Source: a virus (taxonomy: Duplodnaviria; Heunggongvirae; Uroviricota; Caudoviricetes). From it: a stretch of DNA of 17,208 bases. Where the stretch lies: the IMG/VR virus record IMGVR_UViG_2698536369_000010; one strand, 5' to 3'. Both the position numbers and the translations under genes were made by a program. Numbering within the stretch: the stretch's first letter is position 1; every line of letters starts with the position of its first letter. The notes under the pieces were generated by a model. That model worked only from the letters and a program-made list of their open reading frames with translations. It ran no database searches and had not been told where the DNA came from. Shown here one piece after another: positions 1 through 17,208 of this stretch.

Positions 1-62
1 CCGGCAGAAGCAGAAAAAGCTTATTATGCTTCCATCGGCAACGATGATCTGGCAGCCTGAGT

Positions 63-2675
63 TCACAGATAAAACACTCTCCAGGAAACCCGGGGCGGTT
101 CACCTGCCTGAATATCGAGCTGCTCGTTTTTCTGTCTGACAATTTCTTTTTCCCGTTCCAGAGCATCATTCAGAGCCTGCATTTTCTCTTGAAAAACATG
201 ATCTGACATTCCACGGGATTTATCTGCATAGTCACGTTCAAGTTGCAGACGCTGATTGTTATATCCATGTTCAATCCGCAGTAATTCCTGCTGGCGTTGC
301 TGATTTTTATCGCCAACCCCATAACCAGCAATCTGAATATCATACCCCTGCTGACGATTATCAATCGAAGCCTGCAATGAATCACGCCATGCTGTTATTT
401 CGGCGGATTCCTTGATTAGCCTGTTATTTTTTTCAATCGCAACATTTTTCTCCATCAACGCGGTTATTTCTTCCCGGTGTAAGAGAAGCGATTTCTGATC
501 CTGGGTTAATTTCGTTGATGGTCGTGACTCTAGGTCGGCAATCCGCTGACGCCACTTAACCAGTTCCTGTTCAGAGGAACTTAATTTAACGGTCAACTCA
601 GCTTGTGAACTTAGTAACGCATTCTGTTGATTCAGATGATCAATCATTCGTTGGGCTGCATCATCAGAATAACCTTTCGCCTTTGGTTGCTTTGGATCTT
701 TATAACGCTCATTTATTTGAGCGATAAGATTATTATATTCTTCCTTTGAATACTGATTCTTTAGCTTTTCCAGTTTTGCAAGTTCACTAGCTCTCTGCTG
801 CTCCCGGGTCTGATATTGTTTTGAAAAGGCATCTGCTCTCTGTCTGAGTTCAATTCCTTCCTGTTGTCGCTTGTTGTAATCGTTTATTGATGAATTTAGT
901 ACGTCCTGAGCAATTTTTTCTGCTTGAAGTACGCCCAATTGCTGCTTTAATCGTGCCAGCCTTTTATTTTGAGCTCCGCCATCTCCAATGCCACCTAACC
1001 CGAAAACTCCGGGTCGGGTATTTTTTTCTATTTCATCAATTTGACGGAGAACATCTGAGATTTTTTGATCAAGGGAGGCCTCACGGCCAATATCCAGCAT
1101 GGAATCCCATGCCCATTTTGCGGAGTCTGCGACAGCTTTCCATGCAGTCTCAAGATAACCAAGATTTTCTTTAATCTGGTTGGTGCGCTGGATCATTGAG
1201 GATGAGTATTCTTCTGTCGCAATGCGGGCGGCCTCCTGCTGGTTCCCTTCATCCTGTAGCGCCTTAATCTGGTTATAAGTCGCAAGTGTCAGAAAATGGT
1301 ACTGATCATTAAGTTTTGATATGGCACTGACAGGATCCTTTGCAATTTCATTGAAGTCATTAACCAGTTGTTCGGTTGATATTCCTGTTACTTCGCTCGT
1401 TTTTACTATCGCTGTCGTCACTTGCTCCAGCGAACTGCTCGCTACCTTTCCCGAACGCACAAGCTGATTTAATACTGCCGCCGCAGCACCAGTTGTCGAA
1501 TCAGCCGCATTCCCGGCACGTTGAGCTATATCGCCCAATTGCCCGCTGGTTGTCCCCAACTGATTTCCGGTAAGAATAAGAGATTTATTAAATTCGTCCT
1601 GCTCCTGAGAGCCTTTATAGTAAGCCAGTCCTAAGACCCCAACGGCTGCTGCGGCCAGGGTAAAAGGATTAATTAATCCCAGCACATAAGAACCTACACC
1701 TTTGATCGCCGGGCCAATCCCACCGAACATATCTTTTAGCTGGCCGCCCTGCTGCATTAACACCATAAATGGCGACTGACCAGTGGACAACCCAACAACA
1801 ATATCCGTCATTTGTGCAGGCAACATGCGCATAGCAAAAGCCGTTTGTTTTGCCGACATTCCGGTTTTGCTTAATTGTGATTGAGTAACCTCAAGCTCAC
1901 TCCGCATAGCACGAAGTTTTCCAGAAAGCTCCTCATACATTTCAGGAGAAAGCATCCCCTTAGCTTTTGCTTCATTGAGCTGTTTCTGTTGTTCTACCAG
2001 ACGATTAAAAGCAGTTCCGACAGGATCAAGTTGAGCAATCAGACGTTGCAAAGCAACAACCTGTTCATCATGCGCTTTTGCTGCTTCTCGCTCTGCCTGA
2101 GCCTCTCCGGTAAGCTCTCGCCGTGTTTCCTGTATTTTTCGGCTATAATTCTCAAACTGAGAACCATTTATTTTCCCGGATGCAAACGCAGCATTAAGTT
2201 CATCATGCTGTTGTTCAAGATTTCTTAGCGCCGCAGCCAGAGGGTCGATCTTGTCCAGCATTCTTTGAAAGGCCTGAGCCTGCGCTTCCTGCTGGGCGGC
2301 AGCAAGTTTTCCGGCCTTCTCGGCTTCTCTCTGCGCTTGCGCAACCCCGCTCAATTCCTCTGTGGTTTCATTAAGTTTACGGACAAGAAATTCATATTCT
2401 TCTTTATCAATAAGCCCTTTATCGAAAAATTTCTTTAATTCAGAATAGCGTCGACCGACAGTATCAATTGCGGCACCAACTGGATCAATAGTTGCTTTTA
2501 ATTTTGCGAGCGCGTTCTTCTCATCTTCTGTTGCCTTAGTCACTTTCCCTGCGCTATTTGCAGCAGTTTCCCCAGCCTGCGTCATTTTGACTAATGAGGA
2601 GGTCAGATTGTCAGCATTATTTTTCGCTCCAGTGCTATCAATAATTATTGCGAGACGCGAGGTTTGCTCTGCCAT
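63..2675 (-). CDS. Tail length tape measure protein (870 aa)
   Basis: Largest ORF, immediately downstream of the G/GT chaperone pair. N-terminal coiled-coil repeats, central hydrophobic/Gly-rich segments (e.g. [21 protein letters not shown]), Q/K/E-rich C-terminus. AGGAG about 9 nt upstream of the ATG at 2673-2675. Confidence 0.85.
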
Positions 2676-2690
2676 TTATTAAAACTCCTG

Positions 2691-2720
2691 ACAACAAAAA
2701 ACCCACCGCGAAGTGGGTTT
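2691..2720 (-). terminator. Candidate intrinsic terminator/attenuator hairpin just upstream of the tape measure RBS
   Basis: Minus strand reads AAACCCAC-TTCGCG-GTGGGTTT followed by TTTGTTGT: a perfect 8-bp inverted repeat with a 6-nt loop and a U-rich tail. Stem is only half G:C. Confidence 0.35.
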
Positions 2721-2840
2721 CAGGCGACATAATAGTAGATATAGCGATTACGAGGCCACGCAATGCTTTTCTCCAGGAGCATCATCGATTTAATTAAAGA
2801 CACCATCACATCTCTGTAATAGAGTGTACGTAATTAACAA

Positions 2841-3610
2841 CTACACACACTGCTCCTGAAAATACTGGTCATCCAGTGCAAAGATCACTGCTTCAAATTC
2901 ATCGCGCTCAATCAATACCGGATGAGTGGCTAAATATTCATTTATCTCTGTCAGAGATAAAGGCAAAGGCACCCCAGCCATTCCAGCATAACGTCGGGCA
3001 CGGGATATTACCGAATAGGCGTACAACAACTCCTTAAGCACCGGGTCTATTTCTGGTTCCGGTATCGGTGGCAACCTGAGTTTTTCTCGCTTCCATCTTG
3101 CCTTTTCCCCCCTTTCTCCCCCGAACTCCGATAACCACCGCTGGGCAGCTATGGCTTTTTTATCGTATCCTGCTTCTGCTGCTCTTTACCCTGGGCGATG
3201 CTGGCTGCTTCTGCAAGGATCTGCCAGTACAACTCTGGATTCTGCTTAAGCAGCGCGATCCCTCGTTCTGCCGTATATTCCAGTGCAACCTCAACACCAT
3301 TAACCAGTTCACCAACCCCTTTCCAGTCTTTCAGCAGATAACGAGCGGCATTATCAATGAGTAAATCATCAACAGAATCCACCTCGGAAACCTTTGAAAT
3401 ATCAAACTCCTTCGTTCCGACGTGCAAACTGGCATCCATTTTCTCAATGTGGCGACGGATTAATGCATTACGGGAGCGATACTGATCGTTATCGCTGCTT
3501 GCCACCAACAGTTTTAACCCGTCTACAGGTTTTAAGTCCTTCATTGGCGTAAACCAGCGTTCTCCACCAATGATAATTTTCTGATTAAGAATAAACATCC
3601 ATAACCTCAT
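2841..3610 (-). CDS. Tail assembly chaperone GT fusion made by programmed -1 frameshift (T extension covers 2841-3161)
   Basis: The -1 frame is open from 3185 down to 2841 and overlaps the 3' end of G. Slippery A AAA AAG is in the correct X XXY YYZ register in the G frame. The T-frame has no own start near the overlap (first start in the six-frame track is a TTG at 3074). Confidence 0.6.
3149..3610 (-). CDS. Tail assembly chaperone G (about 153 aa)
   Basis: Sits between major tail protein and tape measure. Ends ...GKEQQKQDTIKKP with the slippery heptamer one codon before its TAG stop. Two possible ATG starts (3610 or 3598), both with G-rich SD. Confidence 0.7.
   Translation of the reverse strand: MRLWMFILNQKIIIGGERWFTPMKDLKPVDGLKLLVASSDNDQYRSRNALIRRHIEKMDASLHVGTKEFDISKVSEVDSVDDLLIDNAARYLLKDWKGVGELVNGVEVALEYTAERGIALLKQNPELYWQILAEAASIAQGKEQQKQDTIKKP
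3155..3161 (-). other. Programmed -1 ribosomal frameshift slippery heptamer A AAA AAG
   Basis: Minus-strand ACG ATA AAA AAG CCA TAG; the heptamer is identical to the E. coli dnaX slippery site. Position matches the conserved G/GT frameshift of long-tailed phages. Confidence 0.6.
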
Positions 3611-3690
3611 TCAATGCGTCCCCCTGTAGGGCAGTACCACAGGAGGAATAACGGAAAATCAACTAATCGCCTCAGCACTGGCTTTTGCGA

Positions 3691-4620
3691 TCACGGCAGC
3701 CGGGGAATTTTTTTTCTGGTTATCGTAGGTGCTTCATCTGCTGCGGTAATGCTCAATTGAACCTGGATAATGTCGCTATTACCCCCATCAGGCCATTCAC
3801 CTGACACCTGAACCTTCGGGAAACTGAAAGTGTATGCCCCCTCTCCATTCGAAAGCGTGAAGCTGAACGGAACTGTTTCTCCAGTCAGTGTTTTACTCCA
3901 GATTTCCCACGCGGCTTTAGACCATGAAAGCGTCACCGTACCGGACGGTGTAAAAGTAGTCGGAATATTTGCTCCTGCATAAGGCGAGCCAGTCCCGATA
4001 CAACGCTGTGTCTGGAGTTTGTTATCGAACTGAATATCAAAACTGTCGATACAAAAACCGTTACCTCCGGCAACACCATTCAGGCTTACTGCTGAAACCT
4101 CCTTAAACGAATAACGTAGCTTTCCTGCACTATCCACAGGTTCGCCTTTGATAAAATTCGTATCATCGGCCTTTGATTCCCAGTCCAGTCCGGCAAAGGT
4201 TACGGTCGCTGTAATATCGCCGTCGTTAGGGATCTGCATTTTCCATGAGCCAACCTGCGCTCCTCTGACGACAGAGGCAATTCCGACATCGGACGCATAG
4301 GTCGCCAGAGAAAATGTTATTCGCTCATTCCCCATTGTCAGAGAATCGCCTGACCATTCCGCGCCGAAACAGGATGCAAGAAAATCATCATGTTGACCCC
4401 AGCGAAATTTGGTACCAACATCACCGCCGACATCCACAGTGCCAGGCGTCGCCCCCTGAGCCATCCGGGAGCCACCAATCTCATTATTTTCGCCTTTATT
4501 CTGGGTGGGTTTTACTCCCCAGCTTGTGCGTTTTAATAAACTCCAGTCACCACTTGCTGGCGTAGTGCCTGCAACCGTCTCCCGGATAAATGCCGAGATA
4601 ACCTTTGCACCTGAACTCAC
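3691..4620 (-). CDS. Major tail (tube) protein (309 aa)
   Basis: Directly upstream of G/GT and downstream of the head-tail joining genes. GTG start at 4618-4620 preceded by AGGAGG with a 5-nt spacer. Gly/Thr/Ser-rich beta-type composition. Confidence 0.65.
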   Translation of the reverse strand: MSSGAKVISAFIRETVAGTTPASGDWSLLKRTSWGVKPTQNKGENNEIGGSRMAQGATPGTVDVGGDVGTKFRWGQHDDFLASCFGAEWSGDSLTMGNERITFSLATYASDVGIASVVRGAQVGSWKMQIPNDGDITATVTFAGLDWESKADDTNFIKGEPVDSAGKLRYSFKEVSAVSLNGVAGGNGFCIDSFDIQFDNKLQTQRCIGTGSPYAGANIPTTFTPSGTVTLSWSKAAWEIWSKTLTGETVPFSFTLSNGEGAYTFSFPKVQVSGEWPDGGNSDIIQVQLSITAADEAPTITRKKIPRLP

Positions 4621-4646
4621 AGGAGCCTCCTATGTCATTAATTGCG

Positions 4647-5039
4647 CTAGAGCGCGCGATATGGAATTTGAAGATTAAGCTGGAACCAGCCATTCTTTTC
4701 GCCAACGGCTATTGAGGAAACAGCCTGGTAACTGAGACGATCGTCATCCTGAAACTCAAACAGTTCCCGCAATTTATCGGCTGTCTCAGTAATGAGTTTT
4801 GAACCAGAACCTGCGGGGACAAATAACTGAATAATGATTATCCCCGTGCGATAAACAACCGGCCCCGCGCCAATTTCATTAACTCCAGCCTGCCCGGGAA
4901 TATTACTTAACCGCGCCCAGATTAACTTACCGGAAGGATCGAACGTTGGCCCGTTCGGATACAATACGTCTTTTCCATCAATAATCGTCTGTGCCGTCAT
5001 TCTGGAAATAACCGTATTTCTGATTTCAGTAAACTTCAT
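4647..5039 (-). CDS. Putative tail terminator / tail-tube joining protein (130 aa)
   Basis: Last small gene before the major tail protein. Its ATG overlaps the upstream stop as ATGA (translational coupling). Confidence 0.45.
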   Translation of the reverse strand: MKFTEIRNTVISRMTAQTIIDGKDVLYPNGPTFDPSGKLIWARLSNIPGQAGVNEIGAGPVVYRTGIIIIQLFVPAGSGSKLITETADKLRELFEFQDDDRLSYQAVSSIAVGEKNGWFQLNLQIPYRAL

Positions 5040-5416
5040 TTGTAAGCCTGTAAAACACCATGAAAAGCGTTGGCATACACGCCAGTTGGCGCTTGTTGTG
5101 AATGACCGTTTTCAAGAGCCTCTGCATAAGGAAGGTTATTCTGGATATAAATAACCCCGTAATTTGCAGCTTTCGAAATAACCCCGATCCCACGCTGAAC
5201 AGCAATCGTACCGTTCGGATCCACGTTATCAGATATACCAAAATCGGGATGCTGTAACGACACCAGGTTGTTATTTCTGAAACGTCCGGTATCAACCGGA
5301 GCAGCAATATCAATAGCAGTAAGAATCTGCATAGCGATGTAGCGAATCTTCAGCCCTACATCTTCCTCAATCATCCCGGCAAATATTGACGGTTCTATAT
5401 CCCATGCCTTTGCCAT
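5036..5416 (-). CDS. HK97 gp10-like tail component / tail completion protein (126 aa)
   Basis: Contains the PVDTGRFRNN motif that I recall as characteristic of the HK97 gp10 family. AAGGAG SD 7 nt upstream of the ATG. Confidence 0.55.
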   Translation of the reverse strand: MAKAWDIEPSIFAGMIEEDVGLKIRYIAMQILTAIDIAAPVDTGRFRNNNLVSLQHPDFGISDNVDPNGTIAVQRGIGVISKAANYGVIYIQNNLPYAEALENGHSQQAPTGVYANAFHGVLQAYK

Positions 5417-5800
5417 TTACGCTCTCCTTAACTGGATAGAGTAAACTGATGCGGAAGGATCTACACTTGCTGTAATTACCTCGTATCGTTGTAACTGCCT
5501 TGATACAGGATCATAAATCTCAATAATATGGTCGACAGCTGGTTTATCCGTAACCTCGCATACCAGAGCGGTTAATTTAAGGTCACCATGCAAAATATTA
5601 ATCCCATCAATTCTGCCCAGCTTATAACGTGTCAACACGCCTCGCCCGGTATAGATTGCGGTGGATTCGCCGCCAGTTTCCGTCACAGGATCCCAGTGCC
5701 GGTGCGTAACGTAAGAACCAGAAAAATCACTCACGGCGTCCGCTAAATCCTCATCAAAAGCAGCGGCAACCTCTGACTGAATCTCTTCACGAAGCCCCAT
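5417..5800 (-). CDS. Putative head closure / head-tail joining protein (127 aa)
   Basis: Position in the connector block. Start overlaps the upstream stop as TAATG. Confidence 0.4.
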   Translation of the reverse strand: MGLREEIQSEVAAAFDEDLADAVSDFSGSYVTHRHWDPVTETGGESTAIYTGRGVLTRYKLGRIDGINILHGDLKLTALVCEVTDKPAVDHIIEIYDPVSRQLQRYEVITASVDPSASVYSIQLRRA

Positions 5801-6195
5801 TATCCCCCCCTCACAACCCTGACTTGTGAGCGACTAAGTCCGTACGGTTTCAGCAGTGCTATCGCAAGCTGTAAATCGGGTTCAAGCAATGCAGTGCTGT
5901 TTGCTGGCAACTCAGAAAATGATTTCGATACACTGACCCCGTCAGCCGACACGGCTTTACTGATAACAACGCCAGAATCATTTTTCTGCTGAAACAACTT
6001 ACCGAATGAGGCAATTCTGGCTGCATATGCTCCCGCAAGTTTTACCTCTTCCGGAATACGGGATGGGTTAATTTTCAGGTTGAAGCCATTAAGCCAGGCA
6101 TTAGCCATTAAAACAGCTTTATTTTTAGCGTTCTCACTCGTCCAGGCGTTCCCAAACGCATTATCAACGTCATCACAGGTCACGTAAGTGATCAT
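5800..6195 (-). CDS. Putative head-tail adaptor/connector protein (131 aa)
   Basis: First gene of the connector block after the capsid gene. AGGAG SD 6 nt upstream of the ATG at 6193-6195. Confidence 0.4.
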   Translation of the reverse strand: MITYVTCDDVDNAFGNAWTSENAKNKAVLMANAWLNGFNLKINPSRIPEEVKLAGAYAARIASFGKLFQQKNDSGVVISKAVSADGVSVSKSFSELPANSTALLEPDLQLAIALLKPYGLSRSQVRVVRGG

Positions 6196-6198
6196 GTG

Positions 6199-6375
6199 TT
6201 ACTCCTGAGTTTTCCAGCCCATAGCCTTCCAGTTGTCAACTTCATCAGGATGAACATTAGCGATAGTTGGTGCGCCGGGAAACATCTGATAATCGGTCAC
6301 CATAACCACTAACTCAATTTGCGTTTTTTGTGCGGCTTCACGCTGTGCTCTTTGCTCTTTAGTTAATCCGGCCAT
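6199..6375 (-). CDS. Small hypothetical protein (58 aa; MAGLTKEQRAQREAAQKTQIELVVMV...), below the ORF-track size cutoff
   Basis: Hand-translated from the sequence. ATG at 6373-6375 is preceded by GGGGGG; its last codons (CAG GAG TAA) form the SD of the next gene. Confidence 0.45.
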   Translation of the reverse strand: MAGLTKEQRAQREAAQKTQIELVVMVTDYQMFPGAPTIANVHPDEVDNWKAMGWKTQE

Positions 6376-6384
6376 ATGCCCCCC

Positions 6385-6407
6385 ATTAAAAATGGGGCCG
6401 AAGCCCC
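6385..6407 (-). terminator. Candidate intrinsic terminator downstream of the major capsid gene
   Basis: Minus strand GGGGC-TTCG-GCCCC followed by ATTTTTAAT, 10 nt after the capsid stop codon: all-G:C 5-bp stem with a UUCG tetraloop and a U-tract. Confidence 0.45.
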
Positions 6408-6417
6408 GTTTGAATGT

Positions 6418-7557
6418 TTAACCAAGAATCAGACAACCATGTGCCGGCTTCACTGATGAAACACCCCATGCCAGTCCAACTTCATAGCGCACCTGGCGAT
6501 ACTGACGATACAGTGCAATCTGGAACGTAATCCCTGAAATCGGGTCCGTAACATTCATTACATCATCAGCATTATCGCCACCTTCCGGCATTGCCGGAGT
6601 ACGGGATGCCAGCAGAAACGCGTTGCGATCAAACGCCATATTTGCAGTAAAGGCCCCAACAACTGTGATGGCAGTATCATCGGCCAGATCCTGACGCAGT
6701 CCGGGCGCTGCAAGAGTAATCAGATTGCTGGTCGCTGCTGCCACAACATACTGATTCGGATCACCAGCGAACGTAACAATCTGACCTGCAGAAATACTCC
6801 CCGAACCAGTATCAATGGAAATAAGAACATCGCCTTCTTTTTTCTCTCCATTCACGAGATAACCAGTTGCAGCAACCTTTGGCGCTCGTTTCACACCTGC
6901 CGAACTGTGAATATTGAATCCCTCCAGACGCCCCAACACGCCCTCACGCAGTAGCTGTTCAGTGCCGGATTCATTCACTTTAAACAATACAGACTGTTTT
7001 CCGCGCAAATTAGCAATGGCAGTGGAGCCAAGCACCATCTGCAGATCGGTTGTCGGTGCGCCGTTATCCTCCAGAACCTGACGAGCCAGAGCAGCATCAG
7101 AAAGATCATCTTTAACACCAAACGGCGTTGTCCCTGCGGTTCCCACGGCGCGGGAAGCACCGAAATACAACGCACCAAGATCAGCCTCAACCTCGTTTGC
7201 AAGGGCGCGAAAAGCCTGCTTGAACTGATCAGCCAGAATGGTGTTGTAAGTCCCTGAAGGGCCAAGAGCCAGTTGTTCTTCACCATTCCATTTAACCGGT
7301 GCCATTTTGGATTTAGTAATTTTTACATCAACAGTGCCAATATTCTGATCACCGGTATTCGGAGCTGACGGCCCCGGTACGATATCTTCGGTTTTCGCCT
7401 CAGGCGCAACTGGCGCGGTTACCGTCTGATCTTTTGCTGCGGCGTCAGCTTTTGCGTTTTTTGCTACCGCAGGGATAAAACCTACCTGCTCACGGGATAC
7501 AACATCCAGGGCGGTATAAATAGTCGGGATCAACCCGGTCAGGGTATTTCCAGCCAT
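6418..7557 (-). CDS. Major capsid protein (about 379 aa from ATG at 7557)
   Basis: Large gene directly after the scaffold gene, followed by a terminator. The track ORF starts at an upstream TTG (7650); the ATG at 7555-7557 (MAGNTLTGL...) has an AAGGA SD and is preferred. Confidence 0.75.
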   Translation of the reverse strand: MAGNTLTGLIPTIYTALDVVSREQVGFIPAVAKNAKADAAAKDQTVTAPVAPEAKTEDIVPGPSAPNTGDQNIGTVDVKITKSKMAPVKWNGEEQLALGPSGTYNTILADQFKQAFRALANEVEADLGALYFGASRAVGTAGTTPFGVKDDLSDAALARQVLEDNGAPTTDLQMVLGSTAIANLRGKQSVLFKVNESGTEQLLREGVLGRLEGFNIHSSAGVKRAPKVAATGYLVNGEKKEGDVLISIDTGSGSISAGQIVTFAGDPNQYVVAAATSNLITLAAPGLRQDLADDTAITVVGAFTANMAFDRNAFLLASRTPAMPEGGDNADDVMNVTDPISGITFQIALYRQYRQVRYEVGLAWGVSSVKPAHGCLILG

Positions 7558-7655
7558 AATTAAATATTCCTTAAAAATTTGCGTAATTGTGAATAGATGG
7601 AGTAATGAGCTATCCAGCCCTGACACCAGCTCCCATCCGGAAGCTGACAAATGTG

Positions 7656-8420
7656 TTAATCAACGATTGTGATACCGTCTTTCAATGCGTTTTGCTTACC
7701 TGCAACATCCAGTGCATCAAAAGCAGAGCGTTTCATCGTTTTCTGACCAATATCATGCTGTGTCGGACGGGAGCCGCCGCCATTGTTGCCACTGGCTTTC
7801 AGGATGTAGTCTTTCTGAGGGTAATTTTCGACAAGGAACTCCAGCGCCTCATCAAACTGCGCCAGTTCGCCAGGCTTCGCGCGGGAATAAATTTTGTTGC
7901 CGGAAGCGTCATAAGCAACGATCCTCCCTTCTTCCACTTTGAATGCCTGCCCGAAGCGGGCTTGTAATAAATCTGCCGGGATCGCAATTTTATCGGCAAT
8001 ATATTTTGAACCCGCAAAACTACCGCCAATCATAGAATCGTAAAGCTGCTTCTCCAGCATCTGAGAGCGTTGCTTTTCTTCATCTAATTGCTGCTGAAAA
8101 TTTTTCGTAATTTCTGCCTTAACCTGGTCAACCTGTCCCGCATCGAGCAGCTTTTTCTGGTCGATTTTTGACAGCATTTCCAGTGCCTCGATCGCCTTCT
8201 TCGGGTCTTCGATAGCGGCAAACTTAGCCAGTTTTTCCTCTGCAGCTTCTTTAGCCAGGCGATGATTTTTTGCCTCGCCATTAAGCTCTGTAATTTTTTT
8301 TGTCGCCAGCGGTGCATCGAAGCCAATTTCTTTACCATCGTCGTGCACATAAACTGGCAGGCCAGCAGTATCAATTTCTGCGTATTGTTTTCCGTTAATC
8401 TCGACCGTTTTCAGTTTCAT
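7656..8420 (-). CDS. Putative scaffolding protein (about 254 aa from ATG at 8420)
   Basis: Charged, helix-rich protein between the head morphogenesis and capsid genes; no prohead protease gene is present. The track ORF starts at a GTG (8492) that lies inside the upstream terminator hairpin, so the ATG at 8418-8420 (MKLKTVEING...) is preferred. Confidence 0.5.
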   Translation of the reverse strand: MKLKTVEINGKQYAEIDTAGLPVYVHDDGKEIGFDAPLATKKITELNGEAKNHRLAKEAAEEKLAKFAAIEDPKKAIEALEMLSKIDQKKLLDAGQVDQVKAEITKNFQQQLDEEKQRSQMLEKQLYDSMIGGSFAGSKYIADKIAIPADLLQARFGQAFKVEEGRIVAYDASGNKIYSRAKPGELAQFDEALEFLVENYPQKDYILKASGNNGGGSRPTQHDIGQKTMKRSAFDALDVAGKQNALKDGITIVD

Positions 8421-8477
8421 ATTAGTACCTGGTTTAAGTCTTCCGACAGTTACGCTGCTCACCATCCGGATCGCAGC

Positions 8478-8504
8478 AATAAAAAAGGCCACCCGAAGGT
8501 AGCC
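8478..8504 (-). terminator. Intrinsic terminator between the head morphogenesis gene and the scaffold gene
   Basis: Minus strand GGCTACC-TTCG-GGTGGCC-TTTTTTATTG: 7-bp stem with one G.U pair, UUCG tetraloop, U6 tract, about 20 nt after the upstream stop. Confidence 0.6.
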
Positions 8505-8524
8505 TGTTGTAATAAATGATTTAT

Positions 8525-9640
8525 TTAAATCCCTGCTTTTCTGAATACCTGTGCATCACGCTCACGGAGCTGCTTCAGCGTCAGCCATTCGCCTTTATCG
8601 GTGTAAAATTCATCTGGCGACATACCACCATCCCGAATCAGCTTTGCTCGGCTTTCCCCCACAATCTGTTTTTGTCTGGTGTAAGGCTGACGCAAAAACC
8701 ATTCCCTGTAGGTTGTATCTCCGGCCACCACGCCATCCATGCTGGCCCGCTCAGCCGGGGAAATATCGCGAACATCAATACCCAGTTCCTTCGCTGATTT
8801 CAGAATGAACGTTTCCGTTGAGCGGCAGCAGAAATGAATTTTTCCCGGCCCCTGCAAATAAGGCACGCTGTGACCTACAGGTTTATTATTCAGCGTATAT
8901 TTGAGGCGATCCCTGATTCGACATTGTGGCGTAGTACGATTATCAAGCGTTGATAACCATTGCTTACCCTTAATCAAATCATTATTCGCGCTGGCAAAAC
9001 TCTCACGGGCAGTAGCAGCAAGATGTCCAACCGCTGTTTTTGCAATGCTGGCCGCATTAGCCCGGCTCATCTGCAATGCACCATCCTGAAATCCCTTACT
9101 GACATGTCCCCGAATTTTTCTTGCGATCTGCTCATTGGTATCCCCCAGCAAAAAACCCTGACGCACTGTATTTGTTATGCGTCTGAGCCGATCCGCCTCA
9201 AGATCTGAGGCCCACTCACTGAGCAGTCGTCCCTGGAATGGTCGCGCCATTGCAGCGGCATAAAGTGCATCAGGAGAGATACCAACCAGAGGGTGAACAT
9301 CAGCAACAAAATCAGGTAGCATAGAATCAAACAGACTTAACTGATAACCAGCCTCATAAATTGCCAGCTCGTTCAGCTCTCCGGAGAGACTGGTAAACAT
9401 GCTGTTAATAGCAGTGCGGTTAACCTCTCTGACGCTCGCCAGAAGTGACTCCAGGCGCTTAACGGTAAAACTACCTGGATCGAGGCTGTCCAGTGCTATC
9501 AGCAGGCGAGCAGTAAGTTCCGCATCGCTGTCATTCAGTATTTTCACCATTCTGGCAGCCACGCCAGTGCTATAGCGGGATATCCAGACTGCATGAGCAA
9601 TTGATTCATCACGCAGCCGTTCATTCACGGTTTGCATCAT
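8525..9640 (-). CDS. Head morphogenesis protein, Mu gpF / SPP1 gp7-like (371 aa)
   Basis: Immediately after the portal gene. Contains the conserved stretch WLSTLDNRTTPQCRIRDRLKY that I associate with this family. Start overlaps the portal stop. Confidence 0.8.
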   Translation of the reverse strand: MMQTVNERLRDESIAHAVWISRYSTGVAARMVKILNDSDAELTARLLIALDSLDPGSFTVKRLESLLASVREVNRTAINSMFTSLSGELNELAIYEAGYQLSLFDSMLPDFVADVHPLVGISPDALYAAAMARPFQGRLLSEWASDLEADRLRRITNTVRQGFLLGDTNEQIARKIRGHVSKGFQDGALQMSRANAASIAKTAVGHLAATARESFASANNDLIKGKQWLSTLDNRTTPQCRIRDRLKYTLNNKPVGHSVPYLQGPGKIHFCCRSTETFILKSAKELGIDVRDISPAERASMDGVVAGDTTYREWFLRQPYTRQKQIVGESRAKLIRDGGMSPDEFYTDKGEWLTLKQLRERDAQVFRKAGI

Positions 9641-11027
9641 TGATTTCCATCAGCATTACACTCTGATTTTTTAATTCATCGATCACTTCCTCTGGACGGG
9701 AATCCTGATCGATAAATTTCAACGCCTGCAACACCCGAACCGCATCAATCTGACGTATATCACCGCCCTGACGCAATGACTGAACAGCCAGCGCGGAGGA
9801 TGAGTCAAACACCTGGGCAGATACATCCAGTTCAGTGCGCACATCCACATTGCCACCGCAACTCTCTCCGCTCCATTCCGCCATTATCTGGAGAATATTA
9901 TCGAGGGCATCTTCGAGGGAGTTCGCCATTGTATAAAGCGGCGAGTGTTCCTGCATCCGCTCTTCATTAGTCTGATCAACAGATTTGGTGGATGTATTTT
10001 CAGCCCGCAGAAGTTTAGCGCCGGCATGACGCATCTGATTTTCCAGCTTCTCAAGTGATGTTTCGCCAGATTCTATCGCTGCGCCACTATGTTCAACATA
10101 TTCGAGGCCATTTTTTGTTCTGTCCTCAAAAATCGTAGCCGTGGATGCACCAACCGTCAGTTCTTCATTCCTGTCCAGCCCGTAGGCCACCAGCAATGGA
10201 ACGCGGGCAACATGAAGAATATTGTCCTGCTCGCTCTGGCTTTGCCAGTGCTTGATATTCAGCAAGCCAAGATTAAGCAATGGCGGTGTACCACGCATAA
10301 ACCCTGTTTTCTTCGTATACAGTGTTACCAGAGGAATATCATCACGGCTGGTATTCCATGACTCATGAAGCATCCAGACAGATTCGCCATTAGTACCTTC
10401 GCTGCGTCGATAAATTTCTACTCGACGGGGCATAATATGGCGGATCTGCTCCACCTTCTTCTGCCCGAAATCATCACCATCAATAATGATGACCTCTTTT
10501 ATACGCAAATCAGTGAGAACAACTTTCCCTTTTTCAACTTTCGATTTCCATCCAATAACCTGGCGTGGATTCAGCATCGTAACGTACGGGCGACCACCGG
10601 CCGCGTTTTCATCGGCTTTTGTCCGAATCTCGTTCATATCCGTTCGTGGATAGTCCACCAGCGCATGTGCCACACCATACTGAAATGCGAGACTGAAAAA
10701 TTGCTGCGCCCACACATCCAGTCGGCTCCCCTCCATGTCGATATTTTCTGCATATTCCCTGATTTTTTCCGGCGTTTCCTCACTCAATACTGTCGGCTCT
10801 GCAAATATGCGCCCAATATTTTGTTTGATGCTTTCTTCATACACAGGAAGTAACGTAGCCACAGACAGGCGTTTTTTATAAGCGTCTTCATCTTCATTAG
10901 GCCATTTGGGGAGATAATTTTCCCCCTGCCTGCGCATTTCAAGCGTACCGCCCATCAATGCGTCGTTAATATCCCACGCCTCCAGCATATCGTTATAGTC
11001 GAGGTTGGGTGTTGATATATCAGCCAT
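9621..11027 (-). CDS. Portal protein (468 aa)
   Basis: About 470-aa acidic protein directly downstream of the large terminase and upstream of the F-like gene. Assignment is mainly positional. Confidence 0.7.
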   Translation of the reverse strand: MADISTPNLDYNDMLEAWDINDALMGGTLEMRRQGENYLPKWPNEDEDAYKKRLSVATLLPVYEESIKQNIGRIFAEPTVLSEETPEKIREYAENIDMEGSRLDVWAQQFFSLAFQYGVAHALVDYPRTDMNEIRTKADENAAGGRPYVTMLNPRQVIGWKSKVEKGKVVLTDLRIKEVIIIDGDDFGQKKVEQIRHIMPRRVEIYRRSEGTNGESVWMLHESWNTSRDDIPLVTLYTKKTGFMRGTPPLLNLGLLNIKHWQSQSEQDNILHVARVPLLVAYGLDRNEELTVGASTATIFEDRTKNGLEYVEHSGAAIESGETSLEKLENQMRHAGAKLLRAENTSTKSVDQTNEERMQEHSPLYTMANSLEDALDNILQIMAEWSGESCGGNVDVRTELDVSAQVFDSSSALAVQSLRQGGDIRQIDAVRVLQALKFIDQDSRPEEVIDELKNQSVMLMEINDANRE

Positions 11028-11029
11028 AA

Positions 11030-12331
11030 TTAAATCCGAAGTGATGTGACTCTTCCGGTCGGTTTGACAATAGGGAATTGCTTAACGATGAAATAACCTC
11101 CGGCATCATTCGGGTGATCATTGCCAGATTTTTTATCAGGCTCCCCCTTATCATCCCAGACCTGTTGCTCCAGAGATTCGGCATATACCGGACAACGCTT
11201 CACATTAACTTTATAGCGACGCTCACCATTGGCATTGCAGAACATTGCATTCATTGAGTTAACGCGATCTTTTACTGGCGGGTTCGAGCTGTTCACCACA
11301 ACGTTAAAACCTGCCTGCTTAAGCTGGGCTATATCCGTCGTACTTGCGTTACTTGATTTTCTGGAATCTCCGGAAGCATCTGGATAAATATAAATCTCCC
11401 TCACTTTCCGGTAATCATGCCCGTCATACAGCCAGAAGCGTTCTTTAATGAGGCGGATCATATCCGGCGTATCGTAGGCATTGATGATTTCAGTTACCGC
11501 ACATGGAAGCCCCAAACGCAGCACATGGACGATTCCCGCCATCTTTCCAACGTTAAAATCCATCCCAATATAAATCGGCTCCCCTGGCTGCTCCACTTCT
11601 TCGCAATTATTCAGTTTCCGGTCAAACTGATGGTAAACAGTACCACTTGTCAGGTTAGTAAACCGTCCTAGAAGATAGGCTTTAATCAGCTCTGGAGGGT
11701 ATGATTCAAGAAGTGAAGGAATGTAATCTGCTGGCAGGTTCTTTTCATTATCGAAAGTAGATGCCTGCACCAGACCATACAGTGAGGCCAGCTCTGTTTT
11801 TTCACGCACGGCTTTAACAAACTGCTCGTAGACAAATTTGAATCCTTCCGGCGTGGTTGTAACGTCAATACCGTTGCGAAGTCCATCAATCTTATAACGC
11901 ATACGCGCAATTATCTTGCGCCACGCCGTTCTGGCTTTTTCCTTCGGCAAAATGTCCAGTTCATCCACCAGCGCATTACCAATTTTGAAACCGACGATCG
12001 TTTGTGGCTTCTCCATCGATCTGCAGATAGTGGTTCCCCGATACTGGCGTCCGTAATAAAAGTGAACCTCTTTATTTCCCTCATTAATTTTTACGTTCAA
12101 TCCCCAGTCAGCAGCAACTTCTTCCACTGTAGGGTAAAAAATATCGCGAATTTGGGGATACGTTGGCGCAAAATATCCCTGATTTATACCTGGATGCTCC
12201 CAAATCCCCTTGCATATGCCGCCACACCCAACCCATGTTTTGCCCGAGCCAAAACCAGCAATATAGGCTTTAAATTTATGGGGCATTGAAAGAAATCGCG
12301 CCTGAGGCACATTAAGCGTCGGAGAGATCAT
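11030..12331 (-). CDS. Terminase large subunit (about 433 aa from ATG at 12331)
   Basis: Walker A motif GFGSGKT near the N-terminus and acidic nuclease-type motifs (IGMDFN, IYPDASGDS) in the C-terminal half. AAGGAG SD 8 nt upstream of the preferred ATG; the track start is an upstream GTG. Confidence 0.9.
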   Translation of the reverse strand: MISPTLNVPQARFLSMPHKFKAYIAGFGSGKTWVGCGGICKGIWEHPGINQGYFAPTYPQIRDIFYPTVEEVAADWGLNVKINEGNKEVHFYYGRQYRGTTICRSMEKPQTIVGFKIGNALVDELDILPKEKARTAWRKIIARMRYKIDGLRNGIDVTTTPEGFKFVYEQFVKAVREKTELASLYGLVQASTFDNEKNLPADYIPSLLESYPPELIKAYLLGRFTNLTSGTVYHQFDRKLNNCEEVEQPGEPIYIGMDFNVGKMAGIVHVLRLGLPCAVTEIINAYDTPDMIRLIKERFWLYDGHDYRKVREIYIYPDASGDSRKSSNASTTDIAQLKQAGFNVVVNSSNPPVKDRVNSMNAMFCNANGERRYKVNVKRCPVYAESLEQQVWDDKGEPDKKSGNDHPNDAGGYFIVKQFPIVKPTGRVTSLRI

Positions 12332-13406
12332 CTTCATCACTCCTTAATCTGGCATCAACCACATTAATATTGATCGCCACAGGCTGGGGATGTTCATTAT
12401 CCTCCACCGTTTCGATCTCTTTGCGCAGCTTCTGGTTCTCTATTCTGCGCCGTTCAATTTCCAGTTCCTGTAGCCGCTTATCTGCACATAATGCCCCGCC
12501 AGCAGAAAGCAAACGCAACAATTCACGCCGGGCGGCAGCCTTATCCTCCAGCAGGATCTCAACACCGTATTTTCCGAGCTTTGACCCTGCATATAATTGC
12601 CGCGCATCCCCATCAAGCAGTGTGGTATCAGCCATATAAAGCTGTCCTGTTCCCTCACCGCAGCACTTCGGGCAATCAGGATTGGGTATGGCGTTATCAA
12701 CAAAGCCGAGGCCTCCATATTCCGGCTCGGGTTTACCATCTCTGGAGGCCTGTGCCGCAGCCTTATCGAATTCTGCAATATCACGCCACTGGTAGAGATG
12801 ATTCTCGCCCCAGCAATAACGGCAGTTAACACGGCGAAATTGTGCCAACTGATTGGGGTCGGCCTGGACAATGGCCATCAACTGGCTCACCAGTAAATCC
12901 AGGTCTGCGGTATAGCGTTTCTGGTACTGATTGCGGAAGTAGCTGATAGCACGATAAACCCTGGCATTTCTAAGCATACGGCTGGCGTTGCTGTTAGCTG
13001 TCGCACCTTGCCCCTCATAACCAGCCAGTCGGTATGCCTCTGTCGGCTTTTTCCCCTGAGCAACCAACATGGCGAATTTTGCCTGCTGGTCAGAAATACC
13101 GAATTCATCGGGGCAGAACGAAATTTCTTCCGTGTCCCCCTCAATCAGGAGTGCATCGGATACAGCCTTTTTTTTCTGAGATTTTCCGTTCTGCCTTTGC
13201 GCAGTCTGCGCAGTTTTTTTTCGCGCACTTTTTTGCGCAGTTTTGCGCATTTCTTTCTGCGCATTTTTCGGAGTTTTTTTGATGTAACGACGGGCTGTTG
13301 CGTAGTTCAGTCCCCTTGCTTCACACCATGCCACCGGAGATATACCGGAGCGGGTGTATTCAGCAATATACTCCTGCTGCAACGCCCCCCAGTCCGGTCT
13401 GCTCAT
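12312..13406 (-). CDS. Terminase small subunit, atypically long (364 aa)
   Basis: Directly upstream of and overlapping the large terminase. N-terminal HTH-like segment, a Lys/Ala/Gln-rich basic linker, a core resembling small-terminase signatures (ISDQQAKFAMLVAQGKKPTEAYRLAGY...ASRMLRNARV), and an inserted Cys cluster CRYCW...CPKCC. Confidence 0.75.
   Translation of the reverse strand: MSRPDWGALQQEYIAEYTRSGISPVAWCEARGLNYATARRYIKKTPKNAQKEMRKTAQKSARKKTAQTAQRQNGKSQKKKAVSDALLIEGDTEEISFCPDEFGISDQQAKFAMLVAQGKKPTEAYRLAGYEGQGATANSNASRMLRNARVYRAISYFRNQYQKRYTADLDLLVSQLMAIVQADPNQLAQFRRVNCRYCWGENHLYQWRDIAEFDKAAAQASRDGKPEPEYGGLGFVDNAIPNPDCPKCCGEGTGQLYMADTTLLDGDARQLYAGSKLGKYGVEILLEDKAAARRELLRLLSAGGALCADKRLQELEIERRRIENQKLRKEIETVEDNEHPQPVAININVVDARLRSDEDDLSDA
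13167..13280 (-). repeat. Phased array of six GCGCA motifs separated by T/A tracts, inside the terS 5' region
   Basis: Plus-strand GCGCA at 13198, 13207, 13222, 13234, 13244 and 13258, with T runs of 4-8 nt between them. Encodes the basic linker KNAQKEMRKTAQKSARKKTAQTAQ. Confidence 0.6.
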
Positions 13407-13409
13407 CAG

Positions 13410-13661
13410 TTAGTCCTGATTTTTATCCACCCTGAGTAGTTCGCGCAGAGCAAAGGCATCCCCTTTTCTGGCAAGCTTAAACAATGCCGCTCGTAACTCG
13501 GCTTCACCTTTCGCTCTGCCCTTACGGATGGCCGCATAAAAATCTGTCATTGCTTCCCGATTTTCTTTCAGTCGGTTCAGATCAACATCCAGAACGTCAG
13601 CGATTTGTTGTGCAGTCATCCGGCACGCTGCCAGAGACTCGACTTTCGAATACGGAATCAT
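13410..13661 (-). CDS. Small hypothetical protein with HTH-like N-terminus (83 aa)
   Basis: Ends 3 nt before the terS start. GGGGGTG SD upstream of the ATG at 13659-13661. Overlaps the 3' end of the upstream gene by 65 nt in another frame. Confidence 0.4.
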   Translation of the reverse strand: MIPYSKVESLAACRMTAQQIADVLDVDLNRLKENREAMTDFYAAIRKGRAKGEAELRAALFKLARKGDAFALRELLRVDKNQD

Positions 13662-14529
13662 TTGTCACCCCCATTGATATGCAGGGTGTCTTCTTCCTGT
13701 ATTTTTCGTGAAGGATTTTTACTGCAGCGTTGTTCCAGGTGACCTGATGGTGAATGCGTTTATGGCTGGCACCCATCAGTGAGATTTTTACGCACGACGG
13801 CGAATACATGACGGAGTAAAAACTTTTAACGTAGGTTCCGGAATCCAGATACAGCTCGGTCATTCCGCCGCTGTTTTTCTGCGTCTGTTTCTGCCCTAAC
13901 TGGACAGCACCGATCGTCATAAACAATTCACCACAGCGACCGAGATTCGTGTACGTATTCACATCCTCGTTAATGCGCCCCATGAATGAGAACGGTCGAT
14001 CAACCGAACAGATAAAGCTGTTCATTGCCTTGCGTTTCACCCACGAAGCATGGCCGCCATTGTCACCAAGAAAATCCCCGCCCTGCGACATAGCGATGGA
14101 AAGCGCGGGTATTGATTCGTAATACGCCAGCATTTCAGAAAGGATCGCATCCAGTTTCCTTATCGGGAAATAGGCCTGGTCATAGTTGCGATCCACCCGA
14201 AACTGGAACTCGTGATAATCATCATCGAGCTGAATGAAGTATTTACACCCGACCAGTTTTGCCAGGTCGAAACAGGCATTACGGGCGTAAAAAATTGAGC
14301 GGCGATCACCAAAATTATCGGCTTCGTCAAAACGACTGGCAATATCGGCTTTGGAAAATACCAGCACCTGTTCACCAAATTCAGCCATGTACTGATGCCG
14401 TGTCTTATCTTCATCATCAACAACGATAAAAATTTTCCCGGTATAGCCAGCACGACGCAACGTCCGGTAAGTCAGAACTTTGTCCGGTCGCCCGTGAGTC
14501 AGAATAAAGGCGCAAAAATCATCACGCAT
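13597..14529 (-). CDS. Uncharacterized protein with a GT-A-like glycosyltransferase signature (about 310 aa from ATG at 14529)
   Basis: Hydrophobic strand FCAFILTHGRPD, then KIFIVVDDED, then about 60 aa later YFIQLDDDY: the spacing of a GT-A Rossmann-like fold with a DxD motif. Preferred ATG overlaps the ParB-like stop (ATGCGTGA) and follows GGAGGAGGAGG. No predicted membrane segments. Confidence 0.5.
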   Translation of the reverse strand: MRDDFCAFILTHGRPDKVLTYRTLRRAGYTGKIFIVVDDEDKTRHQYMAEFGEQVLVFSKADIASRFDEADNFGDRRSIFYARNACFDLAKLVGCKYFIQLDDDYHEFQFRVDRNYDQAYFPIRKLDAILSEMLAYYESIPALSIAMSQGGDFLGDNGGHASWVKRKAMNSFICSVDRPFSFMGRINEDVNTYTNLGRCGELFMTIGAVQLGQKQTQKNSGGMTELYLDSGTYVKSFYSVMYSPSCVKISLMGASHKRIHHQVTWNNAAVKILHEKYRKKTPCISMGVTNDSVFESRVSGSVPDDCTTNR

Positions 14530-15313
14530 ATTCCTCCTCCTCCCCGCCATGCATGATCTCCACCATGCGCTGCGTCATTCGGACAAATCCATTTTCAATA
14601 GCCTGCTGATAATCAATGATCACCAGCGCCGACTCCTCGAAAAGGCACTGAATTTCAGCGGGGGCATGAGCGTAATAGTCCGCAATTCTGCTGAAATTAA
14701 ACACTGTGTGACGTTCTGCCGCACACAGGAGGAATTTCTCAATATCAGGATCAAGGGACGCCGAACGTATCCGGCTGATCAGCTCCTGAGTTTTCGTATC
14801 GTCGTACAGTTCACTGATATCCGGTTTACCGCCCGACGGCTCATAAACAGGCGTATCAATTTTCGTCGTATACGGCTCCTCCTCATTTCCTGTACCGGGC
14901 AAAACATCCGTCAACAGTTCATCAATTTCTGTCGGGATGAAGCCTGTCAGGGAGACATCAAAATCAGCATTGATTAGGTCCGACAGCTCCATCCGCAACA
15001 GATCTTCATCCCAGCCAGCATTCATCGGCAGGCGATTATCTGCCAGGCGGTACGCCTTTTTCTGCTCATCCGTCAGGCCAGACAGAACAATGACCGGAAC
15101 AGAATCCATTTTGAGCATTTCAGCCGCCATAACACGACCGTGACCCGCAATAATTTCGCCCTTTTCGTCAATCAGCACCGGATTAGTCCAGCCGAATTGC
15201 TTAATACTTTCTACCAGTTGTGCCACCTGCTCAGTACTGTGCGTCCTGGCATTGTGCGCATACGGTGACAATTCTTGTAATGGGCGATAGACTATCTTTA
15301 ATTTCTCGCTCAT
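14522..15313 (-). CDS. ParB/Srx-like nuclease-domain protein (263 aa)
   Basis: N-terminus (YRPLQELSPYAHNARTHSTEQVAQLVESIKQFGWTNPVLIDEKGEIIAGHGRVMAAEMLKMDSVPVIVL) matches the ParB N-terminal pattern seen fused to phage DNA methyltransferases, including the DVSLTGF linker. The C-terminal 150 aa are acidic with no methyltransferase motifs. Position matches ynaK of Rac but identity was not verified. Confidence 0.75.
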   Translation of the reverse strand: MSEKLKIVYRPLQELSPYAHNARTHSTEQVAQLVESIKQFGWTNPVLIDEKGEIIAGHGRVMAAEMLKMDSVPVIVLSGLTDEQKKAYRLADNRLPMNAGWDEDLLRMELSDLINADFDVSLTGFIPTEIDELLTDVLPGTGNEEEPYTTKIDTPVYEPSGGKPDISELYDDTKTQELISRIRSASLDPDIEKFLLCAAERHTVFNFSRIADYYAHAPAEIQCLFEESALVIIDYQQAIENGFVRMTQRMVEIMHGGEEEEYA

Positions 15314-15329
15314 ACAGCCTTGCTTTATG

Positions 15330-15368
15330 AATAAAACGCACCCCAGCAGCCAGTGCTACTGGGGGCGG
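15330..15368 (-). terminator. Intrinsic terminator downstream of trkG
   Basis: Minus strand CGC-CCCCAGTAGC-ACTG-GCTGCTGGGG-(U)GCG-TTTTATT: about 13-bp G:C-rich stem with one G.U and one bulge, then a U-tract. The plus-strand version has a C-A mismatch, favouring minus-strand function. Confidence 0.6.
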
Positions 15369-15450
15369 AGGTGTTGCTGGTAAAGTTAGGTATTGGATCA
15401 ATGAGTGAGTCAACATAATATTAAACTCACAATTATAAATCAGCCATATA

Positions 15451-16908
15451 TTAGGAGCGCCAAAAAAAACCTGAAAACAATATAATAACAGGATAAATTT
15501 CAAGGCGACCAAGAATCATAGCTATGCACATTAAATATTTTGCAATGTCATTAAGCACTCCGAATGACGATGCAGTAGCCCCAAAACCTAATCCCATATT
15601 ATTAATACATGCAGCCACTGTTGCAAATGATGTAAGAAAATCATATCCCATACCATTTAACACCAGTATAAAAAACACCGTGAAGAGAGTATAAAGAAAA
15701 AAGAAACTCCATACAGACCTCATTACACGATCTGTAACTATCTTCCCTCCTACATTTACACTTAACAACGCTCTGGGATGAGAAAGTTGATTTATCTCGT
15801 GTTTGCTTTGTTTGAAAAGTATAAGAAATCGAAGTGACTTAATTCCACCACAGGTTGAACCGATACATCCCCCAAAGAAACTTGACAACAGCAAAAACAC
15901 TATCGTGTGCGTGGGCCAGTTTGCATAATCCTGCGTAGCTAAACCATTATCAGTGAGCATGGAGCTGGCAAGAAAAAACGAATGAATAAAACTTCCATGC
16001 AAGTCATACATACCTATATGCCAGACCTGGAAAGAGGTAACAATGATCACCCCTAAGGCTATTAACAGAAAGAAACGAAGTTCAATATCTCTGATTAAAG
16101 GTTTTATCGTTTTTCTGCTAATAACAATATACCAAAGAGTGAAGTTGAAAGCCGATAGCAGGGAAAAAGAACCAGCCACCAGCTCAACCAAATAGTTATT
16201 AAAATATCCGATACTCTCGCTATGAGTTGAGAAACCACCAAGCGAAACTGTGGAAATCCCGTGACAAATAGCATCAAACAAAGGCATTCCTGCAAGTCTA
16301 TAACAGACAATACAAGCAATACCTAATAAAGAATAAGTTATCCACAGTGTCCGTGACGTATCGGCCAGGCGGGGAGTGAGTTTGTCATCCTTAAATGGCC
16401 CCGGCATTTCTGACTGATAAAGCTTTGCACCACCAATACCCAATAATGGCAATACTGCAACCGCCAGAACAATAACTCCTAAACCACCTATAAAATTTAA
16501 CTGTGACCGATAGTACAAATATGCCCGAGGTAATGAACTAACATCATCAATTACAGTTGCTCCTGTTGTTGTTATTCCAGAAACCCCTTCAAACAGAGCA
16601 TCAATGAACGTTAAATTAAGTTCTGAGTCAATCCATAAAGGGAATGCACTAATAACAGAAAACAAAATCCAAAACATTACAATTATAATAAACCCATCAC
16701 GGGTACGTAATTGAATGCCAGATTTCTTAGTTGTATACCACGCTCCGCCACCAATGCAAAAAAATATAACGAAAGTTATAAAGAAAACGAACAGGCTTTT
16801 TTCTTTATAAAACAATGCTACAACCATTGGTGGCAACATTGAAAGACTATAGAGCCAAACCAGGAACCCACACATATGAGTAACAACTCTTACATGAGAT
16901 GTATTCAT
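15451..16908 (-). CDS. trkG: Trk-family potassium uptake membrane protein TrkG (485 aa from ATG at 16908)
   Basis: Multi-pass membrane protein with repeated pore-type segments; recognised as TrkG, which lies in the Rac prophage of E. coli K-12 next to the Rz/Rz1 genes. Clearly AT-rich compared with neighbours. An upstream in-frame TTG (16926) with an AAGGTGG SD would give 491 aa. Confidence 0.9.
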   Translation of the reverse strand: MNTSHVRVVTHMCGFLVWLYSLSMLPPMVVALFYKEKSLFVFFITFVIFFCIGGGAWYTTKKSGIQLRTRDGFIIIVMFWILFSVISAFPLWIDSELNLTFIDALFEGVSGITTTGATVIDDVSSLPRAYLYYRSQLNFIGGLGVIVLAVAVLPLLGIGGAKLYQSEMPGPFKDDKLTPRLADTSRTLWITYSLLGIACIVCYRLAGMPLFDAICHGISTVSLGGFSTHSESIGYFNNYLVELVAGSFSLLSAFNFTLWYIVISRKTIKPLIRDIELRFFLLIALGVIIVTSFQVWHIGMYDLHGSFIHSFFLASSMLTDNGLATQDYANWPTHTIVFLLLSSFFGGCIGSTCGGIKSLRFLILFKQSKHEINQLSHPRALLSVNVGGKIVTDRVMRSVWSFFFLYTLFTVFFILVLNGMGYDFLTSFATVAACINNMGLGFGATASSFGVLNDIAKYLMCIAMILGRLEIYPVIILFSGFFWRS

Positions 16909-17046
16909 ATCTAAATATTCTTTCAATTATAACCACCTTGCTGCAATATTATGATTATACTGTATAAAATTTAACTCCTCTTAGATCTTACTTCACTGTT
17001 CCTTATGAAACAATCATCAAAATGAATCATATTGTAGTTAAGATTT

Positions 17047-17208
17047 TACTTTAAACACTGCTCGGTTATGTATTGCTGAGCACCTTCAAGTTGGGCCTGC
17101 ATCATTACCAGTCGTTCCCGGAGGGTGAAATAATCCCGTTCAGCGGTGTCTGCCAGTCGGGGGGAGGCTGCATTATCCACGCCGGAGGCGGTGGTGGCTT
17201 CACGCACT
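17047..17208 (-). CDS. Spanin inner-membrane subunit Rz, C-terminal fragment (start lies beyond the window)
   Basis: Minus-strand translation ends ...ADTAERDYFTLRERLVMMQAQLEGAQQYITEQCLK*, closely matching the lambda Rz C-terminus as I recall it. Confidence 0.8.
17105..17208 (-). CDS. Spanin outer-membrane lipoprotein Rz1, C-terminal fragment, embedded in Rz in another frame
   Basis: Translation ...CVKPPPPPAWIMQPPPDWQTPLNGIISPSGNDW* carries the proline-rich Rz1 C-terminus, nested out of frame inside Rz. Confidence 0.7.
   Translation of the reverse strand, partial: CVKPPPPPAWIMQPPPDWQTPLNGIISPSGNDW

Follow-up and report, generated by a model that had tools for sequence, protein, structure and literature searches.

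The stretch of DNA analysed here (the window) is the whole 17,208-bp contig CYBM01000052.1 of a short-read draft E. coli assembly (GCA_001284545.1). Both contig ends fall in repeats, and the ends of the prophage do not lie within the 17.2 kb. The genes of the window are all on the minus strand and run from the end of Rz/Rz1 to the tape-measure gene. In the order of transcription, the 3′ ends of Rz/Rz1 are followed by trkG, a ParB-like gene, a glycosyltransferase gene, and the genes for TerS, TerL, portal and MuF; then come scaffold, capsid, four connector/completion proteins, tail tube, the G/GT chaperones and the tape measure. The features are as follows:

1..102, plus strand: right end of an IS1203/IS629-type element (IS3 family), 99% identical to annotated IS1203 copies
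103..2675, minus strand: tape-measure gene interrupted by the IS, with the N-terminal ~858 of 1077 codons present (Pfam TMP_2, 9.6e-82; TMP_4)
2841..3161, minus strand: T part of the G/GT tail assembly chaperone, –1 frameshift (phrog_313; weak Phage_TAC_18)
3149..3610, minus strand: G-type tail assembly chaperone (ydaY), 153 aa when started at the first ATG (phrog_313, 4e-46)
3691..4620, minus strand: tail tube gene, A8 allele, 309 aa (Pfam Phage_tube_2, residues 4-293)
4647-5039, minus strand: tail terminator (Pfam and PHROG)
5036-5416, minus strand: tail completion/Neck1 (Pfam and PHROG)
5417-5800, minus strand: head closure Hc1 (Pfam and PHROG)
5800-6195, minus strand: head-tail adaptor Ad1 (Pfam and PHROG)
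6199-6375, minus strand: 58-aa protein in the connector block 4647..6375, length as in L001, L002, L005 and L010
6394-6407, minus strand: terminator-like hairpin 3′ of the capsid gene
6418..7557, minus strand: major capsid protein, P22-coat family (Pfam P22_CoatProtein; phrog_283, 1.6e-136)
7656..8420, minus strand: scaffold-like DUF6651 protein (Pfam DUF6651, 1.1e-60; phrog_206 head scaffolding protein, 3.1e-22)
8525..9637, minus strand: MuF/SPP1 gp7-type minor head (head morphogenesis) protein (Pfam Phage_Mu_F; phrog_241, 1.5e-182)
9621..11027, minus strand: portal protein (Pfam DUF4055, 7e-45; phrog_145, 4.5e-165)
11030..12331, minus strand: terminase large subunit (Terminase_6N and 6C), length as in relatives
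12312..13406, minus strand: terminase small subunit (Pfam Terminase_2; phrog_51, 6.4e-75, full length)
13410..13619, minus strand: small conserved ORF, weak TerS-like match (phrog_309, 8e-23), annotated in L001, L002 and L010
13597..14529, minus strand: TAGT-family (PF20691) glycosyltransferase with GT-A fold (Pfam, 6e-35; phrog_842, 1.5e-103)
14522..15313, minus strand: ParB/Srx-like protein, 263 aa (Pfam ParB_N; phrog_620, 1.7e-90)
14817..14818, minus strand: site within the ParB-like gene where deletions repeatedly end (...GGTAAACCGGATA^T^CAGTG...)
15341..15364, minus strand: terminator-like hairpin downstream of trkG
15451..16908, minus strand: trkG (Pfam TrkH, 1e-144)
17046..17208, minus strand: 3′ end of Rz (spanin), broken by the contig end (Pfam Phage_lysis, 6.6e-20; aligns to K-12 rzpR/rzoR)
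about 17105-17208, minus strand: 3′ part of Rz1, embedded in Rz (aligns to K-12 rzpR/rzoR)

Full-length genes are present for TerS, TerL, portal, scaffold, capsid and the connectors, their Pfam and PHROG family matches spanning the whole proteins, and 17 of the 19 genes equal in length their counterparts in four other copies (L001, L002, L005 and L010). Rfam (gathering threshold) and ARAGORN searches of the window gave no matches. The window is a late-operon segment of a lambdoid siphovirus prophage, extending from the spanin end to the tape measure. The initial annotation had described a full packaging, head and tail set; this holds for packaging and head, but not for the tail, since relatives have M, L, K, I, J, Lom, Stf and Tfa past the point where the contig stops on its left.

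The same annotation took the region to be uninterrupted, and here it has to be corrected: the tape-measure gene is interrupted by IS1203. Positions 1-102 match three annotated IS1203 copies in L004 at 99% identity and also an IS3-family transposase end in L002. Two IS1203/IS629 traits are present in the window, the 3′ end of orfB, with the transposase stopping at 58-60, and a terminal inverted repeat that ends in CA (...GGGGCGGTTCA at 102). The IS end abuts the tape-measure gene at 102/103, at about codon 858 of 1077, and 859 aa of the product align to the 1077-aa protein of L005. The CCT target at the junction is the one used in strain 23CRST009, with the element in the opposite orientation; in L004 this target is duplicated (3 bp), while the window itself holds just one IS end. 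The insertion site is intact in 711 of the 712 complete genomes that carry it, and the exact junction is absent from all complete RefSeq E. coli genomes. A contig ending in the IS means that there are reads running from the tape-measure gene into the element, a situation that by itself is also compatible with a mixed population.

The tail tube gene has lost one nucleotide from an A9 run, leaving A8 at 3708-3715 (a 1-nt gap relative to L001 and L002). As a result, its product has 309 aa instead of 320, with 5 residues replacing the last 16; the change falls after the Pfam tube domain (residues 4-293), which is complete. The A8 allele is in the minority (36 of 492 complete genomes) and is labelled ‘frameshifted’ by PGAP in ETEC H10407. 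The late region of the window would most likely not make functional tails.

We consider it very unlikely that both lesions are sequencing or assembly artefacts and that the region is intact in the cell. The window is a short-read draft contig ending in repeats, and the tube lesion does sit in a homopolymer; however, 36 complete genomes, among them the H10407 reference, also have the A8 allele, and the end that abuts the tape-measure gene is a canonical IS end at a CCT target also used, with a 3-bp duplication, in another genome. The proposal that the window comes from a complete, possibly inducible Rac relative with an intact late region appears highly improbable. The packaging, head and connector genes are indeed all full length and of the same length as in other copies, the module is intact elsewhere, as in L005 with its tape measure of 1077 aa and tube of 320 aa, and active Rac-like phages are known (PMC6731689). 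Yet the intact-region reading is contradicted for the tape measure by the IS1203 split at 102/103, the tube gene carries a frameshift allele, and the tail-tip genes, integrase and repressor are outside the contig.

Between the tube and tape-measure genes, a slippery heptamer (A_AAA_AAG at 3161-3155, in the X_XXY_YYZ register) is followed by a –1 frame open to 2841. The resulting G/GT fusion of 256 aa aligns without a break to positions 13-246 of the 258 in phrog_313, and Pfam Phage_YdaY is on record for contig CYBM01000052.1. At the other end of the window, trkG is a phage moron: it lies between the lysis and packaging genes, differs in composition (GC 0.37-0.42 versus 0.46-0.51 in the rest of the window) and has its own terminator-like hairpin at 15341-15364, with a 10-bp stem containing 7 GC pairs and followed by a T run. 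The only promoter-like site near trkG, at 17026-17055, is weak. Its product is 99.6% identical in amino acid sequence to K-12 TrkG.

When the window was aligned to K-12 Rac by blastn, the flanks matched almost perfectly, outside trkG too: identity is 99.83% over 1741-3500 (ydaY, ynaA) and 99.40% over 15060-17208 (ynaK, trkG, rzpR/rzoR). The K-12 order rzpR/rzoR-trkG-ynaK-ydaY-ynaA bears out the earlier observation that Rz/Rz1, trkG and the ParB-like gene are arranged as in Rac. K-12 lacks window positions 3501-15061 (11.56 kb), the joint having TT microhomology, and has no match between the flanks; the glycosyltransferase gene (13597..14529) is among the sequences deleted. A second K-12 deletion leads from window position 1741 (tape-measure codon 312) to lom, with TG microhomology. 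Both joints can be read to the nucleotide, supporting the suggestion that the K-12 late remnants derive from such a region. K-12 ynaK is the first 86 codons of the 263-aa ParB-like gene, YdaY is the C-terminal 116 aa of the 153-aa chaperone, and the ynaA/tmpR stump corresponds to window 1741-2675 of the tape-measure gene. Since both deletions cut within these genes, ynaK, ydaY and ynaA are stumps created by the joints from the ParB-like, chaperone and tape-measure genes of the module. The K-12 joint is found in 348 of 5426 complete E. coli genomes, almost all of those listed being K-12 laboratory strains.

At least 80% of the window is found in 693 of the 5426 complete E. coli genomes (about one in eight). 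The relatives that bear the module are integrated at ttcA and at att-lambda. The Rac early region (recET, racC, kilR, sieB, racR-ydaST) falls outside the window. On the Rac backbones of L001 and L005, which also have intR, the module adjoins this region; it is absent from L010, which, like L004, has an att-lambda backbone. In H10407 and 23CRST009 the module with trkG adjoins bioA-ybhB, with lambda-like early genes, and a module remnant in 23CRST024 adjoins appY-ompT (the DLP12 site). Because att-lambda prophages also carry it, the module is not specific to Rac. In the phage collection, the region occurs only in prophage records ON4705xx-ON4706xx, which were identified within genomes of E. coli clinical isolates (bioRxiv 10.1101/2022.06.29.498070), and in Salmonella phage SPF_0923.

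The contig contains no feature that would mark its prophage as Rac in preference to another lambdoid. It may possibly come from a lambdoid prophage at one of these other sites (att-lambda or the DLP12 site) rather than from Rac at ttcA, although we lean against it. Besides the existence of such copies, the A8 allele and a 3-nt allele, with 0 gaps, are common to the window and H10407. Against this, the two copies most similar overall are on Rac backbones (99.71-99.80% identity, versus 99.12% for H10407); this ranking is not diagnostic of the backbone, since a third Rac copy reaches only 98.74%.

Our preferred reading, to which we assign a probability of about 0.9, is that K-12 Rac arose by deletion from exactly the module seen in the window, the module being a mosaic unit and the window copy itself being broken by an IS. 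The module is a packaging, head and proximal-tail block with a headful-type packaging set (TerS, T4-type TerL, portal and MuF). An illegitimate deletion of 3501-15061 would have fused 86 ParB-like codons (ynaK) to the last 116 chaperone codons (ydaY), and a second one would have taken tape-measure codon 312 through lom, leaving ynaA. The window copy would also be decaying, by IS1203 in the tape measure and the minority A8 tube allele. The module, as a mosaic unit, is found on lambdoid backbones other than Rac (ttcA) as well as on Rac itself.

The deletion endpoint at 14817/14818 is a nucleotide-precise hot spot, at which at least nine different downstream partners have been joined. A Pin/Gin-type crossover was considered because GTAAACC resembles a gix half-site, but the joints fall 3-4 nt outside the core that such a site would have, and the idea was rejected. 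Insertion and subsequent excision of an IS was also considered; none of about 100 intact loci has an IS at the site, and the chimeras show no IS read-through peptides. A DNA hairpin was rejected (z = –0.08). Two further features, GATATC (EcoRV) at the joint and CCGG motifs close to several of the joints, are post hoc and unproven. Such a precise hot spot shapes the decay of these prophages and could matter more than the Rac kinship of the window.

The ParB-like gene overlaps the glycosyltransferase gene (14522-14529), and in viruses of both bacteria and archaea the pair immediately precedes terminase genes. In the model of the ParB-like protein, a disordered linker connects the N-domain to a helical C-domain; the protein scores 38 bits against TIGR00180 (cut-off 58.45), in the N-domain only, and domain searches found no ParA in the window that would indicate membership in ParABS. 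The glycosyltransferase has an invariant DDD (DxD) motif and an AlphaFold model with GT-A matches in the PDB; a PDB sequence search with its profile gave nothing meaningful, and NCBIfam has no equivalog for it or for the chaperones. The sole PADLOC match in the window is that of the ParB domain to ParB-methyltransferase fusions, with no defence-system match for the glycosyltransferase or trkG.

The pair resembles the ParB-dependent phage thymine dioxygenases, in which 5mYOX acts with a ParB-like activator (PMC13229309), in combining a ParB-like protein (N-domain, disordered linker, C-domain) with a DNA-modification-type enzyme, and its enzyme shares Pfam TAGT with the glycosyltransferases of T-even phages (PMC13390438). 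Unlike these systems, it has no dioxygenase, hydroxymethylase or methyltransferase nearby and adjoins terminase genes instead: no domain for a hydroxymethyl-pyrimidine source (5mYOX/TET, dCMP/dUMP hydroxymethylase) was found in any window ORF, and the annotations around the pair in phi jlb1, HHTV-2 and c5 include none of the three enzymes. One speculative scheme, which we rate as unlikely, would make the pair (13597-15313) a packaging-linked DNA-marking module, conserved immediately before the terminase genes across a range that includes E. coli prophages, Lactobacillus phages and a haloarchaeal virus; a site-specific nick, break or protein roadblock linked to the pair or to terminase pac cleavage would create the 14817/14818 hot spot, with Rac-type prophages repeatedly losing late genes through it and keeping trkG. 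The association of the pair with terminase in viruses of both bacteria and archaea could also outweigh the Rac kinship in importance.

As originally posed, the question matters little, K-12 Rac being already established as a deleted version of larger prophages. Full-size Rac-like prophages have been published (PMC5917428, PMC4632033, PMC6379469), so that the observation is ordinary and not new. CP-933R/Sp10 (O157:H7), Rac-SA53 (LT-II) and KingRac are larger prophages at ttcA, some of them active, of which K-12 Rac is the deleted form (PMC4632033, PMC5917428, PMC6379469, PMC6731689). KingRac is inducible, forms particles and replaced K-12 Rac at ttcA (PMC6731689). Of these prophages, the sequence comparison with the window covered Rac-SA53: no more than 4% of the window is shared, with 88% identity, and its late module is therefore different. 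The cultured lambdoid siphovirus HK639 has a head and proximal-tail module of the same type and order, with no ParB-like or glycosyltransferase gene annotated just upstream of its terminase genes and no gene annotated trkG; its major capsid protein is 75% identical in amino acids to that of the window, and that of Klebsiella phage 5 LV-2017, likewise a cultured lambdoid siphovirus, 83%, both relationships being at the protein level only. K-12 Rac shares 99.4-99.8% identity with the window over all common parts, in the same order and orientation, and differs from it by the two deletions in K-12 and by IS1203 in the tape measure of the window. What the comparison adds is the exact K-12 joints, which explain ynaK, ydaY and ynaA, and the recognition that the window copy is itself disrupted by an IS.

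In the draft E. coli assembly GCA_001284545.1, one entire contig, CYBM01000052.1 (17,208 bp), is identical to the window. By profile searches its genes, all of them on the minus strand, make up a coherent lambdoid siphovirus late region. Both ends lie in repeated sequence, an insertion sequence at one and the Rz/Rz1 lysis genes at the other. Rz/Rz1 genes are common to many lambdoid prophages, and short-read assemblies break at such repeats. The ends at positions 1 and 17208 are assembly breaks in repeats and mark no biological boundary.

Genes of the window in transcription order, window coordinates (P, assigned by profile searches)
17046-17208, minus, Rz C-terminus (P)
15451-16908, minus, trkG (P)
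14522-15313, minus, ParB/Srx-like protein, 263 aa (P)
13597-14529, minus, TAGT-family glycosyltransferase (P)
13410-13619, minus, small ORF
12312-13406, minus, TerS (P)
11030-12331, minus, T4-type TerL (P)
9621-11027, minus, DUF4055 portal (P)
8525-9637, minus, MuF/gp7 minor head protein (P)
7656-8420, minus, DUF6651 scaffold-like protein (P)
6418-7557, minus, P22-type capsid protein (P)
6199-6375, minus, 58-aa protein
4647-6195, minus, Ad1, Hc1, Neck1 and tail terminator (P)
3691-4620, minus, tail tube (P)
3149-3610, minus, ydaY (P)
2841-3074, minus, 77-aa ORF
63-2675, minus, tape-measure ORF (P); the gene proper stops at the IS junction, 103

Together, ydaY and the 77-aa ORF form a tail assembly chaperone pair of the lambda G/GT type, with ydaY as the G-type member. 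A heptamer A_AAA_AAG (3161-3155) lies in the correct register immediately ahead of the ydaY stop; the –1 frame past it is open as far as 2841, and the resulting 256-aa fusion matched positions 13-246 of 258 of the tail-chaperone family phrog_313 in one stretch. At the other end of the region, trkG looks like a moron. Its GC content is 0.37-0.42 versus 0.46-0.51 in the rest of the window, a strong terminator-like hairpin with a T-run lies downstream of it (15341-15364), only a weak promoter-like site is found nearby (17026-17055), and the gene is kept in every decayed variant examined.

The initial annotation proposed that this region shows what the remnants in the cryptic prophage Rac of K-12 derive from. 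Alignment and exact joints bear this out. The gene order in K-12 is rzpR/rzoR, trkG, ynaK, ydaY, ynaA, lomR; by blastn, window 15060-17208 matches rzpR-trkG-ynaK at 99.40% and window 1741-3500 matches ydaY-ynaA at 99.83%. Low identity outside trkG, named beforehand as the outcome that would refute the idea, was not seen; the segments with ynaK, ydaY and ynaA match at 99.40-99.83%. The two matching segments adjoin in K-12 with a 2-nt overlap, and therefore window 3501-15061 (11,561 bp) is absent from K-12, with the joint located at a TT microhomology. This deletion removed the genes for tube, connector, capsid, scaffold, MuF, portal, TerL, TerS, the small ORF and the glycosyltransferase, together with two thirds of the ParB-like gene. 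The K-12 gene ynaK is the initial 86 codons of the ParB-like gene. K-12 YdaY consists of the C-terminal 116 chaperone residues and takes its start codon from sequence on the ynaK side. In the corresponding K-12 region (positions 16622-17290 of the K-12 comparison sequence, L003) the slippery site and the entire T part of the chaperone are retained, and the T part carries no annotation. In a second K-12 deletion, a TG microhomology connects lom with codon 312 of the tape-measure gene (window 1741). The ynaK|ydaY joint is present in 348 of 5426 complete genomes, and K-12 laboratory strains make up nearly all of those listed. The relationship to K-12 is exact, and the original observation is real.

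The description of the region as intact and uninterrupted, by contrast, fails for this copy, and that of a full packaging, head and tail set holds for the packaging, head and connector genes; the tail-tip and fibre genes are absent from the contig. Positions 1-102 hold the right end of an IS1203/IS629-type element (transposase stop at 58-60, terminal repeat ending at 102); three annotated IS1203 copies match this 102-nt stretch at 99% identity. The element directly adjoins the tape-measure gene, at about codon 858 out of 1077, and the ORF continues 11-12 codons into it before a stop. The same CCT target (window 100-103) also holds IS1203 in strain 23CRST009 (L004, positions 18714-20024), in the opposite orientation, so the two insertions arose independently; among the 712 complete genomes that possess the site, 711 have it intact. 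The tube gene carries a frameshift allele: the run at 3708-3715 is A8, while most copies have A9, which replaces the last 16 residues by five, beyond the Pfam tube domain. The A8 allele (309 aa) is real, since it was found in 36 of 492 genomes, including ETEC H10407, whose tube gene PGAP marks as frameshifted; the great majority of the rest have A9 (320 aa). The remaining 17 genes have the same length as in four other copies.

The block of packaging, head and proximal-tail genes was found at ≥80% coverage in 693 of 5426 complete E. coli genomes. It resides on true Rac backbones with intR, recET, racC, kilR and sieB, adjoining uspF/ompN; it is also carried, trkG included, by lambda-like prophages at bioA-ybhB (H10407 and 23CRST009), and a remnant is present at the DLP12 site. 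Identities of the window to these copies (98.7-99.8%) do not sort by backbone, and therefore the backbone of this copy cannot be read from the contig.

Full-size relatives of Rac are well known. CP-933R and Sp10 have been published (PMC4632033, PMC6379469), LT-II prophages are full-size and Rac-like (PMC5917428), and Rac gene content varies across E. coli (PMC5700373). In the mouse gut, the 46.8-kb Rac-like phage KingRac took the place of K-12 Rac at ttcA; it can be induced with mitomycin and has been observed by electron microscopy (PMC6731689). The late module of Rac-SA53 differs from that of the window. GenBank phage records with the region are prophages identified within genomes of E. coli clinical isolates, and among cultured phages the closest in capsid protein are Klebsiella phage 5 LV-2017 (83%) and HK639 (75%). 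The interpretation put forward initially is established knowledge, and as posed the finding is of little interest.

The ParB-like gene is a recurrent site of deletion. Many E. coli assemblies encode chimeras in which ParB residues 1-165 are followed by differing late-region proteins. The retained DNA ends with ...GGTAAACCGGATA(T) at window 14818/14817 (minus strand), inside the gene. Joints with 2-5 nt of microhomology connect this end to points in the glycosyltransferase gene, the tube gene, gpK, Lom or pinR, or to sequence past the prophage end; by protein sequence only, residues 1-165 are also joined to Tfa, Hc1 and possibly the 58-aa head protein. Across E. coli strains at least nine different downstream partners occur at this point, which is common to about 8-9 of the 20 distinct truncations visible within residues 150-263 (15 of the 20 fall in codons 153-167). 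Another recurrent joint lies near codon 140 (window ~14893, ...CCCGGTA|), and a looser ~15-nt cluster is found in the glycosyltransferase gene at ~13845-13865, around CTGGATTCCGGAACCTACG. All these variants retain trkG along with the lysis genes and a ParB stump, which is residues 1-165 in those joined at 14817/14818. A search of the hot spot for an IS, a hairpin or an invertase-type crossover found none that explains the joints. We infer a site-specific break or stall at 14817/14818.

Several joint sides have CCGG within 10 nt, a post hoc observation in a small sample. One chimeric ORF, P0213, joins TerL residues 1-236 to ParB-like residues 98-263; the two parts stand in the opposite order to their genes, which suggests a joint made by tandem duplication or rearrangement in some strain.

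A 3-nt indel polymorphism was seen at window 14532, where the 3′ end of the ParB-like gene overlaps the 5′ end of the glycosyltransferase gene; the shorter allele is common to the window and H10407. PGAP names the intact 263-aa ORF in three ways (window 14522-15313; Rac-backbone copy L001, 30961-31218; 23CRST009, 37072-37863; H10407, L010, 30844-31635): a full gene, a 'ynaK' pseudogene lacking the C-terminus, or this same pseudogene together with a separate 'transcriptional regulator'. The disagreement appears to result from naming after the truncated K-12 ynaK.

The overlapping ParB-like and TAGT glycosyltransferase genes (window 13597-15313, minus strand) lie directly upstream of TerS. Lactobacillus phages phi jlb1 and c5 have the same pair a short distance upstream of their terminase genes, and in halovirus HHTV-2 some 2.9 kb separate it from the annotated large terminase downstream, each protein being about 38-46% identical. 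In the comparison sequences L007, L008 and L009 the pair lies at 4274-5849, 4196-5858 and 90-1713, respectively. All 35 diverged IMG/VR loci compared have a ParB-like ORF at full length upstream on the same strand, and in 34 of them it abuts or overlaps the glycosyltransferase gene. A large terminase lies within about 1.5 kb downstream in nine of ten diverse loci; seven of these terminases score above Pfam cut-offs and two are weak matches, and they represent three Pfam families. No dioxygenase or hydroxymethylase was found near the pair, and since this defining feature is missing nearby, membership in a TET-linked pathway was rejected. An invariant DDD motif is present in the glycosyltransferase, whose predicted model shows a GT-A fold. 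In the model of the ParB-like protein, a disordered linker (136-169) connects the N-domain to a helical C-domain. Phage thymine dioxygenases have ParB-like activators for which this architecture is reported (PMC13229309). The N-domain of the protein in the window resembles that of phage ParB-methyltransferase fusions.

What the first reader, a model, noticed from the sequence alone, without database searches (positions are those of the whole stretch)
3149..3185. dnaX-type A AAA AAG slippery site producing the G/GT tail chaperone fusion
The heptamer sits in the correct register one codon before the G stop, and the -1 frame stays open for about 105 further codons to 2841 with no nearby start of its own. 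This is the conserved tail-chaperone frameshift, here using the exact E. coli dnaX heptamer. The 77-aa ORF should not be annotated as an independent gene.
Basis: partly seen in the sequence, partly recalled or inferred. Interest (0 to 1): 0.45.

Follow-up and report, generated by a model that had tools for sequence, protein, structure and literature searches.

The report
Phage tail chaperone frameshift site
This is the well-known programmed -1 ribosomal frameshift by which a tailed phage (here a Rac-type E. coli prophage) makes a short and a long tail-assembly chaperone from two overlapping reading frames; comparison with relatives strongly supports it, no experiment has been done on it, and it is an ordinary example.

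Summary
On the minus strand the 149-aa ORF 3598..3149 ends ...ATA AAA AAG CCA TAG. A_AAA_AAG (3161-3155) is in zero-frame register one codon before the stop. The -1 frame stays open for 104 more codons to 2841. The ORF lies between a tail-tube gene and a tape-measure gene and matches PHROG 313 (tail assembly chaperone).

Comparative evidence supports frameshifting:
- In 10 relatives from E. coli to Acinetobacter the G/T junction falls in the same alignment column.
- Every member has NNA_AAG at that column. Raoultella and Acinetobacter have G_GGA_AAG; Erwinia has GCA AAG TAA.
- Third-position variation switches from the 0 frame to the -1 frame at the heptamer.
- No start codon is conserved in the T frame.

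It is dnaX-like only in the heptamer. There is no conserved or stable downstream hairpin, there is only a weak conserved AGGA upstream, and the shifted product is longer, as in lambda G/GT.

Databases call G "YdaY" (a K-12 Rac legacy name) and annotate T separately or not at all. So the result is an annotation fix, not new biology. This prophage copy also has its tape-measure gene cut by an IS3-family element. No frameshift product was measured.

The parts
3149..3598 (-). G: the short tail assembly chaperone ORF (149 aa; an alternative in-frame ATG lies at 3610). Databases name it YdaY.
   Evidence: PHROG 313 'tail assembly chaperone', E 5e-46. Same start as annotated in phage SPF_0923 and vB_EcoS-683R6. 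PGAP calls it ydaY.
3155..3161 (-). Slippery heptamer A_AAA_AAG in zero-frame register (codons AAA 3160-3158 and AAG 3157-3155)
   Evidence: Identical in 80/80 IMG/VR loci and in Klebsiella, Citrobacter, Dryocola and Entomohabitans. Replaced by G_GGA_AAG in Raoultella. The Lys AAG codon is an invariant column of the family alignment.
3149..3185 (-). Overlap between the end of G and the open -1 frame (the finding's interval)
   Evidence: the -1 frame opens 37 nt before the end of G.
2841..3155 (-). T segment: 104 codons plus stop, read in the -1 frame after the slip. It forms the C-terminal extension of the predicted 252-aa GT fusion (3598..3155 + 3155..2841).
   Evidence: PHROG 1189 E 1e-36, plus a weak match to the C-terminal part of PHROG 313. 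Sub-threshold match to Pfam Phage_TAC_18. Third-position variation is in this frame from the first codon after the heptamer.
2841..3074 (-). The mechanical 77-aa ORF from TTG 3074 (GenBank phage records annotate 61 aa from TTG 3026). Probably not an independent gene.
   Evidence: The first start-like codon in the T frame ranges from codon 28 to codon 59 among relatives and none is conserved, while the peptide upstream of it is conserved.
3168..3171 (-). [quoted passage not shown] A possible weak stimulator (inferred).
   Evidence: Present in all 11 heptamer-bearing sequences (AGGAG in Raoultella). It meets the sequence and spacing criterion of Sharma 2014. It is also the Gln-Asp/Glu codon pair, so protein constraint is not excluded.
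3128..3154 (-). Weak local hairpin directly after the heptamer. Not judged functional.
   Evidence: About -11 to -12 kcal/mol, z +0.6 to +0.9 against shuffles. Not conserved: RNAalifold gives -3.5 kcal/mol with 0 covarying pairs.
3691..4620 (-). Tail tube (major tail) protein gene, upstream neighbour
   Evidence: Pfam Phage_tube_2, E 7e-32.
63..2675 (-). Tape measure protein gene, downstream neighbour. It is 870 aa here because an IS3-family element cuts it at about position 102.
   Evidence: Pfam TMP_2, E 1e-81. The intact relatives are 1077 aa. Homology ends at window ~103. Window 1-102 is an IS1203-like end.

Best explanation
Window 3161-3155 (minus strand) is the programmed -1 ribosomal frameshift site of the tail assembly chaperone gene pair of a Rac-type siphovirus prophage.

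Most ribosomes read ...ATA AAA AAG CCA and stop at TAG, which gives the 149-aa G protein. A minority slip back one base while the two Lys tRNAs occupy AAA-AAG. They re-pair on A-AAA-AA and then read GCC ATA GCT... for 104 more codons. The product is a 252-aa G-T fusion, ...DTIKK-AIAAQRWLSEF....

By analogy with lambda gpG/gpGT, G and the G part of GT would coat the tape measure protein, and the T part would recruit the tail tube protein. The low slip frequency would set the G:GT ratio.

- Shown here: the anatomy of the site, the family-wide conservation of the slip position and of slipperiness, and coding constraint in the -1 frame starting at the heptamer.
- Inferred: that the fusion is actually made, its frequency (probably 0.3% to a few per cent), the chaperone function, and any stimulation by the upstream AGGA or the nearby stop.

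In this particular copy the tape measure gene is interrupted by an insertion sequence. The signal is intact, but the prophage is probably tail-defective.
For: **Anatomy and context**
- Register, stop and -1 ORF are as described.
- The pair lies between a tail-tube gene and a tape-measure gene; G matches PHROG 313, tail assembly chaperone.

**Conservation of the arrangement**
- T is in the -1 frame in all relatives examined: Klebsiella, Erwinia, Pseudomonas and Acinetobacter phages and Citrobacter, Raoultella, Dryocola and Entomohabitans prophages.
- In a 10-member GT alignment the junction falls in one column, 183. Lys148, the AAG codon, is one of six invariant G residues.
- Slipperiness is maintained through sequence change. 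GTA AAA AAG becomes GTG GGA AAG in Raoultella, including the synonymous A-to-G change at the X position. Acinetobacter has G_GGA_AAG. Erwinia has GCA AAG TAA.
- The heptamer is fixed in 80/80 IMG/VR loci, while the 0-frame stop sits 2, 8 or 36 codons further on.

**Coding signal**
- Pairwise differences by codon position are 351/226/868 in the -1 frame for the 96 nt after the slip. They are 28/48/227 in the 0 frame for the 39 nt before it.
- No start codon is conserved in T.

**Outside support**
- The relative TRS1 is already annotated with a joined chaperone CDS.
- A_AAA_AAG and G_GGA_AAG have nearly equal measured efficiencies in E. coli. In-phase AAAAAAG is strongly avoided in E. coli genes, z -10.1 (Sharma 2014 Table S3).
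Against: - There is no direct evidence of a fusion protein.
- No stimulatory hairpin is detectable. In the cited no-stimulator reporter the bare heptamer gave only about 0.3%.
- G has no match in the local Pfam copy, NCBIfam or PDB sequences.
- The AlphaFold model was too poor (pLDDT 52.6) to test the chaperone fold.
- T reaches Pfam Phage_TAC_18 only below threshold.
- This copy sits in a prophage with an IS-disrupted tape measure gene, so it may not be under current selection.
Confidence: 0.9

Rival explanations
1. T is an independent small gene, translated from its own start (TTG 3074, or TTG 3026 as in GenBank phage records). The heptamer would then be incidental.
For: Phage and RefSeq records annotate a separate 61-aa 'hypothetical protein'. 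AAGGAG lies just upstream of TTG 3026.
Against: The 27 or more codons upstream of any start are conserved as protein, with third-position variation in the -1 frame. The first start-like codon ranges from codon 28 to codon 59 among relatives, and the AAGGAG is not conserved. The spacing between AAGGAG and TTG 3026 is only 3 nt.
Confidence: 0.04
2. The same GT protein is made mainly by transcriptional slippage: RNA polymerase adds one A in the A6 run, and translation is then standard.
For: An extra A in the run gives exactly the same amino-acid sequence, so protein data alone cannot separate the two routes (inference).
Against: Relatives keep the same junction with GGGAAAG, CGCAAAG or GGAAAAG. 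These have only three or four A's and are not polymerase-slippery. High-efficiency slippage by bacterial RNA polymerase is described for runs of 9 A or T (review PMC5009743).
Confidence: 0.04
3. There is no recoding. G and T are the two halves of a gene broken by a frameshift mutation or sequencing error in a decaying prophage.
For: The prophage copy is defective, with an IS in the tape measure gene. Homopolymer-length variants and a deletion-fused G-T protein exist in databases (P0002, P0027, P0009).
Against: The identical 0/-1 arrangement, with an in-register slippery site, is present in more than 100 loci from at least nine genera, including sequenced phage genomes.
Confidence: 0.02

Closest known systems
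Phage lambda gpG/gpGT tail assembly chaperone frameshift (Levin, Hendrix & Casjens 1993; Xu, Hendrix & Duda 2004, 2013, 2014, as summarised in PMC5009743)
   Same: A gene pair between the major tail gene and the tape measure gene. A -1 slip near the 3' end of G on a heptamer whose A-site codon is Lys AAG. The longer GT product carries a C-terminal T domain. No hairpin is evident. Some relatives of this locus (Raoultella, Acinetobacter) carry lambda's own G_GGA_AAG at the homologous position.
   Different: The heptamer here is A_AAA_AAG and lies one codon before the stop. The proteins belong to another sequence family (PHROG 313/1189, 'YdaY'). A direct comparison with lambda G was not run. Function and efficiency are untested here.
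E. coli dnaX tau/gamma frameshift signal
   Same: The identical A_AAA_AAG heptamer, decoded by the same tRNA-Lys. An SD-like element lies upstream (AGGA here).
   Different: dnaX has a strong stem-loop a few nt downstream and AGGGAG upstream. It shifts at roughly 50% and yields a shorter product (established knowledge; PMC4344849 abstract and PMC5009743). Here no stable or conserved hairpin exists, the SD-like element is a minimal AGGA, and the shifted product is 103 aa longer than G (252 against 149 aa).
ECs1801-type tail assembly chaperone of O157 Sakai prophage Sp9 (cluster A_AAA_AAG_25, marked [true] in Sharma et al. 2014, PMC4066793 Table S4)
   Same: An E. coli prophage chaperone gene that ends ...AGA AAA AAG TAG, with the same heptamer at its 3' end and a -1 T ORF.
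   Different: No detectable protein similarity to the window's G (BLASTP finds no alignment). It is a different chaperone family, and its stop directly follows the heptamer.
Acinetobacter phage vB_AbaS_TRS1 tail assembly chaperone (RefSeq NC_031098, joined CDS TRS1_19)
   Same: Called homologous because tblastn matched it over the T part only (residues 170-249, 38.8% identity, E 4e-6). Its G aligns with the window's G at 21% identity. The junction lies in the same alignment column. It is already annotated as a frameshifted chaperone.
   Different: It uses G_GGA_AAG, and its G ORF continues 26 codons past the slip site.

Membership tests
Frameshifted tail assembly chaperone pair (lambda G/GT kind) | Gene pair lies between the major tail/tube gene and the tape measure gene | tested here: met
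   Phage_tube_2 at 3691-4620(-); TMP_2/TMP_4 at 63-2675(-).
Frameshifted tail assembly chaperone pair (lambda G/GT kind) | The second ORF overlaps the 3' end of the first in the -1 frame and lacks a conserved start of its own | tested here: met
   37-nt overlap; 104 codons after the slip. The first start-like codon ranges from codon 28 to codon 59 among relatives.
Frameshifted tail assembly chaperone pair (lambda G/GT kind) | X_XXY_YYZ slippery heptamer in zero-frame register within the overlap | tested here: met
   A_AAA_AAG at 3161-3155.
Frameshifted tail assembly chaperone pair (lambda G/GT kind) | The arrangement and slipperiness are conserved in diverged homologues | tested here: met
   Same junction column in 10 members from E. 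coli to Acinetobacter. Heptamer swap to G_GGA_AAG. 80/80 IMG/VR loci. Frame switch in codon-position variation.
Frameshifted tail assembly chaperone pair (lambda G/GT kind) | The proteins belong to a recognised chaperone sequence or fold family | tested here: inconclusive
   G matches PHROG 313 'tail assembly chaperone' at 5e-46. No hit in the local Pfam copy, NCBIfam or PDB. T reaches Pfam Phage_TAC_18 only at 14-18 bits against a cut-off of 27. The AF2 model has pLDDT 52.6, so no fold search was run.
Frameshifted tail assembly chaperone pair (lambda G/GT kind) | The GT fusion is produced at a low fixed ratio and both products are needed for tail assembly | not testable with these tools
   Needs reporter assays, proteomics or genetics.
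dnaX-type frameshift cassette | A_AAA_AAG heptamer in register | tested here: met
dnaX-type frameshift cassette | Upstream SD-like stimulator | tested here: inconclusive
   [quoted passage not shown] It is conserved in 11/11 heptamer-bearing relatives and lies within the 6-17 nt criterion of Sharma 2014. It also encodes Gln-Asp/Glu and is much weaker than AGGGAG.
dnaX-type frameshift cassette | Stable downstream stem-loop at a short spacing | tested here: not met
   z +0.9 for the window. z from -0.5 to +0.6 in 12 relatives. Consensus structure -3.5 kcal/mol, 4 pairs, no covariation.
dnaX-type frameshift cassette | The shifted frame ends almost at once, giving a shorter product | tested here: not met
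   The -1 frame runs 104 codons.
ECs1801-type prophage chaperone (Sharma 2014 cluster A_AAA_AAG_25) | Protein homology to ECs1801 | tested here: not met
   BLASTP finds no alignment with E <= 100.

The most novel reading that the evidence does not exclude
The recoding site and a full-length T frame persist in about a fifth of complete E. coli genomes. This includes defective copies: K-12 Rac, where G is 5'-truncated, and this window, where the tape measure gene is cut by an IS. One reading is that the YdaY / YdaY-T pair is still expressed and has been kept for a host-beneficial or phage-interference role rather than for tail assembly. A milder novel reading is that this family offers a natural allelic series at one homologous codon pair (A_AAA_AAG, G_GGA_AAG, GAA_AAG, GCA_AAG+stop), working without any hairpin.
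Probability: 0.04. Interest if true: 0.5.

Novelty: new member of a known kind. Interest (0 to 1): 0.2.

Why it matters
**Annotation**
- 'ydaY' is a legacy E. coli K-12 gene name. It is carried by 1073 of 5426 complete E. coli genomes and is usually called from an internal TTG.
- It is the short tail assembly chaperone of Rac-type prophages.
- The small ORF after it should be joined to it by ribosomal slippage rather than listed separately or left out.

**The family as a study system**
- At one homologous codon pair the slippery sequence has been exchanged (A_AAA_AAG, G_GGA_AAG, A_AAG plus stop), while the shift position stayed fixed.
- This could serve studies of how the G:GT ratio is tuned.

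It does not change what is known about phage tail assembly or frameshifting.

Tried and rejected
- **Downstream stimulatory hairpin.** I tested single-sequence folds and a consensus fold. Nothing was significant or conserved.
- **Heptamer count.** The count alone is no better than chance.
- **Other in-register heptamer.** A_AAA_AAG at 13173-13167(-) opens onto only 8 codons in the -1 frame, so it looks like chance.
- **Related loci with the wide alignment.** I repeated it with the enterobacterial alignment A2.
- **Curated family searches.** NCBIfam, the local Pfam copy and PDB sequence searches with G found nothing above threshold. All homologues carry a precomputed PF27119, which the local Pfam copy lacks.
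- **Structure.** The AlphaFold2 model of G from 30 homologues had pLDDT 52.6. I ran no fold search because its matches would be meaningless.
- **Literature.** Searches for ydaY with frameshift, and for Rac prophage with tail assembly chaperone, found nothing relevant.
- **Sharma 2014 cluster.** I tested whether cluster A_AAA_AAG_25 (ECs1801) is this family. It is not.

Full report
**1. Observation**

All long ORFs of the window lie on the minus strand.

- The ORF 3610/3598..3149 ends GAT ACG ATA AAA AAG CCA TAG.
- A_AAA_AAG therefore occupies 3161-3155 in X_XXY_YYZ register. One sense codon and then TAG (3151-3149) follow it.
- The -1 frame is open from 3185 to 2841. After a slip on the heptamer it encodes 104 residues, AIAAQRWLSEF...QEQCV.
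- The first start-like codon in that frame is TTG 3074, which gives the 77-aa ORF.

The heptamer on its own is not remarkable: it occurs 7 times in the window against 5.5 expected. The only other in-register copy (13173-13167, in the small terminase gene) opens onto an 8-codon -1 frame.

**2. Context**

The upstream neighbour 3691-4620(-) is a tail tube protein (Pfam Phage_tube_2, E 7e-32). The downstream neighbour 63-2675(-) is a tape measure protein (TMP_2, E 1e-81). Further upstream lie a tail terminator, neck proteins, the major head protein, the portal and the terminase.

- The 149-aa protein matches PHROG 313 'tail assembly chaperone' (E 5e-46, profile positions 15-149 of 258).
- The -1 peptide matches PHROG 1189, and weakly matches positions 173-246 of the same PHROG 313. 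That pattern is expected if some PHROG 313 members are annotated as fusions.

The DNA is 98-100% identical to Rac-type prophages in 1073 of 5426 complete E. coli genomes, including K-12, where the gene is 5'-truncated. In those genomes the gene is named ydaY. It also matches Salmonella phage SPF_0923 and several E. coli phage records. None of the records I inspected annotates slippage. T is listed as a separate 61-aa hypothetical protein or is left out.

**3. Comparative test**

tblastn with the predicted fusion found relatives in Klebsiella (65% identity), Erwinia (55%), Pseudomonas (32%) and Acinetobacter (31-33%) phages. G and T were nearly always two pieces in different frames. A scan of species-representative genomes added Citrobacter, Raoultella, Dryocola, Entomohabitans, E. 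ruysiae and Shigella.

- T is in the -1 frame relative to G in every locus examined.
- In the G alignment, the Lys encoded by the AAG of the heptamer is one of only six invariant residues.
- In an alignment of 10 predicted fusions, the junction falls in the same column, 183.

At that column the sequence is:

| Organism | Sequence at the slip site |
|---|---|
| E. coli | ATA AAA AAG |
| Klebsiella, Citrobacter, Dryocola, Entomohabitans | GTA AAA AAG |
| Raoultella | GTG GGA AAG |
| Acinetobacter | (G)GGA AAG |
| Pseudomonas | (G)GAA AAG |
| Erwinia | GCA AAG TAA |

The Raoultella change needs three substitutions. One is a synonymous A-to-G change in the preceding Val codon, which restores a perfect heptamer. 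That is covariation for slipperiness.

All 80 IMG/VR loci carry AAAAAAG, while the zero-frame stop sits 2, 8 or 36 codons further on. So the heptamer is the constrained element, not the stop.

**4. Coding-frame test**

I compared 11 enterobacterial sequences pairwise.

- In the 96 nt after the heptamer, differences by codon position are 351/226/868 in the -1 frame.
- In the 39 nt before it, they are 28/48/227 in the 0 frame.

The frame under protein-coding constraint therefore changes at the heptamer. The first ATG/GTG/TTG in the T frame lies anywhere from codon 28 to codon 59 in different relatives. The conserved peptide A(I/L)xAQxW(L/I)xxFGGExGxKAxWxRxKLxLP... has no initiation codon that could produce it. 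Continuation from G is the only consistent way to translate it.

**5. Mechanism and stimulators**

The best-supported mechanism is tandem -1 slippage of the two Lys tRNAs on A_AAA_AAG.

- *Downstream structure.* The window has a weak hairpin directly after the heptamer (about -11 to -12 kcal/mol). The 3' region does not fold better than shuffled controls (z +0.9; z from -0.5 to +0.6 in 12 relatives). The consensus fold has four invariant pairs, -3.5 kcal/mol and no covariation.
[quoted passage not shown] This meets the SD-like criterion of Sharma et al. 2014. It is also a Gln-Asp/Glu codon pair, so its role is only a possibility.
- *Expected efficiency.* In that paper's reporters, A_AAA_AAG and G_GGA_AAG behave alike: 0.29 and 0.28% without a stimulator, 4.3 and 3.8% with the IS911 signals, and 39 and 43% with the IS3 pseudoknot. 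In-phase AAAAAAG is strongly avoided in E. coli genes, z -10.1. This explains why the two heptamers can replace each other here. It suggests an efficiency between about 0.3% and a few per cent, which is the low G:GT regime described for lambda (PMC5009743).

**6. Rival explanations**

- *Independent initiation of T.* The conserved start-less N-terminal segment contradicts this.
- *Transcriptional slippage on the A6 run.* This would give the same protein. However, relatives keep the junction with GGGAAAG, GGAAAAG or CGCAAAG, and efficient bacterial polymerase slippage is described for runs of nine (PMC5009743).
- *A pseudogene or sequencing frameshift.* The same arrangement in more than 100 loci, including sequenced phage genomes, excludes this. 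Occasional homopolymer variants and one deletion-fused G-T protein do exist in databases.

**7. Comparison with known systems**

It works like lambda G/GT. It meets every sequence-level criterion of that kind: position, -1 overlap, in-register heptamer and conservation.

Membership in a curated chaperone protein family is only partly shown.

- There is a strong PHROG 313 match.
- The local Pfam copy, NCBIfam and PDB give no hit for G.
- T gets sub-threshold Phage_TAC_18 matches.
- The AlphaFold model was unusable, pLDDT 52.6.

It is not a dnaX-type cassette beyond the heptamer. The hairpin criterion and the short-product criterion were both tested and not met.

The same heptamer is already on record for another E. 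coli prophage chaperone, ECs1801 (Sharma 2014 Table S4, marked [true]). I checked that gene. It ends AGA AAA AAG TAG but has no detectable similarity to this protein.

A distant relative, Acinetobacter phage TRS1, is already annotated with a joined chaperone CDS. tblastn matched it over the T part only, at E 4e-6. [quoted passage not shown]

**8. Verdict**

The finding is correct, and comparative analysis supports it strongly. It is an ordinary instance of a textbook phenomenon.

- Its practical value is an annotation correction for the widespread 'ydaY' locus.
- It also offers a neat natural series of interchangeable slip sites.
- In this window the prophage is probably tail-defective, because an IS3-family element truncates the tape measure gene.

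Interest is 0.2. Novelty: new member of a known kind.

Noticed in passing
window 1-102 (+), and the tape measure ORF 63-2675 (-): The first ~100 nt of the window are the end of an IS3-family element (IS1203/IS629-like). It has 24,818 copies in 4074 of 5426 E. coli genomes and is annotated as an IS3-like IS1203 family transposase. Homology to intact prophages stops at ~103. The tape measure gene is therefore cut to 870 aa instead of 1077 aa, and this prophage copy is probably tail-defective.
   Followed up: yes
window 3149-3508 (-); L023 6133-6492: RefSeq/PGAP annotates the chaperone as 'protein YdaY', 119 aa, starting from an internal TTG (3508). This appears to be carried over from the 5'-truncated K-12 Rac copy. 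The T frame is unannotated in strain S40 and is a separate 'hypothetical protein' elsewhere. All 120 listed homologues are 'hypothetical' or 'YdaY', and all carry a precomputed Pfam PF27119 that the local Pfam copy lacks.
   Followed up: partly
window 13167-13173 (-), inside ORF 12312-13406 (-) (small terminase, PHROG 51): A second A_AAA_AAG in zero-frame register. The -1 frame closes after 8 codons (GCIRCTPD), so it is most likely a chance occurrence or would give only a truncated product.
   Followed up: partly
proteins P0009, P0005, P0002/P0027: Natural variants of the junction. P0009 is an E. coli protein in which a deletion fuses G to T in frame (...QILAEA-GYDKKAIAAQRW...). P0005 is a Salmonella variant without the 0-frame TAG, with G extended by 34 codons. 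P0002 and P0027 come from read-assembled contigs that shift to the +1 frame in the A run, probably through homopolymer errors.
   Followed up: no
L020 (Raoultella sp. BIGb0138) 1969-1977; L005 (Erwinia phage Gungnir39) 887-895: At the homologous codon pair Raoultella has GTG GGA AAG, lambda's heptamer. Erwinia has only GCA AAG followed directly by TAA, which is an A-site-only A_AAG motif plus a stop. This is a natural series of slip-site strengths in one protein family.
   Followed up: partly
window 3034-3096 (-): A 20-codon ORF in the third frame (ATG 3096, MEARKTQVATDTGTRNRPGA) lies behind a purine-rich GGGGGGAAAAGG stretch inside the T coding region. There is no evidence that it is more than chance.
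   Followed up: no

Follow-up and report, generated by a model that had tools for sequence, protein, structure and literature searches.

The window, by which we mean the whole stretch of 17,208 nucleotides that was analysed, comes from a Rac-type lambdoid siphophage or prophage and represents its late region. Every gene in it lies on the (-) strand, and Escherichia phage vB_EcoS-666R9 and its relatives are 99.9% identical to it. The element under study lies between a MuF-like head morphogenesis gene and a scaffold gene; it is a stem-loop with a U-tract, a putative intrinsic terminator that we call the terminator below. The features of the locus are the following.

13406-12312 (-), small terminase gene (PHROG)
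12340-11030 (-), large terminase gene (PHROG)
11027-9621 (-), portal gene (PHROG)
9640-8525 (-), MuF-like head morphogenesis or minor head protein gene, 371 aa (phrog_241, E = 1.5e-182)
8527-8525 (-), stop codon TAA of the MuF-like gene (ORF table)
8505-8478 (-), putative terminator, stem-loop and U-tract between the MuF-like and scaffold genes
8477-8454 (-), predicted leader hairpin 1 (folds, compensatory change, RNAalifold)
8447-8438 (-), predicted leader hairpin 2 (folds, covariation, match to covariance model R2)
8430-8427 (-), SD-like AGGU of the scaffold gene
8420-7656 (-), scaffold gene (DUF6651), 254 aa (phrog_784), start codon ATG at 8420
7649-7607 (-), leader of the capsid gene with two predicted GGAU-loop hairpins (folds; pair kept in relatives)
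7557-6418 (-), major capsid gene of the P22-coat type (phrog_283; start as in RefSeq)
6407-6388 (-), post-capsid terminator-like hairpin GGGGC-UUCG-GCCCC followed by AUUUUU (scan, folding)
Downstream of the post-capsid hairpin (-), connector and tail genes

The ORF table and the PHROG matches bear out an earlier statement, made in a first-pass annotation of this DNA, that the scaffold and capsid genes lie directly downstream of the hairpin. The hairpin starts 20 nt after the stop codon of the MuF-like gene, a distance that places it clear of the terminating ribosome, and 57 nt separate the end of the hairpin and U-tract from the scaffold ATG. Strong terminator-like hairpins are also found in the window at 2698-2721 (-) and 15341-15364 (-), one of them before the tape-measure ORF and the other after trkG.

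The 5' arm of the stem, AGGCUACC (8505-8498 (-)), pairs with the 3' arm, GGUGGCCU (8493-8486 (-)), across a UUCG loop at 8497-8494, giving eight pairs that include five G-C pairs, one G.U and a basal A-U and that end in a cUUCGg tetraloop. The U-tract, UUUUUAUU (8485-8478 (-)), is flush with the stem and consists of U at 8485-8481, A at 8480 and UU at 8479-8478; with the last stem base included, there are six consecutive U. The first-pass annotation had described a 7-bp stem with a UUCG loop and U6: the hairpin, the loop and the tract stand, and the stem count has to be raised by one. The hairpin alone is predicted to fold at -13.2 kcal/mol, and the 115-nt intergenic stretch is more stable than its shuffles (z = -2.2). 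The features by which intrinsic terminators are recognised, a G+C-rich stem with a short loop and a U-tract directly 3' of it on the transcribed strand, are thus all in place, and the site ranks second among the terminator-like sites of a window-wide scan. The number of such sites in the window, 23 against 14.9 +/- 4.6 in shuffles, is a weak excess; as the scan is barely above chance, the case for the terminator rests on its relatives and not on one sequence.

The position of the hairpin also bears on the reading of the downstream gene. The annotated GTG start of the scaffold ORF (8492-8490) sits within the 3' arm of the terminator stem, and the first-pass statement that this start is wrong has proved correct. 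All 71 of 71 distinct homologues begin with MKLK at the ATG, most of them have an in-frame stop 3-60 nt 5' of it (the closest relatives, in Klebsiella and Citrobacter, have theirs at 42-45 nt), the alignment to phrog_784 runs end to end if the ATG is taken as the start, and RefSeq carries the 765-nt ATG form under the name 'DUF6651 domain-containing protein'; homologue starts, upstream stops and RefSeq together rule out the GTG at 8492. The GTG form (837 nt, 'coat protein') occurs only in the ON4706xx GenBank phage records (L001, 9057-9893, which is ON470614 and its sisters). Some records of this type name the MuF-like gene 'NAD+--asparagine ADP-ribosyltransferase'. An AlphaFold model of the scaffold protein, with a pLDDT of 81, starts with a four-strand beta unit (residues 1-35), which is followed by three long helices (36-136) and, at the C-terminus, by an alpha/beta domain; a Foldseek search of this model against the PDB gave no match below E = 1, and the predicted fold appears to have no solved counterpart.

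The relatives comprised 74 prophage loci with a scaffold homologue, taken from one-per-species genomes, and several phage records. A T-run of at least four is present at the equivalent position in 66 of the 74 non-redundant relatives, and in 60 of these 66 the 30 nt 5' of the T-run fold at -8 kcal/mol or below, with a median of -13.4; among random windows from the same loci, 15% reach -8 kcal/mol and 0.9% reach that median. This test is anchored on the T-run and hence not circular. Altogether, a hairpin and a T-run occur at the matching spot in approximately 60 of the 74 relatives, from Enterobacterales to a Caulobacter phage, and phages of Gamma-, Beta- and Alphaproteobacteria keep the terminator at one position, with flanking proteins that are 45-75% identical. 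In the Klebsiella phages, whose flanking genes are ~70% identical, the hairpin is AGGCUGCC-UCCG-GGCGGCCU followed by UUUUUAUUGC, and one pair of the stem has changed from A-U in the window to G-C, a compensatory change. In remoter relatives, the stems are unrelated in sequence (CCUGC/GCAGG in Photorhabdus, CCCCGC/GCGGGG in Yersinia, GCACC/GGUGC in Acinetobacter; also GACCGCC/GGCGGU). Stems that differ and covary at a fixed position argue for selection of the element as a structure, and the original proposal of an intrinsic terminator is in this respect strengthened: all the sequence features are present, and the structure appears to be under selection across the relatives.

The element is also widespread. 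A scan of IMG/VR with a strict pattern of T-run and leader matched at least 120 contigs; among the matches listed, 110 contigs (35 distinct sequences) have a hairpin of at least 5 bp before the T-run, and of the 113 listed contigs that extend far enough downstream, 110 have a scaffold-like ORF directly after it. Among complete E. coli genomes, 759 of 5426 (14%) contain the stretch, mostly with an identity of at least 99%. In the GenBank record of Escherichia phage HK639 (HM208537), the homologous element at 4901-4922, between the MuF-like gene and the scaffold homologue, is labelled 'terminator' and is one of three terminators that the authors of the record annotated in the late operon. The terminator is present in Caulobacter phage DMCA. 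In seven to eight relatives, the leader comes without a terminator; the hosts of these are GC-rich, and they comprise loci of Bordetella, Dokdonella, Afipia and Rubritepida as well as a Synechococcus phage.

What follows the terminator is conserved as well, from Enterobacterales to Caulobacter and Synechococcus phages, and the coupling of the terminator to a conserved, structured leader was overlooked in the first-pass annotation. In every relative, a motif AU(G/U)CCUG begins 2-4 nt past the U-tract and is followed by two to three short hairpins, the loops of which are mostly GGAU, some GGAA and rarely GGAC, with C-G as the usual closing pair, and then by the SD and the AUG. In the window, hairpin 1 has an outer stem GCUGC/GCAGC and an inner part CC-GGAU-GG with the loop at 8467-8464, and hairpin 2 is GUC-GGAA-GAC; the third hairpin is missing in the subgroup of Escherichia, Klebsiella and Citrobacter. 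Hairpin 1 shows a compensatory change from U-A to C-G in the Klebsiella phages. In 73 non-redundant leaders, GGAW is flanked by at least three complementary pairs in 149 of 198 occurrences (75%), compared with 6.1% elsewhere in the same loci, and RNAalifold predicts three hairpins from 34 leaders, with double compensatory changes in nine of ten pairs. In a count anchored on the loops, 88% of the cells are paired, compared with 54% when sequences are shuffled and 31-47% when partners are slid; the three inner pairs are pre-selected in this count, and its informative parts are pairs 4 and 5 and the slide control. That the structure belongs to the sense strand is shown by its G.U pairs.

We used a covariance model of the leader, R2, in preference to an automatic consensus, R1, which held only four pairs and was dropped. 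R2 finds the copy of the window (8418-8486) at 35.5 bits (E = 1.7e-5) and matches the capsid leader weakly. Among 151 Enterobacteriaceae genomes, it gives five matches, each directly 5' of a scaffold homologue and each preceded by a terminator, the stems of which are all different. The capsid leader of the window has GGAU hairpins at 7649-7624 (11-bp stem) and 7620-7607 (5-bp stem), and 19 of the 27 long scaffold-capsid spacers of the relatives carry such a pair, mostly without a terminator; in about a third of the relatives, two more hairpins of this kind stand before the capsid gene. A 4-bp hairpin, UGAU-GGAA-AUCA, lies in the overlap of the portal and MuF-like genes, immediately 5' of the MuF start codon (9641-9652 (-)); it may be due to chance or be a weak copy of the GGAW-loop motif. 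A search of Rfam 15 found nothing relevant, either in the window (E up to 10) or in ten relatives (E up to 1), nor did literature searches on the motif, on DUF6651, on transcription in HK639 or on CsrA and phage capsids. Judged by its covariation, the GGAU leader is a selected RNA structure, and it is apparently undescribed in public resources.

The leader has a direct consequence for how the genes behind it can be expressed. A consensus scan found no promoter-like site between 8486 and 8420, and the ~57-65 nt from the U-tract to the ATG are filled by hairpins kept via compensatory changes; the space being taken up by covarying RNA, there is no room for a promoter between the terminator and the scaffold gene, and we reject such a promoter as the source of scaffold transcripts. 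As the stretch from the terminator to the ATG is conserved RNA structure, it is presumably transcribed from upstream, and with a transcribed stretch and no promoter, expression of the scaffold and capsid genes would need read-through of the hairpin, just as had been argued from the gene order at first pass.

A module that could provide for this read-through is present in near-identical genomes. Phage ON470614, 99.9% identical to the window, has a gene annotated 'antitermination protein Q' (16207-16749), outside the window; its product scores 357 bits against DUF1133 and 27.4 bits against Phage_antitermQ, the latter narrowly over the Pfam cut-off of 26. The order in ON470614 is Q, an ORF, holin/endolysin/Rz, trkG, a ParB-like gene and the packaging genes, and in the genome nearest to the window (G001) a distance of 12 kb separates the Q-family gene from the leader downstream of it, both being on the same strand. 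By pattern match only, a promoter-like site, TTGGCT-18-TATATT (16684-16713, from a consensus scan), overlaps the end of the Q gene of ON470614, and a 10-bp terminator (16830-16855) lies ~120 nt past it; more terminators on the sense strand are found before the holin gene and after trkG. With at least six terminator-like signals in the late operon, the many internal terminators fit a phage that uses processive antitermination. A DUF1133-type Q is absent from eight of the 12 genomes or records examined, HK639 among them, and the terminator is equally conserved there. This Q is thus not the general answer, and in relatives that lack it, other antiterminators or leaky termination must serve. In the literature, we found no published termination data for this element.

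The relatives also show what the terminator may be needed for. Of 77 loci, 64 have a MuF homologue upstream of the scaffold gene, and between the end of this homologue and the scaffold ATG there are 105 nt to ~1.5 kb, depending on the relative. The extra DNA at the junction (0.1-1.4 kb, with up to 1.5 kb inserted in some relatives) carries small ORFs, always 5' of the terminator: Klebsiella phage 5 has a 79-aa ORF and a duplicated half-terminator (L004, 3226-3700), and HK639 has a hydrophobic ORF of 38 aa (L079, 4780-4900). The junction of the MuF-like and scaffold genes is an insertion hot spot, and in every case with inserted DNA the terminator adjoins the scaffold leader, not the MuF gene. 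Its position fits that of an insulator on the 3' side of cargo genes ('morons'), and that it stays with the leader despite the insertions suggests that it is placed to stop transcription leaving these genes.

Taken together, we consider it probable that the hairpin and U-tract are a genuine Rho-independent terminator that insulates the scaffold-capsid module and is overridden late in infection by a Q-modified polymerase. The terminator would be a transcriptional boundary within the late operon, with the packaging and minor-head genes, and any cargo, on one side and the scaffold-capsid module on the other. A polymerase that has not been made terminator-resistant would stop there, whether it came from the promoter of the trkG cargo, from morons that relatives carry at the junction or from spurious initiation in the lysogen, and the two most abundant head proteins would thereby be silent outside the late phase. 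After induction, a Q-family antiterminator would modify the polymerase at the late promoter, this and the other internal terminators would be read through, and scaffold and capsid would then be expressed from one long transcript. Termination at the site, its Q-dependent override and the insulating role are what we infer from sequence comparison.

It speaks against insulation that a terminator right upstream of the most-needed genes is paradoxical unless read-through is very efficient, and the fixed spacing of 2-4 nt to the leader means that the hairpin may also work at the RNA level. Rather than mainly stopping polymerase, it could shield the 3' end of the mRNA upstream once the U-rich linker has been cleaved, and the leader and the post-capsid hairpin (6407-6394) would cap a scaffold-capsid mRNA of high stability; more scaffold and capsid would then be made relative to portal and terminase. 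The single-stranded U6AU linker between structured blocks resembles what we take to be a target of RNase E, and an RNA-level role is the only one left to the hairpin in the late phase if the late polymerase ignores terminators. The terminator at 8505-8478 and the post-capsid hairpin at 6407-6388 bracket precisely the two high-copy genes, scaffold and capsid; the post-capsid hairpin, and with it the bracket, is conserved in the Klebsiella phages, and a similar stem-loop after the coat gene, common to HK97 and lambda, stands in the P22 record (BK000583, stem_loop 6102..6119, noted 'similar in location to stem-loops in HK97 and lambda'). A stabiliser needs no flush U-tract, however, and yet the T-run is kept in 66 of the 74 relatives, the signature of selection for termination. 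We regard this RNA-level role, the main rival reading, as rather unlikely to be the chief one; it is compatible with the terminator, and both may coexist.

The constant 2-4 nt between U-tract and hairpin 1 across classes, together with the way in which the terminator tracks the leader and not the MuF gene when DNA is inserted, would also be expected if hairpin and U-tract were the 5' module of the GGAU leader, the whole forming one composite regulatory RNA for the factor that would read the GGAU loops and not an independent terminator. In some relatives (L032 and L056), a hairpin and T-run followed by GGAU hairpins are seen before the capsid gene, too. The two parts do come separately, however, since the 19 capsid leaders with GGAU hairpins mostly lack a terminator and seven to eight scaffold leaders of GC-rich hosts lack one, and termination is decided before the leader is transcribed; a composite RNA of this kind seems improbable to us. 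There is finally the chance that the hairpin is the leftover terminator of a lost cargo gene, or fortuitous, and has no role in the phage. The junction being an insertion hot spot, the duplicated half-terminator beside the inserted ORF of Klebsiella phage 5 and a count of terminator-like sites that barely exceeds shuffles across the window are all in keeping with this, but one position held with covarying stems in phages of Gamma-, Beta- and Alphaproteobacteria, and presence in 759 of 5426 complete E. coli genomes, mostly at an identity of at least 99%, make it a very improbable explanation. An insulating terminator, read through late, thus remains our preferred reading.

The leader raises a further question, namely what might read its loops. 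Known targets and sponges of CsrA/RsmA include the hcnA leader, 'CACGGAUG', and the 'CAGGAUG' repeats of CsrB. Like them, the leader shows GGAUG or GGAAG in two to three short hairpins, the last of which often abuts or contains the SD in relatives; in contrast to them, its loops are of four nucleotides closed by C-G and not ANGGAN hexaloops. In leaders of the Acinetobacter type, the last GGAW loop is at SD distance, whereas in the window the SD lies outside the hairpins. Among 16 host genomes with the leader, a six-frame search that included the prophages found CsrA (PF02599) in four and not in the other 12; none of the Alpha- and Betaproteobacterial hosts had it. We reject host CsrA as the general reader on this ground, and it is unlikely to be the general partner of the leader. 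A resemblance of the scaffold N-terminus to CsrA, noticed by eye as an I-G-x-D-A-P match, was also rejected: hhalign gave it a probability of 0.4%, a profile search against PDB sequences found no CsrA match, and there was no Pfam match. More generally, no RNA-binding fold was detected in the DUF6651 scaffold by profile search, hhalign or AlphaFold and Foldseek.

In the Microcystis cyanophage Me-ZS1 (L082, 2400-2500), the three hairpins are kept with loops GUGAU, GCGAU and GUGAA (GYGAW) and not GGAU, which hints at either a co-evolving phage-encoded partner or pairing with the 3' tail of 16S rRNA. The GUGAU of Me-ZS1 is complementary to AUCAC in that tail. No gene other than the scaffold gene is linked to the leader in all cases. 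A tentative proposal, which we hold to be nearly as likely as not, is that the terminator marks the 5' edge of a cis-regulatory RNA cassette, widespread and so far undescribed, that belongs to a large phage head module and in which the GGAU/GGAA loops would serve as operators for some factor that is not CsrA. The cassette would consist of a hairpin with U6AU and then two to three hairpins of 3-6 bp with near-invariant GGAU/GGAA tetraloops, before the DUF6651 scaffold gene. As a hypothesis, the most economical candidate for the reader would be the free scaffold protein, by analogy with P22, in which the scaffold is autoregulated; such control, at the level of translation, would be coupled to assembly. 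An alternative candidate is the 30S subunit.

Terminators inside lambdoid late operons are already known, the homologue is annotated in HK639 and the start codon is already right in RefSeq. The terminator itself therefore adds little that is new, being ordinary for lambda-like phages that override internal stops by antitermination, and the start codon is corrected for some GenBank phage records. Its value is rather that of a landmark, which marks the scaffold-capsid pair as what would be a separately insulated unit of a head module that 14% of complete E. coli genomes carry and that also occurs in phages of many other proteobacterial hosts, and which points to an uncatalogued, strongly covarying RNA before the genes of the two most abundant head proteins. 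If this leader is indeed an operator, it would make testable how tailed phages match the synthesis of scaffold and coat to assembly.

Among known systems, the closest parallel to such control comes from P22, the scaffolding protein of which was shown genetically to regulate its own synthesis post-transcriptionally (Casjens & Adams 1985; Wyckoff & Casjens 1985, as cited in PMC5529062). The shared setting is a scaffold gene beside a P22-type coat gene, and regulation of this kind would need an operator-like leader. To our knowledge, no operator has ever been found in P22. The P22 scaffold is outside the DUF6651 family, and a search for a P22 counterpart of the leader was negative: portal and scaffold genes (1 and 8) are only 13 nt apart, and there is likewise no counterpart of the terminator upstream of the scaffold. 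The stem-loop that P22, HK97 and lambda share after the major capsid gene, on the other hand, has an equivalent of the same kind in the window, at 6407-6394.

With the pR'-qut-tR' region of lambda and with HK639, the phage type of the window has in common a canonical hairpin and U-tract inside a long late operon. As for lambda pR'/tR', a Q-family gene lies upstream, followed by pattern-match candidates for a promoter and for a terminator that would give a short transcript. It differs from lambda in that its Q is of the DUF1133 type and barely passes the Pfam model of Q, and in that the terminator is also conserved in relatives without such a Q. Lambdoid late operons carry terminators at moron boundaries, as reported from genome comparisons of HK97 and HK022. 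The junction studied here is similar, with small ORFs inserted in relatives and the terminator 3' of them, but the terminator of the window differs from those at moron boundaries in being present and conserved even where no cargo gene has been inserted.

Follow-up and report, generated by a model that had tools for sequence, protein, structure and literature searches.

How a small terminase subunit (TerS) chooses viral DNA is a mechanism that is still debated in the field. A review of these proteins stresses specific pac recognition as an unresolved matter and makes no mention of PacA (PMC9611059). The locus described here raises the question in a concrete form. A stretch of 17,208 nucleotides of viral DNA (hereafter the window) carries a dense cluster of short repeats inside its terS gene, which an initial annotation proposed as a candidate pac site. 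Are these repeats a site on the DNA and, if so, which protein reads them and for what function? Our comparative analysis makes it probable that the array consists of five to six binding sites for the N-terminal HTH domain (N-HTH) of the same TerS, and that it is the recognition part of the pac site of a Rac-type prophage.

All genes in the window are encoded on the minus strand. The features of the terminase region, in the direction of transcription, are as follows:

13410–13661, minus strand: open reading frame of 83 amino acids just upstream of terS (phrog_309 ‘terminase small subunit’, 8e-23)
12312–13406, minus strand: terS, small terminase subunit, 364 amino acids, directly upstream of terL
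13275–13406, minus strand: codons 1–44 of terS, accessory N-terminal HTH of the PacA type (AF2, HHalign)
13128–13274, minus strand: codons 45–93 of terS, basic Lys/Gln/Ala-rich linker, predicted to be flexible (AF2 pLDDT <50)
12459–13043, minus strand: residues 122–316 of TerS, Terminase_2 core (Pfam)
11030–12340, minus strand: terL, large terminase (Pfam Terminase_6N, 3.5e-32; Terminase_6C, 7.8e-11)

The terS product passes the threshold of Pfam family Terminase_2 (PF03592) over residues 122–316, with 36.1 bits against a cut-off of 26.1, and matches phrog_51, ‘terminase small subunit’, over its full length (6e-75). The Terminase_2 core has a CxxC...CxxC insert (C195, C198, C245, C248) that is invariant in alignment A1. 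A sequence search of the PDB returned only a weak match for TerS (‘Pam5 small terminase’, E 0.13) and no match for TerL. The AF2 model of TerS was derived from a shallow alignment (mean pLDDT 52) and only domain boundaries were taken from it. In this model, the Terminase_2 segment is confident and the N-terminal domain comprises three helices (pLDDT 68–79); the recognition helix of the HTH reads ...L33-N-Y-A-T-A38-R39-R40-Y41-I-K-K44. The array occupies nucleotides 144–209 of the gene, corresponding to codons 48–70, and hence falls in the linker between the N-HTH and the Terminase_2 core. Given the low AF2 confidence of the linker, this is likely to be a permissive place for embedded DNA sites.

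Downstream of terS lie terL (Terminase_6N/6C), a DUF4055 portal gene, and the gene of a Mu-F-like head protein. Upstream lie the 83-residue reading frame, a TAGT glycosyltransferase, a ParB_N protein, and trkG/TrkH, the last of which marks the site as a Rac-type prophage locus. Of 5,426 complete E. coli genomes, 906 contain the terS region of the window; strain 13KWH46 (NZ_CP019250), for one, carries this prophage at 100% identity. A few phage records match the region at ~95% identity. The 83-residue reading frame is kept upstream of terS in loci L002, L081, and L083, as well as in Serratia (49%) and Superficieibacter (55%); it may encode an accessory small DNA-binding packaging protein, its membership in the system being uncertain. 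The terL product, presumed to be the nuclease and motor that TerS recruits, is nearest to those of Jersey-like, Kagunavirus, and Dhillonvirus-type phages (40–52%). Jersey-like and Dhillonvirus-type phages are headful packagers. Headful packaging by the window prophage is hinted at by the type of its TerL and by these relatives. A literature search on headful packaging by the Jersey-like relatives found no confirmation, and the phiLLS paper that it returned concerns a T5-like phage and is irrelevant.

The six GCGCA copies first annotated are confirmed. They start on the plus strand at 13199, 13208, 13223, 13235, 13245, and 13259, with spacings of 9, 15, 12, 10, and 14 bp, and their clustering within 13199–13263 is far above chance. 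The full repeat unit is the palindromic hexamer TGCGCA, of which five exact copies and one variant, TGCGCG, are packed into the 66 bp from 13198 to 13263. In the order of the coding strand, the elements are:

13258–13263, no strand assigned: hexamer 1, TGCGCA, gene nucleotides 144–149 (aaT GCG CAg, Asn-Ala-Gln)
13244–13249, no strand assigned: hexamer 2, TGCGCA, gene nucleotides 158–163, in another frame (aTG CGC Aaa, Met-Arg-Lys)
13234–13239, no strand assigned: hexamer 3, TGCGCA, gene nucleotides 168–173 (Thr-Ala-Gln)
13222–13227, minus strand: hexamer 4, variant TGCGCG on the coding strand and CGCGCA on the plus strand, gene nucleotides 180–185 (Ser-Ala-Arg)
13207–13212, no strand assigned: hexamer 5, TGCGCA, gene nucleotides 195–200 (Thr-Ala-Gln)
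13198–13203, no strand assigned: hexamer 6, TGCGCA, gene nucleotides 204–209 (Thr-Ala-Gln)
13168–13280, minus strand: A runs of the coding strand (T runs of the plus strand) between and beside the hexamers

Hexamer 2 has the same position and frame in Serratia (L003), and many sister haplotypes have TGCGCA without mismatch at hexamer 4. The copies are flanked or separated by plus-strand T runs at 13168–75 (T8), 13214–21 (T8), and 13229–34 (T6), with further runs at 13241–44, 13264–68, and 13274–80 (T7). From 740 sites, we derived the extended consensus aaa(c)TGCGCA(a/g)a(a). These A runs might contribute to bending or wrapping of the DNA. The span initially annotated, 13160–13285, thus encloses both the array and its flanking T runs. 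Its description as periodic and phased was an overstatement: the spacing is irregular (9–15 bp here, 7–16 bp across the family), and array spacing and A runs are out of helical phase.

The window as a whole contains only 11 exact copies of TGCGCA. When it was simulated as a first-order Markov sequence in 2,000 runs, 70-bp spans held at most four GCGCA (in 2 of 2,000 runs) and at most three TGCGCA, compared with six and five observed. Such an array could in principle act through nucleic-acid structure, with the palindromes forming hairpins that serve as antisense intrinsic terminators or as mRNA structure tuning the translation of terS. Three terminator-like sites are present on the plus strand (13197–13213, 13234–13249, 13244–13263), where 1.0 ± 1.0 are expected, and the predicted RNA folding is slightly more stable than that of shuffled sequences (z −2.4 for sense, −2.1 for antisense). 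Both signals are an automatic by-product of repeated palindromes combined with T/A runs, and the MFE structures have an ensemble frequency of ~1%. No hairpin is kept in relatives, which combine spacings of 7–16 bp and 1-nt ‘loops’ with T runs that are weak in, for example, Serratia. There is no plus-strand gene at the array, and the non-palindromic arrays of TGCGAA and GATCAT described below sit at the same place. An explanation by structure is therefore scarcely credible.

If the array is a DNA site, its conservation should be independent of the encoded peptide. Four to six TGCGCA are found at the same position in the gene (+137 to +209) in Serratia, Superficieibacter, Buttiauxella, and Klebsiella phage 5 LV-2017. 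These proteins are distant from the TerS of the window, with about 53–55% identity in the first three and ~62% for the N-terminal domain in the Klebsiella phage. The linker peptide cannot be aligned between genera and the hexamers are nevertheless kept. Depending on the frame, all three of which are used among the relatives, the hexamer is translated as Cys-Ala (TGC GCA), as Ala-Gln (xxT GCG CAx), or as Met/Leu-Arg-x (xTG CGC Axx). Within the window array, five copies share a frame that copy 2 does not follow. Comparison of the window with Serratia gives identity at 18 of 18 hexamer positions against 14 of 24 spacer positions (p=0.002), and third codon positions in the HTH region are identical at only 24 of 44. 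Holding the protein fixed and drawing codons from the prophage’s own usage, synonymous resampling of the window linker yields a mean of 0.62 TGCGCA against the five observed, a number that none of 20,000 resamplings reached. The outcome is equally extreme in each relative. As judged from these alignments and resamplings, the hexamer is selected as DNA and not as protein.

The competing explanation is that the basic linker grew by in-frame tandem duplication of T-A-Q-K units, with the DNA motif as a by-product. Five of the six copies do encode x-Ala-Gln/Arg, units of 9–12 bp are gained and lost between haplotypes, and unrelated viral proteins with AAQ, GAQ, or DAQA tandem repeats also yield runs of TGCGCA. 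In-frame duplication is at odds with the out-of-frame copies (Met-Arg-Lys, Leu-Arg-Thr, Cys-Ala), one of which is found here and many in relatives, and with spacings of 14 and 10 bp, which are not multiples of three. The codon resampling speaks equally against it, and the motif follows the HTH helix rather than the composition of the linker. We regard this explanation as largely refuted and highly improbable. The initial annotation had named it as its own alternative and proposed comparing the conservation of the DNA repeat with that of the protein linker in homologues; the frame, resampling, and covariation results contradict that alternative, and the comparison came out in favor of the DNA.

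Conservation of the hexamer positions is visible in the comparison with Serratia rather than within E. coli. Across the E. coli population, the copy number varies from four to six, units come and go, and individual copies degenerate through changes of one base; the commonest haplotype retains only four exact copies. Within this population, constraint on single hexamers was not detected, since 5 of 36 hexamer positions are polymorphic compared with 5 of 30 spacer positions (p=1.0). Taken with the decay of single copies, this suggests that constraint is exerted on the array collectively, its copies being redundant, and not on each copy.

The occurrence of the array points to the N-HTH as its reader. 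We scanned IMG/VR viral contigs blindly for the array alone, defined as three TGCGCA separated by gaps of 3–10 bp. Directly after an N-HTH coding sequence lay 77 of the 120 matches, representing 65 distinct N-termini, with arrays starting at +130 to +146. Three further matches were truncated members of the N-HTH family, and the remainder comprised simple coding tandem repeats, intergenic arrays, and arrays after other TerS-type HTHs. In the opposite direction, IMG/VR was scanned for the protein domain alone, and the 150 nt that follow it were searched de novo for repeated hexamers. At 59 of 60 unique loci, the top-ranking hexamer formed an array of at least three copies, most commonly five to six. 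The N-HTH (residues 1–44) is missing from plain Terminase_2 relatives, namely loci of Moraxellaceae, Acinetobacter, and Collimonas. These have no array; in their terS and its surroundings, no hexamer reaches more than two to three copies within 80 bp. The domain itself is represented by 190 clusters at 50% identity, nearly always beginning at residue 1. In genomic sequences, the array is thus shown to belong with the N-HTH, an association that is both specific and obligatory; among distant carriers of the domain, about 6 of 108 seem to be without it.

The motif also changes with the recognition helix. A helix with A38-R39-R40-[Y/H]41 precedes the TGCGCA arrays in 77 of 77 cases. Arrays of TGCGAA(T) are preceded by A-K-R-[Y/H], in all four viral contigs as well as in Klebsiella RothD, Yersinia vB_YenM_30.14, and Providencia PSTCR3. 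Likewise, domain-adjacent GATCAT arrays are preceded by A-R-T-R in all four contigs and in Stx-converting phages. Near-identical helices, for example LNYASARRYIKKP and LNFASAKRYIKKP, are paired with different hexamers. A protein-level proxy, using the dipeptides of the linker in 108 diverse representatives from a library of 1.8 billion proteins, agrees: R-R-Y/H helices are followed by Ala-Gln-rich linkers and K-R-Y helices by Ala-Asn-rich ones. Many apparent exceptions to this proxy reflect the hexamer in another frame, where it yields strings of Leu-Arg-Lys or Cys-Ala. Such covariation is the pattern expected if the HTH reads the hexamer directly. Residues 39–41 are not the sole determinants of specificity, as P1 has an A-R-R-Y helix and yet uses TGATCA; other residues have to contribute as well. 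Other TerS families with an N-terminal HTH follow the same design with motifs of their own. Relatives in Erwinia and Izhakiella carry three GGGGCA plus inverted TGCCCC/GCCCC, and in a second TerS family with an N-terminal HTH, TGCGCA is read as [LV]-R-x.

This covariation bears on whether the hexamers might serve another factor or process altogether, such as restriction, modification or methylation, a host protein, or a microhomology hotspot that shuffles the N-HTH between cores. The palindromic hexamer resembles a type II site, the genes immediately upstream include those of a TAGT glycosyltransferase and a ParB_N protein, and the boundary between the N-HTH and core modules coincides with the array. 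Nevertheless, no methyltransferase or restriction gene is present in the window, and clustering of restriction sites is the opposite of their usual avoidance. Recombination at the array may occur as a side effect; it cannot alone maintain exact hexamers in three frames. None of these processes explains why the motif changes with a single residue of the TerS helix, and we consider them very unlikely to account for the array.

Recognition by TerS itself could proceed as follows. TerS would oligomerize through its Terminase_2 core, leaving the N-HTHs on basic, flexible tethers of ~50 residues, each of which would dock on one TGCGCA. Such tethers could accommodate the irregular spacing of the sites, both here (9–15 bp) and in the family (7–16 bp). 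Simultaneous binding of many weak sites would then mark the phage DNA specifically, and the bound complex would recruit TerL, which would cut nearby and begin a headful packaging series. In this scheme, we infer physical contact between TerS and the hexamers, its multivalency through oligomers, the place of the cut, a headful mode, and the start of packaging at the array. The Terminase_2 core has a putative DNA-binding region of its own, and the N-HTH and its array could thus be an accessory pair.

The same N-terminal module is found on several cores:

Terminase_2 with the CxxC...CxxC insert (Zn ribbon): the window and the Yersinia phage
Shorter Terminase_2: Klebsiella phage 5 and the Providencia phage
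Coiled-coil phrog_370: Stx phages and RothD
PacA core: P1

A broader reading is that the N-HTH, together with an array of its own sites in the 3′ linker codons, constitutes a portable packaging-specificity cassette that has been joined to at least four unrelated cores, which work with unrelated TerLs, and that uses a simple, evolvable code. In that code, replacing Arg with Lys at residue 39 would turn TGCGCA to TGCGAA, and replacing Arg-Tyr with Thr-Arg at residues 40–41 would give GATCA. Taken jointly, we place the odds of this reading at about even.

The N-HTH family offers a tractable case of DNA choice by a small terminase. Its HTH is small and separable, its site is a defined 6 bp in four to nine copies, and natural specificity variants pair one or two residues with one or two base changes. 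The module is also common, occurring in many E. coli genomes, 190 clusters, and Stx-converting phages. If the cassette reading holds, sequence alone would reveal where hundreds of prophages of enterobacteria, Stx phages among them, have their pac sites, and the field would gain a TerS–DNA recognition system with clear sequence specificity. If confirmed, the start points of transduction and lateral transduction would become predictable in E. coli and its relatives. For phagemid delivery vectors, synonymous recoding of the kind used in P1 could also serve to engineer packaging signals or to inactivate them.

Several known packaging systems invite comparison. At lambda cosB, three R elements are bound by the winged HTH of gpNu1, with an IHF site in addition. 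On the proposed reading, the window would resemble cosB in having several short repeats for the N-terminal HTH of an oligomeric small terminase beside the cut site of the large subunit. It differs in that lambda is a cos system with 16-bp repeats that lie upstream of Nu1 and not inside it, another HTH family, and a GpA-type TerL. As in SPP1 (pacL/pacR) and P22 (pac), the site falls within the small terminase gene. In SPP1, multiple TerS contacts flank the cut, and binding of TerS to the SPP1 and P22 sites is weak and non-specific in vitro (PMC9611059). Unlike the window, these two phages use neither a hexamer array nor a PacA-type HTH, and the 22-bp P22 pac sequence has no match in the window at up to three mismatches. 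The initial proposal of a terminase recognition site within terS is supported, on the strength of frame-independent conservation, codon resampling, two-way association with the HTH, covariation with helix residues 39–41, and homology to PacA. Its choice of P22 and SPP1 as models is not, the right comparator being P1 pac.

The TerS of Stx-converting (933W-like) phages, phrog_370, shares the N-HTH (~40% identity) and likewise has an array immediately after it, composed of four YGATCAT at 12-bp spacing and two TGCGCAAA. It differs in its A-R-T-R helix, a P1-like hexamer with Dam sites, and a coiled-coil core. Those Stx-phage records that end inside terS simply begin at terL. Our literature search found no characterization of the Stx-phage array. 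It likewise returned no termini or pac data for phages bearing the module, namely vB_YenM_30.14, the vB_EcoS-...R series, SPF_0923, PSTCR3, Rac-SA53, or the Stx phages, and nothing that links TGCGCA to phage terminase or that concerns PacA-type HTHs in these TerS families.

The closest parallel is P1. A profile of 14 N-HTH sequences aligns with residues 3–40 of P1 PacA at an HHalign probability of 92.4% (E 5.1e-7). The N-terminus of the window TerS matches phrog_1711, which is PacA, at 2.4e-4 (relatives down to 3.8e-6), and reciprocally P1 PacA matches phrog_370, the Stx-TerS family, at 1.9e-4; pairwise BLASTP of the N-HTH against PacA is weak on its own (E 0.11). P1 pac is a 161–162 bp site inside pacA with seven hexamers (PMC10028697), arranged as TGATCA/G in HEX4 and HEX3 groups, served by IHF/HU, and regulated by Dam. 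The P1 record places four TGATCA at +194 to +233, downstream of the segment for the HTH; next come the IHF site, the pac cuts (annotated at +276 to +285), and a second group of hexamers. As in the window, the hexamers of P1 lie in mixed reading frames. Both sites are in the 5′ third of the small-terminase gene, directly after a homologous N-terminal HTH segment, and both have four to eight copies of a TG..CA palindromic hexamer at irregular spacings of 7–15 bp. The differences are also clear. The window hexamer is TGCGCA rather than TGATCA, and GATC is absent between 12558 and 13580, so that Dam control does not apply. A single cluster is present in the window, in contrast to the two that flank the cut in P1; Klebsiella phage 5 LV-2017 has a P1-like bipartite layout of 6+3 hexamers. 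No IHF consensus was found near terS, the TerS core is Terminase_2 and not the PacA core, and TerL has no similarity to P1 PacB (BLASTP E 0.83).

The P1 data also inform whether binding at the array serves packaging. The N-HTH might bind there for regulation only, through autoregulation of terS/terL or by holding TerS at its own gene, with packaging started elsewhere by the Terminase_2 core. Association and covariation speak to binding specificity and not to function, and in the array-free relatives the Terminase_2 core alone serves as TerS. In P1, however, the one tested homologue, the hexamers are recognition elements of pac, and their synonymous mutation lowers packaging about 9-fold (PMC10028697). 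The cassette is moreover found exclusively on terminase small subunits and on at least three unrelated cores, and a module for packaging specificity accounts for this pattern better than a regulator of one gene would. A purely regulatory role is hence unlikely. The array is best read as a P1-type pac recognition array with another hexamer, a single cluster, neither Dam nor IHF sites, and an unrelated TerL.

The TGCGCA array and the 5' 850 nt of terS lie within the longest GATC-free stretch of the window (12559-13579), which covers about 1 kb compared with a mean GATC spacing of about 230 bp. Three further features of the window, all on the minus strand, fall within the gene or upstream of it:

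12459-13043, minus strand: region of the invariant CxxC...CxxC motif (C195, C198, C245, C248; TerS residues 195-248) in the Terminase_2 core
13410-13661, minus strand: 83-aa ORF matching the middle of phrog_309, 'terminase small subunit' (8e-23)
13597-15313, minus strand: TET-associated glycosyltransferase (TAGT; PF20691, 6e-35) and ParB_N-domain protein

The four cysteines suggest a zinc-ribbon insert, an element uncommon among small terminases. The 83-aa ORF is conserved directly 5' of the terS gene, not only among E. coli relatives but also in Serratia (49%) and Superficieibacter (55%), and its product may be an additional small DNA-binding packaging factor. Directly upstream of the packaging genes, the TAGT protein (labelled 'GREB1-related' in RefSeq) and the ParB_N-domain protein may form a DNA-modification or anti-defence module; the window contains no TET/JBP or methyltransferase gene.

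The array region also contains A7/A8 runs (window 13168-13280, gene nt 127-239). After a +1 or -1 slip at any of these runs, each of the two alternative frames would close at 86-88 aa, and the predicted product consists of the helix-turn-helix (HTH) and a basic tail. Truncated or frameshifted TerS versions with a 100% identical N-terminus are numerous in the protein library, and the tail of one of these (P0123, 87 aa) agrees with the predicted shifted frames. They could be true slippage products, or they could reflect homopolymer sequencing errors.

Arrays are not confined to genes encoding the PacA-type N-terminal HTH. They also occur directly 3' of the HTH-coding part where the N-terminal HTH of TerS belongs to different families, both in Erwinia and Izhakiella (L006/L007) and in IMG/VR loci (L173, L190, L219, L218). 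One set carries three GGGGCA copies followed by inverted TGCCCC/GCCCC, and a second carries three TGCGCA copies that read as [Leu/Val]-Arg-x. A design in which the linker codons carry the site may be general. In addition, six proteins of the representative library (P0142, P0196, P0226, P0228, P0253, P0268; 198-565 aa) contain 4-7 tandem internal matches to the PacA-type HTH and look like repeat proteins assembled from it.

A homologue of this HTH, with the recognition helix A-R-T-R, is present in the TerS proteins of Stx-converting phages (L098/L099; 234 INPHARED records). In their terS genes, the HTH-coding part is followed by four YGATCAT copies at an exact 12-bp spacing, coding for IDHEIDHKTDHEIDHD and each containing one Dam site. 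Two copies of TGCGCAAA lie about 60 bp beyond. The array and this pair probably constitute a pac site of Stx phages, of which we found no description in the literature. The terS gene of Klebsiella phage 5 LV-2017 carries two TGCGCA clusters:

gene nt 138-201: six TGCGCA in the linker
gene nt 348-391: three TGCGCA, 152 bp downstream, within the Terminase_2 HTH-coding part

This bipartite 6+3 layout recalls HEX4/HEX3 of P1 pac. The YGATCAT of Stx phages shares its core with the P1 pac hexamer.

Follow-up and report, generated by a model that had tools for sequence, protein, structure and literature searches.

A conserved four-cysteine module interrupts the oligomerization core of a large subfamily of proteobacterial phage small terminases

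The window, a 17,208-nucleotide stretch of DNA from a Caudoviricetes virus record (IMG/VR IMGVR_UViG_2698536369_000010), covers the late region of a Rac-type prophage of E. coli, and our analysis centered on its small terminase gene (terS). On the minus strand, terS is preceded by trkG, a ParB_N (ynaK-like) gene, a TAGT-family glycosyltransferase gene, and a small open reading frame (ORF), and is followed by terL, a DUF4055 portal gene, and genes for MuF-like, DUF6651 scaffold-like, P22-type coat, tail tube, and tape measure proteins. Of 5,426 complete E. coli genomes, 767 carried at least 80% of the 4.5 kb around terS. The genes adjoining terS were located as follows:

14522-15313, minus strand: ParB_N/ynaK-like gene
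13597-14550, minus strand: TAGT glycosyltransferase gene (Pfam TAGT, E = 6e-35)
13410-13661, minus strand: ORF of 83 amino acids (aa) between the glycosyltransferase gene and terS
12312-13406, minus strand: terS, small terminase of 364 aa from the Rac-type E. coli prophage (identified from the ORF and its translation, Pfam, phrog_51, and RefSeq)
11030-12340, minus strand: terL, large terminase (Pfam Terminase_6N, E = 3.5e-32; Terminase_6C, E = 7.8e-11)

Directly upstream of the packaging genes, the gene for the TET-associated glycosyltransferase overlaps the ParB_N/ynaK-like gene. The window shows no TET/JBP gene, and the glycosyltransferase may provide a DNA-modification function for the prophage. 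The stop codon of the 83-aa ORF, which gave no Pfam match, lies just upstream of the terS start.

The product of terS (364 aa, 40.9 kDa; translated from 12312-13406 on the minus strand) is a small terminase (TerS), in agreement with the original prediction. It matched Pfam Terminase_2 with 36.1 bits (cut-off, 26.1; E = 1.2e-8), phrog_51 covered its full length (E = 6.4e-75), and the RefSeq name of a gene with 99.9% DNA identity is "terminase small subunit"; NCBIfam offered no model for the protein. The gene is co-oriented with and directly upstream of terL, and the ends of the two genes overlap (12312-13406 versus 11030-12340). The match to Terminase_2 was stretched, with 195 residues spread over 111 profile positions. 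Phage TerS protomers typically have a mass of 15-21 kDa (PMC9611059), and at 40.9 kDa our TerS falls outside this range, which is typical of such proteins but does not define them; the expectation that the protein is about twice the usual size was thus borne out. Its inserted cysteine cluster, which had been mentioned together with the doubled size, accounts for only part of the increase. Three additions make up the doubling, namely a helix-turn-helix (HTH) domain at the N-terminus together with a linker (~100 aa), a four-cysteine (Cys4) module, and a C-terminal helix with an acidic tail; the median length in the Cys4 subfamily described below is 259 aa. Database entries in which TerS is fused to tail-fiber domains (616 aa) or to a TAGT domain (565 aa) were also seen, and these fusions are probably read-through or assembly artifacts.

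The domain architecture was delineated from an AlphaFold2 (AF2) monomer model, built with a 132-sequence alignment as input, and from profile alignment with the small terminase G1P of phage SF6 (PDB 3zqp). All segments lie on the minus strand:

13272-13406, minus strand: aa 1-45, extra N-terminal three-helix HTH-like domain (AF2 helices 6-20, 24-31, and 35-41; pLDDT 86-95)
13113-13271, minus strand: aa 46-98, Lys/Gln-rich linker (AF2 helix 47-73; pLDDT below 50 at 69-90)
12918-13112, minus strand: aa 99-163, canonical Terminase_2 HTH DNA-binding domain (AF2 HTH 99-146)
12846-12917, minus strand: aa 164-187, first long helix of the oligomerization core (148-181 in the model; aligned up to SF6 G1P residue 82)
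12549-12845, minus strand: aa 188-286, inserted beta-rich Cys4 module (gap in the SF6 G1P profile alignment; AF2)
12807-12824, minus strand: knuckle 1, C195-R-Y-C198-W-G200 (C195 and C198 invariant; R196 and G200 each in 130/132 sequences)
12651-12674, minus strand: knuckle 2, C245-P-K-C248-C-G250-E-G252, a CxxCxGxG motif (C245, C248, G250, and G252 invariant; P246 in 126/132; C249 variable)
12399-12542, minus strand: aa 289-336, second core helix running into a long C-terminal helix (AF2; its start aligned with SF6 G1P 98-134)
12315-12398, minus strand: aa 337-364, acidic C-terminal tail (pLDDT ~50; ending in RSDEDDLSDA)

The mean pLDDT of the model was 85 over the whole protein and 93-98 over residues 100-300. 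The Cys module itself reached 93-98 in the full-length model and 95 when modeled as an isolated domain, and the full-length pTM of 0.51 left the relative placement of the domains uncertain. Within the module, a strand (188-193) is followed by knuckle 1, a helix (210-222), a Gly-rich loop, knuckle 2, and three strands (253-258, 272-278, and 281-286), with the strand before knuckle 1 and the strand after knuckle 2 both modeled confidently. A scan of the N-terminal 103 aa against Pfam gave no match; the N-terminal domain (MSRPDWG...ARRYIKK) showed a weak IS66 TnpA-like match (E = 2e-4), and phrog_370 and phrog_32222 matched the N-terminus. This extra domain occurs in only part of the subfamily, being absent from the TerS proteins of phages F116, Bcep22, and SopranoGao, and it recurs in phages of Yersinia, Klebsiella, and Pasteurella, in proteins that are TerS or hypothetical. 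Because it adds an HTH-like fold to the canonical one, each protomer is predicted to carry two HTH domains. At the other end of the protein, phrog_29114 covered aa 258-364. The C-terminal moiety of TerS proteins is flexible (PMC9611059), and by analogy the acidic tail is a candidate TerL-binding tail.

The position of the module within the fold differed from what had been anticipated. The original prediction placed the cysteine cluster between the recognizable small-terminase core and the C-terminal helical region, but both the Pfam and the G1P alignments located it inside the Terminase_2 domain. Profile positions 6-88 aligned with SF6 G1P residues 1-82 (HTH and first core helix) and positions 185-221 with residues 98-134 (second core helix), so that ~97 profile positions stand where G1P has ~15 residues; judging from the alignment, these ~15 replaced residues would be the beta-hairpin of G1P. 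Helices 148-181 and 289-336 of our model match the two core helices of SF6 and form the helical hairpin of the oligomerization core, which is interrupted by the module of ~95 aa.

All five cysteines of the predicted cluster (C195, C198, C245, C248, and C249) were found as described, spanning exactly 12660-12824 of the window within the sequences VNCRYCWGENH and CPKCCGEG; C198 and C245 are separated by 46 residues. Their conservation was assessed in an alignment of the query and 131 relatives, which represent clusters at ≤50% identity and share 26-52% identity with it. Only six columns were invariant across these 132 sequences (C195, C198, C245, C248, G250, and G252), and a further set of residues was conserved in at least 90% (R196, G200, Q206, E212, G231, G232, G234, P241, P246, and D260). 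Aromatic residues were also conserved beside knuckle 1 (W/Y/H at 199, Y205, and W207). Among close homologs (76-100% identity), the four cysteines were kept in 120 of 120, with one sequence missing 15 aa of the loop that separates the pairs and another carrying a C249G change. Alignment of homologs, proposed as a check of the prediction, therefore established conservation of the cysteines in all 132 diverged and all 120 close sequences, but for four of the five: C249 is a cysteine in 13 of 132 sequences (17 of 143 in another alignment), and the site is a Cys4 rather than a Cys5 arrangement. The module was also the best-conserved part of TerS, with 38-63% identity to the query over residues 180-292 compared with 26-52% over the whole protein, in agreement with column-by-column conservation. 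A chance or lineage-specific insertion was ruled out by this invariance across the subfamily.

The original prediction regarded a metal-binding insertion in a small terminase as unusual, a view that the distribution of the module contradicted. A HMMER search with TerS residues 100-300, run against one representative per 50%-identity cluster of ~15 billion proteins, returned 1,648 relatives at E ≤1e-3, of which 1,195 had E ≤1e-10; the 150 listed matches mostly spanned the query region 100-300. On sequence grounds, the Cys4 motif marks a subfamily within the Terminase_2 small terminases that comprises at least 1,195 clusters at 50% identity, so that the module is common in sequence space; members include the TerS proteins of F116, Bcep22, and SopranoGao and those of prophages across Alpha-, Beta-, and Gammaproteobacteria. 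Terminase_2 was matched by 130 of 132 members (best E = 1e-40), with ~205 residues per ~138 profile positions. When a DNA-level pattern for the module only (W-G-x4-Y-Q-W...C-P-x-C-x-G-x-G) was scanned over 185,579 genomes, one per species, all 111 matches fell in ORFs that matched the whole TerS profile, and no stand-alone module or other context was seen among them. The hosts of these matches were Enterobacterales, Acinetobacter, Psychrobacter, Dyella, Burkholderiales, and several Alphaproteobacteria. The module was kept in proteins with and without the N-terminal extension. It was kept, too, beside different large terminases: Terminase_6N was matched by TerL of the window and of Yersinia and Klebsiella phages carrying the module, and the annotated TerL proteins of F116 and SopranoGao (~540 aa; L001 3281-4912 and L003 3501-5120) matched no Pfam terminase model at E ≤0.01. 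Retention across TerL types, with or without the extension, points to a role intrinsic to TerS rather than to partner- or site-specific recognition.

The likeness to zinc ribbons that had been suggested was upheld for the two CxxC knuckles but not at the level of family or fold. The query module alone gave no Pfam match at E ≤10, its relatives reached Zn_ribbon_8, Zn_ribbon_IS1595, and zf-ChsH2 only at E values of 0.07-5, far below the cut-offs, and structure searches with the module model found no resembling solved structure, zinc ribbons included. Another comparison was offered by the cysteine-rich domain of DnaJ/Hsp40 (PF00684); CxxCxGxG is best known from the DnaJ zinc centers: knuckle 2 of TerS is an invariant CxxCxGxG, and knuckle 1 reads CxxCxG, with a Gly at the eighth position in 46 of 132 sequences. 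In zinc center I of DnaJ, two distant motifs close a long excursion, and the TerS motifs would do likewise, with the strands that precede the first and follow the second motif placed beside them in the AF2 model. However, the DnaJ domain has four such motifs and the TerS module two, and DnaJ_CXXCXGXG scored 10-14 bits (best, 13.9; E within 0.07-5) in some relatives against a cut-off of 32.7, so that the resemblance is one of motif and not of membership. A safe description of the module is a Cys4 two-knuckle site, putatively metal-binding, in a domain without a solved counterpart. An HNH (beta-beta-alpha-metal) nuclease was also considered and ruled out, as the module showed no catalytic residues (only 92 of the 132 sequences have H203), no Pfam HNH match, and no match in fold.

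Comparison with characterized systems placed our TerS closest to the SF6/SPP1 G1P proteins (Terminase_2; PDB 3zqp, 3zqq, and 2cmp). These proteins of ~145 aa have no cysteine motif and a ~15-residue beta-hairpin where the subfamily has ~95 residues with the Cys4 site; they also lack the extra N-terminal HTH and Lys-rich linker, and they possess a beta-barrel stalk in contrast to the long C-terminal helix predicted here. The second-best solved relative by profile was the TerS of Pam5 (PDB 21di; E = 4e-14 over the HTH and first core helix), a 134-aa protein without the inserted module, in which the profile jumps from position 88 to 198. A single-sequence search of the PDB returned only a marginal match to the Pam5 TerS HTH and chance matches to glutamine synthetase. 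The TerS proteins of F116 (Pseudomonas), Bcep22 (Burkholderia), and SopranoGao (Klebsiella) belong to the same Cys4 subfamily, with 31-34% identity and with C195, C198, C245, C248, G250, and G252 all aligning; they are 260-272 aa long, without the extra N-terminal HTH and linker, and a PDB profile search found no solved structure for them. Our search of the open-access literature turned up no account of zinc or a Cys4 site in a small terminase from a phage, and the 2022 review of TerS mentions zinc only for herpesvirus subunits (PMC9611059). Those subunits, pUL28 and pUL56, carry zinc fingers and serve as accessory or DNA-recognition subunits, but they are large, all-helical, and without structural or evolutionary relationship to phage TerS (PMC9611059). 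Literature matches to halovirus "CxxC" proteins concerned separate small proteins and not TerS. In the literature covered, the Cys4 subfamily is previously undescribed; the annotation of the protein as TerS is itself routine.

The invariance of the C-x2-C...C-x2-C set is a strong argument for a metal site. When paired CxxC knuckles with Gly/Pro flanks are invariant in a cytoplasmic protein, they are most often the mark of a structural Zn(Cys)4 site, and here the four cysteines most likely coordinate a single structural metal ion, Zn2+ being the most probable. We propose, with slightly better than even confidence, that the TerS ring bears an enlarged cap domain kept in place by a structural Zn(Cys)4 staple, the domain's role being architectural and pac specificity being left to the HTH. 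The metal would clamp both ends of a ~50-residue excursion and adjoin two strands of the module; this clamp would lock a beta-rich domain of ~95 residues inserted in the oligomerization core of an SF6/SPP1-type (Terminase_2) TerS. The insertion would replace the short beta-hairpin of SF6 G1P, which caps one end of the ring channel in SF6 and P22, and from the sequence-level homology to SF6 G1P we infer a cap location for the module. Its copies would then form an enlarged cap or crown on the assembled ring, presumably a nonamer, and this cap would fix the assembly and geometry of the ring. A basic patch (R191, R192, R196, R262, R269, K276, and K279) could provide sequence-independent contact with DNA, and sequence-specific recognition of pac would fall to the HTH domains.

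An architectural cap, as opposed to a determinant of pac specificity or a dock for TerL, is favored because the module is more conserved than the HTH domain, spans TerL types, occurs both with and without the N-terminal extension, and is slightly acidic. In the main rival, the Cys4 module is a zinc-stabilized second DNA-binding element that contacts pac DNA directly or lines or gates the ring channel and thereby aids DNA recognition, which the original prediction had suggested as a possible role beside oligomerization; we consider this rival possible, if unlikely. The basic residues beside the knuckles and in the following hairpin are well conserved (R191 and R192 in 83%, R196 in 98%, and R262, R269, K276, and K279 in 69-83%), and all seven would fit direct DNA binding equally well. 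Zinc modules, moreover, commonly bind nucleic acids. The HTH of pac-type TerS proteins binds DNA only weakly by itself, and the mechanism of recognition is unresolved (PMC9611059). On the other hand, the mean net charge of the module was -1.9, and -3.2 between the knuckles, compared with +3.3 for the HTH domain, and the module is the most conserved segment across phages that need different pac sites, the opposite of what is expected of a specificity determinant. A generic contact of the module with the DNA backbone only is possible.

High conservation of a surface-exposed insert could also reflect a conserved partner, and the module might accordingly dock a partner such as TerL, the portal, or a host factor rather than serve as an architectural or DNA-binding element. 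The association of TerS with TerL differs widely between phages, and in characterized TerS proteins the contact with TerL lies in the C-terminal moiety (PMC9611059). In our protein this moiety is separate from the module (aa 289-364), and the module co-occurs with at least two unrelated-looking types of TerL, which makes a docking role very unlikely. Least probable of all, and in our judgment barely credible, is that the cysteines hold iron, as rubredoxin-like Fe(Cys)4 or Fe-S, or form a redox dithiol through which packaging initiation senses the redox or metal state: two-CxxC Cys4 sites can indeed hold Fe as well as Zn, as in rubredoxins, and the conserved aromatics by knuckle 1 would suit such a site, but no Pfam rubredoxin or Fe-S match was found, the spacing is unlike the classical 4Fe-4S motif, CxxCxGxG is a signature familiar from zinc centers, and the gene neighborhood holds no hint of redox chemistry.

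A second feature of terS lies at the DNA level, just past the stretch that encodes the extra N-terminal HTH:

13196-13268, no strand assigned: five exact copies of the hexamer TGCGCA plus a single CGCGCA, with T-runs on their flanks, within the linker-coding DNA (codons ~47-70)

The array holds 5 of the 11 TGCGCA copies in the whole window (Poisson P ~1e-10 for five copies in 66 bp). Several reading frames run through the hexamer (T-A-Q, L/V/M-R-T/K, and C-A), which argues for a signal in the DNA itself. The same array recurred at this point of the gene in Klebsiella and E. coli phages with TerS proteins of only 34-39% identity, and a Yersinia phage had TGCGAA repeats at this position. In 50 of 75 diverged prophage terS genes that have the N-terminal extension, a hexamer was repeated at least four times in the region; in 41 of these it was TGCGCA or its one-base shift, with up to 10 copies, and another subgroup carried GTACGC-type repeats. 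No array was found at the compared position in terS genes without the extension, and those of F116, Bcep22, and SopranoGao had no TGCGCA array. The array is a strong candidate pac or TerS-loading site that may be read by the extra HTH, and together the two offer a concrete DNA-protein pair for studying pac recognition.

Recognition of DNA by TerS and its handover are still unresolved (PMC9611059), and the solved phage TerS proteins are all small (15-21 kDa) and metal-free. A very large proteobacterial subfamily has instead a 95-residue, probably zinc-stapled domain at the predicted position of the channel cap, for which there is no solved counterpart, and one solved ring from the Cys4 subfamily would test whether the cap has a function beyond oligomerization. 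A bolder version of our proposal, which we hold to be rather improbable, is that the module is a new fold and forms a metal-dependent crown, which either handles DNA as a second element independent of the HTH or switches packaging initiation in response to metal or redox state. If this were true, the TerS framework, made up of HTH, helical core, stalk, and tail, would gain a further working part in the subfamily to which the generalized transducing phage F116 belongs.

Follow-up and report, generated by a model that had tools for sequence, protein, structure and literature searches.

A conserved pairing of a ParB/Srx-domain protein with a TAGT-family glycosyltransferase in a Rac-type prophage: a candidate DNA glycosylation module

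The stretch of DNA described here (the window, 17,208 nucleotides in all) is an E. coli Rac-type prophage. It contains two overlapping genes which, like the other features described below, lie on the minus strand. The first, at 14522..15313, encodes a protein of 263 amino acid residues (pI 4.5). It is the full-length form of E. coli YnaK and is called the partner protein below. The second, at 13597..14529, encodes a glycosyltransferase of the TAGT family with 310 residues and a pI of 8.0. A sequence-only reading of the window had placed this pair between a moron and the terminase genes, and the open reading frames agree, with TrkH/TrkG upstream and the terminase subunits downstream. The trkG moron (15451..16926) matches Pfam TrkH at 1e-144. 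A terminator-like hairpin, found at 15341-15364 by a terminator scan, directly precedes the partner gene. At the other end of the pair, a small open reading frame of 83 residues (13410..13661; 69 residues and "hypothetical" in RefSeq) is overlapped by the 3' end of the transferase gene and partially matches phrog_309, "terminase small subunit" (8e-23). It is followed by the small (12312..13406) and large (11030..12340) terminase subunits, which together match Pfam Terminase_2, Terminase_6N and Terminase_6C as well as phrog_51. The GC content of the pair had been called normal, and it is: 0.48-0.49 across 13501-15000, compared with 0.34-0.40 in the trkG region upstream and 0.45-0.52 in the remaining phage.

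The two genes meet at a translational-coupling junction (14522..14545), whose letters can be read directly as GGGGAGGAGGAGGAATATGCGTGA. Starting from its first ATG, the transferase frame in the list of open reading frames spans 13597..14550 and 317 residues. Alignment with homologues instead puts the start at the ATG at 14529 (MRDDF), which gives the 310 residues first proposed. The last letter of the partner gene's TGA stop is 14522 and the first letter of the transferase ATG is 14529, so the genes share 8 nucleotides, ATGCGTGA (14522-14529). A Shine-Dalgarno run, GGGGAGGAGGAGGAA, occupies 14531-14545, with GGAGG copies 3-6 nucleotides 5' of the ATG. Both the overlap and the strong ribosome-binding site of the sequence-only reading are thus present in the letters. 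The two genes also overlap tightly or abut in the annotated phages c5, HHTV-2, NTR1 and pv27. Since each protein has more than 7,900 database homologues, both open reading frames are real genes and not chance ones.

Profile and fold comparisons show the 310-residue protein to be a predicted soluble, nucleotide-sugar-dependent GT-A transferase of the TAGT family. It matches Pfam PF20691 (TAGT) over profile positions 4-205 of 205, scoring 121.5 bits where the cut-off is 27.5 (E 6e-35), and phrog_842 at E 1.5e-103. PF20691 is found in every one of its listed homologues. Foldseek recovers SpsA, SunS and the chondroitin polymerase K4CP from the PDB (5e-5 to 2e-4), viral TAGT models from BFVD (3e-19), and glycogenin-type GT-A enzymes. 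The outcome is therefore the GT-A fold that had been expected and not an unrelated non-transferase fold. A profile search against the PDB gave nothing significant, and neither NCBIfam nor PADLOC contains a family for the protein. Its solubility, also proposed earlier, agrees with a maximum 19-residue Kyte-Doolittle score of 1.08 and the absence of a hydrophobic segment.

The residues expected of such an enzyme are in place. The DxD-type spacing that was first noticed corresponds to DDD at residues 102-104 and DED at 39-41. Of 90 distinct transferase sequences, at least 99% keep R14, D102-D103-D104 and E188-D189. These residues fit R...DDD...ED[Y/F], the motif of phage GT-A DNA glycosyltransferases (bioRxiv 10.1101/2023.12.21.572611), except that the last position is Val instead of Tyr or Phe. 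The last 22 or so residues are an Escherichia-specific extension. The AF2 models of the two proteins were built from shallow alignments (14 and 18 sequences, at least 54% identity); that of the transferase has a pLDDT of 85-96 over residues 1-150 and low confidence over 216-310.

The partner protein consists of a ParB/Srx nucleotide-binding domain, a helical segment, a linker, a conserved C-terminal domain and a short acidic end. In its AF2 model these appear as a domain at residues 1-95, helices at 103-134, a low-confidence linker at 136-161 and further helices at 166-254. The ParB/Srx fold that had been expected is supported by Pfam ParB_N (PF02195; 29.3 bits, cut-off 26.3, E 8.8e-7), by PDB profile matches to Noc and ParB at 4e-5, and by Foldseek matches to Noc, ParB, KorB and PadC at 1e-6. 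The serine kinase SerK and sulfiredoxin are also among the fold matches. The whole protein matches phrog_620 (E 1.7e-90), and RefSeq names it "ynaK: ParB/Srx family N-terminal domain-containing protein".

The ParB/Srx domain and helical segment (residues 1-141; 14891..15313) are of the type found in phage methyltransferases, as the sequence-only reading held. Residues 3-141 match positions 31-171 of the 633 in phrog_498, "DNA methyltransferase" (E 8.9e-51), and residues 10-144 match positions 13-151 of the 436 in PADLOC MTase_II (E 1.7e-38). By tblastn, 495 phage records are matched, and a methylase annotation is common among them. In an alignment with Spo0J/ParB, AGHGR falls on AGERR, N21 on a Gln, R23 on an Arg and N93 on an Asn. 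Box II of the partner is GHGR (G57 H58 G59 R60), such that the CTP-hydrolysis Glu is replaced by His58 and the first Arg by Gly59. R60 in Box II and N93 in Box III, putative nucleotide-binding residues, are invariant. Apart from ParB_N, searches of Pfam and NCBIfam detect no domain and no helix-turn-helix, and the score against TIGR00180 is 38 bits (cut-off 58). Database labels would make the protein a partition ParB or a transcriptional regulator. Such a role was rejected, since the protein has no detected DNA-binding domain and the annotation of the prophage stretch examined contains no ParA.

The remainder of the partner had been described as an acidic tail without methyltransferase motifs. 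The second half of that description stands, since no methyltransferase Pfam family follows the ParB module. The first half applies to the last 8 or so residues (GGEEEEYA), but most of the remainder, residues 145-255 or so, is conserved. This part of the gene (14525..14890) comprises a linker motif, Y148-T-x-K-I-x-x-P155-x-Y157-E-P, and a helical domain where R201, A211, Y214, E226, D234, A238 and G242 are invariant or nearly so. As judged by sequence comparison, the C-terminal region of about 115 residues is a conserved, previously undescribed domain. Profile searches find no match to it in Pfam, NCBIfam or the PDB. It matches 1,194 clusters at 50% identity, and in every one of them it is C-terminal. 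Confidence in the AF2 model is low for this domain, to which no fold could be assigned, and the segment with Y148, P155 and Y157 has a pLDDT below 50. A dioxygenase hidden in the domain was considered and rejected, because about 110 all-helical residues are too few for a double-stranded beta-helix.

The pairing of the ParB-like gene with the transferase is kept far outside the enterobacteria; however, the constant partner of the transferase is the C-terminal domain and not the ParB domain. In 23 of 23 diverse genomes and phages, the C-terminal domain adjoins a TAGT gene. The pair is likewise present at 79 of 80 viral loci found with transferase seeds and at 80 of 80 found with seeds of the domain. 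In all of the 183 loci examined but one, which is cut by a contig end, the adjoining enzyme is a TAGT transferase. A viral scan seeded with the Rac protein returns near-identical E. coli prophages only, and the survey was widened by the use of distant sequences as seeds. The partner frame lies directly upstream of the transferase, on the same strand, in 19 of 19 genomes spanning Proteobacteria, Chlorobi, Bacteroidota, Firmicutes and Saccharibacteria. The pair also occurs in Lactobacillus phage c5, haloarchaeal virus HHTV-2, Nocardia phage NTR1, Vibrio phage pv27 and a Porphyromonas phage, the last with a transferase 27% identical. It is widespread among temperate phages, whose hosts belong to at least six bacterial phyla, and is found in a haloarchaeal virus; of complete E. 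coli genomes, roughly one in six has it.

The order of the parts varies. With C for the C-terminal domain and G for the transferase, the arrangements C-G, G-C-G, C-G-C-G and G-C are found, together with one in-frame N-C-G fusion. Mean pairwise identity is 0.46 for the C-terminal domain and 0.50 for the transferase, compared with 0.31 for the ParB domain. Partners are acidic (pI 4.1-5.2) and transferases basic (pI 8-9.4), and one locus (L095) has both charges reversed. The stronger conservation of the C-terminal domain and transferase and the opposite charges are signs that the two proteins may interact directly.

The pair is always found among genes for DNA packaging or replication, and this position suggests one possible role. 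In most loci, including Rac, c5 and the Porphyromonas phage, it precedes the terminase genes, and in NTR1 it directly abuts the large subunit. The pair could be a packaging accessory, in which the ParB-like protein would nick or mark DNA, or assist terminase in recognizing its site, and the transferase would be secondary or modify a packaging protein. The nearest relatives of the ParB domain (58-61% identity) are proteins of about 200 residues that fill the same slot before terminase genes without any transferase, so that the domain itself may serve packaging and not modification. Furthermore, a fusion of a ParB domain with an adenine methylase, Bce_0392 of B. cereus, is reported to nick DNA (PMC5512222). 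Overall, a packaging role is quite improbable. Some pairs of C-terminal domain and transferase lack a ParB domain and lie far from terminase, in replication modules where the order is PolA, pair, beta clamp and clamp loader. A packaging factor would also be expected to co-evolve with its terminase, be it Terminase_3, Terminase_6 or TerL_ATPase, yet the transferase is about 50% identical across phyla.

Family membership and gene context point instead to modification. A function in DNA or virion modification, or in anti-restriction, had been suggested on first reading, and it remains an inference from these two sources, with the virion-protein option as the weaker half. The TAGT family, to which the Rac transferase belongs, includes phage DNA glycosyltransferases linked to TET/JBP enzymes. 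Some loci have tandem transferases, a fusion of transferase and methyltransferase, or adjacent genes for an NAD-epimerase and a GDP-mannose dehydratase.

Canonical DNA bases offer no hydroxyl group. To our knowledge, phages glycosylate DNA solely on hydroxymethylated or hydroxylated pyrimidines, and we know of no GT-A enzyme that glycosylates unmodified DNA. One assignment would be an ordinary hydroxymethyl-pyrimidine glycosyltransferase, with 5hmC or 5hmU made by an unrecognised enzyme of the phage or host. The labels agree with it, TET-associated in Pfam and beta-glucosyl-HMC-alpha-glucosyltransferase in PHROG. Glycosyltransferases (31%), ParB (27%) and terminases (19%) are the commonest neighbours on contigs seeded with dioxygenases, and thousands of divergent dioxygenase-like sequences have no Pfam annotation (PMC13229309). 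Nevertheless, this assignment is very improbable. Within the 42 kb from recT to lom of a Rac prophage, a stretch that stops short of the integrase and tail-fibre ends, the annotation contains neither a TET/JBP gene nor a thymidylate-synthase-like one. The same is true of phage c5, whose genome is complete at 31.8 kb and where the largest unassigned frame has 208 residues and no Pfam match. Both families are also absent from the neighbour surveys, which take in about 365 flanking proteins and list the 25 commonest families each. Because no maker of hydroxymethyl-pyrimidines is annotated in the Rac stretch or in c5, the acceptor is probably not 5hmC or 5hmU. In addition, the T-even-type TAGTs of hmC phages are only 23-26% or so identical and have no partner gene.

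The explanation favoured here, with moderate confidence, is that the pair is a two-component, post-replicative DNA glycosylation module that works without a hydroxymethyl-pyrimidine step. The two genes would together specify a glycosylation machine that acts, most likely on double-stranded phage DNA, after replication and before packaging. The acidic C-terminal domain would be a subunit that binds the basic transferase and activates or targets it, with contacts made by the invariant Y-[ST]-x5-P-x-Y motif and by the helical domain. By analogy with the ParB-like proteins of phage thymine dioxygenases, the ParB/Srx domain of Rac may be an NTP-gated device for holding the enzyme on duplex DNA, although mutation of putative NTP-binding residues in a dioxygenase system had little effect (PMC13229309). 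Where the partner has no ParB domain, the replisome may do the tethering. The likely benefit would be progeny DNA shielded from host nucleases. A more specific form is offered tentatively: the pair may be a heterodimeric enzyme that puts sugars straight onto ordinary, unmodified DNA, whether on a base N or O, the backbone or the ends, and that is held there by a ParB-type nucleotide switch or the replisome.

The invariant Tyr/Thr motif lies in a predicted disordered linker, as the acceptor site of a protein would, which weighs against a DNA target. Alternatively, the partner may be the substrate. In this case the transferase would O-glycosylate Tyr, Thr or Ser in the linker motif Y-[ST]-x-K-I-x-x-P-x-Y-E-P, and the real job would fall to the glycoprotein so made, whether or not it has a ParB domain. 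The two universal components are indeed a transferase and a small acidic protein with Y148, P155 and Y157 among its most invariant positions, all three in the segment of pLDDT below 50, and a self-contained enzyme-substrate pair would explain why no further gene is needed. GREB1, a TAGT member, O-GlcNAcylates a protein on Thr/Ser (PMC7968844), which weighs against a DNA target, and the glycogenin-type fold matches are enzymes that glycosylate Tyr. Even so, a substrate role for the partner is unlikely. The helical domain is as conserved as the motif, which fits a folded subunit better than an acceptor peptide. The terminase, PolA and clamp contexts and the methyltransferase-type ParB domain would be left without an obvious reason, and G-C-G loci and tandem transferases look like the stepwise building of a glycan on a shared target.

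The target may also be neither DNA nor the partner. Candidates would be small molecules or nucleotides, such as an immune signal or a nucleotide pool, as well as RNA and proteins of the virion or host, with anti-defence or virion decoration as the outcome. No hydroxymethyl base is annotated as available in the Rac stretch or c5, small-molecule kinases such as SerK share the ParB/Srx fold with sulfiredoxin, and strong conservation across hosts would suit a universal metabolite as well as it suits DNA. Such a target is improbable, since every characterised phage TAGT relative cited here acts on DNA and the neighbours are DNA-handling genes. The capsid and tail proteins of these phages have no sequence in common, so that a transferase with 50% or so identity across phyla is a poor match for an acceptor in the virion, while a soluble protein without a membrane segment argues against modification of O-antigen or teichoic acid. 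A moron for O-antigen or cell-wall glycosylation was rejected, given the soluble protein, normal GC content, late operon and DNA-type partner.

If the target of the module is DNA, its chemistry would be new. It would matter for restriction evasion, for host range in phage therapy, and for the sequencing or enzymatic tools used to label DNA. Because E. coli Rac prophages carry it, the module is open to standard genetics and mass spectrometry. A literature search, which did not extend to the founding TAGT paper (Iyer et al. 2013), found no paper that joins ParB, a glycosyltransferase and DNA glycosylation.

The closest known transferases are the TAGT DNA glycosyltransferases of phage hypermodification clusters (Burke 2021, PMC8256090; Pyle 2024, bioRxiv 10.1101/2023.12.21.572611). 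These glycosylate either 5hmC, made by an adjacent C5-methyltransferase and TET-like dioxygenase, or hydroxymethyl bases derived from a thymidylate-synthase homologue. They share PF20691, the GT-A fold and R...DDD...ED with the Rac enzyme, are phage-encoded and often lie near ParB and terminase genes; some relatives also have tandem transferases and sugar epimerases. In contrast, the Rac stretch and c5 have no annotated hydroxymethyl supplier, and the partner domain of the Rac clade is not described in either study.

The beta-glucosyl-HMC-alpha-glucosyltransferase of T2/T6, which extends glucosyl-hmC by a second glucose in hmC genomes (NAR 2026, PMC13216743), belongs to the same Pfam family and is the source of the PHROG label. 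T4-like homologues are distant, as given above, and have no partner gene. That product name should not be transferred. The same study counts solitary TAGT homologues of undefined function in 288 of 753 phage genomes, which probably include the Rac-type clade. Most phage GT-A transferases are left without an explanation in recent surveys, where about 65% of transferase-bearing contigs have no dioxygenase or thymidylate-synthase neighbour. A large share of these orphan transferases probably form one coherent two-gene unit.

The partition proteins Spo0J, Noc and KorB resemble the partner in their N-terminal fold, the Box II arginine (R60) and the Box III asparagine (N93). Unlike them, the partner has no detected helix-turn-helix, no ParA annotated in the prophage stretch and GHGR in place of GERR. 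There is no support for calling it a "partitioning protein" or "transcriptional regulator", as RefSeq and GenBank labels do. The ParB-DNA methyltransferase fusions of phages and prophages (Kaljevic 2025, PMC12704722) have N-termini 30-46% identical to partner residues 1-141 and hold similar positions in temperate phages. In Rac, however, what comes after the ParB domain is an adaptor-like domain, and the enzyme is made separately, from a translationally coupled gene.

Finally, the 5mYOX176/ParB176 system provides a parallel for the proposed division of labour. Here a ParB-like protein activates a phage thymine dioxygenase on double-stranded DNA, and it is only on this substrate that both its N- and C-terminal domains are required (O'Toole et al. 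2026, PMC13229309). By its described layout, ParB176 is like the Rac partner: a nucleotide-binding domain, a helical segment, an unstructured linker and a C-terminal domain, with no DNA-binding domain. The two differ in that the client enzyme of Rac is a glycosyltransferase and not a dioxygenase, and in that the Rac-type C-terminal domain can accompany its enzyme alone, as in the C-G loci. If its target is DNA, the Rac pair would extend the emerging idea of ParB-like proteins as general adaptors for DNA-modifying enzymes to a second class of enzyme.

The partner gene (14522..15313, minus strand in the ORF list) encodes a protein of 263 aa. The transferase gene that follows was first listed at 13597..14550 on the minus strand; since its homologues begin at MRDDF, its start is placed at the ATG at 14529, giving 310 aa. 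At their junction, read directly as GGGGAGGAGGAGGAATATGCGTGA, the two genes overlap by 8 nt, and copies of GGAGG lie ahead of the overlap. GC content is 0.48-0.49 in the pair, compared with 0.34-0.40 in the upstream trkG moron. Downstream lie an 83-aa ORF and then the small and large terminase subunits. The ORF list and the MRDDF start bear out the coordinates and the 310-aa length given by the sequence-only reading, and its claims of translational coupling (8-nt overlap, strong SD), of normal GC in the module, and of a slot between moron and terminase genes hold as well.

A terminator-like hairpin (15341-15364, minus strand) sits between the trkG stop and the partner start, with a strong 10-bp stem, 7 GC pairs and a T-run after it. 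It is presumably the moron's own terminator, and late transcription would have to pass it before arriving at the pair and the terminase genes. At the other end, the Escherichia transferase has a C-terminal extension of ~22 aa (13597-13661, minus strand) that is lacking in every other homologue; most homologues are 283-294 aa long. The extension, which may derive from a lost stop codon, overlaps the next ORF by 65 nt. This 83-aa ORF (13410-13661, minus strand) matches the middle of small-terminase phrog_309 (positions 145-218 of 319), and the annotated small terminase (12312-13406, minus strand, 364 aa) matches Pfam Terminase_2 over residues 122-316 only. The role of the small terminase may be divided or enlarged here.

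The source of the 2.3-kb region is a full-length Rac prophage. A genome search matched the region in 1,619 of 5,426 complete E. coli genomes, with query coverage of at least 80% in 867 of those 1,619; identity over the best place was at least 95% in 1,608 of 1,623 matching records. The neighbourhood in a representative genome comprises recT, recE, racC, kilR, sieB, ydaS-V, the lysis cassette, trkG, ynaK (the partner gene), terminase and structural genes. Every gene of the region is on the minus strand.

The partner gene has decayed in some lysogens (genome matches H6-H11). In E. coli AR_0077 (locus L001, 21760-22017) it is a frameshifted pseudogene, and in several strains an IS3-family element splits it; RefSeq gives the name ynaK to intact copies and fragments alike. 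The transferase has been lost from E. coli K-12. Between its replication and Q-like regions, locus L001, a Rac variant, also encodes an ATP-binding protein, an O-methyltransferase and a DNA cytosine methyltransferase (28136-31635), perhaps a modification or defence island of their own.

The partner protein consists of two domains joined by a linker. Residues 1-95 adopt a ParB/Srx fold according to Pfam, PDB profile and Foldseek searches, and residues 1-141 resemble the N-termini of phage DNA methyltransferases (phrog_498, 9e-51; PADLOC MTase_II, 1.7e-38), with matches in 495 phage records, many of them labelled methylases. The domain is of the phage-methyltransferase type, as had been proposed. 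In an alignment to Spo0J/ParB, AGHGR of the partner corresponds to AGERR; the partner retains R60 as Box II arginine and N93 as Box III asparagine, with His58 in place of the hydrolytic Glu. Because domain and profile searches found no helix-turn-helix domain and no ParA is annotated in the prophage stretch examined, the partner is not a partition protein.

What had been described as an acidic tail is more than a tail. The protein is indeed acidic, and the region holds a linker, predicted to be disordered, and a conserved helical domain (~166-254 in the AF2 model) whose invariant residues include R201, A211, Y214, E226, D234, A238 and G242. This C-terminal domain has no relative in Pfam, NCBIfam or PDB. 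Searched alone, it matched 1,194 clusters at 50% identity, invariably at the C-terminus of proteins of ~130-200 aa or 250-310 aa. The linker bears an invariant motif, Y148-[TS]-x5-P155-x-Y157, and one could propose that these Tyr/Thr residues are themselves the acceptor of the sugar, a reading that we consider unlikely.

Profile searches place the transferase among the TET-associated glycosyltransferases (TAGT; Pfam PF20691, 6e-35) and in phrog_842 (1.5e-103). Its AF2 model, confident at residues 1-150, resembles the GT-A enzymes SpsA, SunS, chondroitin polymerase and glycogenin in a Foldseek search of PDB, and TAGT models in a viral structure library match it at 3e-19. Near-invariant in 90 distinct sequences are R14, D38, D41, D102-104, E188-D189 and H260-H261. 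With DDD at 102-104 and no hydrophobic segment, the protein is the soluble, DxD-bearing GT-A enzyme that had been suggested. R...DDD...ED is reported as the active-site signature that the base-J glucosyltransferase shares with the GT-A DNA glycosyltransferases of phages (bioRxiv 10.1101/2023.12.21.572611). The name that PHROG gives to the product, beta-glucosyl-HMC-alpha-glucosyltransferase, is not transferable, T4-like homologues being only 23-26% identical.

The C-terminal domain is a new conserved domain and the constant partner of the enzyme in both directions of testing. In a genome scan, 19 of 19 loci had a partner ORF immediately upstream of the transferase and in the same orientation; they belong to Enterobacterales, Thiotrichales, Hyphomonadaceae, Prosthecochloris, Bacteroidales, Lachnospiraceae/Eubacteriales and Saccharibacteria. 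A distant transferase, used as seed, gave 80 viral loci; a C-terminal-domain ORF adjoins in 79, the exception being interrupted by a contig end. Conversely, a TAGT gene lies immediately downstream in all 80 loci seeded with the C-terminal domain. The conserved pairing, expected from the sequence-only reading, extends across phyla. Isolated viruses that share it are Lactobacillus phage c5 (ORF1/ORF2, directly after cos), Nocardia phage NTR1 (Orf1-Orf2-TerL), haloarchaeal virus HHTV-2 (genes 21/22) and Vibrio phage pv27; it is also seen in a Porphyromonas phage with a transferase of only 27% identity. No partner gene of this kind accompanies the T4-like TAGTs of hmC phages.

The ParB domain is dispensable. 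The partner is reduced to the C-terminal domain (120-150 aa) in ~17 transferase-seeded loci, 4 domain-seeded loci and pv27. With N for the ParB domain, C for the C-terminal domain and G for the transferase, other arrangements are G-C-G, C-G-C-G, G-C, an N|C split, C-G-G and N-C-G-G(-G). A single in-frame N-C-G fusion occurs as one 522-aa ORF (6287-7855 in L125, IMG/VR UViG_3300045988_163343); this may be a true fusion or the product of a frameshift in sequencing, and in close relatives the genes are separate and overlapping. The transferase has a mean pairwise identity of 0.50, the C-terminal domain one of 0.46 and the ParB domain one of 0.31. Acidic partners (pI 4.1-5.2) go with basic transferases (pI 8-9.4). 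Nearly all pairs are opposite in charge in this way; in a Lachnospiraceae locus (L095, 7607-8858) and its relatives L105-L107 the charges are swapped, with a basic partner (pI 8.9) and a mildly acidic transferase (pI 6.4).

The pair is embedded exclusively in DNA replication or packaging modules. Where the partner bears a ParB domain, the pair is usually ahead of the terminase genes. Where it has the C-terminal domain only, in ~66-kb phages, the order is PolA, pair, beta clamp and clamp loader, and in pv27 the genes around the pair encode primase, exonuclease and helicase. Several phages with the pair also encode, close to it, another free-standing ParB-domain protein: L090 (8875-9447), L087 (5513-6046), L115 (8498-9541) and L144 (4948-6126); those of 347 and 392 aa may be methyltransferase fusions.

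Closest to the ParB domain, at 58-61% identity, are proteins of ~200 aa in Yersinia phage vB_YpM_44 (L185, 313-903) and Vibrio phage XM1 (L186, 153-755). They lack the conserved C-terminal domain and a transferase, and each is the first gene before terminase. Such ParB-only relatives, by occupying the same pre-terminase slot, lend some weight to the pair being a packaging accessory, which we nonetheless regard as quite improbable.

Some loci hold a second or third transferase, and some include genes for NAD-epimerase and GDP-mannose dehydratase. In a Hyphomonadaceae MAG (L099), a 564-aa protein in which a TAGT domain is fused to a class I SAM methyltransferase (3581-5272) comes after the partner, and a second TAGT gene (5190-6161) comes next, a layout that suggests a methylated or multi-sugar product. 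TET/JBP and thymidylate-synthase families are absent among the neighbour families listed for ~365 neighbouring proteins, none is annotated in the 42-kb Rac prophage stretch examined, and no candidate for either was seen in phage c5, whose 31.8-kb genome is complete. A conventional hydroxymethyl-base transferase served by a hidden supplier is accordingly given very little credence.

Transferase identity is ~50% between E. coli and Bacteroides and 41% to the haloarchaeal virus, which favours a universal acceptor such as DNA. A virion-protein acceptor is disfavoured, since the virion proteins of these phages are unrelated while transferase identity is high; a target that is neither DNA nor the partner is likewise judged unlikely. 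In the model we propose, the C-terminal domain would bind the transferase and activate or target it, and the ParB domain would keep it on duplex DNA. Where the partner lacks a ParB domain, the replisome might hold the enzyme on duplex DNA instead. The substrate would be phage DNA that has been replicated but not yet packaged, and the benefit would be evasion of host nucleases. We give this account as a whole, a partner-aided, DNA-tethered transferase that glycosylates phage DNA before packaging, about an even chance. That canonical DNA is glycosylated directly seems less likely than not.

Each of the two folds is already known, as is the general principle that a ParB can assist DNA modification. 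The module as such is no categorical novelty. One subclass of phage thymine dioxygenases is activated by ParB-like proteins, on dsDNA only (O'Toole et al. 2026, PMC13229309). Those ParBs run from a nucleotide-binding domain through a helical segment and a linker to a C-terminal domain, with no DNA-binding domain, and the commonest neighbours of such dioxygenases are glycosyltransferases, ParBs and terminases (PMC13229309). Kaljevic et al. 2025 (PMC12704722) catalogue prophage ParB-methyltransferase fusions and do not mention glycosyltransferases. In Pyle et al. (bioRxiv 10.1101/2023.12.21.572611), the ~65% of transferase-bearing contigs without a dioxygenase or thymidylate-synthase neighbour are called "less likely" DNA modifiers. 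Solitary TAGT homologues of undefined function occur in 288 of 753 phage genomes (NAR 2026, PMC13216743), and GREB1, an animal member of the family, is a protein O-GlcNAc transferase (PMC7968844). Judged from the Rac stretch examined and complete phage c5, the lack of a hydroxymethylation step appears to be new. So does the obligate partner domain, though Iyer et al. 2013 might already mention ParB-TAGT pairs. The independence of this domain from the ParB domain, and the breadth of distribution of the pair, also appear to be new.

What the first reader, a model, noticed from the sequence alone, without database searches (positions are those of the whole stretch)
15330..17046. AT-rich trkG moron inserted between the lysis cassette and the packaging genes, with its own -10 element and a strong downstream terminator
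trkG is visibly much more AT-rich than the flanking phage genes. A perfect TATAAT (plus 16954-16959, minus strand) lies in the 120-nt AT-rich gap after Rz, though without a good -35. A strong hairpin plus U-tract follows the gene. This is the classic autonomous moron layout, with the terminator insulating the late genes from lysogenic moron transcription.
Basis: partly seen in the sequence, partly recalled or inferred. Interest (0 to 1): 0.45.

Follow-up and report, generated by a model that had tools for sequence, protein, structure and literature searches.

The report
trkG cargo gene of Rac prophage

Summary
The window is an intact Rac-type lambdoid prophage of E. coli with every gene on the minus strand. 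trkG (15451-16908, or from TTG 16926) has 37.9% GC, against 45-51% for the other 17 phage ORFs. The gap after Rz is 25.5% GC. TATAAT sits at 16959-16954. A 13-bp hairpin (15367-15337, -25.2 kcal/mol, z -5.8) is followed by UUUUAUU.

The low GC, foreign origin and Rac location of trkG, its H-NS repression, an active promoter fragment and a constitutive sigma-70 promoter are all documented for K-12, whose upstream region is identical.

Refinements from this work:
- The trkG-specific segment is about 15384-17067.
- The hairpin lies in backbone DNA. Relatives without trkG have a weaker, partly alignable hairpin there.
- No exact empty site exists in 5,426 complete genomes.
- A second TATAAT (16931-16926) overlaps a TTG start that ribosome profiling supports.
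- The promoter/Shine-Dalgarno core is 91% conserved in E. albertii, where 4-fold sites have diverged 47%.
- The only mapped K-12 3' end found at the hairpin is on the opposite strand.

Interest is low.

The parts
17046..17208 (-). 3' end of the Rz (i-spanin / 'lysis protein') gene. The stop codon TAA is at 17048-17046, and the gene runs off the window.
   Evidence: Annotated as lysis protein / endopeptidase Rz in near-identical records. GC is 0.552. Other lambdoid Rz genes align only from 17068 upward.
15384..17067 (.). The trkG-specific, AT-rich segment (about 1.68 kb): the last ~7 codons of Rz, the upstream gap, trkG, and ~67 nt of 3' tail.
   Evidence: trkG-less relatives with the same ParB/packaging module align only up to 15367 or 15383. 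trkG-less Rz genes align only from 17068. The composition steps fall at the same places.
16927..17045 (-). AT-rich non-coding gap that holds the trkG promoter region.
   Evidence: GC is 0.255 over 16909-17045. It is identical in K-12. It is 82.6% identical to E. albertii, where 4-fold sites of trkG differ by 47%. It is nearly invariant in 79 viral contigs. The K-12 lux fusion that ends at 16909 and runs about 508 bp upstream is active (PMC9898762).
16954..16959 (-). Perfect -10 hexamer TATAAT, the favoured trkG promoter. The predicted +1 is A at 16947. There is no usable -35.
   Evidence: One search gives the match. It is absent from the two-hexamer scan. It is conserved in E. albertii. It lies upstream of the Shine-Dalgarno sequence and TTG start, so it can produce the translated mRNA.
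16933..16939 (-). Shine-Dalgarno sequence AAGGTGG, 6 nt before TTG 16926.
   Evidence: Read from the sequence. Conserved in E. albertii. Tetracycline ribosome profiling places a trkG initiation site at TTG -18 (PMC4909307).
16926..16931 (-). Second perfect TATAAT. It overlaps the TTG start codon (16926-16924) and is an alternative -10, with +1 near 16919.
   Evidence: Conserved in E. albertii.
15451..16926 (-). trkG coding sequence: 491 aa from TTG 16926, or 485 aa from the usually annotated ATG 16908. The stop codon is at 15453-15451.
   Evidence: ORF list. Pfam TrkH PF02386, E 1.1e-144. TIGR00933 scores 415 bits against a cutoff of 331. Solved TrkH structures 3pjz and 4j9u match at E 2e-121. 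Annotated as TrkG in more than 1,000 genomes.
15384..15450 (-). AT-rich 3' tail of the cassette, with only a weak stem-loop.
   Evidence: Fold is -9.6 kcal/mol, z -0.95. Similarity with the E. albertii locus fades by eye at about 15400.
15337..15367 (-). GC-rich hairpin: 13 bp, one bulged U, loop ACUG.
   Evidence: -25.2 kcal/mol, z -5.78. Present in all 76 viral contigs that have enough flank. The commonest variants keep pairing: 15365 C>U gives U-G, and 15358 U>C turns a U-G pair into C-G. K-12 has U at 15365.
15330..15336 (-). U-tract UUUUAUU directly after the hairpin. It ends 16 nt before the ParB-like start codon.
14522..15313 (-). ParB-N-domain protein (full-length YnaK, 263 aa), the first gene of the packaging and structural block.
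   Evidence: PF02195. phrog_620, E 1.7e-90.
15368..15378 (+). Equivalent position of a mapped K-12 RNA 3' end on the strand opposite to trkG, 8-9 nt past the hairpin as read on the plus strand.
   Evidence: PMC10687069, Supplementary Data 3, sheet LB RNAtag-seq: chr '-' 1425312-1425322, dominant 1425315, annotated ynaK.trkG.IGR. The mapping is window = 1440690 minus the K-12 coordinate. It was checked against the printed fold sequence.

Best explanation
Positions about 15384-17067 are the trkG cargo ('moron', lysogenic-conversion) cassette of a Rac-type lambdoid prophage. It sits at the module junction between the lysis genes (S-R-Rz) and the ParB-like gene that opens the packaging and structural block.

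In the lysogen, trkG is transcribed on its own by sigma-70 RNA polymerase from the 119-137-nt AT-rich gap. The most likely promoter is the -35-less TATAAT at 16959-16954 (predicted +1 at A16947). That start would give a ~20-nt leader carrying the Shine-Dalgarno sequence AAGGTGG and the TTG start at 16926. H-NS and StpA bind the AT-rich DNA and partly repress it.

The product is a TrkH-family membrane subunit. It works with the host's TrkA gating ring and performs Na+-dependent K+ uptake.

Sense transcripts are expected to stop at the strong hairpin plus U-tract at 15367-15330. This keeps transcription in the lysogen out of the ParB-like and terminase genes. During lytic growth, Q-modified polymerase from the late promoter reads through this terminator.

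What is shown: gene identity, the composition step, the boundaries, the sequence elements and their conservation (this work); promoter activity, H-NS repression and transport function (literature on the near-identical K-12 locus). What is inferred: which hexamer is the -10, termination at the hairpin on the sense strand, and Q read-through.
For: Identity and context: every gene is on the minus strand, in the order Rz, trkG, ParB-like, glycosyltransferase-like, terminase, head, tail. About 1,040-1,520 of 5,426 complete E. coli genomes carry the locus, depending on the query and the 80% coverage criterion. Deposited phage genome records (10) and 144 viral contigs also carry it.

Composition. Orthologues in Buttiauxella and Morganella (62-68% aa identity) are 0.47-0.51 GC, so the low GC is not imposed by the protein.

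Boundaries.

Promoter:
- The K-12 region is identical.
- The K-12 trkG-lux fusion covering 16909 to about 17416 in window-equivalent coordinates is active, and trkG mRNA rises in hns and hns stpA mutants (PMC9898762).
- Genomic SELEX finds a constitutive RpoD promoter for trkG in Rac (PMC5811629).
- The core 16920-16975 is 91% identical to E. albertii against 47% divergence at 4-fold sites. The distal candidate TTTAAA-18-TATGAT is not conserved there.
- Both TATAATs, the Shine-Dalgarno sequence and the TTG are invariant in 79 viral contigs.
- Ribosome profiling gives TTG -18 as a start.

Terminator.

Q antiterminator: phrog_753, E 3e-79, in the 99.8% identical prophage, and annotated in ON470614.1.

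Selection on the host side: trkG and its upstream region survive when the phage genes are deleted. This is seen in K-12, strains 600055 and GDSC2227PM, and E. albertii.
Against: No transcription start site for trkG could be retrieved, so the -10 assignment is untested. A lone TATAAT in 25% GC DNA is expected by chance 29% of the time.

The lacZ test of the TTG against the ATG start was inconclusive (PMC4909307).

The hairpin lies in backbone-homologous DNA, not in the AT-rich insert.

In the readable part of one K-12 3'-end data set, no sense-strand trkG 3' end is listed and the only significant end at the hairpin is antisense. Another data set's held supplements do not mention trkG at all.

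No exact empty site was found.

The U-tract is only UUUUAUU.
Confidence: 0.85

Rival explanations
1. trkG has its own promoter, but not the one the reader chose. Transcription would start from the second TATAAT (16931-16926, +1 near 16919). That gives an 11-nt leader without a Shine-Dalgarno sequence and use of ATG 16908. Alternatively it would start further upstream, at TTTAAA-18-TATGAT (17055-17026) or inside Rz.
For: The second TATAAT is equally perfect and equally conserved. The only two-hexamer match upstream of trkG in the scan is 17055-17026. The active K-12 lux fragment is about 508 bp and does not discriminate between these sites. The mainstream annotation uses ATG 16908.
Against: A start at 16919 would exclude the conserved AAGGTGG and the TTG -18 initiation site seen by ribosome profiling. 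The 17055-17026 hexamers are not conserved in E. albertii: TTTAAA becomes GCTGAA and TATGAT becomes TATGGT. Two-hexamer matches in the region are no more frequent than in shuffles, 5 against 6.7.
Confidence: 0.3
2. The hairpin is mainly a feature of the phage backbone at the head of the packaging block, not trkG's own terminator. It would be a slot terminator that ends whatever lies upstream. It might also act in both directions, including as the 3' end of an antisense RNA across the ParB-like start.
For: trkG-less relatives JNU and RM13745 have partly alignable sequence with a weaker hairpin (-14.1 kcal/mol in JNU) and a T6 run at the same distance from the ParB-like ATG, after unrelated small cargo ORFs. 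A K-12 3' end is mapped on the opposite strand 8-9 nt past the hairpin. A plus-strand promoter-like site GTGACA-17-TAGACT lies at 15265-15293.
Against: This does not exclude termination of trkG transcripts. The U-tract is on the trkG strand only. The hairpin in trkG-bearing phages is much stronger than in trkG-less ones. The plus-strand promoter match is at chance level.
Confidence: 0.3
3. trkG has no autonomous expression. It is made only by read-through from the late promoter or other upstream phage promoters.
For: It lies co-oriented inside the late operon directly after Rz. There is no -35.
Against: In K-12 the endolysin, holin and Q-position genes found upstream of Rz in intact relatives are missing (one search compared). 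Even so, trkG mRNA is at a level similar to trkH, a promoter fragment drives lux, and TrkG supports K+ uptake (PMC9898762). Genomic SELEX detects RNA polymerase holoenzyme binding (PMC5811629). E. albertii keeps the gene and its upstream region with no recognisable phage genes in the ORFs around it.
Confidence: 0.04
4. The AT-richness reflects the amino-acid make-up of a membrane protein rather than foreign origin.
For: GC1 is very low, 0.42 against 0.51-0.62. GC2 is ordinary at 0.395. The codon-usage distance is not an outlier.
Against: GC3 is the lowest in the window at 0.323. The non-coding flanks are even more AT-rich, at 0.255. Orthologues of the same fold are 0.47-0.51 GC with GC3 0.48-0.62. 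The host paralogue trkH is 53% GC (PMC9898762).
Confidence: 0.03

Closest known systems
trkG of the cryptic Rac prophage of E. coli K-12 (b1363; Schlosser et al. 1991 as cited in PMC9898762; Tanudjaja et al. 2022, PMC9898762)
   Same: It is the same gene and the same regulatory flanks. The sequence is 99.4% identical over 15060-17208 and 100% identical over 16850-17208. It has the same neighbours, Rz/Rz1 upstream and ynaK downstream.
   Different: Here the prophage is intact. The ParB-like gene is full length (263 aa), and the terminase, head and tail genes follow. In K-12, ynaK is truncated and the structural genes and the endolysin, holin and Q-position genes are deleted (one search compared). 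The hairpin has C at 15365 where K-12 has U.
Morons of lambdoid phages, as defined for HK97/HK022 by Juhala and Hendrix (from my own knowledge); examples are lambda lom and bor, and stx in Stx phages
   Same: It is an extra gene in the late region with deviant base composition, and the host-side data suggest a benefit to the lysogen. It has a promoter region of its own and is followed by an intrinsic-terminator-like hairpin.
   Different: No exact empty site was found. The terminator appears to belong to the recipient slot rather than to the imported DNA. The cargo is a 1.5-kb housekeeping-type transporter subunit that depends on host TrkA.
TrkH of Vibrio parahaemolyticus (PDB 3pjz, 4j9u) and E. 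coli TrkH
   Same: It is the same family and length: PF02386 and TIGR00933, with E 2e-121 to the solved TrkH.
   Different: It is a paralogue. It scores below the TrkH equivalog cutoff, 452 against 866 bits, and is 41% identical to Salmonella TrkH. It is reported to be Na+-dependent and Na+-permeable, unlike TrkH (PMC9898762).
H-NS-silenced, horizontally acquired AT-rich genes (xenogeneic silencing)
   Same: It is a 38% GC gene with a 25% GC upstream region. Published work shows derepression in hns and hns stpA mutants (PMC9898762).
   Different: Silencing is only partial; the mRNA level is similar to that of trkH. A search for the high-affinity H-NS motif showed no enrichment.

Membership tests
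TrkH/TrkG family K+ transporter subunit | Full-length match to the family profile above the curated cutoff | tested here: met
   PF02386 at E 1.1e-144, 483 bits against a cutoff of 27, covering profile positions 3-500 of 502. TIGR00933 at 415 bits against 331. PDB TrkH at E 2e-121 over residues 7-485.
TrkH/TrkG family K+ transporter subunit | It is TrkG rather than TrkH | tested here: met
   Below the TrkH equivalog cutoff, 452 against 866 bits. 13 nucleotide differences from K-12 Rac over 15060-17208, 11 of them inside the trkG CDS. Annotated as TrkG in the matching RefSeq genomes.
Moron (autonomous cargo gene of a temperate phage) | Base composition differs from the flanking phage genes | tested here: met
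   0.379 GC against 0.446-0.511. GC3 is 0.323, the lowest of 18 ORFs. Sharp steps occur at about 15390 and about 17050-17068.
Moron (autonomous cargo gene of a temperate phage) | It lies between two genes that are adjacent in related phages (an empty site exists) | tested here: not met
   A joined Rz-end plus ParB-start query found no place covering at least 80% in any of 5,426 complete E. coli genomes. Only mosaic evidence exists. The same ParB/packaging module occurs without trkG but with a different lysis cassette and other small cargo. Homologous Rz genes occur with other downstream DNA.
Moron (autonomous cargo gene of a temperate phage) | Its own promoter, active in the lysogen | tested here: inconclusive
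   Sequence level: two TATAATs without a -35, conserved far above the neutral rate in E. albertii. Function comes from the literature on the identical K-12 region: an active lux fusion (PMC9898762) and RpoD holoenzyme SELEX (PMC5811629). The start site is not mapped.
Moron (autonomous cargo gene of a temperate phage) | Its own transcription terminator directly downstream | tested here: inconclusive
   A strong hairpin plus U-tract lies 84-121 nt after the stop codon. It sits in DNA shared with trkG-less relatives. No sense-strand 3' end was found in the readable K-12 data.
Moron (autonomous cargo gene of a temperate phage) | Dispensable for lytic growth and of benefit to the lysogen | not testable with these tools
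   Indirect only. trkG is retained in decayed prophages that have lost the structural genes. Relatives of the phage lack it.
Intrinsic (Rho-independent) terminator | GC-rich stem-loop followed immediately by a U-rich tract on the transcribed strand | tested here: met
   13-bp stem, -25.2 kcal/mol, z -5.78, then UUUUAUU. On the plus strand the hairpin is not followed by a U-tract.
Intrinsic (Rho-independent) terminator | RNA 3' ends in the U-tract in vivo or in vitro | not testable with these tools
   The literature look-ups gave only an antisense 3' end at the hairpin in K-12 and nothing in another data set.
Lambdoid late operon with Q antitermination | A Q-like antiterminator upstream of the lysis genes | tested here: met
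   It is outside the window but present in the 99.8% identical prophage L001: phrog_753 'anti-termination protein Q-like', E 3.2e-79. It is annotated as Q in phage ON470614.1. Read-through of the trkG hairpin by Q-modified polymerase is an inference.

The most novel reading that the evidence does not exclude
The GC-rich hairpin between trkG and the ParB-like gene may work in both directions. Besides ending trkG transcripts, it would form the 3' end of a short (~75-nt) antisense RNA that starts near 15300 on the plus strand, from GTGACA-17-TAGACT at 15265-15293. This RNA would be complementary to the ribosome-binding site and start codon of the ParB-like gene. It could help keep the first gene of the packaging block silent in lysogens.
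Probability: 0.08. Interest if true: 0.4.

Novelty: already known. Interest (0 to 1): 0.12.

Why it matters
It matters little as a discovery. That trkG is a low-GC, phage-borne second copy of the Trk transporter subunit has been known since 1991. Its promoter activity and H-NS repression have been published.

The locus is a clean textbook example of a phage cargo gene that the host keeps while the prophage decays. The refinements found here are useful for annotation and for anyone designing trkG expression experiments:
- the cassette limits;
- the terminator belonging to the recipient slot;
- the likely TTG start with a strong Shine-Dalgarno sequence;
- the constrained promoter core;
- the antisense 3' end at the hairpin.

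Tried and rejected
(1) Published TSS and 3'-end maps for trkG.
- The supplements held for PMC7815308 do not mention trkG, ynaK or rzoR.
- No supplements are held for PMC9023263, PMC8848933, PMC9122600 or PMC4161252.
- Schlosser 1991 (PMC207911) and a second id I entered from memory for an E. coli dRNA-seq TSS study (PMC4288677) are not held.
- Only PMC10687069 gave a hit, and it is antisense.

(2) Rfam. There is no family at gathering score in the whole window. In 15200-17208 there is only a chance-level snoRNA hit at E 0.89. No riboswitch or known sRNA lies in the leader.

(3) The H-NS high-affinity motif TCGATAAATT with up to 2 mismatches gave 29 matches against 23.5 expected. No concentration in the cassette is apparent. 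This is uninformative.

(4) The synonymous-codon distance does not separate trkG from the phage genes.

(5) Flanking direct or inverted repeats that might mark an insertion mechanism: only short AT-rich chance matches were found.

(6) The exact empty site was not found.

(7) More diverged trkG alleles for footprinting. Viral contigs hold only 99-100% identical copies. Genome contigs gave E. albertii (93% aa) as the only informative one. The Buttiauxella and Morganella genes (62-68%) have the same GC as their flanks, and I did not examine their neighbours.

(8) A supposed second low-GC Trk gene in Shigella flexneri (L019) turned out to be trkG itself, riddled with frameshifts and stops.

(9) The donor of the cassette remains unidentified. 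I ran no further search on it.
Full report
**What the window is**

All substantial ORFs are on the minus strand. They form the late region of a lambdoid prophage, in this order:
- the Rz end (17046-17208);
- trkG;
- a ParB-N-domain protein (14522-15313);
- a glycosyltransferase-like protein;
- small and large terminase;
- portal;
- a Mu-F-like minor head protein;
- a P22-type coat protein;
- tail genes and the tape measure.

Region 14500-17208 matches E. coli chromosomes at up to 99.8% identity. There it is annotated as lysis protein, trkG and ynaK. One such prophage (L001) shows the full Rac gene set: recE, racC, kilR, sieB, ydaS/T/U/V-like genes, a Q-like protein, essD, rrrD, Rz, trkG, and then packaging, head and tail genes. 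Ten deposited phage genome records, such as ON470614.1 (38.7 kb), carry the same arrangement. So do 144 IMG/VR viral contigs. K-12 MG1655 Rac is 99.4% identical over 15060-17208 and 100% identical over 16850-17208. Experimental work on K-12 therefore applies directly to the regulatory sequences.

**Checking the observation**

Composition. trkG (16908 to 15451, 485 aa) has 0.379 GC and GC3 0.323. The other 17 ORFs have 0.446-0.511 GC and GC3 0.387-0.542. The upstream gap 16909-17045 has 0.255 GC, and the Rz end has 0.552. In 100-nt windows the steps are sharp: 0.49 falls to 0.27 around 15400, and 0.25 rises to 0.49-0.61 around 17050-17100.

The low GC is not forced by the protein. Orthologues in Buttiauxella (68% aa identity) and Morganella (62-63%) have 0.47-0.51 GC and GC3 0.48-0.62. 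trkH is reported at 53% GC (PMC9898762). A synonymous-codon distance did not mark trkG as an outlier. I therefore describe the signal as compositional only.

The -10 element. TATAAT at 16959-16954 is real. It lacks a -35, because it is absent from the two-hexamer scan. On its own it is weak evidence: shuffles of the gap contain at least one TATAAT on that strand 29% of the time.

The hairpin. It spans 15367-15337, folds at -25.2 kcal/mol (z -5.78, 0 of 200 shuffles as stable), and is followed by UUUUAUU.

**What was already known**

PMC9898762 summarises Schlosser et al. 1991: trkG has 38% GC against 53% for trkH, lies in Rac, and is regarded as foreign. The same paper shows three things:
- trkG mRNA increases in hns and hns stpA mutants;
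- expression is nevertheless similar to that of trkH;
- a trkG promoter-lux fusion is active.

The lux primers place that fragment from the base before the ATG (window 16909) to about 508 bp upstream. PMC5811629 reports a constitutive RpoD-holoenzyme promoter for trkG within Rac, found by genomic SELEX. It states that trkG must have entered the prophage together with its promoter.

**Limits of the cassette**

E. coli strains JNU and RM13745 carry relatives with the same ParB-like, glycosyltransferase-like and terminase block but no trkG. They align with the window only up to 15383 and 15367. Upstream they have a different lysis cassette (two holins, an M15 peptidase, a small spanin-like ORF) and other small cargo ORFs.

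Rz genes of other lambdoid prophages align only from 17068 upward. The trkG-specific DNA is therefore about 15384-17067, which coincides with the composition steps.

A query joining the Rz end to the ParB start found no exact empty site in 5,426 complete genomes. The 'insertion' is thus inferred from mosaic junctions at a module boundary, not from a filled/empty pair.

**The terminator belongs to the slot**

The hairpin and U-tract (15367-15330) lie outside the AT-rich segment, in DNA that aligns with the trkG-less relatives. At the same distance from the ParB-like ATG those relatives have a weaker hairpin and a T6 run. In JNU the fold is -14.1 kcal/mol, z -0.29. In RM13745 the 53-nt stretch I folded (which omits the 5' arm of the outer stem) gave -10.8 kcal/mol and only the inner 4-bp stem.

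The E. albertii trkG locus shares the gene, the upstream region and, by eye, roughly 50 nt after the stop codon. It has neither this hairpin nor a ParB-like gene.

Among 76 viral contigs the hairpin is always present. The commonest variants keep pairing: 15365 C>U gives U-G, and 15358 U>C turns a U-G pair into C-G.

The layout 'cargo, then terminator, then ParB-like gene' is therefore a property of this site. trkG uses a terminator it probably did not bring with it.

**Which promoter**

The gap contains two perfect TATAATs, at 16959-16954 and 16931-16926. The second overlaps a TTG at 16926, which is preceded at 6 nt by AAGGTGG.

Tetracycline-inhibited ribosome profiling lists a new trkG initiation site at 'TTG -18', which is exactly this codon (PMC4909307). 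The lacZ confirmation was inconclusive. One phage record also annotates the 491-aa form.

An mRNA that contains this Shine-Dalgarno sequence and TTG must start upstream of about 16940. That fits the first TATAAT (predicted +1 at A16947) and not the second.

Comparison with E. albertii gives an independent test. The genes are 84.4% identical, with 47% of 4-fold sites changed. The gap is 82.6% identical, and the core 16920-16975 (both TATAATs, the Shine-Dalgarno sequence and the TTG) is 91% identical. The only two-hexamer candidate, TTTAAA-18-TATGAT at 17055-17026, is not conserved there. In 79 viral contigs none of these elements varies. The predicted +1 varies A/G in three of them.

I put about 0.55 on that hexamer specifically.

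**How it most likely works**

In the lysogen, sigma-70 polymerase starts in the AT-rich gap. H-NS and StpA damp this start (literature). The mRNA encodes TrkG, a TrkH-family pore subunit. TrkG uses host TrkA and shows Na+-dependent K+ uptake (PMC9898762).

Sense transcripts are predicted to end at the hairpin. This spares the ParB-like, terminase and head genes from transcription in the lysogen.

In lytic growth the Q-like antiterminator should make late-promoter transcription resistant to this terminator, as in lambda. The Q-like protein matches phrog_753 at E 3e-79 in the near-identical prophage and is annotated as Q in ON470614.1. Read-through is an inference from established lambdoid biology.

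The gene is kept when the prophage decays:
- K-12 lacks the packaging and head genes;
- strain 600055 has an IS1 45 nt after the stop codon;
- GDSC2227PM has lost everything from ynaK to the tail fibre;
- in E. albertii the ORFs around trkG include no recognisable phage genes, only a remnant that aligns with the Rz end, and the gene and promoter region remain under constraint.

**An unexpected datum**

In PMC10687069 (Supplementary Data 3, LB RNAtag-seq sheet) the ynaK-trkG intergenic region has one significant 3' end, and it is on the strand opposite to trkG. The entry is chr '-' 1425312-1425322, dominant 1425315. This maps to window plus strand about 15375, 8-9 nt beyond the hairpin. The coordinate conversion agrees with the printed fold sequence.

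No sense-strand trkG end appears in the held part of that file, which was cut when stored. The plus-strand hairpin is also stable, but no U-tract follows it. A chance-level promoter-like site on the plus strand at 15265-15293 would give a ~76-nt RNA covering the ParB-like ribosome-binding site and start codon.

This is the only lead towards anything new, and it is weak.

**Verdict**

The finding is already known. Interest is low (0.12).

Noticed in passing
window 16924-16939 (minus strand): trkG probably starts at TTG 16926, with a strong Shine-Dalgarno sequence AAGGTGG 6 nt upstream. That is 6 codons before the ATG used in RefSeq and UniProt. Ribosome profiling lists 'trkG TTG -18' (PMC4909307), but the lacZ check was inconclusive. 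The ATG at 16908 has no recognisable Shine-Dalgarno sequence.
   Followed up: partly
window 15368-15378 (plus strand); candidate promoter at 15265-15293 (plus strand): A K-12 RNA 3' end is mapped on the strand opposite to trkG and ynaK, just past the hairpin (PMC10687069, Supplementary Data 3). It may be a short antisense RNA across the ParB-like ribosome-binding site and start codon. Its 5' end is unknown.
   Followed up: partly
window 13597-14550 and 14522-15313 (minus strand): The ParB-N-domain gene overlaps by 29 nt a gene matching TET-associated glycosyltransferase (PF20691, E 6e-35) and phrog_842 'beta-glucosyl-HMC-alpha-glucosyltransferase' (E 1.5e-103). Both lie directly upstream of the terminase genes. 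The near-identical prophage L001 also has a cytosine methyltransferase, an O-methyltransferase and an ATP-binding protein in its early region (L001 22936-26435). This may be a DNA-modification module.
   Followed up: no
window 14522-15313; L001 16560-16817: RefSeq annotates this gene as a truncated 'ynaK' pseudogene (258 nt, missing C-terminus). The window has an uninterrupted 263-aa ORF, which the phage record ON470614.1 annotates in full. I suspect, but did not check, that the truncated K-12 YnaK served as the reference for the RefSeq call.
   Followed up: partly
window 13410-13661 and 12312-13406 (minus strand): An 83-aa ORF matching part of a small terminase subunit (phrog_309, E 8e-23) lies just upstream of the 364-aa Terminase_2 protein. 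Two adjacent ORFs therefore both have small-terminase similarity.
   Followed up: no
window 3149-3610 (minus strand): The ORF annotated 'YdaY' in relatives matches a tail assembly chaperone (phrog_313, E 4e-46). The K-12 gene ydaY, of unknown function, is probably a remnant of this.
   Followed up: no
L028 (strain 600055), L029 (GDSC2227PM), hit H5 (WP8-S17-ESBL-05), L005 (K-12): IS1 and IS5 elements and deletions cluster around trkG. An IS1 lies 45 nt after the stop codon with loss of all head and tail genes. One genome has an IS5-like element inside trkG. Several decayed prophages keep trkG while losing the structural genes.
   Followed up: partly
L002 4538-4834 and L003 about 4540-4645 (trkG-less relatives): In relatives the same slot between the lysis genes and the ParB-like gene holds other small ORFs of unknown function. 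In JNU this is a 98-aa protein matching phrog_1935. The site behaves as a variable cargo position.
   Followed up: partly
phage record ON032529.1: A record named 'Salmonella phage SPF_0923' (host Salmonella sp. S7) is 99.4% identical to this E. coli Rac-type region, including trkG. This is either an unusual host or a labelling or contamination issue.
   Followed up: no
L019 6001-7423 (Shigella flexneri SFBU0723): trkG is present but full of frameshifts and stop codons. It is either a decaying pseudogene or indel errors in the assembly.
   Followed up: partly
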